From contig OU015566.1 in assembly GCA_907165135.1 (NCBI GenBank), forward strand, positions 186,001 through 250,000: a stretch of 64,000 nt of DNA. Reading direction: 5' to 3'. Shown here one piece after another: positions 1 to 64,000 of this stretch. The first letter of the stretch is position 1. Each line of letters starts with the position of its first letter. The DNA comes from Oikopleura dioica. Its lineage: Eukaryota > Animalia > Chordata. The notes beneath the pieces were generated by a model, which made no database searches, was not told the origin of the DNA, and saw only the letters and a list, made by a program, of their open reading frames with translations. A program made the translations under genes and the position numbers.

Positions 1-344
1 TGGCAATTGCTATGAATCATACTTTGTTCGGGCGATAGAAACATGCAGTAGACTCGGGCATTCCCGTATAGACCCCCGTTATGATTCATTTTTGTCCGAA
101 AAATGGAAAAATTTGTTGTCATCCGACGCAAGGCAAAAAATATCCATTTTAAGGCCATTTTTGAAATCCGTTGTCATCCAAAAAGTGGCCTTAAAATGGG
201 TTTTCACTGTACACTGAGAGATAAAATATATTATTCGAAAAAATTTGAGGTTTTTAGGTTGAAAAATCTTAGTCTCGACCACCACCCCCTTACGTCTTTT
301 TACATCTGTATCGTAAAATCTTGTATAGACTATACAGTATAGTC

Positions 345-697
345 CGGGAACCCTCGACTCGCCGGGATTTCCTCGACTCGCCGGGAGTTTGCATTTTTTT
401 TCCCGGCGAGTCGAGGGTCTTCTAGAAATTGCTAGAATCATCAATTAAACCCATTTTTAACGCAGATATATTTGATATTTTAAATCATTCCTTACCAAAT
501 ATTTCCCTAAGAAATGGTTCAGTAGGAGTTATAGTTTGGGTTTAAGGTAAGGGTTTAGGGTTAGTGTTGAGAAATGGTGTTAGCGATTAGGGTTAGGGTT
601 AGGGTTGGTGACCCTCGACTCGCCGGGATTCTGTCTGCATATTTTTTCCCGGCGAGTCGAGGATCAGGCGAAAATCCCGGCGAGTCGAGGGTCTCCC
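345..697. mobile_element. MITE with 8-bp TSD (GTATAGTC), subterminal CCCTCGACTCGCCGGGA repeats and a telomere-like core; second copy 6515-6866
   Basis: Inverted ends CGGGAACCCTCGAC / GTCGAGGGTCTCCC(G). GTATAGTC lies on both sides. Confidence 0.8.
541..606 (+). repeat. Degenerate TTAGGG telomere-like array
   Basis: GGTTTAGGGTTAG...GATTAGGGTTAGGGTTAGGGTTGG. Similar degenerate runs at ~984-1110 and ~40270-40290. Confidence 0.7.
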
Positions 698-841
698 GTA
701 TAGTCTACCCCATTTCTATAGACTACATGACAGCGAAATAGCCTAGCAAAAGCTAAAGAACTCAAAAAATTGCATTTTTAATTCAAACTATTGAAGCCTA
801 TCCCTTGCTTTCCTGACTAGTTGCCGACCACAATACGGTAG

Positions 842-2652
842 ATCATCAGAACAGAATGCTCTTCAGGAAGAAATCGAGAAAAACAATGACATATTGACAC
901 TCGACATGGAAGAAAGCCATCACAACCTACCTTTCAAAGACATCGCCCGTAGTATGATCTCAAAATTCGGCCACCCTCATTTTAGGTTAGTGTTAGGGGG
1001 GCTCCAAGGGGGCGAAGCCCCCTAGGTTAGGCCTTAGGGTTAGGAACTGCGTACTTTTACCCAAGGGGGGGTCCCAGGAAGCGAAGCCCCCGGGTTAGGA
1101 GTAGGATTAGGAAAAATAAAAAAATCAAATTATACTTGGCCGAATTTTGAGGTCATACTACCACATCGCCTTCCTAAAGTTCATCAAAGAATCCTGCTCT
1201 TCTGTCCAATTCGTGTTCAAAGGCGATGATGACATCCTTCTGATCCCTCGAAATCTCAAACAAGAGATTGACAAGCTCAGGAACACGGACGAGTTCGAAG
1301 CTCTCGGCTGCTTGAAAAAGGAATCTCTTGCAATAAGAAACCTAAAGAGCAAGTATTTTATCCCAAAACAACTCTTTGAAGAAGATGGTCTTCCCGATTT
1401 CTATTCTGGCGCAGGCAGAGTTCGAAATTCGTTGGCAGTACTGCCACGACTGCCACTGGCAGCTGCCAATATCGGCAGTCACTTGGCAGTGGCAGTTAAA
1501 TTTTTCAAGGGCTGACAGCTGTCAACCTACTTCAACTTCGAAAGATGTTAATTTCTTTATAAAGTTTTCTTTCAAGAACCACAAAAAAAACAACGCTTAT
1601 GAATCATAAGTTATGATCCAAATTCGCTCTCGACTCGAGAGTCTCGAGACCTAAATTATTCAATCATTTTAATCAAAAGAGACATTTTTATCTCAGATAT
1701 TGTCTCTTCTATAAGTTTAAACCGTCAAAAAGACTGTTTTTAACTTAGTTTGACTTTAAAAATTCTTAAAAATAGTATCAAAATTGGCAGCTTTTGGCAG
1801 TCGACTGGTAACTGCCACTGGATAGTTTGAAAATACGGCGCACGCGCACAAACTCGCACGCAAGATTTTCGAAAACTCGCGCTCGTGCGCGCACGAATAG
1901 GATAAAAAAGGGTTTTTATTCGGAATTTGGAGTTTTTTTCCTTCCTCGGAAATTTTGCGAATACCTTAACAAAGAAAAATAATTTTTCGTTCTTTTGGAA
2001 GAGCCCCTGATTACCTTCTATAGGTATAAAGTCTTCATAAAACATAATTCATAAGAAAAATTCTTAAAAAAACCAAAATTTTCGCCAAAAATACTTGAAA
2101 ATATACCTTGAAAAATACGCAGGCGTGTTCGCACGTGCGCGCACGCACGCACGCGCACGCACGCACGCGCACTCGGATTTCGATAATAATTCGCACGCGC
2201 ACGCGATTTTTGGGTGTTTTTCCAACTATGGCTGCCAGTGGCAGCTGCCTATTTTGGCAGTCAGTTGGCATTGGCAGTCGCCATTTTAAAAAAGCTGGCA
2301 GACGCTTGGCAGTGGCAGTCGCCATTATCTTTCAGATTTTCGAACTCTGGGCGCAGGTTATTTGACAACTGGGAAATTTTCAATGAATTTGGCGAAAGCA
2401 ATTTCCGATGTATCTGTGTTGCCGTTGGACGATGTTTACATTGGTTCCCTTATTGATGCCTCTGGAATGCGAGAAAAAGCGCGAAGCTCGAATGAAATCT
2501 GCGAAGGAATTCTTCATTCAAAGGATGCCATTCGTGAAGGTGATTTCTGTGCTTTACGGAAGGTGCCTGTGGCGCACGAGATGTCAAATCCTGCAGAACT
2601 AGAATTGATATTTCACAAAGTTGCGACTGAAAACTTGGACTGCGATCGATGA
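842..2652 (+). CDS. GT31 beta-1,3-glycosyltransferase (Galactosyl_T family), paralog A copy 1, 5'-partial, spliced
   Basis: Exons ~842-947, 1171-1414, 2357-2652 join to ...DILTLDMEESHHNLPFKDIAFLKF...FVFKGDDDILL...SKYFIP...DFYSGAGYLTTG...PLDDVYIGSLI. These are typical GT31 DxD and (E/D)DVY motifs. Two TE insertions interrupt it. Confidence 0.85.
948..1162. mobile_element. hAT-like MITE inside GT31-A exon (copy at 7117-7330)
   Basis: TIR CGTAGTATGATCTCAAAATTCGGCCA / TGGCCGAATTTTGAGGTCATACTACC. Identical TSD ACATCGCC at 940-947 and 1163-1170. Confidence 0.92.
1416..2349. mobile_element. hAT-like MITE forming a GC-AG intron in GT31-A (copy at 7584-8515)
   Basis: TIR CAGAGTTCGAAA / TTTCGAACTCTG. 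TSD GGCGCAGG at 1408-1415 and 2350-2357. GGCAGT subterminal repeats. Confidence 0.93.
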
Positions 2653-2660
2653 TTCGATGC

Positions 2661-2891
2661 CGTAGTATGATCTCGAAATTCGGCCACCTATAGCCGAATA
2701 ATTCGTCTATATTTTCAAAAATTCTGAGTGAAAAATTCGGCCAAATTGACCGAATTATTGCTCAGATTTTACAAAGTATTCTGGTGAAAAATTCTGCCCA
2801 AGCTGGCCGAATTATTCATCCATATGGATCCATATTAATATATGATTTCATAAAAATTCGGCTTTTGGCCGAATTTTGAGGTCATACTACC
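2661..2891. mobile_element. hAT-like MITE just after the GT31-A stop codon (copy at 8827-9057)
   Basis: Same TIR family as 948-1162. TSD TTCGATGC at 2653-2660 and 2892-2899. Confidence 0.9.
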
Positions 2892-3011
2892 TTCGATGCG
2901 CCTTTTATTTGTGCATTTTCAATTTTTTTCTATTGTAATAAAGCAAAAGAAAATAAATATAAGAGTCTTATTGATTTTTTTTCTGAGCGGCATTCTTTCT
3001 TCGTCATTAAC

Positions 3012-3116
3012 AAGGAGTCATGGGCGGCTCCTCACAAGAGTGATCCCTCTCCGAGAGAGAGATGAGGGCCGTACACAGCAGCGCCAGAGATCTTTCCGAC
3101 GCTGCAGCCCTTCCGC
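3012..3116 (-). mobile_element. Diverged solo LTR related to the 27.5-28.6 kb element (copy ~9176-9280)
   Basis: Shares GAGTCATGGGCGGCTCC...CAAGAGTGATC...CCGAGAGAG...GGGCCGTAC.CAGCAGCGCC with the LTRs at 27492 and 28520. Confidence 0.65.
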
Positions 3117-3486
3117 TGACACTAAGAAAACCTACCGAAAGACACGTAAAAACAGCGAAAACCGACGAAAACAAAGTTAGAAATTAAGTAGGGTAGTAAT
3201 GTTGTAATGCAGTAAATGGCTGCTTTTTGCAATGGTCCATTGCCAATGGACCCTGGGCTCATTATTACCCGATTTTACACAGGTACTCAGACAGGTTCCC
3301 CAAAAACAGGAAACAGGACCTGTGACAGGTTTTAACACAGCTCAGCTTGCCGAACCCAGAATGGACCTGCTGCATCTTTTTCGAAAAAAGCTTCAGAGGA
3401 CATTTTTGAAATTGCGAGAACTCATCGGAACGGTCGCTTTTAAAATCATAATTTTGATCTCTTTTTGACCAATTAAAAGCCTATCT

Positions 3487-3561
3487 GGTTTCATCCTCGA
3501 GGATGTGATGTTTACTGGAATCTTCCGAGAAATCGCTCAAGACAAGGGCATACAAATTTAA
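3487..3561 (+). pseudogene. Possible GT31 C-terminal relic (copy 9650-9724)
   Basis: Translates GFILEDVMFTGIFREIAQDKGIQI*, resembling the GT31 EDVxxTG motif. It is short and has no clean upstream exon. Confidence 0.3.
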
Positions 3562-5426
3562 ACTGGAATGGCCCGGCATTTTGCGAGAAACAAAGAAATT
3601 AATTTAAATAAGCAGTTGCCAATGGTCCGACACACTGTTTCTTTCACTGTTTAAGAGGATCAGGAGGATTCTTCGACGACTTTACAATTAACTAGAATGA
3701 ATTTGTAAATATCCTGTCACTCTTCAATATTTCTGCATTTTTCTGTGATCAGAGCTGTAATAAATATTGTAGATACCAACAATGTCTCTTTTGTAACTCT
3801 TCGTTATTACGGGTGTAGGGCGGCTTCGTTCGCAATTTGCTAACGCCGTTCGTCATCTTGCGATCGCCGTTCGCAACGAAAAAATATCTTGCTGCGAGTG
3901 TGCGCTTCGCGCACTTTCTGGTAAAGAACTCATTGGCTTGGCAGGAGCAGTCTTTTTCTACCGCTTGGACACATTTCGAAAAAAATTGTGAACGATTTTC
4001 GGCCAAAAATTTTTCGGTTTTGCGAACGCCGGAATGGGTTTAAATGTCCAGACGAGTTAAAATTTCCTCCACTCTCAAATAAATATAAAAGAAACAAAGA
4101 TTGAATTTTTTTTCTAGATTTCCTGAATAAAAATCATACATTGATTTTCAACGACCGATGAATAAAATTTCTATGAATTCATACTACGGGAAATTATGAG
4201 CAAGAGCAATGTTCAAATTATTTTTAAAGCCATACAAATTGATTCATGTCTACAAAAAAATACTCAAATAAAAGTCGTTGGCAAGTTGGCAAGTGGTAAG
4301 TTGCCGACCCCAGTTAAGATATGCAAGTAGTTTTGCTTGCATTTTATGTTTATTGTGGACTCATTTCTAGACGTTTTTTTTTCTCGATTCAAGACCATAA
4401 GAGACAAATTTATAATCGTTGGTCGTATTTAAATTGAGCAAGTCATACAAGCGCCAAGATGTTGGCCAAACTATAACAGTTGGCAAACAGTGGAGGAAAA
4501 CGCTAGCCAGCATACTTTTTTTTATTTTTGCAAGCCCGTCATACTTATTGACTAGGCCAATTTCTCTTGTTTTTTTGTGGTTCAAGAAAGAAAACTTTAT
4601 ATAGAAATTTATATCTTTCGAAGTGACAGTAGGTTGGCAGCTGCTCGTAACTGCAAGTTTTTTTAAAATGCCGACTGCCACTGTCAATTGACTGCCAGAA
4701 TTGGCAGCTGCCAATGCTTGTCGTGACAGTACTGTGAATAAATTTTGAATTCTGCAAAAAGTATTTATATTCTCTAAAGAATCTATTTTTCGAGTGACTG
4801 ATGCTCTGGGTGGGTGGCTTTTGTCTTCACCAAATCTTTACCAAAATATGAGCTAAAATCATTGAAATCGTGAAAGTTAACGAAATTGGCATCCTTATGA
4901 GAGAGTATTCTTACAAATCAGGCGCGGAGCGCATATAAGCTCATTATTATAATCAATTTTTTAATGTCTAATGTCAAATATGAACAAATGTCGTTTTTCC
5001 AGAAGTAAAATTGCGTAAAAAGTCAATTTACCTACGCGTAAGTCGATATGCGGGCAGGGGTTAACGTATTTTCTGAGAAGAGACGTTCCTTAGAGTGGTC
5101 ATTTGTATGCTTAAAATTATCAAAATCGATCTAGCAAAGACTCAAAATCCGCTCCTTTTCAAAAATTGCCTTTTTTCAAAATCGATGCATATGTTCTGAA
5201 AGTATGGGAAGATTTTTCGAAAGAACCTGCAAAATAGAAAACACCGCGGTAAGCCTAGGTATAACTTTGAACTTAGGAGAAAGTTACTTACATAACTTTT
5301 GTTTCATTGGACTCAGAAGCTTCATTCTCCCAGGCTGGGCAGATGAAGCTTCTGGGAGAGTCAAGCCTACCCACTTGACGTAGTGGTCTATAAACAAACT
5401 TAGAAAAAAGAGAAAATTTAAAAGTC

Positions 5427-5573
5427 TTACAAATGATAAGTTTTATTTTTTTTAGAAAATTCAATTGTTTCAGACAGCTCTTTTTTTCTCAAATAATTTT
5501 CTAAGCACTGTAGCGCCAAATCGTCGTTCCATGCGCTGAACTTGTTCGCAAAGAGGTGCTTCTGTTTGAGTAG
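5427..5573 (-). pseudogene. Orphan duplicate of the GCNT last exon
   Basis: Matches 11591-11737 ([29 protein letters not shown]...). It lies in tandem copy 1, with no upstream GCNT exons in that unit. Confidence 0.8.
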
Positions 5574-5739
5574 CTAAATGAAACTCTGTTAGTAGTGGCG
5601 TTATCCTGGTGAATCTTGATTAAAATTAACACTTTTTTCTCGATTTTAAATAGCTTCGATGATGGGGAAAACAAAGATAAATTGTTTCGATAACAAAAAT
5701 TTAAAACTAAAGTTGAAAAATTCTAGTTAAAAATTAATG

Positions 5740-5985
5740 GGGTGTAGGGCGGCTTCGTTCGCAATTTGTGAACGTCGTTCGTAATCTTGCGAACGCCGTT
5801 CGCAACAAAAAAAAATCTTGCCGTGAGTGTGCGCTTCGCGCATTTTCTTGTAGACAACTCATTGGCTTGGCAGGAGCAGTCTTTTTCTTCCGCTGGGACA
5901 CATCTTGAAAAATGTTGTGAACAAATTTCGGCCAAAAATTTTTCGATTTTGCGAATGGCCTTTGCGAACGAAGCCGTCGCCACCC
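5740..5985. mobile_element. MITE, GGGTG...CACCC family (other copies ~3812-4030, 11905-12150, 18766-19005)
   Basis: TIR GGGTGTAGGGCGGCTTCGTTCGCAA / TTGCGAACGAAGCCG..GCCACCC. The 18766-19005 copy has 8-bp TSD AGTTCAAA. Confidence 0.85.
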
Positions 5986-7010
5986 GATTAATGCTACAAA
6001 CAAAAAATATTCTTTAAAACTTTTAATCCGTAAATAATCCTCTCGAAGATTTCGAGTGCATGACGATTTCGATAGAGATTTTTGATCCATTTCTCTGACA
6101 TGTTGGCAGAAAAAATATTTTTGAGAGAATGAAAGAAAGAATCACCTATAGTCCAATTTAAACAACATATTTTGGCAATTGCTATGAATCATACTTTGTT
6201 CGGGCGATAGAAACATGCAGTAGACTCGGGCATTCCCGTATAGACCCCCGTTATGATTCATTTTTGTCCGAAAAATGGAAAAATTTGTTGTCATCCGACG
6301 CAAGGCAAAATATCCATTTTAAGGCCATTTTTGAAATCCGTTGTCATCCAAAAAGTGGCCTTAAAATGGGTTTTCACTGTACACTGAGAGATAAAATATA
6401 TTATTCGAAAAAATTTGAGGTTTTTAGGTTGAAAAATCTTAGTCTCGACCACCACCCCCTTACGTCTTTTTACATCTGTATCGTAAAATCTTGTATAGAC
6501 TATACAGTATAGTCCGGGAACCCTCGACTCGCCGGGATTTTCTCGACTCGCCGGGAGTTTGCATTTTTTTCCCGGCGAGTCGAGGGTCTTCTAGAAATTG
6601 CTAGAATCATCAATTAAACCCATTTTTAACGCAGATATATTTGATATTTTAAATCATTCCTTACCAAATATTTCCCTAAGAAATGGTTCAGTAGGAGTTA
6701 TAGTTTGGGTTTAAGGTAAGGGTTTAGGGTTAGTGTTGAGAAATGGTGTTAGCGATTAGGGTTAGGGTTAGGGTTGGTGACCCTCGACTCGCCGGGATTC
6801 TGTCTGCATATTTTTTCCCGGCGAGTCGAGGATCAGGCGAAAATCCCGGCGAGTCGAGGGTCTCCCGTATAGTCTACCCCATTTCTATAGACTACATGAC
6901 AGCGAAATAGCCTAGCAAAAGCTAAAGAACTCAAAAAATTGCATTTTTAATTCAAACTATTGAAGCCTATCCCTTGCTTTCCTGACTAGTTGCCGACCAC
7001 AATACGGTAG

Positions 7011-8818
7011 ATCATCAGAACAGAATGCTCTTCAGGAAGAAATCGAGAAAAACAATGACATATTGACACTCGACATGGAAGAAAGCCATCACAACCTACC
7101 TTTCAAAGACATCGCCCGTAGTATGATCTCAAAATTCGGCCACCCTCATTTTAGGTTAGTGTTAGGGGGGCTCCAAGGGGGCGAAGCCCCCTAGGTTAGG
7201 CCTTAGGGTTAGGAACTGCGTACTTTTACCCAAGGGGGGTCCCAGGAAGCGAAGCCCCCGGGTTAGGAGTAGGATTAGGAAAAATAAAAAAATCAAATTA
7301 TACTTGGCCGAATTTTGAGGTCATACTACCACATCGCCTTCCTAAAGTTCATCAAAGAATCCTGCTCTTCTGTCCAATTCGTGTTCAAAGGCGATGATGA
7401 CATCCTTCTGATCCCTCGAAATCTCAAACAAGAGATTGACAAGCTCAGGAACACGGACGAGTTCGAAGCTCTCGGCTGCTTGAAAAAGGAATCTCTTGCA
7501 ATAAGAAACCTAAAGAGCAAGTATTTTATCCCAAAACAACTCTTTGAAGAAGATGGTCTTCCCGATTTCTATTCTGGCGCAGGCAGAGTTCGAAATTCGT
7601 TGGCAGTACTGCCACGACTGCCACTGGCAGCTGCCAATATCGGCAGTCACTTGGCAGTGGCAGTTAAATTTTTCAAGGGCTGACAGCTGTCAACCTACTT
7701 CAACTTCGAAAGATGTTAATTTCTTTATAAAGTTTTCTTTCAAGAACCACAAAAAAAACAACGCTTATGAATCATAAGTTATGATCCAAATTCGCTCTCG
7801 ACTCGAGAGTCTCGAGACCTAAATTATTCAATCATTTTAATCAAAAGAGACATTTTTATCTCAGATATTGTCTCTTCTATAAGTTTAAACCGTCAAAAAG
7901 ACTGTTTTTAACTTAGTTTGACTTTAAAAATTCTTAAAAATAGTATCAAAATTGGCAGCTTTTGGCAGTCGACTGGTAACTGCCACTGGATAGTTTGAAA
8001 ATACGGCGCACGCGCACAAACTCGCACGCAAGATTTTCGAAAACTCGCGCTCGTGCGCGCACGAATAGGATAAAAAAGGGTTTTTATTCGGAATTTGGAG
8101 TTTTTTTCCTTCCTCGGAAATTTTGCGAATACCTTAACAAAGAAAAATAATTTTTCGTTCTTTTGGAAGAGCCCCTGATTACCTTCTATAGGTATAAAGT
8201 CTTCATAAAACATAATTCATAAGAAAAATTCTTAAAAAAACCAAAATTTTCGCCAAAAATACTTGAAAATATACCTTGAAAAATACGCAGGCGTGTTCGC
8301 ACGTGCGCGCACGCACGCACGCGCACGCACGCACGCGCACTCGGATTTCGATAATAATTCGCACGCGCACGCGATTTTTGGGTGTTTTTCCAACTATGGC
8401 TGCCAGTGGCAGCTGCCTATTTTGGCAGTCAGTTGGCATTGGCAGTCGCCATTTTAAAAGCTGGCAGACGCTTGGCAGTGGCAGTCGCCATTATCTTTCA
8501 GATTTTCGAACTCTGGGCGCAGGTTATTTGACAACTGGGAAATTTTCAATGAATTTGGCGAAAGCAATTTCCGATGTATCTGTGTTGCCGTTGGACGATG
8601 TTTACATTGGTTCCCTTATTGATGCCTCTGGAATGCGAGAAAAAGCGCGAAGCTCGAATGAAATCTGCGAAGGAATTCTTCATTCAAAGGATGCCATTCG
8701 TGAAGGTGATTTCTGTGCTTTACGGAAGGTGCCTGTGGCGCACGAGATGTCAAATCCTGCAGAACTAGAATTGATATTTCACAAAGTTGCGACTGAAAAC
8801 TTGGACTGCGATCGATGA
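7011..8818 (+). CDS. GT31 paralog A copy 2 (5'-truncated duplicate)
   Basis: Same exons as 842-2652 (7011-7116, 7339-7582, 8523-8818). No N-terminal exons were found in the duplicated unit. Confidence 0.75.
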
Positions 8819-11590
8819 TTCGATGCCGTAGTATGATCTCGAAATTCGGCCACCTATAGCCGAATAATTCGTCTATATTTTCAAAAATTCTGAGTGAAAA
8901 ATTCGGCCAAATTGACCGAATTATTGCTCAGATTTTACAAAGTATTCTGGTGAAAAATTCTGCCCAAGCTGGCCGAATTATTCATCCATATGGATCCATA
9001 TTAATATATGATTTCATAAAAATTCGGCTTTTGGCCGAATTTTGAGGTCATACTACCTTCGATGCGCCTTTTATTTGTGCATTTTCAATTTTTTTTTATT
9101 GTAATAAAGCAAAAGAAAATAAATATAAGAGTCTTATTGATTTTTTCTGAGCGGCATTCTTTCTTCGTCATTAACAAGGAGTCATGGGCGGCTCCTCACA
9201 AGAGTGATCCCTCTCCGAGAGAGAGATGAGGGCCGTACACAGCAGCGCCAGAGATCTTTCCGACGCTGCAGCCCTTCCGCTGACACTAAGAAAACCTACC
9301 GAAAGACACGTAAAAACAGCGAAAACCGACGAAAACAAAGTTAGAAATTAAGTAGGGTAGTAATGTTGTAATGCAGTAAATGGCTGCTTTTGCAATGGTC
9401 CATTGCCAATGGACCCTGGGCTCATTATTACCCGATTTTACACAGGTACTCAGACAGGTTCCCCAAAAACAGGAAACAGGACCTGTGACAGGTTTTAACA
9501 CAGCTCAGCTTGCCGAACCCAGAATGGACCTGCTGCATCTTTTTCGAAAAAAGCTTCAGAGGACATTTTTGAAATTGCGAGAACTCATCGGAACGGTCGC
9601 TTTTAAAATCATAATTTTGATCTCTTTTTGACCAATTAAAAGCCTATCTGGTTTCATCCTCGAGGATGTGATGTTTACTGGAATCTTCCGAGAAATCGCT
9701 CAAGACAAGGGCATACAAATTTAAACTGGAATGGCCCGGCATTTTGCGAGAAACAAAGAAATTAATTTAAATAAGCAGTTGCCAATGGTCCGACACACTG
9801 TTTCTTTCACTGTTTAAGAGGATCAGGAGGATTCTTCGACGACTTTACAATTAACTAGAATGAATTTGTAAATATCCTGTCACTCTTCAATATTTCTGCA
9901 TTTTTCTGTGATCAGAGCTGTAATAAATATTGTAGATACCAACAATGTCTCTTTTGTAACTCTTCGTTATTACGGGTGTAGGGCGGCTTCGTTCGCAATT
10001 TGCTAACGCCGTTCGTCATCTTGCGATCGCCGTTCGCAACGAAAAAATATCTTGCTGCGAGTGTGCGCTTCGCGCACTTTCTGGTAAAGAACTCATTGGC
10101 TTGGCAGGAGCAGTCTTTTTCTACCGCTTGGACACATTTCGAAAAAAATTGTGAACGATTTTCGGCCAAAAATTTTTCGGTTTTGCGAACGCCGGAATGG
10201 GTTTAAATGTCCAGACGAGTTAAAATTTCCTCCACTCTCAAATAAATATAAAAGAAACAAAGATTGAATTTTTTTTCTAGATTTCCTGAATAAAAATCAT
10301 ACATTGATTTTCAACGACCGATGAATAAAATTTCTATGAATTCATACTACGGGAAATTATGAGCAAGAGCAATGTTCAAATTATTTTTAAAGCCATACAA
10401 ATTGATTCATGTCTACAAAAAAATACTCAAATAAAAGTCGTTGGCAAGTTGGCAAGTGGTAAGTTGCCGACCCCAGTTAAGATATGCAAGTAGTTTTGCT
10501 TGCATTTTATGTTTATTGTGGACTCATTTCTAGACGTTTTTTTTTCTCGATTCAAGACCATAAGAGACAAATTTATAATCGTTGGTCGTATTTAAATTGA
10601 GCAAGTCATACAAGCGCCAAGATGTTGGCCAAACTATAACAGTTGGCAAACAGTGGAGGAAAACGCTAGCCAGCATACTTTTTTTTATTTTTGCAAGCCC
10701 GTCATACTTATTGACTAGGCCAATTTCTCTTGTTTTTTTGTGGTTCAAGAAAGAAAACTTTATATAGAAATTTATATCTTTCGAAGTGACAGTAGGTTGG
10801 CAGCTGCTCGTAACTGCAAGTTTTTTTAAAATGCCGACTGCCACTGTCAATTGACTGCCAGAATTGGCAGCTGCCAATGCTTGTCGTGACAGTACTGTGA
10901 ATAAATTTTGAATTCTGCAAAAAGTATTTATATTCTCTAAAGAATCTATTTTTCGAGTGACTGATGCTCTGGGTGGGTGGCTTTTGTCTTCACCAAATCT
11001 TTACCAAAATATGAGCTAAAATCATTGAAATCGTGAAAGTTAACGAAATTGGCATCCTTATGAGAGAGTATTCTTACAAATCAGGCGCGGAGCGCATATA
11101 AGCTCATTATTATAATCAATTTTTTAATGTCTAATGTCAAATATGAACAAATGTCGTTTTTCCAGAAGTAAAATTGCGTAAAAAAGTCAATTTACCTACG
11201 CGTAAGTCGATATGCGGGCAGGGGTTAACGTATTTTCTGAGAAGAGACGTTCCTTAGAGTGGTCATTTGTATGCTTAAAATTATCAAAATCGATCTAGCA
11301 AAGACTCAAAATCCGCTCCTTTTCAAAAATTGCCTTTTTTCAAAATCGATGCATATGTTCTGAAAGTATGGGAAGATTTTTCGAAAGAACCTGCAAAATA
11401 GAAAACACCGCGGTAAGCCTAGGTATAACTTTGAACTTAGGAGAAAGTTACTTACATAACTTTTGTTTCATTGGACTCAGAAGCTTCATTCTCCCAGGCT
11501 GGGCAGATGAAGCTTCTGGGAGAGTCAAGCCTACCCACTTGACGTAGTGGTCTATAAACAAACTTAGAAAAAAGAGAAAATTTAAAAGTC

Positions 11591-14500
11591 TTACAAATGA
11601 TAAGTTTTATTTTTTTTAGAAAATTCAATTGTTTCAGACAGCTCTTTTTTTCTCAAATAATTTTCTAAGCACTGTAGCGCCAAATCGTCGTTCCATGCGC
11701 TGAACTTGTTCGCAAAGAGGTGCTTCTGTTTGAGTAGCTAAATGAAACTCTGTTAGTAGTGGCGTTATCCTGGTGAATCTTGATTAAAATTAACACTTTT
11801 TTTCTCGATTTTAAATAGCTTCGATGATGGGGAAAACAAAGATAAATTGTTTCGATAACAAAAATTTAAAACTAAAGTTGAAAAATTCTAGTTAAAAATT
11901 AATGGGGTGTAGGGCGGCTTCGTTCGCAATTTGTGAACGTCGTTCGTAATCTTGCGAACGCCGTTCGCAACAAAAAAAAATCTTGCCGTGAGTGTGCGCT
12001 TCGCGCATTTTCTTGTAGACAACTCATTGGCTTGGCAGGAGCAGTCTTTTTCTTCCGCTGGGACACATCTTGAAAAATGTTGTGAACAAATTTCGGCCAA
12101 AAATTTTTCGATTTTGCGAATGGCCTTTGCGAACGAAGCCGTCGCCACCCGATTAATGCTACAAACAAAAAATATTCTTTAAAACTTTTCCTGCCCATCT
12201 GAGCGTGACGGCCGTTTGAAAATGGCTATTTTTTCCGAAACCGCTTCACTTCTCCTTTGAAAGAGCCTATCTCTTCAAATCTAGAAAAAAAGGATACCAG
12301 TCAAACTTTGTGAGAGGTTTTTAGGAATTGTAGTGGTTTTACAGAATTGCTCTAATTACGATCACGCCGCGGGGCAAAGCAAAGTTTGCCACGCGAGCAC
12401 GGCGCGTAAGTGAAATGATGGCGCACTTGCGCTGGCGAAATAATCGACTCTAAAACGCGCGCTCTTCCTGAAAAACCAAATAATCCGTTTCTAAACGCCG
12501 CTCTTCAAATTATTCTCACGTCCTGATGCTCGAAATCCGATTAGTCCGCTAAAATGGAATTATTCCTTTTCCAGTGACAAAATCCGTTGGTAACGAGTTA
12601 TTACGTTCAATGTTCAATTTATCCGATGGAAACGATACGATCGAATAACAGCCGATTAATCTACTGGGAACCCGAAAATTTGAAAAACTATAAAAACCGC
12701 TCACCATCTCTCTCACAGTCATTCTCACTTTTGCTCGCTCAGAGAATAGATCAAATAAAAGCTCAAAAACTTTACTCTTTTATACACAGCCAACTTTGCT
12801 CACTTGTCTGTATATTTCTCTTGTGTTCACTCATTTGCATAGGTTGCAAAACCATTACAGAATTATATTACTATCTTTAATTACTATCAACAACTCTTCT
12901 GGCCAAAACCGTAAGAGTTTTTCGTGAAGAAGAGGTTCGTTGGATCTGGTTCTGAACTAGGGCCTAGTTTGAAAATTTGGATATTTCCATATTCTCTCAA
13001 TGAAAAATTAATTCATGCGTTCATGCCTTAAGGACTTATTTAAATTACCCAGGGCAAATCGCCTGCTCCATAGATGCAGATTCCATGGCGATAGCTTCCA
13101 TAGCACTTTGGATAGAGTCCATTTTGAACGTGACCTCGCCATTTAACAATTCTTGCGAGACTCTGAAAATTTATTTGTTAGTTTTTTGACTGTTATTATT
13201 TTTTTGTAATAAGATGACTTCGTGCGTGTTTTGTGATTATTTTTGGTTGACGCGCGGGTCTGGATTTTGGCCAAAACGAAAGCGCTTATGAGCGAACTCG
13301 CTAAGCGAATCCAGACCCCTGGTTAACGTTTAGTCGTTGGGCCGAAATGTTTATTCATTGGGAGATCATTGATCTCAGATCAACGAAAAAAAATGTCGAA
13401 GAGTATATTGATTTTTTTATCTTTTGTAAAAAGCGAACCTGGAATTCATTCTTGTCATATTGGCGATTTGACGGTAAGGAGCCTGGCGCTCCTGGAAATC
13501 TGCTTAGTGCTGCCCAGAGAAACTCGTCTGGCGTGAGCGTATCGCGGCTCCAATGGAGAATCTCTAACACAGTTGAATTGTTAAGCGTGTAGTCAACGAA
13601 CGCACGGGAGAGGATATTGTACGCGGAGCCTGCAAATTTTCCGATTCCGTCTTAAACACATTTCTAACAATTCAAATTGCTTATGTATTTCTTACGTGGT
13701 GGTGAGGAATTCTCCCGCTTTGTACTAACAACCTCAAGCTCTCCGTTTTCCCCTTTCTCCAACTTGAAGCGCAACCTTAGTCGATCTTCTTTTTGTGGAG
13801 TCATCGGCACGGATTCGATTTCGTTCTGTGGTGTTATAAAAGAAGGCTTTCCATGAAAAACATTGACTATTTTTCTAGCCATGATTAAGCCTTGCACAGA
13901 TATTGACCCACAGTGGACAAATAACGGGTGTAGGGCGGCTACGTTACAAGTAGTTAAAATTGTAACGGCGTTACAAAAATTCAAAATCGAAATCATCGAA
14001 CGAGTGTGCGCTTCGCGCTTGAATTAAAGGAAACTAAATTTTGGTACACATTATCAGTGGAATGAATGACAGTGGAATGCACTTTCTGTCCCAGCGCCTC
14101 TCCCCCCCCCCCTTCTTACCTATGCGGTTAAAGTTTTGCGACCCAAAAAATACGGGATGGTCGGACTCATTACCGAAAATTTTGGTAACTCATTACCAAT
14201 TTTTGGTCGTTCATTACCAATTTATTTTGATTTTTTCGAGTAAATTGCGGGAGCACAAATTCGCTCTTCGAATGAAAAAAAATTGACAGTTTTTCGTCGA
14301 ATTTACCGTAATGCCTTACCAAAATTGGAAATGTGTTACCAATTAGAAATGTGTTACCAATTGGAAATGAGTCCGACCGTTTCCCAAAAAAAAGTCGGAT
14401 CAAGATTGTGCGGGTCTGTGCGGTTTTTTCCGAATCAATACCACTTTTGGTACAAACCAAGACAAGGAATAAATACGGCATGAAGTGACGGGGGAAAACG

Positions 14501-17500
14501 GACTCGGTTGGCCCAACTCCCGCCGAGTGTGAACGTGCAGGAGGTGTCAAGCCGAGTGAAGGAGATGCAAGGGACAACGCCGCCGGTGTGAACTCCTGCA
14601 GAGACTGCTCCTGGGCCCAAGTTGGCGCAAGTCTCGGTGTGAATCCTTGAGTAAAAAGAAATTAGGTGCATGTTGAGCCGGAAATCATGATCAAGCTCAG
14701 CCTGGATAATCTTCAAAAATGAAGATATGGAAGACTAAAAATTAGAATTCTCTGAAAACTTCCATGATAGGGTAAAATTTGATTCTGATTCTGATGCCGC
14801 TTTCGTTAAAGTCTTTTGATGTTAGATTTTTGAAATAAATCACTTCCAATTATTATCAGCTCCAGGGCTGTTGATTCCGGGTCCTTTCGGATTACCCGCG
14901 ACTAAAAAAAACATTTAGGTGTCAACTAATCTCACAAAAATATTTTCACCTATTATAAGGCAGCCCGAGCAATTCCGACACCTCGACCAGAAAATCACCA
15001 ACTAGCCTCTTACTTATACTGTTTTGTAAAAACTTAGCAGAAAAACTTTCAATTTAAACTTCAACCTCGTCACTTCTTGCCTTATTTGTTCCTTTTCTTG
15101 TTTTGACCCGATTTCTTTCTCTTATGAATGACCCCCGTTTATTTGGCCAAACCAAAAAAATAGGTGTAAAGATAGGAAGTTACAAAAAAGGAAGTGATGT
15201 TTTTGGAATGGGTTTTCATTGGCCGGTAGGCAAAATGAAGCCATCTTATTGGTCTTCCAAAAACGCACGTCCTTTTTTTCTCACTTCCTTTCTTTATTCT
15301 TACTTTTTTTAATTTGTGCCCGTTTATTGACGGACCAATCAGTCCCGCTTCACCTGTTAATTTGGCACGTTTTTAATAAATAATCGTATTTAACAATCTG
15401 CTACTGAAAGATCACTTTTTTCATGGCTAGAAATAATTCACTTTTGTTCATGGAAAGCCAAGATATAAGACAAATAGCGGACCATTTCTGCATTCGTCTT
15501 GAGAGGAAAGTCCGTTCCGCATAAATTGATGTAGTATTTCCATCTGATCGGGTGATTTAAAAGATCTTTCATACAGTTTAAATCCGCTTGCAGTCTCAGA
15601 ACGGTTGAAATCGGGTGTCGGGCGCTGAGGTTATGCCATAACCAGGTTATGCATTTTCCTGGATTTTGCATAACCTGGTTATGCATTCTCGATTTAAATT
15701 GGAACAATTTGAGTCTTAATTAGCTATGGGAATAAATTATCACTGATAATTTATCAGGCATTCTTAAATAATTTGGAAGTCATAAATGCAACCTATCCTT
15801 GAATAATGAGCGTAAGTGACGGTTTCTCTTTTCGACGCTAAAAAGACATTCGGAAAGCAGCTGGCGAGGCTTTCAAGGGCTTCATAAAACTCATCAGGAG
15901 ATTTCTTATCAGCGTGGATGCAGTAGACATTCTGCGGATGATAAATCGACCGTAAAAGGCGCTAAAACAGAGATAAGCCAAATTTTTTTTTAAAAAGGGT
16001 TTAACCAAAAAAATGAACCAATAAAATAGGATGAATCTATTTTGAAACGATAAGCATTTTTACTTAAATTTCCTTATTTCAACATTTTTTACGCTTATCA
16101 GGGGTCTGGATTCGCTTAGCGAATTCGCTCATGAGCGAAGCGAAGCAGAGCTTTACCAAAAATTTTCGCGAAAATATCGCCCATAAGAAAACGTTCTAAG
16201 AGTTGTAAATTTTGCTGATTGAACTAAGCTTTTTCTTTCGCTTTTTGGAAAATTTTTTCGCTTCGCTTCGCTTTCGAAATTTTGATTCGCTTTCGCTTTA
16301 AATTTTTGAAAAATTTTCGCTTTCGCTTCGCTTTCGCTTTTCATTTTTGGCCGAAATCCAGACCCCTGCGCTAAAAGATAGAAAATTTATGAGTAATCAG
16401 CTATTTTTATTGAGTATGTGCGCTTTAAATGCCCGCTCCGCGGGTTTAGTGGTAAGAAAATCAAAGATGGGAAAACAATAACAAAAGAATACAAATGACT
16501 GTATTCTTATCTTATAATTTCCAATTTTAAGGCTACGGGGGTCGACGAGGCTCTAACCATGGCCTTATTCCGGGAAACCCAAAAGAGTTGGGGGCTTGAA
16601 TCTTTCATTAATAGTTAATTTGAACTTAGATCATGACTTGTATAGAAGAAAACCTAAAGTTGATAGGCATTTTCTTGCCAAAAAATCGCTTCAAAGTTGG
16701 CATCTCGACCTATATTAGGGTAAAATTGGTTGAATCTTCCAACCTTTCGGGATCCCGAATGTTTCGGGATTTCCCGAAACGTTCGCAGTAAAAAAGGGCC
16801 TTTTTGTCTTCGACCCTTTCGGGGATGATTTTCAATAGTTTCTATCCTAGAAAATATTTTAAGCCAAACAGTAACGTCAAAGTACATCTTTATTGAAGAA
16901 AATGGAGGCGCGAAGGAAAAAAAAATAATTAACTCGAAAAAATGGATCTTTAACTCATGAAGTTCTCTATAAAACAGGCGCGGAGCGCACACATTCTCTT
17001 TGACTACAAATTCAACATTTATAAAAGGTCTGGACTTCTTAGACCATCGAATTCGACGAAGGCAGGTAGAGTTATCTTTTTGGTTAGTAAAATGCCCTAA
17101 TTCGGCATTTAGGCCACTTTTTTTAACGTTATCCTCACCAAAACTCCCGAAAGATTCGGGCGATCCCGAAAGGTTCCGGAAATCCCGAAAGATTCGGGAA
17201 ATCCCGAAAGATTCGGGATCCCGAAAGGTTGGAAGTGACAACCGGTAAAATTGGCTTCAATTCTGAAGAATTGAACCTATAAACCTACACTTAGTATATT
17301 TTTAAATAAAATTTCAAACCTTTTGAAGCCTTTGTATACAAAGAAATCGTGGATAGATTTGGAATTTTGGTATTCCAATACCAAAGTCCGCAAAAAATGT
17401 CAATTTTTAAAAATTTAAAATCGGGTGTGCGCTCCGCGCCTGTATTATACGATACTTTAGGATTGTTTTTAATAATTTCTCGGGCGGAAAATCCAAATTG

Positions 17501-20050
17501 TCTAAAAAATTTGGTATTGGAATACCAAAAAAGCTTTGGTATTGTAACCGACCGTTCCCGGATAGAATCAATAAAAATATCGAATTTAATTTTTTGAAAA
17601 GTGAATCTCGTTAAAAATTGCATTTTTTGAAATAACGATAAACGATTTTTGCTGTAAAATCCAAAATATCTGGTATCATTAAAAACCAAGGCTACCATTA
17701 GATTTTTCGTGCTCTGCGCTTTCGAAAGAGCCCCAAATGACGAAAATCCAAGCCAAAAATTTTTTTCGGTCAAAGTTTTAGCGCTCGTATCTCGGAAACT
17801 ACAAATGTTAACAACTCACTTTCAACTGTACGTCTACTTTATTTCTTGCGGAGAATTCACGTCGCATAATTGATATTGTGATACTTTCAAGTTAAGACCA
17901 CATATAACGTCGACCCCTGTACCCTTAAATTGGCAATTTATGATTAAGACCTAAAAAACTGACCTCAACTTCTCCAGCATTTTCGTAAACAGCAATTGCA
18001 AACGCGATCGAAAATTGGGGTCAGGAACCCACATCATTGTTAACCAATTTTAACAATTCTTTGGCTCATTAAAAAAAACAAGAGTCCGTTCCGCGGTTGA
18101 ACTGTGATTCTCCTCCTCGTATTGATCGAATTCACCCTTTTGATTAATCTTGACACTTTTTGGTACTGGGTACCCGTTTTGGATTAATGTCAAAAATTGG
18201 TTATGGGTAGAATTAGCGAGCTTTTGAGTAATGTGTATTTTTAAGCAAAACCAAAACTTGAAGTGATGTTTTGGATCAGGGTTTTGATTGGCCAGAAGAC
18301 CAAAAGCAGCTCTCTTGTTTGTTACTTAAAATGCATGAATCATGCAGCATGATGGTCTATATTTTGCCTTATTCATGCGGGAACCAACAAAATTTTTTAT
18401 AGATGAGCGCACGGCGCCCCGAACTCAAATCAGTCTTTAGCAAGTATAATTTACTCGCGCGAATTCTTAAGTCAAGACAAGTCTTCGTCAAAAAAGAAAA
18501 GACATTCTCTCGTTAAAATTATCCCGAATCCCGGTGAGGTAAAGAAAACTTTCGATCATAAAAACTTGAGAAAATCGAGGATTAACGGGCTCTGCCCCAA
18601 AAAGTAGCGCCGTGCGGGAAAAACGGCAAATAAAAATCATTTAAAAAATACTTATATAATTGAAATTCGGGTAAGGGTTAGAAATTTGACTCCAAAAAAA
18701 TTGTTCGAGAGCGTCTCATCTTACATTGTGGAAGTCTGTATTGCCTAGGATTTCGCTAGTTCAAAGGGTGGCGGGCGGCTTCGTTCGCAAAGGCCATTTT
18801 GCGACTGGCGTTCGCAAAAACGAAAAATTTTTTGCCGAAAATCGTACACAACTTTCTTCAAAATGTGTCCCAGCGGTAGAAAAGGACTGCTCCAGCCAAG
18901 CCAATGAGTTCTTTACCAGCAAGTGCGCGAAGCGCATTCTCAAGGCAAGATTTTTTTTCTTTGTGAACGGCGTTCGCAAATTGCGAACGAAGCCGCCCCA
19001 CACCCAGTTCAAACAGTAAATTTCAAAAAACTTGATATCTAAAAATTTTATGAAAATAGTGTGATTGACCACAGACGTGGGTTCCCGACCCCAGGTCGGA
19101 AAGTCAGCTTCTTGTTTGCTCAATGTTGATGTAACGTATTTGCGGTCTTTGATGAATGAGGCGCATTGCTTGTTTTTTATCCACTCAGTCAAGCTCGTGT
19201 CCGACATTGTTGCTATGTACTCAGCCATGTTTTCTTGCTTTGTATTCTGTATTCTTTGCTGTAATTTGTCCAATTCTGCATTTGATAATGAAGAATTGAT
19301 GATCGCGTCGCAATTTACTCCAAAATACTCATCAGCTGGGAAATGAAAATGAAACTATTTCAAGCTCTTATAAAGAGTCATTTACAGTTATTTTCCTCTT
19401 TTGTGGACATTTTTTGTCCCAAATTTTCATAAAAATGTCCACAAAAGTGGGCAAGAGTCTCCAAAAAAACGTAAAACTGTACGACCTTAAAATTTTTTCT
19501 TCGATAAATTTTTCTTCGAAGAATGGCGAATTTTATCATCAAAACGCCATTATTTTCCTTGTTATCCCATTTTTGGTCAATTAAACTGTATTAGACATTG
19601 ATTTCTTATCAAAAACGTCCTGATTTTTGAAAAAAACACCCTATTTCTTCCTAATAAATTTTTTCGGCTGGACAAATGTCCACAAAAGTGGAACATTATC
19701 CTTGCAGAAGTCTCCCATAAAAACCCCTTAAAATGAAGACAATGCCCACAAAGTTGGGATCCACAAGAGAGGAAAAAAACTGTATTTAAAATAATATATT
19801 ATTTAAAAGAAGATTTCAAGTAAGCGATAACGACCTAAGCATAACCTGAAAAGATGAGAATCTTAATTCAAGCCTGATTCCTTTGATATTTTCGCATTGA
19901 TGCTCTTTGGAACTCTCGAACTGCTCGTTTGATCCAGAAAATGAGGTGACTCGTCAGCGTGGTTAGGAAAGCCGTCCAGCGCGATGAAAAAGTAATCGCA
20001 GAAAAGATCACTCCGATCAAATAAATTTGTTTTCTTTTGAAAGCACTCAT
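11591..20050 (-). CDS. GCNT: Core-2/I-branching beta-1,6-N-acetylglucosaminyltransferase (GT14, Branch family), 9 exons
   Basis: Exons 20050-19874, 19335-~19097, ~18008-17964, 15961-15798, 15594-~15459, ~13846-13696, 13650-13439, 13162-13049, 11737-11591. Motifs [102 protein letters not shown]. Exon 1 needs +1 nt in a T-run. Confidence 0.92.
13843..15461. mobile_element. Old TIR element with 8-bp TSD interrupting GCNT coding sequence
   Basis: Ends AAGGCTTTCCATGAA / TTCATGGAAAGCCAA. TSD TATAAAAG (13835-13842) vs GATATAAG (15462-15469). Confidence 0.75.
16099..16368. mobile_element. MITE with TTCGCT repeats (short relative ~13255-13322)
   Basis: TIR CAGGGGTCTGGATT / AATCCAGACCCCTG. TSD not clear. 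Confidence 0.75.
16728..17242. mobile_element. MITE with TTCGGGA/TCCCGAA subterminal repeats
   Basis: Inverted ends GGTTG...CTTCCAACCTTTCGGGATCCCG / CGGGATCCCGAAAGGTTGGAAG...CAACC. Confidence 0.7.
18015..19094. mobile_element. hAT-like CTGGGGTCGG-family element interrupting the GCNT F-P-I codons
   Basis: TIR TTGGGGTCAGGAAC / GTTCCCGACCCCAG. TSD ATCGAAAA (18007-18014) vs GTCGGAAA (19095-19102). Contains a nested MITE at 18766-19005. Confidence 0.88.
19385..19782. mobile_element. Tc1/mariner-type MITE (TA TSD)
   Basis: ta|CAGTTATTTTCCTCTTTTGTGGA ... TCCACAAGAGAGGAAAAAAACTG|ta. Confidence 0.8.
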
Positions 20051-20165
20051 CAGCAGTATTCTTCATAAAAATATTATTCAGATGAAACATTTATCAGGAA
20101 CCGGTCAAAATACTACTAGCGCGACTCAAGGAACGATATTTATATAGGATACTTTTTTACCTTAA

Positions 20166-20900
20166 GGGGGTAGAACTAGGTTTTTCGAAATGTAGTGATT
20201 TTTGAGAGGCACTTTTAATAAGAAAAACCTATTTTTACTTATGATCACGAATTTTCCTCATAAATGTTGCTAGATAAAGGGTTAAACTATCTAAAAATGA
20301 GATTTAAAAAAGTTCGCTAGTCACGTGACTCTAGAAATTTGAGGACGCGAATACGCTAAAATTGCGATTTTCGAAGAGGTGGGTTCACGCTTCGCTCTCT
20401 AGCCCCAGAATGTGTTGACGAAAAAAAATTTTAAGAAAAATGTTGTTAGATCTAAGTTTGTTATATCTTCAGTCAAAGAGAGAATTTGAAAATCAAAGCT
20501 CTCCTGGGGGTAGAAGTAGGTTTTTCGAAAAAAGTCGATTCTAGACCGGCGCTCAAAGCCAGGAGAGCTTTGATTTTCAAATTCTCTCTTCGGCTGAAGA
20601 TAGAACAAACCTAGATCTAACAACATTTTTCTTAAAATTTTTTTTCGTCAACACATTCTGGGGCTAGAGAGCGAAGCGTGAACCCACCTCTTCGAAAATC
20701 GCAATTTTAGCGTATTCGCGTCCTCAAATTTCTAGAGTCACGTGACTAGCGAACTTTTTTAAATCTCATTTTTAGATAGTTTAACCCTTTATCTAGCAAC
20801 ATTTATGAGGAAAATTCGTGATCATAAGTAAAAACAGGTTTTTCTTATTAAAAGCGCCTCTCAAAAATCACTACATTTCGAAAGACCTAGTTCTACCCCC
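20166..20900. mobile_element. TTAA-flanked GGGGG...CCCCC (Kolobok-like) MITE in foldback dimer form
   Basis: ttaa|GGGGGTAGAACTAGG ... CCTAGTTCTACCCCC|ttaa. ~342-bp inverted arms. Related simple copies at 56505-56890 and ~58420-58683. Confidence 0.88.
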
Positions 20901-22774
20901 TTAATTAATTTATTAATTTTATCAATTTTCTATTAGAAGAGACGTTTCTTTGACTCAATGTACTTTAAATCATCTCTTTTAAAATTTGATATAAGTTGCA
21001 AAAATAACATCAAGTTTGATTTAAATAATTATAGGAGAGATAATTTATCTCAAATTGCGAGCAATATTATGAATTGGCTACCGCGTGCGCGCTTATTATT
21101 AATCATAATCAACATCAATCATTTACATTGATGTCATTTATCAAGAAAGAATTTTATTTGTTCCTATTTTTCGTCACTTTGGCTCTGTGAATACCCTTGC
21201 GGGCATAGGCTATGCCGCATAGCCTTAATGGCGCCGTTTTTATCGCAAATAAATGTCCTGAACGTGAGATTTCCAAAAAGGTATCATATGGTATTATAAT
21301 GACCAAAAATAGTTAAAATTCTATTATTTCTGCCTTTTAGCCAAAATGCACTTTCGCCACATTTAATTGCAATTTGTGGGAAAATGGGTTGAGATAGAGT
21401 TTATACTCATATGAAGTTTTTTTGGTCAGAATTTCAGGGAATATATGGTCAAAAACCGGTTCTGGGACTTGACCATGTGCGCGTACCATATCCTTAATCA
21501 ACTGCTCAAACCTTTCTTAAATGTAAAAAGAAACTGGCTTACTGTGTTCGTTCAAAAAGTTAAAACAATATAATCTAGAGAATTTCATATTCTTGCCGAA
21601 TTCGTAAAACTACGCTAGGGCATCGAGCCAAAATTGATTAGAAAAGGTGTTTTCGGTCAATAAATGAAGTTTCCTTATACTTAGGGTAAATCACTAATAA
21701 TTCGACTTTTTTCTGGGCTTAGTAGAGTGGGCATGTAATACAGTTTTAGAAGAACAGAAGCTGGGGATCATTTTGACTATTGATACTTGGGGGTGATTTT
21801 GAACCCTGAGGGCATTTAGATGGCTCCAAAGTCCCAAAATCTGGCCAACTTCGGAAATGAGAATTTTTGAAGCCCTAACTCGCCAAGTAGACCAAATTGA
21901 AGCCTAGCTTCTGACGGTCATTTTGAGCTGAAGAAAAATACTGAGACCGGGGGGTTCCCGAAGAGCTAGGGGCTCTTGAAGTTTGGGAAGTTGACCAAAA
22001 TTGAGTACTTTTTCACATAAGGTACACGATTTGTATCACAAATTCCTCCAAATGACTTTTTATCTATGTTTATTCGTTAAAAATGTTTAAGAAATCATTT
22101 GGGGTCATCTGAGGTCATTCTAGGTCAATAAATATGAAAAATTCAGAAAATTGTCATGAGTGACCTGATCTGGGCTTTCTAAAACTGTATTATATGCCCA
22201 TTCTACTAAGCCCAGAAAAAAGTCGAATTATTAGTGATTTACCCTACTTATACTTCAGCCGCGAAGCGGATACTAGTTTTTTTTCAACTAGGGGCTGTTG
22301 GTCGAGAAATTTTTTTCGGCTTTTTTAAATTTTGATATTATTTTTAGATTCCTTAATAAAAAAGGATACTTTTTGGTCACTCCCTTTTTTTGATTGGATT
22401 ATTTTCTTTTAAGCAAATTTTTAACTTTGGGTCTTCAAGTCGAGATTTTTCGGAATTTGGGAATCAGGTTTTTCGCAGTACAAAATTTTTGAGGGTTTTG
22501 CCGGAATCATTGTTAAGAGAAGGGTCGTCTTTGACTTTAATTTTCTCCAAAATCGTTATTTTTTTTAAATTTTTCCCACGTTTGCCCCCCCATTTAACCT
22601 TTTTCTATCAGATAAAGGTGGAATAAAAATCTTTCATAATAAATTCATGGAGTTATGCTTGTTAAAAGAACTTTAATAATCGACCACCTCCCCCTTACGT
22701 CAGAGAAAATGCTCGACATTGTACCAAATTTTCGGTACCAATTACTATTCTTAACTCTCTCACGGTCCACCGAG

Positions 22775-23201
22775 CAGGGTTCCAAATGTAGCAGTGTAGT
22801 AAATTGGCAGGTATAGCAATTGCTACATTTTTGCTACATGTTGATGTAGCAGGTGTAGCATGTAGCAGCGTTCAAAAAGCGTGTAGCAAAGTAAAGCTTG
22901 TTTCATTGCTACATTTTCCTGAGGGCAAAGATTTTTTTATCAGAAGAGACGATTTATGCATAGCAAATATATTTGAATGTCTCTTTTGATTAATAGTGAT
23001 GATATTTAGCTTCATTTCTATTTAGTTTGACTTTAAGAAATTCAAAACTATAAAAAATTCATATATAATCGAAATCTAATCGAAAATGGTAGCAGACCGG
23101 CACAATTTTATGTAGTAAGTGTAGCATGTAGCAGGGACTTTTTTTAGGGATGTAGCACGTGCATCATGTAGCAGCAATATATTGCTACATTTCGAACCCT
23201 G
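22775..23201. mobile_element. hAT-like MITE with TGTAGCA repeats (relatives ~24.5-25.2 kb and 41856-42319)
   Basis: TIR CAGGGTTCCAAATGTAGCA / TGCTACATTTCGAACCCTG. TSD CCACCGAG on both sides. Confidence 0.9.
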
Positions 23202-23616
23202 CCACCGAGTCGGCTCTTCATACTTATTTTCCCAAAATTTTCTAGAAAACATTGAAATGTTATTCCTTAGATCATTAAGTTCTGTTATGAAGACGATTTT
23301 AAAAAAATAAAAAGGAAATGTAAGTGAGAATTATTCATTTTAAATCTTAATTAATTAAAAATCTCATGCAATTTTTTAAAAATTCCACATAATTTCAAAA
23401 TTCGCTCTAAGACTACGAAATTTTAGGTATAACAAACAACTACAGACCTATCTAACAAAGGCTTTCAAAGTTTGAAAATTTTGAGAAAAGATAGAGGTCA
23501 ACGAATGTCATTTTCTCAAATTATGACCATAGAAAGAATTCGGAGCAAGGGCGAGGCGTGGACCACGCCATACCCATGAGTTCTCAACCAAAAAATTGAG
23601 TATTTGCTCTTTTTAA

Positions 23617-23954
23617 GGACCTTCCCGTCAACAATTTTCGAAAAATCTATTTTCGGAATTTCAGAATTTTGACCCCGGAAATAGATTCTACAGGTCAAAA
23701 AACGATTTTGAGGCTTCATTTTTTGGGGGTCTATCTTGACTCTAACACCCTCAAAATCGCGTTTGAAAATCGGACTTTTTGACGAAAAATGACGTAAAAG
23801 TCCCAATTTTGCTAGAATTTCAGATTTATATTGGTCAAAAAGTGCTCCGAACAAGTTTTTATGATAAATTGAACTTCCAGGCACGCTAAGAAGCCAAAAT
23901 ATGGCTTTTTTGAAATTTTCGATTTTTCGAGGAAAATTGTTGACGGGGGGGTCC
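23617..23954. mobile_element. TTAA-flanked GGACC...GGTCC MITE (relatives 55431-56196, 56895-57087)
   Basis: ttaa|GGACCTTCCCGTCAACAATT ... AATTGTTGACGGGGGGGTCC|ttaa. Confidence 0.82.
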
Positions 23955-24308
23955 TTAAAAGCGTGCATCTTGATAATTTTCGAAAATGTCGCAAATTCAA
24001 TTATTTTTTGATTTAAAATGCAAAAAAATAACCGGAAAAATGACTCTTTCCTAAAGATAATTGCGACAGCAAAATAAGATTTTGAAAAACGGCAGAATTT
24101 TGGGTTCTCTCTTTAAAAAAGCAAATTCGGCAAATTTCAGCATAATTTTGGGGGCGGCAAAATCTTTTGACTCATAATTGAATAGGTTTAAATTTTAAAC
24201 TTTAAATGTCCTGTTGTTCTGTTGCGCTTGGCGAAATAGGCTATTTTAAATAGCCTGTTCCAGTGCTTTTGGCTCAAACCACGTGTTAATTTTATTTTAA
24301 GATTAAGA

Positions 24309-27300
24309 ATGATCAAAAAATATCGTCGGATTTTTATCGTTGTTGCATTCTTGATGACTATGGGCTCCCTCTACAATATCAGGTAAATTAAAATAAAACT
24401 TGTTCTCTTACTAGAGGCCTTATACCTAAGGGCTAGGAGGTGGTAAGAGGAATCTTCGGATGTCGGGCGCGTAGGCAGGGTTGGAAACAGAGCTGCAAAT
24501 TTTTCAAAATTTTCTCGTACCGGAGATAGCGGAGCTTACCCGAGAATTTAGCAGAGCTGACCAAATTTCTTTTCTCCGTAGCTGAGCGTACGGAGCTGAC
24601 CGAATTTTTTTCGCTCGTAGCTAATCGTAGCGGAGCTGACCAGAAATTATTTGGCCGTAGCTGAGCTCTCTCCGCTAGCTCCGCTACGCAAATTTGTAAC
24701 TCTGGATGGAAATGTAGCAATGTGTTGCTGCTACATGCTACACTGGCAACATCTCTTAAAAAAATCCTTGCTACATGCTACACGTGCTACATAAAAATCT
24801 TTATCGCTTCGAATTTATTGCCTCGAATTTATCGCCAAATCGAAATCGAAATTGAATTTTTAAAATCAAACTAGATTACTTTTTTTCTTATGAGCATTGT
24901 TAGGTCTCAAAATAGACGTTATAGTAGTAAGAAGCTGAAAAATCGTCTCTTCCGGGAAATATTACTGTAAAATGTATTTTCGTCATCTTTATTTTTGCAA
25001 AACTGCATTCTAGAATGAAATTTTTGCTTTTTCGCCAAAATTTTCTCGTGAATTCTGGAGTCGATAATAACAAATCTGCTCTCAAACTTTGAAAAAATTC
25101 TTGACCACAGAAAAATGTAGCAATGTAGCAAGCTACCCTCTGCTACACGTTTTTTAAACGCTGCTACATGCTACATCAACATGTAGCAAAAATGTAGCAA
25201 TTGCTACATTGCTACATTACTACACTGCTACATTTCCAACCCTTCGCGTAGGGTCTGCTAGACCCGGGGCATTGACGATCAAAATATTAGCTCCTTTGGC
25301 CCGTTTTGATTTAGATATGTAAAAAGATGAAGTTTTCTGTAAGATAAGGCGCAGAGCGCACAAAAGCGCCTGTTAAAAGTTAAATTCTGATATATTTTTC
25401 TTCATGTACGGACCCTCGTGCTTCCGTCGATGGTAAAAATTGTTTTTCCCTTGCATATCAATAGCTGATTTCATTTCAAAGTAAAATTCATGATCAGTTT
25501 CAACAATCTTATTCGCCATCTTGGAACATCATTGTCCAATTCTCCATATTCGAAAACCTATATTTTTCTAGTGATTTGGATCACGGGTGGATAATTTGAA
25601 ATCAAATAATTATTTAATTTTTCCCAGAGCAACACTGGCTTGATGAATCAGTCTGAAATCTTCAGGACTGATTCGAATAAATAAAAGATGATAAGATGCG
25701 AAATTTCAGGCCGAATCATCAAGCCAAATTTGCTCTCGAATAAAATGGAATAATGGTTGATTTCAAAATATCCACCCCTGATTTGGATATTGATTTCAAT
25801 ATTTGGCCAATTTTATAAACTGTCATAAGTACTTATTATTATTCTACCATAAGCTCGGAATAAAAGTTTCTCGAAAATCACGAGCGTGACCATTATTTTC
25901 AGGTGGTTATCCGAATTGAAGGAGCAACAGCAGATTAAAGATAACCAACGAATTATTTTTCTGATGGAAAATGGAGCTAGAAAAAACCAAGAGGAACAAC
26001 AGTGCAGTCCAACAAATAGCATCGTTTTCGTGAAAACTCACAAAACAGCGTCTTCGACTCTTCAAAATATATTCCTTCGATACGGGTAAATAAGAATATT
26101 CTTGCTGATTAGATCTTAGTTTTTCCCATATTTTAGTCTCAAAGAAAATCTCAAAATCGCCCTCCCAAGAAATAACGGAAACAGATTTTTCTACCCACGA
26201 TCGTTTTCCAAATCAATGCTCAAAGAGTTTGCTGATGGCGAAAAGCCGGTTATTATTGCTCATCATCTACGCGCGTCAGAGGAGCTTTACGATACCTTTC
26301 CACGAGCGAGGAGAATCACGATTTTGAGGGACATTCCGGCTCTATACGAGAGCTCTTTTGAGTGAGTTAAGATTTCTTGTGCAAATTTAATTTTATCAGG
26401 TACATGAAGGATCTTGCTGTCCCCTACAAAAAAGCAGCAAATATCGAGACTTTCTACGCACATCCCAATGCCTTCTACAATCGAACGAATCCCCTTGGTC
26501 GATTTGGAAACGATGTCTTTGCCCGAAATCATCTCGCTTTTGACCTTGGTCTTGAATGGACCAACTTGGGAAAGATAGACGAAGGCATTGAATATCTCGA
26601 AAAAACACTGGATCTCGTTATTTTGTCGGATTATTTCAAGGAAAGCATGGTGTTGCTGCGGAATGAACTCTGTTGGGAATGGGAGGATGTGCTCTTTTTC
26701 GTGACAAATGAGAGGTCTGAGAAAAGGCCAATCTCTGCAAACTTGGGTAAGTTTTTAAGGAGTTATGAGGCAATTTTGCAAAATAAGCCATTTCAAACAA
26801 CGCTGAGCTTTAGACGGAATTAGAAAGTTTTAAAAACTCTTCGTCTACAATGTAGACTCTACATATAGAACTATCTTATGGGCAGAGTTGAAAAAACTTT
26901 CGAGAAAAATTATCAAGGGATTTCGGCGCTTGAGAGCCCAAAAAAGCGTGAGTCGCTGAAATTTGTGATTTTGTGATTCTAATGAAAAAATTTTTCTGAG
27001 TTCAAAATACAGTGTGAAGCTTTTTAAGGCCGATTTTCGGATGACAGCGAATTTCAAAAGTGGCCTTAAAATGGATATTGTTTGTCTCGAGTCGGATGAC
27101 AACAAAATTTTTCCTTTCTTGGGAAAAAAAAAGATAAATGAGGGTTCATAAAATTATTCGGAACTTAACTTTCTTTCACTGTTTTTGGAATATACTTTCA
27201 ACTTATTTTCTAAAAAATATAAATAGTATTATTTTTTTTCGCGCGAACAAAGTATGAATTGTAGCCTTTTTCAGAATAAGTCCTTTAAATTGAACTCAAC

Positions 27301-30300
27301 ATGATTCTTTCTTTCATTCTTTCAAAAAAATATTCGTAAAGCATGTCTTAAAAAGGGATTAACATGGGCCATGTTACATGGCAAATGCTTAGAAAAAAAG
27401 ATATGAAGAGATTCTAGTGAAGACGTCAAAGAACAGTGACGTGAAGAAGATAATTACTGAGCTTTTCCGAAAGAAAAATGGTTAAGACATTAAAGAGTCA
27501 TGGGCGGCTCCGGGCAAGAGTGATCTCCCCTCCGAGAGAGGGATGAGGTGCAGGGCCGTACTCAGCAGCGCCGGGGGTCTACCCGACTCTGCGGCACTTC
27601 CCCACACTCACCCCCCTCACGAAGTGAGAAGAGCTTTATTGAAAATTTTCTTCAGTTAATAATTTGTGTAATCAGTATTTAGAATAGTCAAACAAAATAC
27701 AGAGTAAGAATTCAGGAACAGAAAATTTAATCAAGTTCTTCTCAAGCAAATTTGTCGTCTCTATCGTGATTGATAATGATGCGATGGGAAATTCACATAT
27801 GACGCGGCCCATCATATCGCTGTCGTGTGAACAGACAGGTTTGTCTTCTGATAATGATAATGATAAAGATTGTCTGGCTGACATCTCGTCTTCCCAGCAA
27901 AATAAATTTCTTCTGACATAAAACTGCAACGATTTCAAGTGATCCTCTTCTCCACTGATCCACTTTTCTCCACTGATCGTCTCTTAGCAGCTACCGAATC
28001 TCTTCTTGTCTTCCTTAATATTTTCAATCTTTTTTCAAAAATACATTTTCATCTTAACAGGCCAATATCTTCAGACGAAGCTCCAATCGAATTGAAAACA
28101 AAATATCTTGACCATCGGAAATAATAAGCAAATTTGAAATCCAACCAAATAAAATAATTCCAATTTGTCCGCCATAAATCTCATCAATAAAGAATAAAAA
28201 TTTCTAATTTATCCATTTCAGGGTCCCCATAATTGGCGAGGCTTCAACATTCAAGAAAAAAGATAAAATAAGTTCCACTTTTCAATATTTCTAAGTCCAA
28301 CGGTGGCCAAAAAATCGTATCCATTGATAATTTAGATCCAATAATTAATCGAAAACATCCAAAAATCGTAAATGTTGACCAGATTCCAAAAATCTTACGG
28401 AAAAAAGCGGCGAGCGGTCGATTCTCTCTTACAGCAGCAAGGCAAAAAGAAATATTTTTTTTTTTTAAAAACCCAATCATCTTCCTGGGACGTGAGATCT
28501 TTCACTTCAGTTCACCAGTAAAGAGTCATGGGCGGCTCCGGGCAAGAGTGATCTCCCCTCCGAGAGAGGGATGAGGTGCAGGGCCGTACTCAGCAGCGCC
28601 GGGGGTCTACCCGACTCTGCGGCACTTCCCCACAACATTCCTCTGCGTATTTTAACACGCCTATATAATGATTATAGATTGAAACACTTTGACTTAAAAT
28701 CTAAGTGAAAATTCAAACAAGACCGTAAGAAATTATCTTTAATTGAAAAAGTCGAAAAAAAACATCGAAAAATACAAAAAAAGAAAAATAAAGATAAAAA
28801 CACAAGGTATCACGCAGTAGAAGATAAAAAGCTTTTTCAAGTGACATTTTAACTTTCGGATTTTGAACTGAAATTGAAGGAAAAGTGGCCTTAAAGTAGA
28901 TTTTTTTAGGGTGACAGATTTTGGGTTAGGGATTTAGATTTTAGGGGGTTTACTCGAAAAAGTGGCCTTTAAAGGGTCGGCCTTAAAAGTGCTTCAAACT
29001 GTAACTTTTCCAAAAACACTGATTCTTTGACCGGTGATCCTCAAATGGTGCGCCCTGGCCGGCTAAAGTTAATGTCTTTCCATTTTTGTCAGAAAATATA
29101 AAAAGCGGCGGTTATCACTTCTGACTGACTTATTTTACTTCGGTGATAATAAGGGTTAAGATACAGTGAAAACCCATTTTAAGGCCCACCCTTTTAAGGC
29201 CCTTTTTTCGGAAAATCTCCAAAATCTGTCATCCTAAAAAAATCCCTTTTAAGGCCACTTTTTTTTTAATCCGAAAGTTACAGTTTCGCTTGTAAAAACT
29301 AGTTATCATCGACTGTGTCTTCGGCCATTTTGAAGTCGATGGCTAAAAATTCAGTGTCAGCATTGTCTGTCACTTGGACTTGAAGCATTTCTTCCATCTC
29401 CATCGGAGTCCAAGGACGTGCTTCATCAATTTGAAGCGGGGAGCTACGACTCCCCGAGTCGTAGCTCTTCCATTTGAAGCGCCAGAAAATGCTCGACTAA
29501 TTCTTGTTTGTCCAGAATATTTTCTGTAACATCGAGATCTTCAAACTGCTCGATTTGTTTTCGAAAATAATTCTTTTGAAGTAGTCCTTTGTTGATCCAT
29601 GATCGCTTGAAGATTGCTGGGTTCAAGTGCATGAAGATTTCGATAGGGATTTTTGATCCCTTTCTCTGATTTGTTGGCAGAAAAATATTTTTGAAAGAAT
29701 GAAGGAAAGAATCATCAAGAGTCCAATTTAAAGAACACATTTTGAATCATACTTGGTTCGGGCGATAGAAACATGCGGTAGACTCGGGTCTTCCCCTAAA
29801 AGCCCTTATGATTCATTTTTGTCCCAAAAATATGGGAAAATTTGTTGTCATCCGACGAAAGGCAAAAAATATCCATTTTAAGGCCACTTTTGAAATTCGC
29901 TGTCATCCAAAAAGGGGCCTTAAAATGGGTTTTCACTGTATCGGCAGACGGACGGTGCCGGCACCAAAGTCAAGCATTTTTTCTGACTCATCAAAAAACT
30001 AATGTCCGCTCCGCGGCTGAAGTGTAAGGAAACTTCATTTATTGACCGAATACACCAACAATTTTGGCTCGATATCCTGTTATTTTTTTGGTACCGGGTA
30101 CCAATTTTGGATTGGTACCGGCACAGTCCGTCCCCGATCTTAACGAGAAAGGCGACTTTCACTGCAAAGAAGCAACCAATCTTATATTTAAAGCTTTTAT
30201 TAATTCTTTTTAAAAATGACAACTGCCATTGCAACGTGACTGTCAAAGGCAATCAATATCAATACATTTTCAATAGTTCTGTGAATTAAATTGAACTCCA

Positions 30301-31647
30301 AATAATTTTTTAAGATTAACCCATAAAAGAACGTCATGTTAATTATAAATGTCTCTTTTGAGGAAAAATTGCTATGATAAATTAGCAGTAGGCTTAGTAT
30401 GGAATCGTTCTTGTGAAAAGTTTTCATCGCCCCTTTCAAAAAATTAACATTACCGTGGTTTTCCATTTTAAGAGCGCCCAATGTAAGAGCGTTTTCGCCA
30501 ACATTTTGCAAATTATGTTATCTGCGAAAATTCCAATTTAAGAGCGTTTTTGAAGATTTTTATGCAATCAAAAAATTTTTAGACTCAAATAAATCATTAA
30601 CTAAAACGTGTAATCTCTGACTGCTTTTCCGGCCATTTTAAAGTCAATGGTTTGGCAGAGTCGGCTCCTTCTGTCATTTGAACTTGAGGTTCTTCTTCAA
30701 TCTCCATCGCCGACGGACCATCATGGTCGGAGCTCTTTTGCTTTTAATCTGATTCCTAGATATTTAATTTACCTATTCCTACAAAGGCTAGAAAATGTAC
30801 CCTGAGCCTCAGTGACTGAGGCATGTCTTCCCCATCATTTTCCTTCGGATTATCTATTAGATCTCCATGACAGTCTTTCTCCCATCCTTTCTTTTTGAGC
30901 CTTCACCAGAATCTGCGCATATTTTTTCTTCTAAGCCAAAGACATGTGTTTTTCTTTTCTTCTCCTGACATTTTCGTTGTTTAAATTTTGAAGAATGAAA
31001 GAGATCAGATTAAGAAAAAACGCTCGAGGAAAATCCTGAAAAAATCACTCACGTTCTCATCTTGATATACAAATACTTTTGCTTTTAGATCTTTTCTGTT
31101 TCATACTTTCGAAATTCCCTGAAAAATGAAAATAACCACTGTCATCCTATATCGATAGGAAAATTTCCAATTTAAGAGCGTTTTGAGCAAACCCTGTCAT
31201 CTAAAAAACGCTCTTAAAATGGAAAACCACGGTAATTCTTTTTCAGCACAAAGAATGCGCGATTGGAATTCATTCGACAATGCAATTTATCATCATTTCA
31301 ACACGACTTTTTGGAATAAAATCGAAGCATATAGAAATTTTGACGACGACATGAAAATTCTAGATGAAAAACTAGAGGAAATCAAAAAGTTTTGTCTGGC
31401 TAGGGAAAAAGTCTGCCCGCCGGATGAAAGCGGCTGCCAATTCAATCCTGGTGGAGGGATAAAACTCAAGGCTTTCGAGGTAATAAAAAATGAACCTCAA
31501 ATTATGATCTAAGTTTAAATATTTTAGTTGTCCGAAACCGGTAAAAAGAGCCTTCTTTGCCAGCATATGATCATGCCAGAACTGAGTTTGACTAAAAAAA
31601 TCTTCAAAAAACAATGGCCAGGCTGGACGAAATTTTACGAAGTATAA
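24309..31647 (+). CDS. GAL3ST: Galactose-3-O-sulfotransferase, complete, 6 exons
   Basis: Exons 24309-24382, 25903-26085, 26137-26361, 26400-26746, 31247-31479, 31528-31647. All GT-AG and phase-consistent. N-terminal TM; motifs IVFVKTHKTASSTLQNIF, ITILRD..LYESSF, ARNHLAFDLG, LDLVILSDYFKESMVLL, WNSFDNAIYHHFN. Confidence 0.95.
27492..28634 (-). mobile_element. Non-autonomous LTR retroelement (TRIM-like), 1.14 kb
   Basis: Apparently identical 115-bp direct repeats (27492-27606, 28520-28634) beginning TG on minus. TSD ACATT. TGG PBS-like start after the 5' LTR; purine tract GAGGGGGGTGAG before the 3' LTR. Confidence 0.82.
29164..29938. mobile_element. Tc1/mariner-type MITE carrying coding-like cargo
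   Basis: ta|CAGTGAAAACCCATTTTAAGGCC ... GGCCTTAAAATGGGTTTTCACTG|ta. Internal minus-strand ORF 29444-29740. Confidence 0.85.
30453..31232. mobile_element. Related TA-TSD MITE with homologous degenerate cargo
   Basis: ta|CCGTGGTTTTCCATTTTAAGAGCG ... CGCTCTTAAAATGGAAAACCACGG|ta. Confidence 0.82.
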
Positions 31648-32816
31648 TTTTTCGACGTGCACTTTTATCATTATTTTCTGTTTTTTTTTCTGTCCTTGAT
31701 TTCCTTATTATTTAGAACCATAAGAAAAAAAACACAAAGTTAAAATCTCATTATTTTAATTCTTTTATTTTCTCCAATATCGCATGAATCAAATTATTCA
31801 TTTTTATCAAACTACCTATCTATGTCGTGAATGACATAAATGTAGTGAACATAAAGACGAGACTCATTTTGAAGAGCAAATTTGTTTTCAACTTTCTCGT
31901 TTTTTGCCACGACATTCACGACATAGTCAAGAAGTTCCACTTACAGTGGGTTGCGCAGGTAATGCACCCTTTATGATTGCGGCGTTGCTGCAACCTTCGC
32001 CCGCACTTTTTCTATTGTTTCTTTCTAGACTTGCTCAAAGTGATTGCGTGACTGCTGCACCCTCTACCCGCTCTTTAGGGGTGCAGTACCTGCGCAACCC
32101 ACTGTATGTGGTCCTACTTCGATGTTAATTATCGGAGCCGACCCAATCAAGAAATCTTGGTCAAGATTGCTACCCTTATTGGTGACAATGACGCTTTGAG
32201 TCGCCGGCTGAATTTTCCCTTTTTCATGAGAGAAATGGTTTTCATCATTTTTGTATTCGTTTATTCATAGTAAAGCTTTCGGATCTTAAAGATCCATCTT
32301 CAGTACTATAAATTATAGTCTATAATCTAACAACCGCGTTCAAGTCAAATCTCTTTCTTGAAAAAAAATCTTTTTTTCTAGATTTGAATTGAGCCTGACA
32401 TATTTTTGTAATTACTTTATTTAATATTGACTTAATTAGCTCCCCAAGGGAAGGCTGCAATTAGCTTGGGTACGGTTGTTTTGAAGTCTGAAATAACATG
32501 TTATAGAGTTTTTTTTACTAAAACGGACGCGCGAAAGTAGAGAAAGTTGGCCACTTTCAAAAATGAGTTTCTCTTTTAAATCAGGCACGGAGCACATTCA
32601 AGCCTGTAGCATGCATGGAAATGCTGCATGCTTGATTTCGAAAATAAAAATTTCATTTTTACCACAAAAACGTTCGATTTTGGGCATAACGAACTTCGGA
32701 GGAATAATGCAAAAGTCTCTAGAACATGTTATTTCAGACTTCAAAACAACCGTACCCTGGCTAATTCCATACTTCTTTCCCAAGCGAAGAAAAAAAAAAC
32801 GAAAAAATACGAGAAA

Positions 32817-34603
32817 ATGAGTGTCAAAGAGAAACGAAGCAAAATTGAAACTTTTTCCGTTGTTTTCTTGTTTCTATGTTTTGGGAACTGGTTCGTTAAA
32901 ATCAAGAAAAAGACGTTTTACTATTTTTGAAACCAGAAATAGAGCGCTGCTAGTGACACTTATTCTACCGAAAAATGAGTGTGAAGAGAATATTCCTTAT
33001 TTCAAAATGACGGTAAAAGAAGAAATAAAAGAAAATGGCTTTGATCTTGATGGACGAAACAAAAAACTAAAATCATGCAAGACATTTGAAGCAGAGTTCG
33101 AAATCCGAGAAAATGTATTTGCTACTGGTAAACGGCGGTTTTACCTCTTTATAAAGAATGATTCTTTTTTCAAAGAATGGTTCTTTTTCGGAAAGAACCA
33201 TTTTTCTTGGTGCTCTTTGACAAGATGCCATGAAAGGAATTCAAAATTTTGGAAGCAATTTCATGTTAGAGAAAAAGATTAAGGAGGGAGTGTGCGCTTC
33301 GCGCCAGCTTTTCAAAATGTTCAGAGAATTTAGAAGAATCGAAAAACCAGTTTTTATGTCATTTTTCTCTGGAACAAAGAAAAAAAGAATCATTCTTTAT
33401 AAAGACGTGAACCCGCCGTCAACGCTGCTACCTGCTACGACTTTCTATCACCCTTTCAGACCCCATTGCTACCATTAAAGAATTTTTTTTCGCAAATTAT
33501 TAAAGTCAAACTAGATTGCTTCAAAGCTAATGAGCACTATTTACTCTCAAAAAAAAACAGCAGACTATTTGCTACTACCTCTGATGACATTGCTACCATT
33601 TGCTACCGAAAATGGTAGCATGCTACCTTTTGTTACCATTTGCTACCATCGGATTTCGAACTCTAATTTGAAGCGCTCCCAGAAAACTGGAAAACCAATG
33701 AATCTTGGGAAGTTGGGTTCATCGAGGCGCCAAAATGTCCAGAAAAAGAGCTGATTATCATCGTCAACACCGCCCATAAAAATCGAGAAAACCGACTTCT
33801 TCTCCGCCGATATTTTGAAGGTAAAAACGATCTTTTGGCGACATTCAATGATTTTTTTTTGTAGAATTAGAGAAAAAGCAAATCAATTTCGCGAAGTTCT
33901 TCCTCCTCGGTAAAGCAGAAACACCAGTCGAAAACGAGAACGACTGGATCATCGGCGATTTTGAGGATACTTACGACAATCTTATTCTTAAAACGAAAAC
34001 TTCTTATGAATACTTTGAGCGATTCTGCGGCTCGGCAAAGTTTTATCTTTTGATCGACGACGATGTTGCTTTTTACCCGGAAAAAATAATTGAGAGACTC
34101 GAGAAAGAAGAAGCAAAAGATACTATTTTTGGCAAAAGATGGAATGAAGTAAAAGGTACCGAAAATTTTAAATTTGAAATCAACATTTTTTTTTCTTGAA
34201 AGCGCACAACCATCCTTGGCTGAAAGAAAAAGGAATTTCGATTTCGGAAGAGCAGTGGGCGAAGCAGTTCTGGCCGGACTACATTGCTGGACCTTGTGCG
34301 TTTATGACGGCAGAGAGTGCAAGAAGCATGGCAAACGTTGCTCAACTGACGAAAAAAGCTCTGGCGATCCCTATTGAAGGAAATTGTTGAATTTGAAAGT
34401 CAGAATTTTAAAGTTACTATATTTGTTAACAAAAATTCACTTCAACTGCTTTTTTCGACAATAAAAAAGACGTGGCTTTCAACGGAATCCTCCGAGAAAA
34501 AGCCTGCCTCGACCTTAGAAACGAAGAAAGTCTCTGTGTTCATTTGGAAGGAAACACGAAGAAGCTTGAAAATCGAATAAATGATGCAATTAAAAACATG
34601 TAA
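32817..34603 (+). CDS. GT31 beta-1,3-glycosyltransferase, paralog B, spliced
   Basis: Exons ...-33091, 33674-33820, 33865-34155, 34203-34379, 34470-34603. Motifs ELIIIVNTAHKNRENR, FFLLG, GDFEDTYDNLILKT, LLIDDDV, WPDYIAGP, PIEDVAFNGIL. The join between the N-terminal TM frame (ATG 32817) and the downstream frame is unresolved. Confidence 0.88.
33092..33665. mobile_element. hAT-like CAGAGTT-family MITE inside the GT31-B stem-coding exon
   Basis: TIR CAGAGTTCGAAATCCG / CGGATTTCGAACTCTA. Identical TSD ATTTGAAG at 33084-33091 and 33666-33673. Confidence 0.9.
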
Positions 34604-36189
34604 AGAAATCAGCCCTTTTTTCAATAAATAAAAGATATCCGTAAATTTGAAATTTCCCATTGTTGATTTTTTGATTTTTTGAAGTGATCGAAGTGATAAA
34701 AGAAGGAATCAAGAAAGAAAATACAAACGAAACGAATAGAATCTGACAATTAATAATAACTATATAACTTGAGCCTAAGAAGGAGCCATTATTGTAAAAT
34801 AAAATCGGTCATTCTTAAAAGAGGGTTTTAATAACAAAAACTTCCTTTGAATTATTGCCGTGGACTGGCTTCCGTGAATGTGAAAAAGCAACAACTTCGT
34901 TTAAGAATGTATTTTTCCAAAGAAAAGTATGAAAAGAATTCATCTCAATCTAAAATCTATTGGAAAAGACGATTTTTTGTCCTCTCACTTTATAAAACGT
35001 CTCTTTTGAGACTTTATTGTGCTCATAAGCTTCAAAAAAATCTAGTTTGACTTTAAAAGCTTCGCGAAAAAAATTTTTCGATTTAGGGCAGAGTGAAGTT
35101 CAGTGAACAATGAACAGCGCTCGTAAACAGCATTTTGAGATTGACTCCGGAGTGTACAGTGTACAGGGGATCTCGGGGGATTTCAATTCCTAGCCGGTAC
35201 AAAAATCATATTTTTTTTTACAATAAGAACCGAGTTTTACCCTGCTTTTTAATTGGAGAGAACTCTACCTCAGCTATACATGTAAGGAGTTCTCTTAAAT
35301 TCTAGCCCGAAGCCCACACTTATTCTACAAAAATATTTGTAAAAAAACCGTAGTGGAAGGCCGATTTCTATGGAATTGTCGATTTTTAATATAATGAGCA
35401 AATTTTCGAAATTTCTAAGTTGATTTTATTAAAAATCACGTGATCTGATGAAAAATTTTTTGCTTACAACTTTCCTCTCTGACCTCGAAACTATCTGTAG
35501 AGAAAGTTTGAGGCGAAAAAACGGATTTTTTTCTTGATATCTACCTCCTTAACCTAAGCCGGCCAGGGTGCACCATCTATGGAACTGGGGTCAAAGAATT
35601 AGGTGTTTTATCCGGTAAGCAGTATTTTTTCGCCGAATAGTCTCCCTCTTCGAAGTGGACGACTTCATTCGATGCTGAAACCAAAACCCAAATCCGAACC
35701 CAAACCCGAAGCCATACTCGAATCCGAATCCGAACCCTCACCAAGGACCCAAAAACGAACCGAACAATGAACGTAGTAGACTTTGAATTGAATTTTTCAA
35801 TTCACAAATTAAAAAAAAAAGATTATGACAAGAATATATGTTAAAGTAGCACCTGTCGGAAGAGACGATTTATCAGCTTTGAACGTCTCTGTATCAGCGA
35901 TTTTTTGAGGGGATGTAGCACGTGTAGCATGTAGCAGCGATATATTGCTACATTTAGAACCCTACTCCAAAATATAACTATTTCTTTTCCTTGAAAATTT
36001 TGACTCAAAAAAAATTTTAGAATTTCTAGAATACTGTCCATAGAGAAGTATTTTTGACCTTGATCAATTCCGGAGTTTCACAAAAGGTACGGTCGTTTGC
36101 TATGTTAAATATCTTGAAGAATTCTCAAAACTTCTGCTATTATTTTTATATTTGATTTTAAGCGATCAAAACTACTTCAAAGACAATCA

Positions 36190-36630
36190 TGGTGACACCC
36201 TCCAACACTAACAGAGCAAAATCAGAAGGTAAGCTGAAATATGAAATTTGAACTTTTTCTGTATATGGACTTTACTGAATTTCAAAATTTCGACCCCGCA
36301 AATCGATTTTTAGAACAATTATGAGGCTACATTTCTGGATGTCTATCTCGACTCTTACACATCTTAATTGCTTTAAAAAATTGGGTTTTACGCCGAAAAT
36401 GACAAACATGACCAAATTTTGCTAAAATTTGAGATTTATTTTGGCTAAAAAGGGCTCCGAATAATTTTTTTGATGTTTTAAAGAAATCGAATTATTCCCT
36501 GAAAACAATATTGAAACCATTTTTCAGATCCTGTCAACTCACATAAACAAGTGGCGAAAGAAAGGACCGCGTCGACGATACAAGATATATGGTCACAACG
36601 AGTGCCTAGAAGAAAAGCCCGAGACATATG
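36190..36630 (+). other. Possible small two-exon ORF or gene fragment of unknown function
   Basis: ATGGTGACA...TCAGAAG|gtaagc and ttttcag|ATCCTGTC join in frame (MVTPSNTNRAKSEDPVNSHKQVAKER...). No recognised homology. Confidence 0.25.
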
Positions 36631-37407
36631 AAATGGTATTTATATCCATTTTAATTATTGACTTTTGCACTTATCCCTGAGGTCGACAACTTGCCAACGT
36701 AAGAAAACAAGGCAAGACAAGTTACTTGCCATGGCAAGTTATAGAAATTGCTTGTTCTTGCAAGAAAATTTCGTGTAATTTGCAAGTTACTTAAACAAAC
36801 GGAGTTCCAGCTCTGGGTCGACAAAAAAATTATTTTTGACCCCTTTTAATTCTGCTTATATTGTTGGAAACTCCGATTAAAAAAGAAACGTTATTGGTTT
36901 CTAAATCACTAAAAATTTTAGTTATTTTTTTCGCCCAAAATCAATCAAATTGTGATTTTGATTGCTTTATATTATTTCAAAATCATTTCTTCATAATTAA
37001 AAATTTTAATCAATAAGAATTTTTTTTCTCGGATTTTATTTTCTTTCCCAAATTTTTTCTAGAAGATCATAATTATTATTTACGTATGTAGATACATAAT
37101 CCAAATATTTCATAAAAAGATGATTGCGAAAATCAAAAAAATATTTCAAAAAAGAGGTAAGGTACATTATTTTAACCATATTAGTCAGAGAGACATTTAG
37201 TCTTTTAAGGAGGTGAATAAATTTATATTATTTTTAAAAATTTGAACCACATTTTTGAATTCCTCATCAAAAGATAAAATTTTTTGGAACAGTGGCGTGC
37301 GTGGCTGCCGCCCTATTTGAGGGTGCATGATTTCTGCTTTTTCTGAAATTGGATAAAATCGTGAAGCGTTGCCGCCCTGTCTAGAAGAACTCTGATAGTG
37401 CGGGACC

Positions 37408-38532
37408 CAGAGTTGGAAATGAAGTAACACGTTGCTACTTCATTACTACATTATTACCACGGCTCCGGAAAACTGCTACTACCTACTACCATTACTACAA
37501 AAAAAATGGACCATGGTAGTATGTAGGATGTAGTCAACAGTTTACTACGAACAACTTCCAGGAAAATAACTATTTATTTAAGTTTATGAAGTCAAACTAG
37601 ATCCGTTGTATTCTAATTAACATTTTTAAATATAGAAAAGAGACATAGATAATACGAAATAAAATTAAGACGTCTCTTCTTGAGAAAAATTTGCGAAAAC
37701 TTGCATATTTCCAAAAATCTTTTTATCTTTCGAACCGGATGTATTAGTGTAGTATTACTTCACACTTCTGAGAAATCGTATCTTTAGTTGACGAGAGTTC
37801 AATTATCTTTCATTTATTTAGCATAATAATGGGTTTTGTAACCCGTTGACGCTAAGTTAGAAGACGGCGACGGGAAGCCGCGAATTCATAAATGCGTGAT
37901 TTATTGTAGAATCAAGTCCTGAGGTATAGAAATCTGGCAGTAGAGAGAGACCAATTAGTGACCGGTCAAGCAAGTGTCACATGGGAAATTGGTGGAGCGG
38001 GAGGTATTTGATAGAACTATGCATGTGAGTGTGCGCTCACCCATAAATGGATGAGCGATGAGTGTCAATTCTAGCGCAAGCGCTAGAATATGCCTTATGG
38101 AAGTATAAGCGAGTATGCAAAACCCAATAATATGCTTTTCGCCAATTACGGCTTCTTCAGTGCTACAGACAAATAGCTGGAAAAAAATCAGAAACATAAA
38201 AGCTGTTACCTTTTTAGTTCTGTCTTTGCATCTTAAAAGGTAACAGCTTTTATGTTTCTGATTTTTTTCCAGCTATTTGTCTGTAGCACTGAAGAAGCCG
38301 TAATTGGCGAAAAGCTTATGCTAAATAAATGAAAGATACTTCTGAGAAAGTTTCATTTCATTTATTTAGCAGAAGCTTTTCGCCATGACGGCTTCTTCTG
38401 TTATTGAACTCTCGTCAACTAAAGATACTTCAGAGAAAGCTACTACATACTACCATTACCACCGTCCGATGTAGTAAAATTTAGTAATTTACTACATTAC
38501 TACGTTACTACCCTACTTCATTTTCAACTCTG
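37408..38532. mobile_element. hAT-like CAGAGTT-family composite MITE with an internal 81-bp hairpin
   Basis: TIR CAGAGTTGGAAATGAAG / CTTCATTTTCAACTCTG. TSD GCGGGACC on both sides. Confidence 0.88.
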
Positions 38533-40540
38533 GCGGGACCACCGCATGCCACTGTACCTTGCATTTTTGATTTGCCCACGGTAAATCTTAAAACAATTCA
38601 GTTAAACTTTAAATATGAGCATTTGCCGATTATTCTAACAGGTCTAACAAAACAATCTCAAATGAGTCTTGCTTGCTCAAATGTTTTTTGATAGTTAATC
38701 ATTTTCAATAAAAATTTATGACTCTTTGCGACTTTTGCAGAACTTGCGGTTAAAAATGTGTATAAATGTAGATTTTTGTAAAAATCGGGTTTTTCGACAA
38801 AAAAATTTATTGAAGGCAAAGACCCTTAAATTTTCGTCATGTAATATTGCCCATGTTTTTCTTTTGACAAAGAGTATTTTTAAATTTCGGTGAAACCAAG
38901 AATAGGAACAAATAAGGCAGCGTAGGTAGTAAGTGCTGAAAACGAAAATGCAATTTTTAGAATGAAGCCCCCTTGAAATAATGCTCTGGGTCGGGTGTAG
39001 AGCGCCCAGGTTCACAATTGTGAACCCGGTTCACAAAATTTTTAAAAGAATGAAATCAGGGATCTTTATGCGCTCCGCGCCTGATTTCATAAGGAAACTC
39101 ATTTTTGACGTTATAAGCTTTCTCTACAATCGCACCTTAAGTCAATTAGAGTCACTTTTTTGGCCAAAATTGAACCAGGTTCACAAAATTGTGAACCAAC
39201 CGATTGTGAACCTGTGCACCCGCCACCCTCTGGGTCTCTCCTCGGGATAGCTATCTGACAATTAATTTTATTTCATTCGTTTCTCAGTAAAATATTAAAC
39301 GATGAAGCCCGCTCAGCGGGTAAAACAATGGATACAGTATCCAGGATACTCCATATTTTCTATAAACTAAGATTTTTGGTCTCAAATTGCAACTTATTCT
39401 AGTCCTCCACTTTGGAAATACTGTTTCTATGAAAGAAACTATGATAGAAACTTTCTATCAATAAAATGGTATCTTTAAAAAAATACAAATATAAGGCAGA
39501 ACTTTAAAAAAAATTGTCTGCCGAGTTTGCCGAATTAAGGTCTTTTCCGTATGGGTTCCTTTTCTTGGTTTGTGCCTGTTCAGTCGGGTTTCCAAAGTTT
39601 CGTCCCAAAATTTAAATTCGATGTTTAACTCGTCAACCCAGCCTATAAACCTCTTTTAAGGACTGCTTTTCTGTGTTGCCGGTTTATATTTCCATCTCTT
39701 GCGTTCGGCGATGGTAGGCAGAAACATGACTGAGGAGCATGTAGGAACAGAGTTAATAGTATAGTTACATGTTGCAACTACATACTACAATAACTACAAC
39801 CAGAATATATCACTCACATTTGTTAAACCGCACATTTGTTGAGTTTCGCTGAACGCATATTGCGCGGATACCTGCGTAGCGCTTTTGAAAGGTTCTAGCG
39901 TCGATTCATTAAAAGATTAAAGAATTGTTAATATACCTAATTAACGCGTGAACGCATATTGCGCAGATTTCTGCGCAGAGCCCCTTTAATGCTCGATATC
40001 TCATACTTTACTTGACCAAAATTTTAAATGAACCTCAACTTTAGGAGCTCTTTTTCGATGAGGAATCCGAATCTGGCATCGAAAAAATTTTGACTTCAGG
40101 ATAAAAATTTGGCTTCAGAACGAAAAATTCCGAATTTTTCGAATAATGTTTTGTTAGCATTTTAACAGCTCTTCATTACTTTTTCCGTCTATAAAAAATA
40201 TTTTTTCGACGTTTTATCGCATATTTGCATCGAATCAAATATAAATTTATTAGCACTATTTTTAGCAAGGTTTGGGTTAGGGTTAGGAATTTAAACTATT
40301 ATGAGCTTGTTCGCAGGCGTCTGAGCTTTATTTTGGTAGCTTTGGTCTTTTCAAATCTCGACCACAATCGGCGCTAGATCGCTCTAAAGGCCATGCGCAG
40401 AACTCTGCGCAATATGCGTTCAGCAGGAAAAAATTTCGTGCGTTCATACGTTTAAACTGAGACGCTTGGCAAGCAGAAAATTTTAGTATTGCAGATTTGC
40501 TTTATTGTTGTTGGATTTCTTTATTTCAAACTCTGATAAG

Positions 40541-43483
40541 GAATGCTGCTCGATTTTCCAGAAAACTTCTTTGAAAACGGTTATCTTAATAATCGTGCTG
40601 TTGGTATTTGCGATGGTGATTATCAATATCTCGTTAACAAGCAAACAGATCTCAGGTTAGTATAAAAACTTATTTTCGACTTTTTTTGATTCACACGTTC
40701 AATTTAACCCGTTAACAGCCCCGTGGAGATTTAATCTCCACGCGTGGAAATGAGTAACCAATCGCGTGTGCGGGTTCATGATTTGAATCAATCACCGACG
40801 GGCTCTTGCGTAGGCAAAAGCCTACTGCCCTGTTAACGGGTTAACGTTTGAAGTTCAAACGCATATTGCGCATTTGCCACGTGTTCAAGCATGGGGAAAT
40901 GTGCGAACGACTTGATTGACTGAAAAATACGTCAGTCAGAATTAACAACCGCATTTGAAGAGTTCGAGTGCCATTTTTGGAATTTCAGGAATTTTTGTAA
41001 ATGTTGTCCAAGTCAAGCTCTGTGTAAACAAGGTTCTTGCCAAAGTGAGGCCTACTCATAAAACACGCTGACGATTCCTAGAATAAAACTGTTAAAAAGA
41101 CAATGATCGCGAAAGACTTTTAAAGAATAATTCTCTCTATAAATCTAAAATTAATAACTAAAAATTATATTTATTTTTAGATCGCCGAAATTGCCACCCA
41201 GCCACGTCACCTACACCAGATGTCAAAGCAGATTTATCCCCGATACTGATGGCCTCATTTTTGATTTTGAATATTTCGACATTGGCCCCAACGAATATGT
41301 TGTTTTCACAGATGAAGGCAGAGTTCAATACTGGTTTAGTGGATCATTATCGGTATGTTTTTTTTTGGATATTATATCTGGGAGATAATTTACGCTTCGC
41401 GCCTTATTTGAACCAGAGTTCGTTATTTTGACAAATATTGCACCTCCCAGCTATGTATTGGATCATTATAAAGAAAGTTTCATTATAAAGAAAGCTTCAT
41501 TATAAAAAAAGCATCATTATAAATCCCTTTATAATGAAGCTTTTCTTTAATGTAATAGGTAGTAAACAGGTAACTACGATCTACTACCACAAAAATAATC
41601 AAAAATAAAAATTTATAAAGTCAAACTAGATCTGTTGTATTTCAATTAATATTTTTAAAGATAGAAAAGAGACATAGTCTATGTCACATAGATGATGCAA
41701 AAAAAAGACGTCTCTTCTTGAGAAAAAATTGCGAAAAATTGCAAATTCCCAAAAATCTAGCTCTAGAACCGGAAAAATTTAATGTAGTATTGCTACACTA
41801 TAACTACAGTATTACTTCATTACTACCTACTTCTGAGAATTCTACTACATACTACCAGGGTTCGAAATGTAGCAATATTTTGCTGCTACATGCTACAAGT
41901 GCTACATCCCTCAAAAAATATCCCTGCTACATGCTACATGTGCTTCATTCTCCTTTAAAAAACCGCTGCTACATGCTTCACTTGCTACATTAAATTTTGC
42001 CGATCTGCTACCATTTTCGATTAGATCTCAATTATATATGAATTTTTTTTGGTTTTCAATTTCTTAAAAGCAAAATAGATACAAATGAAGCTAAATATCA
42101 TCACTTTCAATCAAAAGAGACATTTAAATATATTTGCTATGAATAAATCATCTCTTTTGATAATAAAAATCCTCACGTCCAGAAAAATGTAGCAATGTAG
42201 CAAGCTACACTTTGCTACACGCTTTTTGAACGCTGCTACATGCTTCACCTGCTACATGTAGCAAAAATATAGCAATTGCTACATTGCTACATTACTACAC
42301 TGCTGCATTATGAACCCTGATTACTACCGTCCGATAAAGTAAAATGTAGGAATTTACTATATTACTACGTTACTACCCTACTACATATCGACTTTCGAAA
42401 AAAACTTCTCTCTAGTCTCATTTGTCTTGTGCACTTCTGAAAATCGCTAATCTAAGTCTGTCGAGACTAGTCTGAAGATTTTGTCAGATAGATTTTAAGA
42501 AAAAAGAGCGCCATGAATTATGATTGATTATTTTCCAATCGAAATTTTGTCGTTAAAGGACCTCCCTGAAAATATCAAATCTAGTGTAGATTTTTCTCCT
42601 CTTTGATCTCCAATTTGAATTTTTTTCATATCATAATTTTTGAGTTCAGGAAGGAGAAAAAGTGACGCTCAACTTCAAAAGGAATCAGCTCCTAAAATAC
42701 TTGTCACTCGAAGTTAAAAATACCTTCATCAAAAAGCGCATTCAATTTTGATCTGGTCCAAGTTCGCGTGGTCTTTAACTTGAGCTTATACCGGTCATAA
42801 TGAGGGGATTAGTGCAGTAACTCGGTGTGAAGCCGGGGTCGCGCAGCGTGGAGCGCGCCTATTCAGACAAAATAGTGCAAATTCCCAGCCGCGCGAAGGG
42901 GGTTTCTTGATAAATCCTCTGATTACGATCTTATACAAATAAAAATCGAAGACCACGCGAACTTGGACCTGGTCAAAATTGAATGCGCTTTTTGATGAAG
43001 GTATTTATAACTTCGAGTGACAAGTATTTTAGGAGCTGATTCCTTTTGAAGTTGAGCGTCACTTTTTCTCCTTCCTGAACTCAAAAATTATGATATGAAA
43101 AAAATTCAAATTGGAGATCAAAGAGGAGAAAAATCTACACTAGATTTGATATTTTCATGATATTTGAAGAAAGTAAGAAAAAGTTCTGCGCTCGTGAAAA
43201 GGGGCGCGAGCTTGCTGCGGGTGGTCCCTTAAGAACCCTAAAAATTTAATATGCTTAACTGGCAGTTAAAAATTTTATTTTTCAGGGAATTCGATTTTCT
43301 TTCTTCTCTTCATACGTTGATGTTGGTTTTGTCTCTTATGAACAAAGCGAGGATACCCTTGGATTTTCAATCAAGGTCAGCAAAGGATACGACATACACA
43401 AGGACATCGAGAAGTTTGTGCTTCCTTATACATGCATCAAAAGCAGCTTCATCAATTTCATGAAAAGATGGAATATCAACTAA
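40541..43483 (+). CDS. CUB-domain-like protein, 5' end uncertain
   Basis: Exons 40541-40655, 41181-41352, 43286-43483 are GT-AG and phase-consistent. They give CDGDYQYLVNKQTDLRSPKLP...YTRCQSRF...FDFEYFDIGPNEYVVFTDEG...FSG...GFVSYEQSEDTLGFSIKV, a CUB-like pattern. Possible upstream exon ends at 39713. Confidence 0.65.
40708..40840. mobile_element. piggyBac-type MITE
   Basis: ttaa|CCCGTTAACAG ... CTGTTAACGGG|ttaa. Confidence 0.85.
42557..43228. mobile_element. TTAA-flanked element with 209-bp internal inverted arms
   Basis: Arms 42567-42775 and 42949-43157 are near-perfect reverse complements. Confidence 0.8.
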
Positions 43484-44032
43484 AAAAATCTTTATTTCTG
43501 TCTCGCCGTTAAATTAAAGAAAGAAAAAAATATAACTGTATTCGTTCTTATTAGTTGAAAAGAGTATTTTCTTATTACCTCCTAACTATCAGTTCTTGAC
43601 TATAGACTAAAGGCATTTACCAATCTCTTGAGAGTCGAGGCCAGAATTCTAAATAAACTCGAGTCGAGTTGAGTTACTTGACCACGTGAGGTACCGCTCG
43701 AATCAACGTGATTTATGAATTGTGGGGTTGGCTTGTTTGTAATTACCTAATTTTTTGGCCCGTTTTGAACTAATAATGACATTCTTTCCAAGAAAAGGCG
43801 CAGAGCGCACCAGAGCCCCTGTTAAATTAAAATTCTGAAACATTGTTTTCAAGTGCAGCTCAACGGTCTGCATTTCAGGTTATGCACTCTTAATAAAAAT
43901 CATATAAATTGATATGTAACAGATAGTTCAAGTGCGCTTCGCTCCTGATCTTAGAGAACAAATCGTTTTTAAGTCTTTTGGAACCAATTAAGCCTCAAAT
44001 TTCTCCAATTTAAATCAAGAATGCATAACCAG

Positions 44033-44850
44033 TAGGGTTGGCCAAAAAAATCGAAAGTCGTGCGAGTAACACGAGTCACCCCTCATTCGAAGCGCCTTTT
44101 CTTGGGGTTCATTTTTATATATAAATGAAATCGGTCACACAACGGGAAAACATTGAAAAAAATATTTTTTGAAAATTTCGATTTTTTCGATTTTTAACAA
44201 AAAACCTATTATTTAATGAGTCATATCTTTCGATGAGTCATGCTGACGATCATGAAACATCTTTACATGTTCACTGGCGTCTATAGTTTCGATCAAGAAA
44301 AATAGTTTTTTAAGAATTATGTATAAAACCCATAATTTAGTTTCAAACAAGAATAATATGTATTTTAAAAGCATATGGGGGTGGATGGGGTTTGGGAAGT
44401 AGCTGAGATTGATCACCTCATAGTTCCCCGCCATTGTCAAGCCCCTTAAATTTAGAAATCAAGGGACGGGGCTGAGACGGCCCGAAAGATTCGAAAAACT
44501 ACCAAAAAATCGATTTTTTCATGTTCTTAGACTTGAAAGAGAAGTCTGAACCTAATTTCCTTGAGGAAATAGATCATGTATGTACTTGATTGAAAGAACA
44601 GACGCTGGAGAATATTCTTACATGATTTATGATGACGTCAGCATGACTCATCGAAAGATATGACTCATTAAATAATGGGTTTATTAAAAAAACGAAAAAT
44701 CGAAATTTTCAAAAAAAATATTTTTTTCAATGCCTTCCCGTTGTGTGACCGATTTCATTTATATATAAAAATGATCCCCAAGAAAAGGCGCTTCGAATAA
44801 GGGGTGACTCGTGTTACTCGCACGACCTTCAATTTTTTTGGCCAACCCTA
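44033..44850. mobile_element. hAT-like element with long TIRs, nested in another MITE
   Basis: TAGGGTTGGCCAAAAAAA / TTTTTTTGGCCAACCCTA. TSD ATAACCAG at 44025-44032 and 44851-44858. It splits an element homologous to 15615-15720. Confidence 0.9.
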
Positions 44851-45816
44851 ATAACCAGGTTATGCAAAATCCACGAAAATGCATAACCTGGTTATGGCAT
44901 AACCTCAGTGCCCGACACCCGGGTCAGCTCGCAGACCCTACGCGCTCTACATCCGGAAAGACCTTAACTCGGCAACTTCGGCAGACAATTTTTTCATCAA
45001 ATTCTGCCTTTCTGCCTGTATTTTTTCGAAGAGATACCATTCGATTGATAGAAAAATTCTTTCTAAATTCGAAGGCTACAATATGTTGCAATTTATGGCC
45101 AAAAATTTAAGCTTTTTTAGCAAATATGTGGTTTTCTACCATCTGACCCGCGGATCGGACTTTATCTCTTAATTTTTCACTGAGATACGAATGAAATGAA
45201 GTTTTTTTTGTCATATAACTATCAAAAAACATATCTTGTGCTTTAAATATTTGATTGAATAAGAATTGCTGGAAAAAATGGACCGTTTTCGAGCTTTTTG
45301 TATTGACCGCCTTGTCTGCCGAGTCTGCCGAAAATTATACAATAAAAAAAATTTTGTTCGTTTCAGTGCGACGAAACAAATTCTAAAATGTCGAAAAATC
45401 TCGACTTCGTGAACTAAAATAAAAATTTTGTAAATTAAAATTAATCCCCTCAAATAAAGCTAGGACTTATTTTCTCATGAGCAAATAAGATGCCGATTCA
45501 GAGATCTCTGAGCAAGAACTGAAATAAAAATTTTATTTTTCGTCTTAATACTCCATATTACTCGCATAAAACTCCTAAGTTAACGAGCACTCATCGAAAA
45601 TAAAAAATGCATTGTCGATTCTAGAGCATATTATTATTTAAAGAAATATAATTAAAGAGTGACCTCAATTTGTTCATATTCCCAGATTGAGATAATAAGT
45701 CTTAACAAGGATGCAAAAAGAAAAATCAAACAAAAAGCTTTTCATTGGAATTCTTGTTTTCACTGTAAGAGAATTTTTGAGGTCAGCTTATTTAATTGTT
45801 TTTGAAAGCTTATCAG

Positions 45817-46049
45817 TTTGTGGAATATTCTTGGACACATAAAAGACGTGATGTCTGATGAAGTTGAGCAAAAGAGCCTTCTGGTCAAGGTACAATTTGA
45901 AGACTCGTACAATAAAACACTAGAGAGTGAACCCGAGAACTGCACAAGAGATGAGACAGACATCTTTCTCGACTTGGCTCTTCTTGAAAGAAATTATCCT
46001 GAACTGAAAGGAAAGCGGCGCAAAATAGAAGGAAAATGTATTTATCCAG
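45817..46049 (+). CDS. Probable exon of unknown function, possibly spliced to GT31-C
   Basis: Open frame LWNILGHIKDVMSDEVEQKSLL...KIEGKCIYP flanked by ttatcag| and |gtgaaa. In phase with the acceptor at 48018. Confidence 0.45.
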
Positions 46050-46139
46050 GTGAAAATGAAAAACAGTTGGTTGCCTTTTTCCCGAACTCCTTAATTATAT
46101 GTTTTATTATATTATGAACTAAGCTTAGGTCCTGCTCAG

Positions 46140-47959
46140 CAGAGTTCGAAATCTGGTAGAAAATCCGTGCTCCCGTTCCCTCCCTGCTCCCTTACCCAGA
46201 AAAAAGGGAGCTCCCTCGTAAAATATCCGTGCTCCTGCTCCCTTTTTGCTCCCAAAAAAGAGAGCTCCCATAGGGAAATTTAACTCCCTTTTTTTAAATT
46301 TCAAAAATTTTCAAAGTTTTTCATTTTAAACTTTCGAAGTCAACATCATCGTTGTCTGGTTATTATATAGCGATGAAATAAAAAGTATAAATAGGCATTC
46401 GTTTAAATGATTAAAAGGTGACGACACGTGATTCTGAGATTCTTAGGAGTAAGAGATATCTACATATCATTTTGTTCCTTAGAGCGAGCTGATTTCAAAA
46501 ATGCAAAAAAAAATTTTTTCGGTCACTTGGTTGGGCTCTGGGTCCCCAAAATCACCTTTATATTTTTTGCATTTTTGTAATCAGCTCGCTCCAAGGAACA
46601 AAATGATATGTAGATATCTCTAACACTTAAGAATTTCAGAATCACCTTCGTCACCTAATGATTAAGCTAGACTTCAATGTTTTCTTCTTCGCTAATCTTT
46701 AAAATCAAAGATAAATACATTATTTGGAAATAATAAAAAAAAATCTTGGTAGATTTTCGGCTGTTTATTCATATGAAATTTCAGAAGAGACATTTAAAAA
46801 AATATCTAATCAAAAAACGTCTCTTCTAATAAAAATCCGCGCAGACGCGGTATCCCAATCAAGATGCTTATAATCTGAGAAAAATACATTTGCTGAAATT
46901 ATAAAATCAAACTAGATGTAATTTTGGCTATTTATTTATATGAAATTTTAAAAGAGACGTTTATATCTACATAAGGGTCGGACATTTTCGGAGGATGAGC
47001 GCAGACGGAACTCAAATTTTTTCTGGAAGTACCTCAGGTCATGTACTTTCGTGTGCACGGGTTGTGCACGGGATTGCCACATTTTTGGTATTGTGATTTT
47101 TTGGGTTAAAATTTGAAAAAATGAAATTTTTCAGAATCATTTTTGTATTTTTCAAAACGGAATCTATGGTATAAAAACAGCTCTTTAACCATCCAGAACT
47201 GTCAGAAATACAATAATCAATATTCCGTGATTTCGGGCCGTCTCAGCCCCGTTCCGTGATTTTTAATTTAAGGGCTTGACGGCCCTTCGGGCCGTCTCAG
47301 CCCCGTTCCGTGATTTTTTAATTTAAGGGGCTTGACAGTGGCAGGGTTGTCCGAGGGGATCAATCTCAGTTACGTCCCCAACCCCACCCACACCCATTTT
47401 TTCACAAAATTCACATTAACCGAGTTCTAAGCTGAATTATGGCTTTTAATTTTTTAAAATTTTATTCTTTAAATTTTAAGATATAATTTCACATTCAGAC
47501 CATTTTTGACCCGAAAAAAGGTCAATTTTGAACATATTTCGCGTCCTTTTTGGTCCTCTTAGGGTAATTTTGCAAATTTTAAAATAATCGATTTTCGGCC
47601 CCTACACCCTTAATTTTAGAAATTTTTTTGCTTTTTAAGAAGTCTTTGGAGGTCCTTAAAACACCCTTAAAATATCAGTTCCGTCTGCGCTCACCTTCCT
47701 AGAATGTCCGACCCTAATCTACATCAAGTCGAAAAAACGTCTCTTCTTAGAAAACTACTATAGAATAAGTTTTTCCCAGTTTTCGGCGCGCAGATAAGAT
47801 TCTACACTAAAAATTGTTTATTTTCAAAAATTTTCAAAATTGGGAGCTCCCAATTTACTCACAGCCCAGGAAACCTGTGCTTCTGCTCCCTCCGTGCTCC
47901 CAAAAAAGAAAGCTCCCTTTTGGGGCTCCCAATTTTGCTCCAAACGATTTCCAACTCTG
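46140..47959. mobile_element. hAT-like CAGAGTT-family composite element with GCTCCC repeats
   Basis: TIR CAGAGTTCGAAAT / ATTTCCAACTCTG. TSD CTGCTCAG / CTGCTTAG. Confidence 0.85.
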
Positions 47960-48080
47960 CTGCTTAGTTAGCATACAATAATTGGATTGACGTTTAAATT
48001 CTGTTTTTCTTTTCATAGGTCAGAATAAGGGAAAATATCGAGTTCGACTTCATTTTTTGTCTGCATTTCTGAGTTCACTG

Positions 48081-51000
48081 ATGAGCTTGGGCATAGTTGG
48101 AAAAACAACCGAAACTAGCGTGCGCGTTCGCTCTTTTGTCTCCGGGTGCGCGTGCGCAAGTATTCTTCTTTACATTGTAATTGGATCTTTTAGATATAAC
48201 CTCGACTACAATGGTTTTCCCAGACCTCTAAGTTCTCATTGAAAATTTATATTATCATAGATTGGAAAATTTATATATTTTTTTAATACAGTGATAACCC
48301 AGTTTAAGGCCGGCCCTTTTAAGGCCACTTTTTGGAAAATCCCCAAAATCTGTCATCCTCAAAAAATCCATTTTAAGGCCACTTTCTTTCAATCTCTATT
48401 GATGATTTCAAAAACTTTTGTGGGGCCGGAAATCGTAAAAACTGCAAGTGCAGTTTTCTTCAGCTCCTCGAGACGAGTTGAATGATGGGTCTAACTCTTG
48501 ATAACTCTAAGGATTTACCGGTTTACCGGCTAGTTACCGGAAAATACGTTGTCACCGGCCGTTTTTGTTCTAGAAGTGGTCAACAGATGCCCGACCCAGG
48601 AAACTGTTCCTTATGGTCAGTTCTATTGCAGGCTAAAAGATGAAAGTCGTATCATTACTACGAAGAGAGTTATCACTAAAAACAGTAAATTTTGCATAAA
48701 TTTCGTTGTCGCTGCACGTTCCTGATTTTTAGTCCCATTTCCGCCAAAAATAGTATTTTAGTGATAACTATCTTCGGAATAATGATACGACTTTCATCTT
48801 TTAGCCTGCAATAGAACTGACTATAAGGAACAGTTTCCTGGGTCGAGCATCTGTTGACCACTTCTAGAACAAAAACGGCCGGTGACAACGTATTTTCCGG
48901 TAACCAGCCGGTAAACCGGTAAATCCTTAGAGTTATCAAGAGTTAGACCCATCATTCAACTCGTCTCGAGGAGCTGAAGAAAACTGCACTTGCAGTTTTT
49001 ACGATTTCCGGCCCCACAAAAGTTTTTGAAATCATCATTCAATATTGAAGCGTCACTTGAAAAAGCTTATATTATTTGACTGCGTGATGTCTCGTGTTTT
49101 ATGTTCATTTCTATTTTTTGGTACTCTTCGATAATTCTTTCTCGAATTATTTAATTGACGATGATTTCTTACGGTCCTCTTTGAATTTTCACTTGCATTT
49201 TGAGTCCAAGAATTCCAATTTATCATTATATAGGCGTGTAAAAACACGCAGATGAATTTCAAGAGCATTTTTCTTTCGAAAAAGCTCAGTTATTGTCTTC
49301 TACACGTCACTATTCTTTGACGTCTTCACTAGAACCTCTTCATATCTTTTTTCTAAGAATTTTTCATCGTGATCCTTTTTCAGACGTGTCTTTCAGATAA
49401 AATTTTTGAAATGATTTAAGAAAGAATCACCTTGAATTCAATTCAAAGGTCACATTTAGAAAAATCCATGATTAATAAACTTTATATTATTTTTTTCGAG
49501 CGAAAGAAATATGCGATAACCCTATGACCCTCATTCATAATTTCTTATCCCAAGAAAGGAAAAATTTGTCCTCATCCGACTCGAGACAAAAAATACCCAT
49601 TTTAAGGCCACTTTTGAAATCCTCTGTCATCCGAAAATCGGCCTTAAAATGGGTTTTCACTGTAATTCAAAATTTTTTTTAGATTATCCGTTTCTGAATG
49701 AGATGCTTCGTTTCAATAAGAACATGAAGCCTTCAGTTATCCAACAGCCAGATGAATGTCAATTTCAAGATTCTAGTTTACCTTCTCTGATTTTCGGAAT
49801 CAAGTCAATGCCAAAAGCGATTCAAGCAAGAGAAACTTTGAGGAGAACTTGGTTAAGAAAAGAAATATGGAAAACGCTTGGATTTGAAATCAAGGTTGTT
49901 TTTATAACTGGAAAAGACAAAGGCTGGGGTCCGCAACAAATATAGAATATTTAAAAAAGGTTTTAAAAATCTAAGCCAGGATGCTACACCGCGCTGCTAT
50001 CCTAGATATATGGTCGGAAGGGAGCCCGCGCGTAAATAGGCAAAATAGAAGAACAAACTCATCCGAGGGGCTACGGTCAGTCAGTGTTTGAAAATTTGGT
50101 CGAAACTAAGATGGGCGAGTGAGCGCGATGCTTTGATTTTTTCGTGAGTGAGCGAGTGCGAGCAGAAGCTCCAAAATTTTTCATGAGAGATTGAGCAAAA
50201 GCGCTCCCTCGTTCGCTCAAGCTCGCTCGTGAATCACGAGTTGTGATGATTAAGCGCTTGGTATTTTAGTCTCTCAATGATGGCTTCATAAGTGGCTTCA
50301 TCTGCTTAAGGGGGTGGTGGTCGAGAATATTTTTTCAACTCTTCGAAATTCTGATTTTATTTTTGAGATCCTTGATAAAAAGGGAACATTTTTTGTCCCT
50401 AGCATTTTTTGATTTGATCTAGTTTACTTAAGAAAATTTTCAATTTTATACCGGGAATTTAAGAATTTTCGAAATTTTGATTTTTATAATTTGTCCAAAA
50501 ACCGATGATAATTTTATTTTTGCTGCGAGAGATTGTTAAAATACTAGATAGGACTTATAAAAATGCAAAAATTGAGAATATTTGCCATTTTTACGAAAAA
50601 TTTAGTTCAAATTGTGTAAAAAATGACGATTTTCAGGAAAACAACATTATTATAATGAGCTCCTGCTTCCTCAAAACGATACACAATATTTATAAAACTA
50701 TCTCGCCCACACGCGCAAGGGTCTGAAGTTTAGACTCTGAACTTTCTTCAGAATAAATTTTATTTTGAAAAAAATTTAAGGGTTTCTTCGAAATTTTGTC
50801 AAGAGATAGGTCCATTCTAGAAGCATTTTTCGAGTTTTTTCCGAGAATTTATTTTTTCATACCTAGTCGCCCACATAATTTGAAGCCTTTTAAACCCATT
50901 TTCGTTGCAAAAAGAAAAAAAAATTTTGAAAAATTTTGAGGTAATTTTGTTGAAAGAAATCCGATTCTCGACCACCACCCCCTTAAGAGCTTCATTTGCA

Positions 51001-53310
51001 CAATATCATATTATAATTATATTGTCAGTTCACTTAATTATGGAATTTTGGACATTTTTTGTGCCAACATTTTCGCAAAAATGTCCAAAAATTTGATACA
51101 AGCTACCAAAAAAAATGTCCAATCCAAAATGCTTAAAAATTTTTTTCTGAGGAAAATCTCAATCATCCTCTGTTTCATCCTTCTTCTAAAGACGAAGAAT
51201 GTTCCAGAGGTACGAGATCAAACTTCAATCTTATCTTTCTCAAAGAAAAAGTGTGATTTTTGATAAAAAAACGTCATATTTGGCAAAAAAAAAGATAATT
51301 AAAAATTTTTGCACAGAATATGTCCGAAAATTTAATACATGCATTTTTGAAAAGTGTCTCAAAAAAACCCCATAAAATTGCAAAAATGTCCAAAAATTTG
51401 ATGTCCAAAAATTCCATAAAAAACTGTATGTGCAAAAGAGGCTTTTGTGCCAGTGAGGTTAAAAAACCATATCAGAGCTTGTGTAAGGAAAAATCCAACC
51501 ATCAGCAAAAATAACATCAAGTTTATTTTCAATTCTTCAAAAAGAATTACAGTTGACTCGCACAGGAGTCTGAACTATGGACCCGCACAATTTGGCCCTT
51601 TTTCCGAATTTCGCGAAAATTAATGAAATTCGCTCAATAAGCCATCTTTGTGAATATCTGTCAAATTTGCTTGCTCAAACGTATTTTGTAAGATGTATTC
51701 ACGAGATAAATGCTATTTCTTACTCTTTATTCTGATAAACACGTAGAATTTACGGGGATAATTGACAAAAAAATGAGATTTTAACATTTTAGGGCTCTAT
51801 AATTGATCTTTTTTTGAAGGAGCAGCAAATTAATCGGAATTTCGGACCCGCACGATTCGGCCCTTTTTCGAGAAATCTGCAAAACAAAAAAGGTCCAAAT
51901 TGTGCGAGTCAACTGTATATTTATTGATCTCAGATATTAAGAATCGATAAGAATAATTTCATGAAATAGAAAATTTTAAATTTGAAAAATAGGGAGCCTT
52001 TTGGAGCAGGTTGAAAGCAGGAACACGGATTTTTTCAAGATTTAAAACGCTTTTTTTGCTTATCTGTTTTTTCCGCAATAATAAAAACCTAGATGGTTTT
52101 TAAAGAAGAATATTTTTTAGGTTCCACTTGCAGACCCTAATACAAAGAGCTCAAGGACGAAGCTAGAATAAATAAAGACTTGCTTGTTCTTGATTTAGAG
52201 GAGAGTCTCTTCAATCTTGCATTCAAAGACGTCGGATACCTCGATTTCATCAAAAACTTCTGCGATAATGTTGACTTTGTCTTCAAGGGTGACGATGATA
52301 TTCTCCTCATCCCGATAAACCTCAAAAAACAACTAGAAAAGATAACAAATTCCGATTTCGAGGCCACTGGTTGTCTTAAACTTCCAACATGGACGAAACC
52401 CATTCGAGAACTTAGCAGTAAATCTTAGGGAAGACCATTTTATTTTTCATTTCTATGCGTTTGTTCGCTTGGGCTTAAAAACGCGTCGTCAATATCATAT
52501 TGTCAATGTGTATTTTAACATGTGATGAAGAAATATTTACACAAAAAGTATTCATATGAGTCTAGTTTTAAAAAAAATGCCTAAAAAGAAAAAATTCGAA
52601 GAGTTTTATAGTAACTTGTAACCTATAGCTTTTAAATTTGAGAAAATTTTTTTTGAGATAAAAGTCCTAAAAATAGCGCTTGAAAATGCAATTTATTTTT
52701 CGAGGACGGACGGTGCCGATACCAATCAAAAATTGGTACCCGGTACCAAAAAATGTCACGATACCGAACCAAAATTATTTTTAAAAGGTTTATTCGCTAA
52801 ATAAATGAAGTTTCCGGACCTTTCAGCCGCGGAGCGGACATAAGATTTTTGATGAGTCAGAAAAAATGCTTGACTTTGGTACCGGGTACCAATTTGGTAC
52901 CGGCACCGTCCTTTTCCTTATTTTTTATAAATAAAATGGTCATCCCGTTTCAATACTTCGTCCCTGAGCAAGTTTATTCCGAAGATAGTTATCCTGCATA
53001 TTTTTCAGGACTTGCCTATATAACGACAGGAAATTTTTCATTAAAATTGGCAGAAAAAATTCCTTTTGTTCAAATAACTCCAATTGATGATGCTTATGTT
53101 GGCTCTTTAATTGCCGCGACGGGTCAAAGTGAAAAAATGCTTCAATCATGGACTTTCTGCGAAGGCGTCAGAGCAAGCGCGAAGGCAAAACGCTACAGAA
53201 CTCGATGTGACCTACTCCGTCTGACCGTGTATCACAAAGTGACTGACTATCAACAGATGGAAACAATGTTCAATGATCTTGTTTCAAACAATCACACTTG
53301 TATTTTCTGA
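48081..53310 (+). CDS. GT31 beta-1,3-glycosyltransferase, paralog C, spliced
   Basis: Exons ~48081-48213/48231 (TM), 49683-49922, 52148-~52422, ~52954-53310. Motifs LIFGIKSMP...RETLRRTW, KVVFITG, LDLEESLFNLAFKD, FVFKGDDD, SKYFVP, YPAYFSGLAY, PIDDAYVG. Confidence 0.88.
48289..49662. mobile_element. Tc1/mariner-type MITE containing a foldback insert (48400-49037)
   Basis: ta|CAGTGATAACCC ... GGGTTTTCACTG|ta. Internal ~282-bp inverted arms. Confidence 0.85.
49924..52140. mobile_element. Degenerate CTGGGGTCGG-family element forming a GC-AG intron in GT31-C (nested MITEs 50310-50982, 51550-51915)
   Basis: TIR CTGGGGTCCGCAAC / CTTGCAGACCCTAA. TSD GACAAAGG / TACAAAGA. Confidence 0.78.
52426..52948. 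mobile_element. Degenerate hAT-like element interrupting the GT31-C SKY codons
   Basis: TIR TAGGGAAGACCATTTTATTT / AAATAAAATGGTCATCCCGT. TSD remnants GTAAATCT / TTCAATAC. Confidence 0.78.
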
Positions 53311-53598
53311 TTTCCTCTTTAAACCTGCTTATTAAATCTATTTCTCATTATAGGTTGGTGGTCGAGAATCAGATCTATTGCTATTTCATGATATTTTTTC
53401 ATCTTATCAATGTAAAATTTTCTGAGCATAGATGGGTGTAGGGCGCCAAGGTTCACAATTGTGAACCCGGTGCACAAAATTTTTAAAAGAATGAAATGAG
53501 GGGTTTATATGCGCTCTGCGCCTGATTTCATAGAAGAACTCATTTTTCACGTTATAACTTATAATCAATACTGAATCATACTGTATGAATGTCAATAA

Positions 53599-54616
53599 CA
53601 GTTGACTCGCACAATTTGGACCCGCACAATTCGGCCCTTTTTTACGAATTTCGCGTAAATTAATGAAATTCTTCTTCTTAAGGGGGAGCTGGTCGATTCT
53701 TAACACCTCTTTTAACAAGCATAACTCCTAGAATTTATTATGAAAGATTTTCATTCGATTTTTATCTGATAGAAAAGGGTTTAACGGAGGGGCCAACAGG
53801 AAAAAATTTGAAAAAAAAATTTACGATGTTGGAGAAAATTTATGTTAAAGACGACCCTACTCTTAACAAGGATTCCGGCCAAACCCTAAAAATTTTTAAA
53901 AATTTTACTGATGAAAAATATTCTTCAGACAATTATCTTGAGGCCAACGTGGAGAGAAAATTGGGATGCTATGGTAATTAAGGTCGTAACGGCCGATTTA
54001 AAAATGTCATTTTTGCTAAAAATCGTTATTTTTCACTAATTTTTATTAAAAATTTTATTAAAATTAATTCCAAAAAATCGCCGAAACCCGTAATTTTTTG
54101 ATATTTACAGTTTTAATCTGATAGAAAAACATATTATACATAAAAAAATAAAGTTTTGTTGGTTTAAGTGCGAAATAAACAAATTCTAAAATTCCAAAAA
54201 TCTCTTCTTCATGACATAAAATAAAAAATTTTCTATATTAAAGTTAATCCAATCAAAAAAAGGGAGAGACCAAAATTGTTCCTTTTTGATCGAGGAATCC
54301 AAAAATATCAGTAAAATTTTAAAAAGTCGACAAAAAATTTTTCGACCACCTCCCCCTTAATGAAAATTTTCTTGCTCAAACGTATTTTGTAAGATGTATT
54401 CACGAGATAAATGCTATTTCTTACTCTTTTTTCCGTTAAACACGTAGAATTTACGGGGATAATTGTATAAAAAAGTTATATTTTAACATTTAAGGGCTCC
54501 AAAATTGATCTTTTTTAAAGAAACAGCAAATTAATTTGAATTTCGGACCCGCACAATTCGGCCCTTTTTCGAGAAATCTGCCAATCAAAAAAGGGCCAAA
54601 TTGTGCGAGTCAACTG
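53599..54616. mobile_element. CAGTTGACTCGCAC MITE with nested TTAA element 53682-54356
   Basis: Same family as the uninterrupted copy at 51550-51915. The nested element is ttaa|GGGGGAG...CTCCCCC|ttaa. Confidence 0.85.
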
Positions 54617-54748
54617 TATATTTTTTGATTTATTCTTATTCGATGATGCATGTAAATATTAAAAAAAAAATTGAGCAGAAAATATTGATGTGAAATAAAA
54701 AAAAAATTGAAAATGGAGATATACAGAATCTATTTTTCATTATCATCA

Positions 54749-57700
54749 TCAAATGAATGATGGCTTAGCGAAACCAGGAATAGGCAAGCCGAAAGCAGCA
54801 TAATCTCCAATATATATCGCCAATAAATTCTCCAACTCGACATTCGTTAATTTTGAAAACTCTTCTTCTATCTTCAATTTTGAATGTTTCGTTGAATGAG
54901 CATTTGCGGATTGGAATCCCTGTTGAATTTCGTCGTAAGATGGGCTTCTGACGTTGAGTTGTTGCATCAAGCGAGGCATGTCTTCGTCCATTTGAGAGAT
55001 GCGCCCGATAAAGTCGAAATCGAACGCGCAGATGTCGCATGAGCTCTACAATGTTTTTATTGACAAATTCTATACAATCTCTCTCTAAATTACAAAAGTT
55101 TTAAGTGAAAAGACTTGATTTCACCGCCCAAAATTTAGGCGGCTTTTTCAATCGACTGTTATTTAAATCTATAAATAACCCTCTATGATGTACGCTATAT
55201 GATAAAGGGCCTAATTTGCCTTTTGTGGCAAGTTGCTTCTCGACGAAATTTGCTTATCGTCGAGAGGTTCTCGATGTCATCATGTATCGGCTTATTTGAC
55301 GTTATACATTTAGATGATAAGTTAGGTGTGAAAGACTTATTTGAAAATACTCCGAGAGGCATGGTCATAATTGGTTTTTTTCTTTGCCAAAACCCGAACA
55401 AAATTATTTGTAAATTTGAACGCAGTTTAAGGACCCCCCGTCTGGGGTCGGCAACTCGACAACTCAAAAACTCGACAGTCGAGTTGTCGAGTCGAGTCGA
55501 GTTGAGTTTTTGAAAACTCGACTCGACTCGACAGCCAATTTTAGTGTCGAGTTATGTCGAGTTGTCGAGTTGTGTCGAGTTTTTGTCGAGTTTTGTCGAA
55601 ATTTTTCGAGATAAATTACTGACATTGACGGTCAAAAATGCCGGAGTCATCATCTCTTTCAAAAATCTTCCGAGGTAGACCATCCTAGAAAGCCAGTCGA
55701 GGCAAAATTTTGAATCATGTATATGAATATCATCACATTTTCAAAACTCGACACAACTCGACACAACTCGACTCGACTCGACTCGACTCGACACTCGCTG
55801 AAGAAAAATGAACTCGACTCGACTCGACTCGACACGAGATTTGAGTGTCGAGTTGCCGACCCCAGCCCCCCGTCAGCTTTTTCCTCGAAAAATGAAAATT
55901 TAAAAAACACCATATTTCTGGTTCTTAATGCGTACTTAAGTTAAATTTGCTACAAAAACTTGATAGGAGGAATTTTTGACCAAGAAAAATCAATATTCTA
56001 GCCAAAATTAGGGCAAATTCGTCAATTTTGGGCGTAAAGTCAAATTTTCAAATGCGATTTTGAGGGTGTTAGAGTCTACATAGACCCCAAAAAAATGAAG
56101 CCTCAAAATTGTTTTTAGACCCGTAGAGTCCATTTCCGGGGTCAAAACTTAAAAATTCCGAAATTTGATTTTTCGAAAAAAGCTGACGGGGGGTCCTTAA
56201 TTTTCGAACTTTTCGAAAGTTACTCTTGATTCGCTCTGACAGAAAAGAATAAAATTTTTCAAATAATTATCTTATCTGGTTATTTTTTAAGAATATAGTG
56301 CGACACAAAATGTCCAAAAATTGTAGACTGACAAAGAAAAAAAAACGTTTATGAATCATAAATTATGATCAAATTTTGCTCCCGAGACCTATATTTTTCC
56401 ATCTTTCTTATCAAAAGAGACATTTTTATAACGTTGTTTTTTTTATGGCAAACTTGTTAAAAAGACTGCTTTGAATTAAGTTTGATTTTAAAAATTTATA
56501 TTAAGGGGGTAGAAACAGCTTTTTTCCGAAGAAGGCATTTTTTGACCGACGCTACAGACAAGAGAATCTTACGGTTTCAAATCTTCTCTTCATTTTTAGA
56601 TAGATACATCTTAGATCTAGGAACATCTCTCTCGAAATTTGTTTTAGTCATCAATTTTTTGAATAAGCGGGCTCAGGAGCAACTCATCTCTCCGAAATTC
56701 TCGATTTTCGCCAATTTTCAAACACGAATATCTCGAGTCACCTGATAGTTTAGCAAATTTCATTCACAGTTATGTGAAGCTCAACCCCTTTTCTAGGAAC
56801 ATTTATGAGGAATTTCCGTTAATATAAATTAATCTTATGTTTTCTTTTATGTAGCTACAGTCCAAAATCGAGAAAGCTGTTTCTACCCCCTTAAGGACCC
56901 CTCCCACGGTTTGGATTTTGCGGTTTTTCAAATCGCTGTAAGATCCATCATTTCACTTTTATTTTTCGCGGACACATTCTTTCCGTAGAGACTTTTTCAT
57001 ATCTCTATTAGGAAAAAATATATGGCATCTTGTTTAGTCGCTAGACGGCTTTGAAATTCTCGAAAAACCGAGCCGTGGGAAGGGTCCTTAACAGTATCAA
57101 AATTGGCAGTTTTTGGCAGTCAACATTGGCAGTCACTTTGCAGTGGCAGTCGTCATTTCTTTTCAGATTACTAAGGTCGTTAGGAAATGACCACGTGAGG
57201 CAAAAAGCCTCGAGAGGTAACTTGCCATAAGACACAAATTTGACGAAATGACCACGAGAGGTAGCTCCCCGATATCGCCAGGATTTTCAAAATGAATGTA
57301 TGAAACTACCATGGAGTTGAGCTCTAAGTGGAGATAGGAGAATCTGAGGTTCGCGAGAATACATGGGCTTTGCGCGAACCCCAATTCTGAGCGCGCCTAA
57401 TTTTGCGGCAGCTATGTCTAGCCAATCAGCGGACATTTATCTTCCACTCAGACTTTCGAGATTCGAGAAAGCGCCAAACAGGGGCTTGGAATAATTTCTT
57501 GAATCCTCTGACAGTAGAATGCGCGGGAAAGGGGGAATGGGACCAGGGACTTTCTCCCAAAAGAGTTAAACTCCATGGTATTACAAGTTATGCAATTTCA
57601 AAAAGATACTCAAGTAAAATTTGTTAACTTGGATAAGCACTTTTGGTGCGTCTTAGTTAGATGCTTTGAATTGAATTTTTGTTTTTGGATCCGATTTATA

Positions 57701-60591
57701 AAAAATCCAATTTTTGTACTAAGATCGCCATAACTTATGGCCCATAAGGCTAATGATTGAAGATACCTGAAGTGTATTCCAGTGAATATTAGTCTTGTAA
57801 TGATTGTCTTTCGCCAACCACCGGGCAAACATCTGAAAGCTGACATAATATCCCATTTTATGCGCGTCCATTTTTCGCTTCGGAAACAGAAAATTTTCGG
57901 GAAGATCGAACTCTTCTCTAATAATTTGCTTCCCAGGGAATTCGTAGTACATTTCACGATCCTCAGTTCTGTTCATTTTGTCTTTCCAGGCGGAGAATAT
58001 TCGGTCCATCGGGTCGCGAACAAAAATGAATTGCAAAGAGTCCTTGTCGATTTGGTCTAAAAACTTGAGTAAATATAAATCTTCAATTTTTACTCGAAAC
58101 AAAGGCTCACAAAAATCGTTACTGTTGCACTTTATTTTTCGTATAATTTTGGGCCACGAAAATTTGGCATCTTAGACAAAATCGCGAAAAAATTTTAAGA
58201 TCCCAAGTTTGAAAAAAGCTGCTCCTATTTTGTTAAAGAAGCTCTGAATTTTGCAGTGTAGAGAAATTTGCACCCAGAGATTTTGAATACTCTAAAATTA
58301 GGAGTCTAAATGTAAAGCGGTGCCCTGGGATCTGAAACCCACCTTTATAATTCAAAATGGAAAGCCTTGGGGTTTTCCCCAAGGTTTTCGAATAAAAGTA
58401 ATTTTGGAGGGCCATTTTTATTAAAAAAAAACCTGTTTTTACTTATGATAAGGAAATTTCTTCATAGATGTTGCTAGAAAAAGGGTTAAACTATCTTCAA
58501 ATGGAATTTCAAAAATTTGGCATGTCACGTGACTCTGTTCACGAAAAAATTTTTTAAGAGAAATGTTGTTAGATCTACGTTTGCTCAATCTTCAGCCGAA
58601 GAGAGAATTTAAATATCTAAGCTCGCCTGGCTTTGAGCGCCGGTCTAGAATTGGTTATTTTCGAAAAACCTAGTTCTACCCCCTTAAGAGCTACCTTTAG
58701 TAGCATTAACTAACCCTTGCTTTATAGTAGAAACTCATGATCAAAAACGGGTAATCAAGATTTTTATATTAGGATTTATCGTCGAACCGAGCTTAGTTAA
58801 ACGAACCTGGTTGCAAGAGACAGCCCTTTTCGAGAGAATCGCATTCATTATTACTTCGGTGATCGCCATCGAGAATTTGCTTTAATTGGACATTTATCTG
58901 AGGAATAATATAATCTTTTTATCAATTTTATTTTTTCTAAAATAATGACTTCAAAATCTGAAAAATAATGTCGGTTGCCACTGCCAAAATCGGAAGCTGA
59001 TTTTTGAACGCAGGAATTTCAAGAAACTTGGGGTGTTGCTTAAAATGAAAAAATTCCAGTTTGCGAATGCGTTCATTCGTTAAGAATCAATTAATCGTCC
59101 ATAATTTATGTCCTTCCTTGAATTGAACACCGATTGGATCCTTAATAAATCCTGTAATTTCGAGGAAGATTTGAGTCAGCGCCGTTGACGCAGACTTTGC
59201 CGTGAGACAGGTTGAAAACTTCACCCCGCCTTTTGAAAGTCCTTCGAGAGTTGAAGCCCGATTTTGTAAAGTTCTTGTTAGTGGACTTTGGCTTAAATTA
59301 AAAATGATTTAAAGCAAAGTCTGGGGTTCTGAAAAAGCTCTGTTCCATTTTAAGGGGGGGGGGTCGACGAGAATTTTTTCAAGGGTGATCGTAATTTCGC
59401 TTACATTATATAAGTTATATACAGAGTCTGGATATGAATCTTATTTTTTGGAATCTACAGATTCTCCCAATTTCTGGAGTCCCAAATCTGTTGAGCCCAA
59501 AATCATTTGATAAAAATAAGATTTAGGAGTTGAAATTAAAGAAATTTTAAACAATGACCATTTTGGTGCATTTTCGCGAGAATGGCCCTACTTTGACTGG
59601 ATTTTTGACCGATTTTTTCTTGCCAAAATTTTTTCTAGTTTTTGCTGCCTAATTTTTTCAACGCTTTTTTATCCCCCAGTAAAATCAGATTATGCCTATC
59701 AAATAAGGTTTTACCCGCATTTTTGAGCTAGGACCAAGTCTAGGGTCGGCACCGACCACCATTTTCCCAGGTCGGGTTGGTCGGTCTCCCAAAAATTTGG
59801 CGAAATCCGTGGTCGTTTTGGTTGGTCGGGTCGCCTTACTTTTGGTCGGTTTTCGGTCGGTCGGTGGTCGGTTTTTGGTCGGGTCGGGTCGGTTTTTATC
59901 CAAAAGAAATAATGGTCCGCTGTTAGTTATCACTAAAATTATACTCGATGGGTGAAGAAAATGAATAGGTTTCCGACCGAAACCGACGGGGAAGTGCCGA
60001 ACTGCGATTCTTTGTTCGCGACAAATTTTTCCAGAAAAAAATACTGGCCACTGATTGGCCGGTAGGCCGAATAGGGGCCTCTGATTGGCCAAATTTTCTC
60101 ATGGATTTTCCATGAAAGTTTGTCGCGAACAAAGAATCGCAGTTCGGCATTGGCCCAAACCGACCAACCCCACCGTCAACCGTTCAATATCCGACCAAGA
60201 CCGACCAAAAACCGACCAAAAACCGACCATACCCGACCACCGACCAAATAAAGAATAAAAATCACAGGTTTGATTCGTCGGGTTTTGGTCGGTGGTCGGT
60301 GCCGACCCTAGGACCAAGTTGCCATAGCAAAGATTTTTGCGCAAAAACTTTTTATGAAAAATTAAATCATATGATTTCTTTGATAGTAACTTCTGGCTAT
60401 AATAAATTTTACCTGCAGTACTCATGATGAGTCCTAAGCAAATCGGGCATAGTCGGCTTGTTTATTTCATTTGCTTGTTTACCGATTTTTTCTTGATAAG
60501 AACGCAAGACATATCTTGGATCGCTTTGCGAGTTGCCGGAGCCGGAGAAAACAAAAGAACCACCAATGATCAGAAAAATTAGGATTGCAGC
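54749..60591 (-). CDS. Carbohydrate sulfotransferase, CHST8-14/HNK-1ST type (Sulfotransfer_2), 5' exon not fixed
   Basis: Exons 60591-60413 (TM), 59291-~59129, 58897-58807, 58056-57767, 55045-54749. Motifs TCLTAKSAST (5'-PSB), FIFVRDPMDRIFSAWKDK (3'-PB), HWNTLQSSCDICAFDFDFIGR, IYIGDYAAFG. Confidence 0.88.
55442..55865. mobile_element. CTGGGGTCGGCAAC-family MITE with CTCGA repeats, inserted in the TIR of a TTAA element
   Basis: Perfect TIRs. TSD CCCCCCGT at 55434-55441 and 55866-55873. Confidence 0.92.
59740..60311. mobile_element. CTAGGGTCGGCA MITE with CCGAC/GACC repeats
   Basis: TIR CTAGGGTCGGCACCGACCACC and its reverse complement. TSD GACCAAGT. Confidence 0.92.
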
Positions 60592-62738
60592 CTAAAATTT
60601 TGATAATTCCAATTATATGATTGATAAATGACATCGTGTAGATAAATGAAGGAGTTAATTGCAGTTTGCTGAACGTTTTCGGTTGGAAGATCATCATCAG
60701 AGCTTCTTTTGTAAGACTGCAGAACTCAAGAGTTTTTGAATTCAACCATTTCATAAACCGTGATCTCAGCGAAATTTTGTAATACTAATCCGTTTATCCC
60801 CACCACCTAGAGTTCGAAATCTGAAAGCCTTTCAGATTCCTTTCAGTGAAAGGAAAAGGCAACAAGCCTTCTAAAATTGTAACTGCAACTGCCAAGTGAA
60901 TGCAAAAATAAACAACCACCAGTCGCAGCTGCAAGTTGACTGCCAAAAACTGCCGATTTTAATACTATCATAAGAAATTTTTAAAATCAAACCAAAATGA
61001 AATCAGTCTTTTAGACAAGTTTAACAAATAGAGAAATTATTAGTTACAATAAAAACGCCTTGTCTGGGACGGTCAAAAGTACGCCTGGTTTGAAACGGTC
61101 GGGCCGTTTAAGATCAAAGGCACACGCCCAGGGGGTGATTTTAAACTTATTGCGAGCGAAATTCGCGCCAGAGAGGAAAATGAAAAAACGCCTGGTTTGG
61201 GACGCTTTTGTTGATTAAGGCCGTCCCAGACCAGGCGTTTTTACTGTATATAAATGTCTTTTTTTGACAAATGATATGTAATGTTCAATGAAATGTTACC
61301 GTATTCCTCGGTCGAGTTTTATTTGGCATCATCTGCCTCAAAATTTTGTGTCCCTAATAGGGTGGGTCACTTTTAAAATAGTTATTCTAGAAAAACTATT
61401 TTTTCAATACTGAATTATCGAAAAAATTTCCAAAAAATTTTTTTTTTTTCAAATCTATTGAAAAAAGTTCTCTATTTGTGTCAGAACTATCCCCTGATAA
61501 AATTAAAATAAGTTCGGAAGACCAATCCTGAAAGTGACCCACCCTAGTCCCTAAACTCCAGTAGTGAAACTGTGTTTTGAGAACGACAAAAAAAAATAAG
61601 GAACGGATCCGAATATTCAGAACGCCCAGGTTCACAATCGGTTGGTTAACAATTTCGGTCAAAAAAGTGACTCAAATTGACTGAAGGCGCGGTTGTAGAG
61701 AAAGTTAAATACATCAAAAATGAGTTTCTCTATGGAATCAGGCGCGGAACGCATACAGACCCCTCATTTCGTTCTTTTAAAAATTTTGTGAAACGGGTTC
61801 ACAATTGTGAACCTGGGCGCCCTACACCTAAAAAATCTGACATCAATTTGTAGGCACTTCGCCCGCGACTTTCAATTACAATAAACATTGATTTGGCAGG
61901 AGAACGATCGGACGGAAAGACTTCATTTGAACAATAGCTTCATTTTCACATTTTGATTATGCTCTTGATCTGAGATAAATAAATTCTCCTTGGATTATTC
62001 ATGAAAAGATATAATTTTCGCTATGTTTGATTTAAAAAGAGACAAATGAATTGAGTCAAAAACGTGCCTTCTATGAAATACAGTAAGTTGAGTGAGTTGA
62101 ACCTTCACTCGGCGAATTCGGCAGACAAGGCAGACAAGGCGGTCAATGCAAAAAGCACGAAAATTGTCTACTTTTCCAACAGTTTTATTCAATCAAATAT
62201 TAAAAGCACAAAGTATGTGTTTCGATAGTAACCTGGCAAAAAAAAAAAATTCATTTCATTCGTTTCTCACTGAAAAATTCAACTTTGAGAAATTTCCATC
62301 GAAATTTGATCTTGAATTTCGGTTCAGGCTTATCTTGGGGGACCCAATCGGTAAATAATTCGCAGCAAACATGTCACATCGGCCATGTTCGTTGATATTT
62401 TGTGGTTTAAAATTGCTAATTTTACCTTTGATTTGATGATTTTCATGATGTTTGCACTCATCATTAAAAATTTATCTGATTTTATTTCTGGGACACCAGA
62501 GAAGAAAATAATATTATTAGATTTTGTTTCTAGAGAAGCAAAAGAAGTCAAAAATTGACATATTATTCAACAGCCTTTTCACAATAGGGCAAAAAAAAAT
62601 CTCAAAAAATTCTTAGTCGACACAGTTGGCCCAAAAATAAAAATCGGTTGTATCACTGAAGATAAAGCTAAAAGCTAAAAGAGAAGTGCATTTTAAGGTA
62701 ACCAGTGAGATTGCTGTATTATTCAATTAATCCCGGAA

Positions 62739-63065
62739 CTGGGGTCGGCTTCTGCTCTGCACAGTGTCCAGATTTTGGACTGTGCAGAGCAGAGCAGGGC
62801 AGGAGAAACTGACTGCTCTGCACTGCTCTGCACAAGTCAATTGCTTTGCAGGTAAGTTGTGCAGTTCAGAAAAAAATTTTTTCGCGAAATTTTTAAAGTC
62901 AAACTAGATTTTTTCAAAGCTAATGTGCATTAAAGAGTCTCAAAAGAGACGCTTTGCGTAGTCAGAGGATAAAAAATCGTCTCTTCCGATAGTTCTTAGA
63001 TTGAAATGTATTTTCGTCATATTTTTTTTTGCAAAAAAACATTCTACAAAAACTGCCGACCCCAG
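62739..63065. mobile_element. CTGGGGTCGGC-family MITE with CTCTGC repeats
   Basis: TIR CTGGGGTCGGC / GCCGACCCCAG. TSD TCCCGGAA on both sides. Confidence 0.9.
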
Positions 63066-64000
63066 TCCCGGAATCAAAACCATGATGCCTGAAAAATTAC
63101 TTGCATTTTTTGTTCTGCCTCAGGGTTTCTGCCTGCAAAAAAGCCATTTTTGCAAACTTTGTGAATTTTCGTTTTAGGAAAATCATCGTCATCGTCAGAA
63201 AAAATCAAAAAAATAGATAAAAATTTTTGATAAAAAACACTTAAGAAAAGAAATTCTTAAAATATTTATTGATTAAATCGAACTACTCTGCAAAATTTCT
63301 TGAAATTTCTCAAGAGGGATGGTAGACGGCGGGTTCCATTCTTTGTGAAGAATCATTCTTTTTTAAGAATACCTGAAACAACGCATAAAAGACAGTCAAA
63401 AGTTCAGAAACAAAATCCTTTTTATGCAAATAACTCAGGAGCGAGTGTGCGCTTCGCGCCAGTTATCAGGGAAACTCCAGAGAGTTTGATATCCAAGAAT
63501 TTTTATATATCCGAAAAACCTATTTTTACCTAATTTTCTCTAGAATATTGAGAAAAAGAATGATTCTTTTAAAAGAATGGAATCCGCCGTCACCCAGAGG
63601 GATGGCGCTTTGCACAAGATTTCTCTTGCGCTCATTATCGAAAAGTCGAATTTGTTTCTCCTTGATAATAACATGAGTGAACAGCTGAGTGTTCAAAATC
63701 TCTAACAATATTGTTTTAAACTTATTACGTCGACATAATTATGAATAAGACAAAAAAGTCGGCGCTGTTTTTTACACTACTTATTCGGCGCGCCGCGCGG
63801 GGCTGAATAATGCTTGGTGGTCGTATAGGCTATGCGTTATTGCTCAAACGTAAGCTAACCATTTGTAAGCTGAAGAATTGAAGGGCAAACTACGAAAAAA
63901 AAACATTTTCGGAAGATAAATAAGCCGAACAGCCAAAGTAAATACAATAAAATCATTTTCTTTTCTTGGTTCTTCCCAAAAAATTAAAGTTTCCAGCTTC

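Follow-up and report, generated by a model that had tools for sequence, protein, structure and literature searches.

Transposons that lie inside coding exons may be removed from the transcript as introns or may break the genes that they have entered. This question is raised by a 64,000-nucleotide stretch of Oikopleura dioica DNA (contig OU015566.1; here called the window), for which an earlier note had described eight elements in coding exons of four glyco-genes. Each of these places is real, with coordinates shifted by 1-2 nt at most, and all eight are TIR-bounded non-autonomous DNA transposons that interrupt coding exons (Table 1). The window comes from an O. dioica lineage other than Okinawa and contains a cluster of glycosyltransferase and sulfotransferase genes that is rich in transposons. 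In protein searches the closest named proteins came from O. dioica OKI2018_I69, with ~80% identity over GT31-A; deeply diverged cryptic lineages exist within O. dioica. These proteins, together with the many short canonical GT-AG introns, led to the rejection of Fritillaria borealis as the source of the window. Searches with queries P0002 and P0004 returned Okinawa and environmental proteins only and no transcript-derived protein of the window's lineage, and an exact look-up of one window ORF found no record in the collection.

Table 1. Genes, introns and transposable elements of the window, with positions counted from its first nucleotide.
Feature	Position	Strand	Description	TSD	Second copy
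A0	820..832	+	3' TIR only, TGGGGTC family		6989-7001
GT31-A gene fragment	833..2652	+	pieces 833-947, 1171-1415, 2358-2652; stop 2650-2652		about 7002-8818
A1	948..1162		215-bp MITE, TIR 25/26	ACATCGCC, perfect 8 bp, at 940-947 and 1163-1170	7117-7330
A2	1416..2349		934-bp hAT-like MITE, TIR CAGAGTTCGAAA	GGCGCAGG, perfect 8 bp	7584-8515
A3	2661..2891		231-bp MITE, A1 family	TTCGATGC, perfect	8827-9057
GCNT gene (core-2/I branching enzyme, GT14)	13049..19336	-			
GCNT exons, high to low	19336-19094, 18014-17964, 15961-15798, 15594-15460, 13844-13696, 13650-13439, 13162-13049	-			
GCNT introns	17963-15962, 13695-13651, 13438-13163	-	canonical GT-AG; 17963-15962 MITE-stuffed		
GCNT intron, predicted	15797-15595	-	GA-AG, required for frame		
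G2	13845..15459		1615 bp, TIR GGCTTTCCATGAA, after Branch position 114	none recognisable	
G1	18016..19093		1078 bp, TIR TGGGGTC.GGAACCCAC 17/18, start of Branch domain	adjacent, 10 bp of coding sequence, 7/10	
Gal3ST intron	26747-31246		canonical GT-AG, MITE-filled		
CHST intron			canonical GT-AG, MITE-filled		
GT31-B gene	32817..34390	+	signal-anchor exon, stem, catalytic exons; short canonical introns		
B	33092..33665		574-bp hAT-like MITE, CAGAGTTCGAAA family, in GT31-B stem region	ATTTGAAG, perfect 8 bp	
GT31-C gene	45941..53310	+	exon ..46049; pieces 49683-49922, 52148-52422, 52954-53310		
GT31-C intron	46050-49682		canonical GT-AG, MITE-swollen; position conserved in Okinawa		
C1	49925..52139		2215 bp, TGGGGTC family, nested repeats inside	adjacent, 10 bp, 7/10	
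C2	52428..52946		519 bp, TIR GGGA.GACCATTTTATTT (17/18)	none recognisable	

The earlier note had also proposed several TIR families, and at least four are supported; TIR motif counts stand at 13 against 0.67 expected by chance, 11 against 0.5 and 8 against 0, and most of the family copies present in the window are not in exons. Elements of the hAT type have an 8-bp TSD and a TIR starting with the consensus YARNG, and Mutator-like (MULE) MITEs have a TSD of 9-11 bp and long TIRs. The assignment of all eight elements to hAT does not hold, since three (A0, G1 and C1) belong to a TGGGGTC family with ~10-bp TSDs and two cannot be classified. What is observed is two hAT-like families with 8-bp TSDs, the TGGGGTC family and the two unclassified elements. 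The 8-bp TSDs claimed for the elements are present in perfect form at A1, A2 and B, as in hAT, and also at A3, an element of the A1 family absent from the earlier list, which makes a fourth element at GT31-A and is placed 8 nt past its stop codon; G1 and C1 have imperfect 10-bp TSDs instead, and none can be recognised at G2 or C2. Set against the YARNG consensus, the CAGAG... TIR of A2 and B agrees, A1 and A3 start C-GTAGTATG, where the terminal base is not complementary, and the ends that read TGGGGTC, GGCTTTCC and GGGAAGACC deviate from it. The TGGGGTC family is probably Mutator-like rather than hAT, an assignment made by TSD length alone; its TIRs are short (~12-18 nt) compared with the long TIRs of Mutator-like elements. 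A young member of this family at 55443-55864 has an adjacent 10-bp TSD with 9/10 identity.

Relatives of the GT31 genes allow the state before insertion to be seen. Okinawa O. dioica (g9803 and g9805 of L002, g1922 of L004) and the environmental larvacean contig L001 have just one catalytic exon. In the Okinawa loci and L001 the A0, A1, A2, C1 and C2 sites are uninterrupted, with the A1 and A2 target sequences occurring once in the relatives. The empty-site comparison that had been suggested for the window has thus been run for the GT31 sites, and with the relatives uninterrupted the elements at these sites are therefore derived insertions. The combination expected of intron birth, TIR and TSD borders at a place where relatives are uninterrupted, is found at the GT31 sites. 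Pre-existing introns hit by MITEs were considered for the same sites and are ruled out by homologues with a continuous exon. The proposal that transposons inserted into once-continuous exons, independently between the GT31 paralogues and at different ages, is supported.

GT31-A looks like a 5'-truncated, duplicated gene fragment that has lost essential coding parts in the manner of a pseudogene. The Galactosyl_T profile runs on across A1 and A2 (positions 39-68, 69-150 and 150-190 in the three pieces; Pfam), A1 splits KDIA/FLKF and A2 splits YSGAG/YLTTG, and coding homology starts again at 833, directly after A0. Within 12.4 kb there are no exons for profile positions 1-38 (tblastn, relaxed thresholds), no exon for the N-terminal 270 residues of the Okinawa relative and no 5' TIR of A0, and 5' exons of GT31-A are absent from the whole window. 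A tandem repeat that the earlier note had missed (window 1-6024 recurs at 6173-12189 with 99.8% identity) means that the GT31-A set is present twice, and the copies of this 6.17-kb repeat differ almost solely by single-base homopolymer indels. Okinawa paralogues of the same subfamily are damaged by an in-frame stop (SK*F) and by an insert of 0.8 kb with a frameshift, which shows that gene death is tolerated in this family. Pseudogenes had been named as the finding that would overturn the idea of domesticated introns, and this applies in part, to GT31-A only. Because GT31-A is a dead-looking fragment, A0, A1 and A2 (three of the eight elements) are uninformative on domestication, and they would be plain insertions in a dead copy.

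The remaining older elements lie in GCNT and GT31-C. The Branch profile is continuous over the GCNT pieces (17-71, 73-114, ... 162-206; Pfam), the coding sequence flanking the elements runs for ~1.1 kb in GCNT and ~0.9 kb in GT31-C without stop or frameshift, and no stop was seen in the coding pieces translated, as had been reported. G1 lies at the F-P/S-I-A-F motif of GCNT, and C2 splits the conserved S-K/Y-F motif of GT31-C. Both genes may be incomplete, because the last exon of GCNT could not be delimited and the N-terminal membrane-anchor exons of GT31-C were not found (tblastn, relaxed thresholds). The middle exon of GT31-C, used alone as a protein query, had no match.

We give a probability of about 0.5 to a reading in which the older elements, those of GCNT and GT31-C, are transposon-born introns, whereas the young elements inserted recently and in part into dead copies. 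Members of four or more TIR families of non-autonomous DNA transposons have inserted into once-continuous coding exons. Elements A1, A2, A3 and B, with their perfect TSDs, would form the young group; G1, G2, C1 and C2, with decayed TSDs and with frames around them that are still open and conserved, would form the older group and would most likely be removed from mRNA. We infer this removal from the TSD decay of G1 and C1 (chance of at least 7/10 identity ~0.006 each) taken together with the intact frames, an age argument that relies on TSDs of just 10 nt.

To explore how such elements could be removed, all splice solutions that keep the frame were listed for the 40 nt around each border. Restoration of the frame on removal is no evidence of splicing, because it is true of any insertion into an ORF, and dozens of in-frame solutions were obtained per element, so that a solution as such is no evidence either. 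The earlier generalization that removal of the element plus one TSD restores the frame is not confirmed for two elements. Between the TIRs of C2 and the homologous codons sit 5 and 7 extra nt, and S-K-Y-F is restored only by removing C2 together with 12 flanking nt; in G2, the frame is lost when 8 nt are removed along with the element, and it is kept when the element goes alone or with 9 nt. A GA, GC or GG donor with an AG acceptor that keeps frame and motif is available on paper for A2, C1 and G2. The GC-AG solution is footprint-free for A2 (1415..2356) and for C1 (49923..52147), where it gives ITGKDK/ELKDE with a length equal to that of the L001 homologue, and that of G2 (15458..13847) starts from within the TIRs and leaves a small footprint. 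The sites of C1 and G2 would be built from TSD or TIR and would fit the known G*-AG class of O. dioica. Among the splice-site pairs known for this species, no footprint-free solution exists for A1, B or G1, and C2 has no G*-AG solution that preserves S-K-Y-F; the junctions implied by homology are CC..GA for G1 and TC..AA for C2, along with shifted versions.

It is plausible, if less probable, that all eight elements are gene-breaking insertions and that nothing is spliced, with redundant paralogues from large glycosyltransferase families dying or segregating as null alleles in a repeat-rich stretch. The truncated and duplicated GT31-A, the stop and the frameshifted insert of the Okinawa paralogues, the missing anchor exons of GT31-C and the four elements that have no workable known splice-site pair all agree with this. 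The RNA searches are compatible with it but do not decide between the readings: over 13380-19379 the GCNT exons received zero reads at >=90% likeness from three oligo-dT RNA runs, which may stem from another lineage, with reads on this stretch piled up solely on a repeat core at 16180-16379, and a run search for the GT31-C stretch listed no RNA run as containing it. JGI metagenome contigs were blank both for a gapped pattern of the spliced or empty G1 junction and for a 24-mer taken from the middle exon of GT31-C. However, GCNT and GT31-C each keep ~1 kb of open, family-typical frame despite the 7/10 TSDs of G1 and C1, and in-frame GC-AG solutions of a type used by O. dioica exist for C1, A2 and G2. 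Across the borders of G1 and G2, independent Logan contigs of DNA run X27 match the window with zero differences, so these two elements occur in a second DNA sample and are not private lesions of one animal. The same contigs, with the proper TIRs and TSDs and the further family copies in the window, make it hardly credible that the interruptions are assembly artefacts, even though the 6.17-kb repeat, with its mostly homopolymer-indel differences, could be an assembly duplication.

It is very unlikely that G1 and G2 landed in existing short introns, which would reduce them to ordinary intron expansion. MITE-stuffed canonical GT-AG introns of 2-4.5 kb are common in the window (Gal3ST, GT31-C, GCNT and CHST), and the empty-site comparison covers the GT31 sites only. 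Yet at G1 the nucleotides that separate the TIRs from the conserved codons contain neither a GT donor nor an AG acceptor, the F-S-I-A-F codons begin one nucleotide past the TIR, the adjacent TSD consists of coding sequence, and at the GT31 sites homologues prove a continuous exon. It is improbable, too, that O. dioica removes TIR-bounded elements that do not have GT/GC/GA/GG-AG termini (A1, B, G1 and C2), in which case paired TIRs might join the junctions.

Transposon-to-intron events are already published for larvaceans, and several systems described elsewhere can be set beside the reading of the older elements as introns. In Fritillaria borealis, Iso-Seq and RNA-seq show that non-canonical introns derived from MITEs are spliced (Henriet et al. 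2019, Curr Biol; followed up in PMC13326754 and reviewed in PMC11282704). Their ends are mostly AG/AC or AG/AT and carry a YAY triplet, and the U2 spliceosome tolerates them in a lineage whose U2AF subunits are duplicated. The window resembles this system in being from a larvacean and in having lineage-specific positions, TIR and TSD bounds and exonic transposon insertions. It differs in that O. dioica does not have the duplicated U2AF subunits (PMC13326754), and in its termini: C1, A2 and G2 give GC-AG on paper, the other elements give none, termini of the Fritillaria class were not found and YAY is absent at the G1 and C2 junctions. Introns of O. dioica are non-GT/AG in 11-12% of cases, mainly GA/GC/GG-AG, and annotators allow GA/GC/GG-AG (PMC8008620; bioRxiv 10.1101/2023.05.09.539028); the GC-AG solutions of A2, C1 and G2 and the predicted GA-AG intron of GCNT fit this class. 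A table in PMC3443670, drawn from Denoeud 2010, includes intron gain by transposon insertion in Oikopleura. Introners of algae and other eukaryotes (Huff et al. 2016; Gozashti et al. 2022, PMC9860276) are likewise non-autonomous DNA transposons, and when they insert, their TSDs and ends supply the splice sites, but there one family with its own co-opted splice signals forms hundreds of introns, whereas here at least four unrelated families are involved and most copies lie outside exons. If A1, B, G1 or C2 were removed, the nearest analogue would be the nonconventional introns of euglenids, which have no GT-AG ends, pairing terminal inverted repeats and TSD-like repeats (PMC11282704), although euglenids belong to a different kingdom. 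Ordinary exonic insertion alleles and unitary pseudogenes fit GT31-A, which is truncated, duplicated and three times hit, and also fit B, but do not account for the long, open and conserved frames on either side of the decayed elements in GCNT and GT31-C.

If splicing removes the older elements, the birth of introns from transposons would be seen here at several stages at once, from perfect to decayed TSDs and from GC-AG to termini with no AG, in a chordate that can be cultured and for which RNA data are abundant. One could then ask directly which insertions the spliceosome neutralizes and whether tolerance of odd sites needs U2AF duplication. Should elements outside the known termini also be removed, the kind of non-canonical splicing that Fritillaria applies to newborn introns would reach further back and be spread more widely among larvaceans than assumed, and it would be observable in a laboratory species with segregating insertions. 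If nothing is spliced, the window would show fast loss of redundant glycosyltransferase paralogues to transposons in a fast-evolving genome.

The element in GT31-B may be a segregating allele, either spliced or gene-breaking. Sliding of its splice positions gives CA-AG, GC-AA and GA-TT, and no footprint-free G*-AG. Short canonical GT-AG introns are numerous in the window.

The eight places at which the earlier note had put elements in the window all carry TIRs; the boundaries of each element were refined from an alignment of one terminus with the other. A0, A1 and A2 lie in GT31-A, B in GT31-B, and C1 and C2 in GT31-C, which are Galactosyl_T glycosyltransferase paralogues; G1 and G2 lie in GCNT, a minus-strand core-2/I branching enzyme (GT14) with a Branch domain. 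Counts of three TIR motifs across the window are 13, 11 and 8, against 0.67, 0.5 and 0 in shuffled sequence, and the motifs therefore represent real repeat families. The 8-bp TSDs claimed throughout are present at A1, A2 and B, as well as at the previously unlisted A3 just past GT31-A, whereas G1 and C1 have repeats of about 10 bp and G2 and C2 have none that can be recognised. The hAT label likewise does not suit the TGGGGTC family (A0, G1, C1), whose adjacent repeats of ~10 bp (9/10 in the young copy at 55443-55864, 7/10 at G1 and C1) point to a Mutator-like rather than a hAT family. A0 and C1 sit only ~3-4 codons apart across the paralogues GT31-A and GT31-C, and their 3' flanks both start with ATAC; this closeness could stem from a preference for the target or from a shared insertion of great age.

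Elements in and beside glycosyltransferase genes, and repeat-swollen canonical introns of genes in the window (window coordinates)
Feature	Position	Length	TIR	TSD	Remarks
A0	820-832		3' TIR only; matches G1 and C1		
A1	948-1162	215 bp	25/26	ACATCGCC, perfect	
A2	1416-2349	934 bp	CAGAGTTCGAAA	GGCGCAGG, perfect	
A3	2661-2891			TTCGATGC, 8 bp	8 bases 3' of GT31-A stop codon
G2	13845-15459	1615 bp	GGCTTTCCATGAA	none recognisable	
G1	18016-19093	1078 bp	17/18	10 bp, 7/10	
B	33092-33665	574 bp	as in A2	ATTTGAAG, perfect	
C1	49925-52139	2215 bp	TGGGGTC family	10 bp, 7/10	
C2	52428-52946	519 bp	17/18	none recognisable	
GCNT intron	17963-15962				minus strand; canonical GT-AG, repeat-swollen
Gal3ST intron	26747-31246				canonical GT-AG, repeat-swollen
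GT31-C intron	46050-49682				canonical GT-AG, repeat-swollen; upstream of catalytic exon
CHST intron	~55050-57766				canonical GT-AG, repeat-swollen; GT donor at 57766

The Pfam register runs on continuously over the pieces flanking the elements. Pieces of GT31-A match Galactosyl_T at 39-68, 69-150 and 150-190, those of GT31-C at 2-31, 41-107 and 133-188, and pieces of GCNT match Branch at 17-71, 73-114 and 162-206. With the middle exon of GT31-C as query, an exhaustive profile search recovered larvacean-type GT31 proteins, including Oikopleura dioica OKI2018_I69 g9803, g9805 and g1922, which are ~80% identical to GT31-A; this places the window in O. dioica or a very near relative, and in a lineage different from the Okinawa one. 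The GT31 interruptions are derived insertions, since the catalytic domain is a single uninterrupted exon in two Okinawa loci (L002, L004) and in an environmental larvacean contig (L001). For the GT31 sites, this comparison with empty sites upholds the proposal that the insertions were gained. The A1 target is present once in relatives as ACATTGCT, the A2 target GGCGCAGG has one occurrence, and nothing interrupts the C1 site (VVFIVGYDLDLRDEA) or the C2 site (SSKYFIPKQ). The intron preceding the GT31-C catalytic exon lies at the same codon in Okinawa and thus provides an ancestral-intron control.

GT31-A lacks its 5' half, and its second copy, at least, is a fragment. Homology to Okinawa starts at base 833, directly past the A0 TIR; neither an exon encoding the N-terminal 270 residues anywhere in the window nor a 5' TIR of A0 within 12.4 kb was found. 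Window 1-6024 is repeated at 6173-12189 as a 6.17-kb tandem repeat of 99.8% identity, so that the GT31-A set either occurs twice or was duplicated by the assembly. Between the copies there are 2 substitutions and 11 indels of one base, none in exons and many within runs of A or T; either the duplication is very recent or haplotypes were duplicated in the assembly. Interstitial TTAGGG-like telomere repeats (gggttagggttagggtt...) are present at 541-610, in a repeat-rich stretch upstream of GT31-A. Okinawa itself carries two tandem GT31-A-like genes on the PAR chromosome (L002 6001-7533 and 9016-11425), both apparently damaged.

Transposons also insert into introns within the window, which additionally encodes a Gal-3-O-sulfotransferase (Gal3ST) and a carbohydrate sulfotransferase (CHST). 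The swollen introns of Gal3ST, GT31-C, GCNT and CHST measure 2-4.5 kb and contain nested MITEs, as against a species median of ~49 nt; the eight elements stand apart in lacking flanking canonical splice sites. Splice pairs were allowed from the set of the O. dioica annotators, i.e. GT, GC, GA or GG with AG, together with GT-CG and GT-AA (bioRxiv 10.1101/2023.05.09.539028). On paper, footprint-free GC-AG solutions exist for A2 (1415..2356) and for C1 (49923..52147, giving a protein as long as the L001 homologue), and an in-frame GC-AG pair lies inside the TIRs of G2 (15458..13847). For A1, B, G1 and C2, no allowed pair preserves the conserved residues. The earlier note had also observed that cutting out an element with one TSD restores the frame, but this is expected of any insertion into an open reading frame and says nothing about splicing; the S-K-Y-F motif conserved at C2 is regained only if the element and 12 flanking bases are removed. 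The GCNT model already relies on a known non-canonical class of the species, since Branch positions 71 and 73 are joined in frame only with a GA-AG intron (15797-15595, 203 nt, minus strand). A small palindromic element (gcataaccaggttatgc ... gcataacctggttatggc) lies within this intron, and a few bases inside each junction is a short stem of AGGTTG and CAACC.

The proposal that the elements are becoming introns is best replaced by a mixed reading, to which we give a probability of about 0.5; it takes the older elements as probable transposon-born introns, the young ones as recent insertions, and the three in GT31-A as insertions into a dead fragment. Coding sequence is still open and family-typical over about 1.1 kb in GCNT and 0.9 kb in GT31-C, although decay has reduced the TSDs of G1 and C1 to 7/10; by a rough estimate rather than a computed test, such frames are unlikely under neutral drift since insertion. 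This argues against the somewhat less probable reading that all host genes are pseudogenes, broken by the elements with nothing spliced, as does the sharing of both GCNT elements with another sample: contigs of DNA run X27 span the G2 border (15306-15638) and the G1 border (18969-19379) with zero differences, so both exist in a second sample. The four elements without workable termini do favour the pseudogene reading, and no anchor exons were found for GT31-C and no definite last exon for GCNT. The family is also prone to decay. Besides the truncation of GT31-A, the Y of S-K-Y-F is replaced by an in-frame stop (SK*F) in Okinawa g9803. In g9805, an insert of ~0.8 kb is bordered by a coding stretch that is duplicated, the frame changes after it, and the annotated protein omits ~50 catalytic-domain residues.

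Expression bears on the same choice. GCNT was selected for read mapping because it offers two elements and control introns, and three oligo-dT RNA runs (1.5-1.8 Gb used from each) gave no reads on its exons at >=90% likeness, which also suits the pseudogene reading. These runs carry a species label only and O. dioica comprises deeply diverged cryptic lineages (bioRxiv 10.1101/2023.05.09.539028), so zero reads cannot separate "not expressed" from "wrong lineage". No RNA run is listed as containing the GT31-C stretch, protein searches and exact look-up found no transcript-derived product of the window lineage, and JGI metagenome contigs were blank for the spliced or empty G1 junction pattern and for a GT31-C middle-exon 24-mer. 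The sole RNA-read pile-up in the mapped GCNT stretch is at 16180-16379 (depth ~20-25 in two runs), where all reads are partial alignments with back-and-forth and strand-switch joints; the pile-up covers a GGGGTCTGGATTCGC...-type MITE core, so that copies transcribed elsewhere are the probable source of the reads.

Fritillaria borealis is an established case of non-canonical introns derived from MITEs (PMC13326754; PMC11282704), 11-12% of O. dioica introns are non-GT/AG (PMC8008620), and a review, citing Denoeud 2010, tabulates Oikopleura among the species gaining introns via transposon insertion (PMC3443670). In the literature searched, no paper was found that details TIR/TSD elements within O. 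dioica exons, and those in the window would be another instance of a phenomenon already known. Fritillaria introns mostly have AG/AC or AG/AT termini with YAY (PMC13326754), whereas this signature was not seen at the homology-implied junctions in the window. What would be new is the possible removal of elements without G*-AG termini in O. dioica, a species that lacks the U2AF duplication (PMC13326754); this possibility receives no support from the present analysis. Larvacean GT31 proteins of one subfamily (P0004, P0152, P0153, P0006) share a Cys-rich module, C..C....EA...C...DDC.GI...F.LR.GP, between the membrane anchor and the catalytic domain, and its last part alone is present upstream of GT31-C in the window (45941-46049).

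Follow-up and report, generated by a model that had tools for sequence, protein, structure and literature searches.

A transposon insertion with no strand-preserving G*-AG solution points to a disrupted GCNT glycosyltransferase gene in Okinawan Oikopleura dioica

The GCNT gene at the start of chromosome 1

The window is a stretch of 64,000 nucleotides (OU015566.1:186001-250000; positions below are counted from its first letter) from the transposon-rich subtelomeric start of Oikopleura dioica chromosome 1, in the Okinawan reference OKI2018_I69, assembled from a single male (PMC8008620). Judged by its sequence, the gene described here, on the minus strand, is a GCNT/Branch glycosyltransferase (core-2/I-branching, GT14, PF02485); exons C, D and E match the Pfam family Branch (PF02485) with E-values from 1e-13 to 9e-6. 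The sole near-identical protein for its exons is CAG5101797.1 (Oidioi.mRNA.OKI2018_I69.chr1.g3), recorded at 187-210 kb of OU015566.1, a chromosome of 14.5 Mb. This is annotated gene number 3 in the first ~210 kb, compared with a genome mean of one gene per 3.7 kb, and the public annotation calls no other gene within 10 kb of it. The gene spans 8.5 kb, versus ~2.4 kb in L002, a Tara Oceans metagenome scaffold of 2.8 kb on which the whole gene has a compact relative.

Nine exons were reconstructed (1, A, B, C, D, D', E, F and G) and all are open, D' being the second coding piece, after a second transposon. Candidate exon 1 (19875-20050) starts with an ATG at 20050 and encodes a good type-II signal anchor; its length agrees with the 60-70 residues that precede the conserved xxC motif in homologues. 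Exon A, the stem region (19103-19335, with an acceptor cccag| upstream), has a gap-free alignment with its counterpart in L002. Its end on the minus strand reads ...AAG CAA GAA GCT GAC TTT CCG AC, where GAC TTT CCG AC occupies 19105-19095, so that it ends ...SKQEADFP when the bases of the target-site duplication (TSD) are counted. Exon B (17964-18008) carries the Branch domain's first beta-strand, in the frame (AT)C GCG TTT GCA ATT GCT GTT TAC GAA AAT GCT GGA GAA GTT GAG|gtcagt, with the codon ATC at 18008-18006, its 3' end at 17964 and then the donor GTCAGT. It covers positions 1-16 of the Branch domain, the later positions being matched on exons C, D and E. Exon C (15795-15961) is preceded by a 2-kb intron filled with transposons, which is ~48 nt long in the relative.

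Exons D', E, F and G (11594-13804) are the only part present in the public model, which begins downstream of the second insertion and comprises the C-terminal 225 residues. That model was made with AUGUSTUS and RNA hints (PMC8008620). We attribute its shortness to the interrupted exons that the predictor meets and to missing RNA hints. The focal element aside, ~450 codons stay open over the nine exons. Among 61 full-length homologues, 38 alignment columns are conserved to at least 90%, the P and the A of FPIA included, and the conceptual protein retains all 38.

Anatomy of the focal element

The conserved coding exon is split at D-F-P|I-A-F-A-I-A-V by a non-autonomous element of 1,080 bp (18015-19094, minus strand) with terminal inverted repeats (TIRs) of 20-21 nt. 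The left TIR is CTGGGGTCGGGAACCCACGTC (19094-19074) and the right TIR GATGTGGGTTCCTGACCCCAA (18035-18015); they differ at 2-3 of 21 positions, by transitions, and an inverted-repeat search returns them as 20-nt arms of 90% complementarity. The TIR end motif has five matches in the window at up to three mismatches, versus 0.05 expected. The left target-site duplication TTTCCGAC (19095-19102) and the right one TTTTCGAT (18007-18014) agree at six of eight positions (chance ~0.004). The original prediction, which described the site accurately in every particular, had placed an in-frame TGA 6 nt before the right duplication, and it is found there, within the right TIR (18021-18023).

A MITE with 25-nt inverted arms is nested in the element (18766-19005). 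Four copies of it, with 82-88% identity, lie at 3811-4030, 5740-5985, 9974-10193 and 11905-12150, and this nested MITE is the only part of the element with related copies in the window. The search for a transposase remnant in the focal element gave none and found no Pfam domain. Rfam covariance models had no match on it either, by which a self-splicing group I or group II intron was rejected; the matches in the scan are sub-threshold, miRNA-like and confined to the hairpin of a MITE at 19384-19456. The two TIRs are predicted to fold, in the sense RNA, into a continuous 20-bp stem that closes the whole element, in which the two mismatches become G.U pairs (orientation p = 0.25). The formation of such a stem is a property of any TIR element.

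Relatives and the ancestral site

In L002 the site is uninterrupted and reads GAC TTC CCG ATT GCG, i.e., DFPIA. The focal insertion is thus lineage-specific and the ancestral target is TTYCCGAT. With this ancestral state, the divergence of the duplications falls where it had been predicted, at position 8 of the left copy (ancestral T) and position 4 of the right copy (ancestral C). It had further been argued that both changes lie on the positions that would be intronic. The positions are indeed right, while as an argument the coincidence is weak, with a random expectation of p = 28/64 = 0.44.

A closer relative of the gene is represented by its 3' half in L008, a JGI contig. Synonymous sites among the Okinawan gene, L002 and L008 are saturated (pS 0.8-0.87). 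The Okinawan branch is longer than that of L008, and the changes at codon positions 1+2 versus 3 are similar (0.62 vs 0.49). Owing to the saturation and the similar ratios, this comparison is uninformative on a recent relaxation of selection. Tara haplotypes of the relative contain too few sites for polymorphism.

Splice solutions across the element

We enumerated every intron that starts with G, ends with AG and lets the reading frame of exon A stay open through the whole of exon B. There are 44 such solutions; their acceptors lie only before 17971 or 17968 and all of them lose 12 residues. In this exhaustive enumeration no G*-AG pair keeps the IAFAIAV strand, in line with the original prediction that no AG acceptor would preserve it. 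The upstream AG acceptors are all blocked because of the in-frame TGA. An introner would be recognised by a G*-AG pair that removes the element in frame without loss, and no such pair is present. A cryptic in-frame pair, GT(19089)...AG(17973-17972), loses 12 core residues. The termini that would restore the frame are CG..TT, GA..TC, AC..CG and CC..GA, as well as CT..AT if the protein is to read DFPTA.

Other routes were tried and rejected. The consensus of a U12/AT-AC intron is absent, and the minor spliceosome has been lost in larvaceans (PMC13326754). Recursive or two-step splicing cannot make an AG downstream of the TGA, and spliced-leader trans-splicing requires an AG. The non-canonical introns published for O. 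dioica are of the G*-AG type (PMC4122922, PMC7072748), and non-canonical introns make up 11% in the OKI2018_I69 assembly (PMC8008620).

DNA and RNA reads over the locus

Both junctions and both duplications are real. A DNA contig from run X1 spans 17888-18795 with no differences, unbranched at the junction and at a depth of 67, compared with 58-81 in the single-copy flanks; a contig from run X3 spans 18969-19397 with no substitutions and two gaps (positions not given). The two runs come from the assembly's own study and are therefore not independent individuals. Errors of the assembly, which the original prediction had named as a possible source of the AA and TSD bases, are ruled out by these contigs. 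Most 31-mers of the element are single-copy in run X1, at a depth of ~67 that equals that of the flanking single-copy contigs. The insertion looks homozygous. Among the contigs no DNA joint that skips 18007-19102 is listed, a search in which rare forms could be missed.

The number of RNA reads on the GCNT exons is zero in two oligo-dT RNA-seq runs from 2026 (X11 and X12, ~12 million records read), which is to be taken as absence of evidence: the runs may be of another O. dioica lineage, the cryptic species are too divergent for mapping at 90%, and the stretch holds no control gene. The only placement of RNA reads is on a low-complexity repeat at 16226-16424, in the intron between exons B and C. 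Seven indexed runs hold parts of the stretch, none of them on record as RNA. The absence of a cDNA had been named beforehand as speaking against removal of the element, and as far as the two RNA runs reach no cDNA was found. Exon A does not occur in predicted proteins of 108-345 residues. Exon E, compared with 1.84 billion representatives, finds only the short public model and relatives of at most 61% identity, and a protein search (P0001) returned one metagenome fragment. An exact search of the JGI metagenomes for a 26-mer of exon B gave no match, and a scan of wild DNA with the protein of exon C detected distant GCNT homologues only.

Other transposon-born interruptions of the gene

The focal element is not the only transposon in the coding sequence. 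A second TIR element, unrelated to it and of a TIR family unlike its own, lies inside the next coding exon (13844-15462, minus strand) between the 8-bp duplications TCTTATAT and TCTTTTAT. Several G*-AG pairs would remove it in frame; one of them, a GC donor at 15458 and the AG acceptor before 13846, adds four residues. A symmetrical solution places the splice sites within its own TIRs, and the four residues then fall in a loop that is variable among relatives. The target of this element is uninterrupted in L002 and L008.

In L002 itself, a 150-nt MITE is found 18 nt upstream of the equivalent of the focal site. Its TIR gives a perfect GTAAGA donor and its target duplication the AG, making a clean GT-AG intron. 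A further element in L002, in NCMS|DLL, has an in-frame GT-AG solution, read by eye. Transposon-born introns thus seem to be real and recurrent in the GCNT gene, and to use ordinary G*-AG signals. As the other interruptions all have G*-AG solutions, the focal element is an exception and not a part of this system.

A probable disrupted gene copy

We suggest that the focal element is a disruptive insertion that has produced a null allele or a nascent pseudogene, and give this a probability of about 0.65. A non-autonomous cut-and-paste DNA transposon would have entered the GCNT exon that encodes the first beta-strand, making an 8-bp, hAT-like duplication of its target. Since no acceptor keeps IAFAIAV, this gene copy could not make the normal enzyme. 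If transcribed, it may run into a stop 113 codons into the element, use the cryptic in-frame pair GT(19089)...AG(17973-17972) and lose the 12 core residues, or skip exon B. We infer that such a null copy is tolerated since the gene is probably dispensable in the Okinawan lineage.

A broken copy agrees with the lack of a splice solution, with the missing transcript, model and protein evidence, and with the repeat-rich subtelomere. Against it stand the otherwise intact reading frame with its 38 of 38 residues, and the divergence of the duplications (2/8) and of the TIRs (2-3/21). Repeats in the window give a local indel/substitution ratio of 0.10, at which the probability of an intact frame falls approximately as exp(-184 t) for ~1.47 kb of coding sequence. 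Had the gene been neutral since the insertion, the joint probability of an intact frame and at least two mismatches between the duplications would be ~1.5e-3 at best. This number must be heavily discounted because this one case was chosen out of hundreds of exon insertions, and further because the TIRs were maybe imperfect at birth and the repair of the breaks maybe imprecise. Even discounted, it keeps alive a removal of the element from the RNA at non-AG borders, considered below.

Alternative readings

The gene might instead be transcribed and the element removed by the only in-frame canonical pair, giving an altered or inactive product; we consider this unlikely. The GT donor lies in the left TIR (19089) and the AG at 17973-17972, with the junction 19090|17971, and the product would read ...EADFPTW-EVE-RLLRS..., in an open frame and without the first beta-strand. 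Being in frame, such a transcript would avoid nonsense-mediated decay, and the CTGAC of the right TIR matches the branch-site consensus, with this AG the first to follow it. However, runs X11 and X12 hold no RNA reads for it, the downstream exon would be just 8 nt long, and the lost core strand includes residues that are at least 90% conserved in the homologues. Selection could therefore not explain the intact downstream exons if this pair were used.

It can also be speculated that the element is removed exactly, at the RNA level, at non-AG borders, which would restore DFPI/TA and a functional gene; this appears rather improbable. The junction would join ...GACTTTCC(G/GA) to (A)TCGCGTTTGCA, or alternatively ...GACTTTCCG(A) to (A)TCGCGTTTGC, and the agent would be either a spliceosome of relaxed specificity in O. 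dioica or an excision for which the TIR hairpin serves as the guide. In the latter form, for which we hold out equally little hope, the stem would bring the two ends together and exact removal would keep the Okinawan GCNT functional. In a variant of this, the last A of ...CCCCAA, facing a C at the stem's base, may be converted to I and read as AG; a literature search for ADAR in Oikopleura gave nothing usable.

What speaks for exact removal is first of all the open frame with its invariant residues, kept despite the diverged duplications and TIRs. Both changes in the duplications, polarised with L002, are consistent with a junction that gives back DFPIA, and the sense RNA can form the 20-bp stem, with both its mismatches as G.U, that closes the element. 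Exonic transposon insertions are also rarer than intronic ones in the GCNT gene, which argues that the gene was under selection while transposons accumulated. The 5' splice site of O. dioica is permissive, and the species shares a prominent m6A signal of the U1 snRNA with Fritillaria borealis (PMC13326754). On the other hand, neither the two RNA runs, the run index nor the predicted proteins give transcript evidence, and no class of introns with non-AG acceptors has been described in O. dioica. AC/AT acceptors are linked to U2AF-beta paralogues that are peculiar to the lineage of F. borealis (PMC13326754). The candidate termini fit neither AG/AC or AG/AT with YAY nor the euglenid CAG/CTG rule (PMC11282704), and both the position of the changes in the duplications (p = 0.44) and the orientation of the G.U pairs (p = 0.25) are expected often enough by chance.

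Finally, it is very improbable that a transposase acting in trans excises the element from somatic DNA and that the ends are rejoined over the CGA present in both duplications: microhomology-mediated repair would regenerate TTTCCGAT (DFPIA), joining at the shared CGA giving exactly GAC TTT CCG ATC, but the element is non-autonomous with diverged TIRs, and contigs from whole animals cross both junctions unbranched, at a depth equal to the flanks and with no skipping joint listed. In favour of such a repair, O. dioica is reported to be without classical NHEJ; against it, programmed excision is not known in tunicates.

Comparison with known systems

As a disrupted gene copy, the locus resembles a hAT-like insertion of MITE type, with its short TIRs, 8-bp duplication, missing transposase, nested MITE and gene-poor, transposon-rich subtelomeric setting. 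However, the focal TIR starts with CTGGG/TTGGG and not with the YARNG of hAT elements. The locus also differs from an ordinary exon-disrupting insertion in that its duplications have diverged while the host reading frame shows no decay.

Transposon-born spliceosomal introns, or introners, are described from Micromonas and Aureococcus (Huff et al. 2016; reviewed in PMC11282704). The focal element shares with them its TIRs and duplications within a coding exon. In contrast to introners, it has no usable AG, carries an in-frame TGA and is not one of many near-identical copies. A resemblance to introners is seen in the second Okinawan insertion and in the L002 MITE, where the TIR provides the donor and either the duplication or the TIR the AG.

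In F. borealis, non-canonical AG/AC and AG/AT introns are derived from MITEs (Henriet et al. 2019; PMC13326754). The similarities to the focal site are the larvacean host, an exon interruption derived from a transposon, the inverted-repeat ends and a removal that would need a non-AG 3' end. The focal termini are however not AG/AC or AG/AT with YAY before the 5' splice site and in the last three bases, and the introns of O. dioica in this analysis have GT-AG or G*-AG ends. Beta paralogues of U2AF1/2 are likewise specific to the F. borealis lineage (PMC13326754).

The nonconventional introns of euglenids have in common with the focal element a pairing of TIRs that joins the ends, TSD-like repeats at the junctions and non-canonical borders (PMC11282704, PMC12501133). 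They differ in that none of the focal candidate borders has CAG/CTG at +4-6/-8-6, and the focal host is an animal. We know of no intron pathway of the euglenid type in animals. In comparison with programmed DNA elimination of the IES-like kind, the molecules with an empty site are not seen in the contigs of the carrier.

Significance of the locus

The value of the locus is that of a clean test case, as the same gene contains interruptions with workable G*-AG solutions, in the Okinawan genome as well as in a wild relative, and the focal one without. If exact removal were true, O. dioica would neutralise exon insertions independently of splice sites. This would extend a removal like that of Fritillaria or of euglenids to a second larvacean lineage, one without the U2AF duplication, and would bear on the birth of introns from transposons and on the origin of the non-canonical system in Fritillaria. 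If the element is retained or there is no transcript, the case marks the limit of what the permissive spliceosome of Oikopleura can rescue. As a broken gene copy, it is ordinary, one more transposon insertion in a repeat-rich chromosome end, in a genome whose DNA transposons are evidently very active.

A probable intron birth in a wild relative

A compact relative of the GCNT gene lies on Tara Oceans scaffold L002 (TARA_SAMEA2611380_METAG-scaffold_15102). It carries a MITE of 150 nt (L002:955-1104), 18 nt upstream of the site that matches the focal insertion. Its TIRs are AGGGTAAGAAA...TTTCTTACCCT and it is flanked by a 9-bp target duplication, GTTGAGCCA. Read as an intron, the MITE takes its donor, GTAAGA, from the TIR and its AG from the target duplication, giving a clean GT-AG intron. 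It appears to be an introner-like birth of an intron in a larvacean.

A second TIR element of the relative, about 350 nt long (L002:1650-2010), splits a conserved motif between NCMS and DLL. Contigs of six different samples carry it; besides L002, these include L003-L007. Its removal appears possible only with an in-frame scar of nine additional amino acids, using a GT after TCA and an AG before CTGGGAGG.

Other interruptions of the GCNT gene

Inside the next coding exon of the O. dioica gene lies a second TIR element (13844-15462, minus strand), unrelated to the focal one and flanked by an 8-bp duplication, TCTTATAT/TCTTTTAT. In-frame G*-AG solutions (introns starting with G and ending with AG) exist within its own TIRs, with a GC donor at 15458 and an AG before 13846, adding four amino acids. 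The insertion site is uninterrupted both in L002 and in L008, a contig with the 3' half of a closer relative.

The C-D intron (15795-15605, minus strand) can be read in two ways. Taken as GT-AG, it gives the protein ...YSRIADLNCM, while a GA-AG reading comes closer to SR(V/L)QADLNCM, the consensus of the family. The intron is a candidate for the GA-AG type known in O. dioica.

In intron 1, a MITE hairpin (19384-19456) has miRNA-precursor-like Rfam matches; these lie below threshold, at 20-30 bits where the gathering scores are 60-106, and are most likely spurious.

Neighbouring glycosyltransferase genes

Two GT31-type galactosyltransferase genes (795-2650 and 49541-53307, plus strand) are each interrupted by several different TIR elements, with the coding pieces still open. 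The whole cluster shares this pattern with the GCNT gene. A 6.17-kb tandem duplication (1-6170 and 6171-12340, ~99-100% identity) includes a GT31 gene and, as a stray copy, the last exons of GCNT (5291-5573, corresponding to 11455-11737). Either the duplication happened very recently or the assembly produced it as an artefact.
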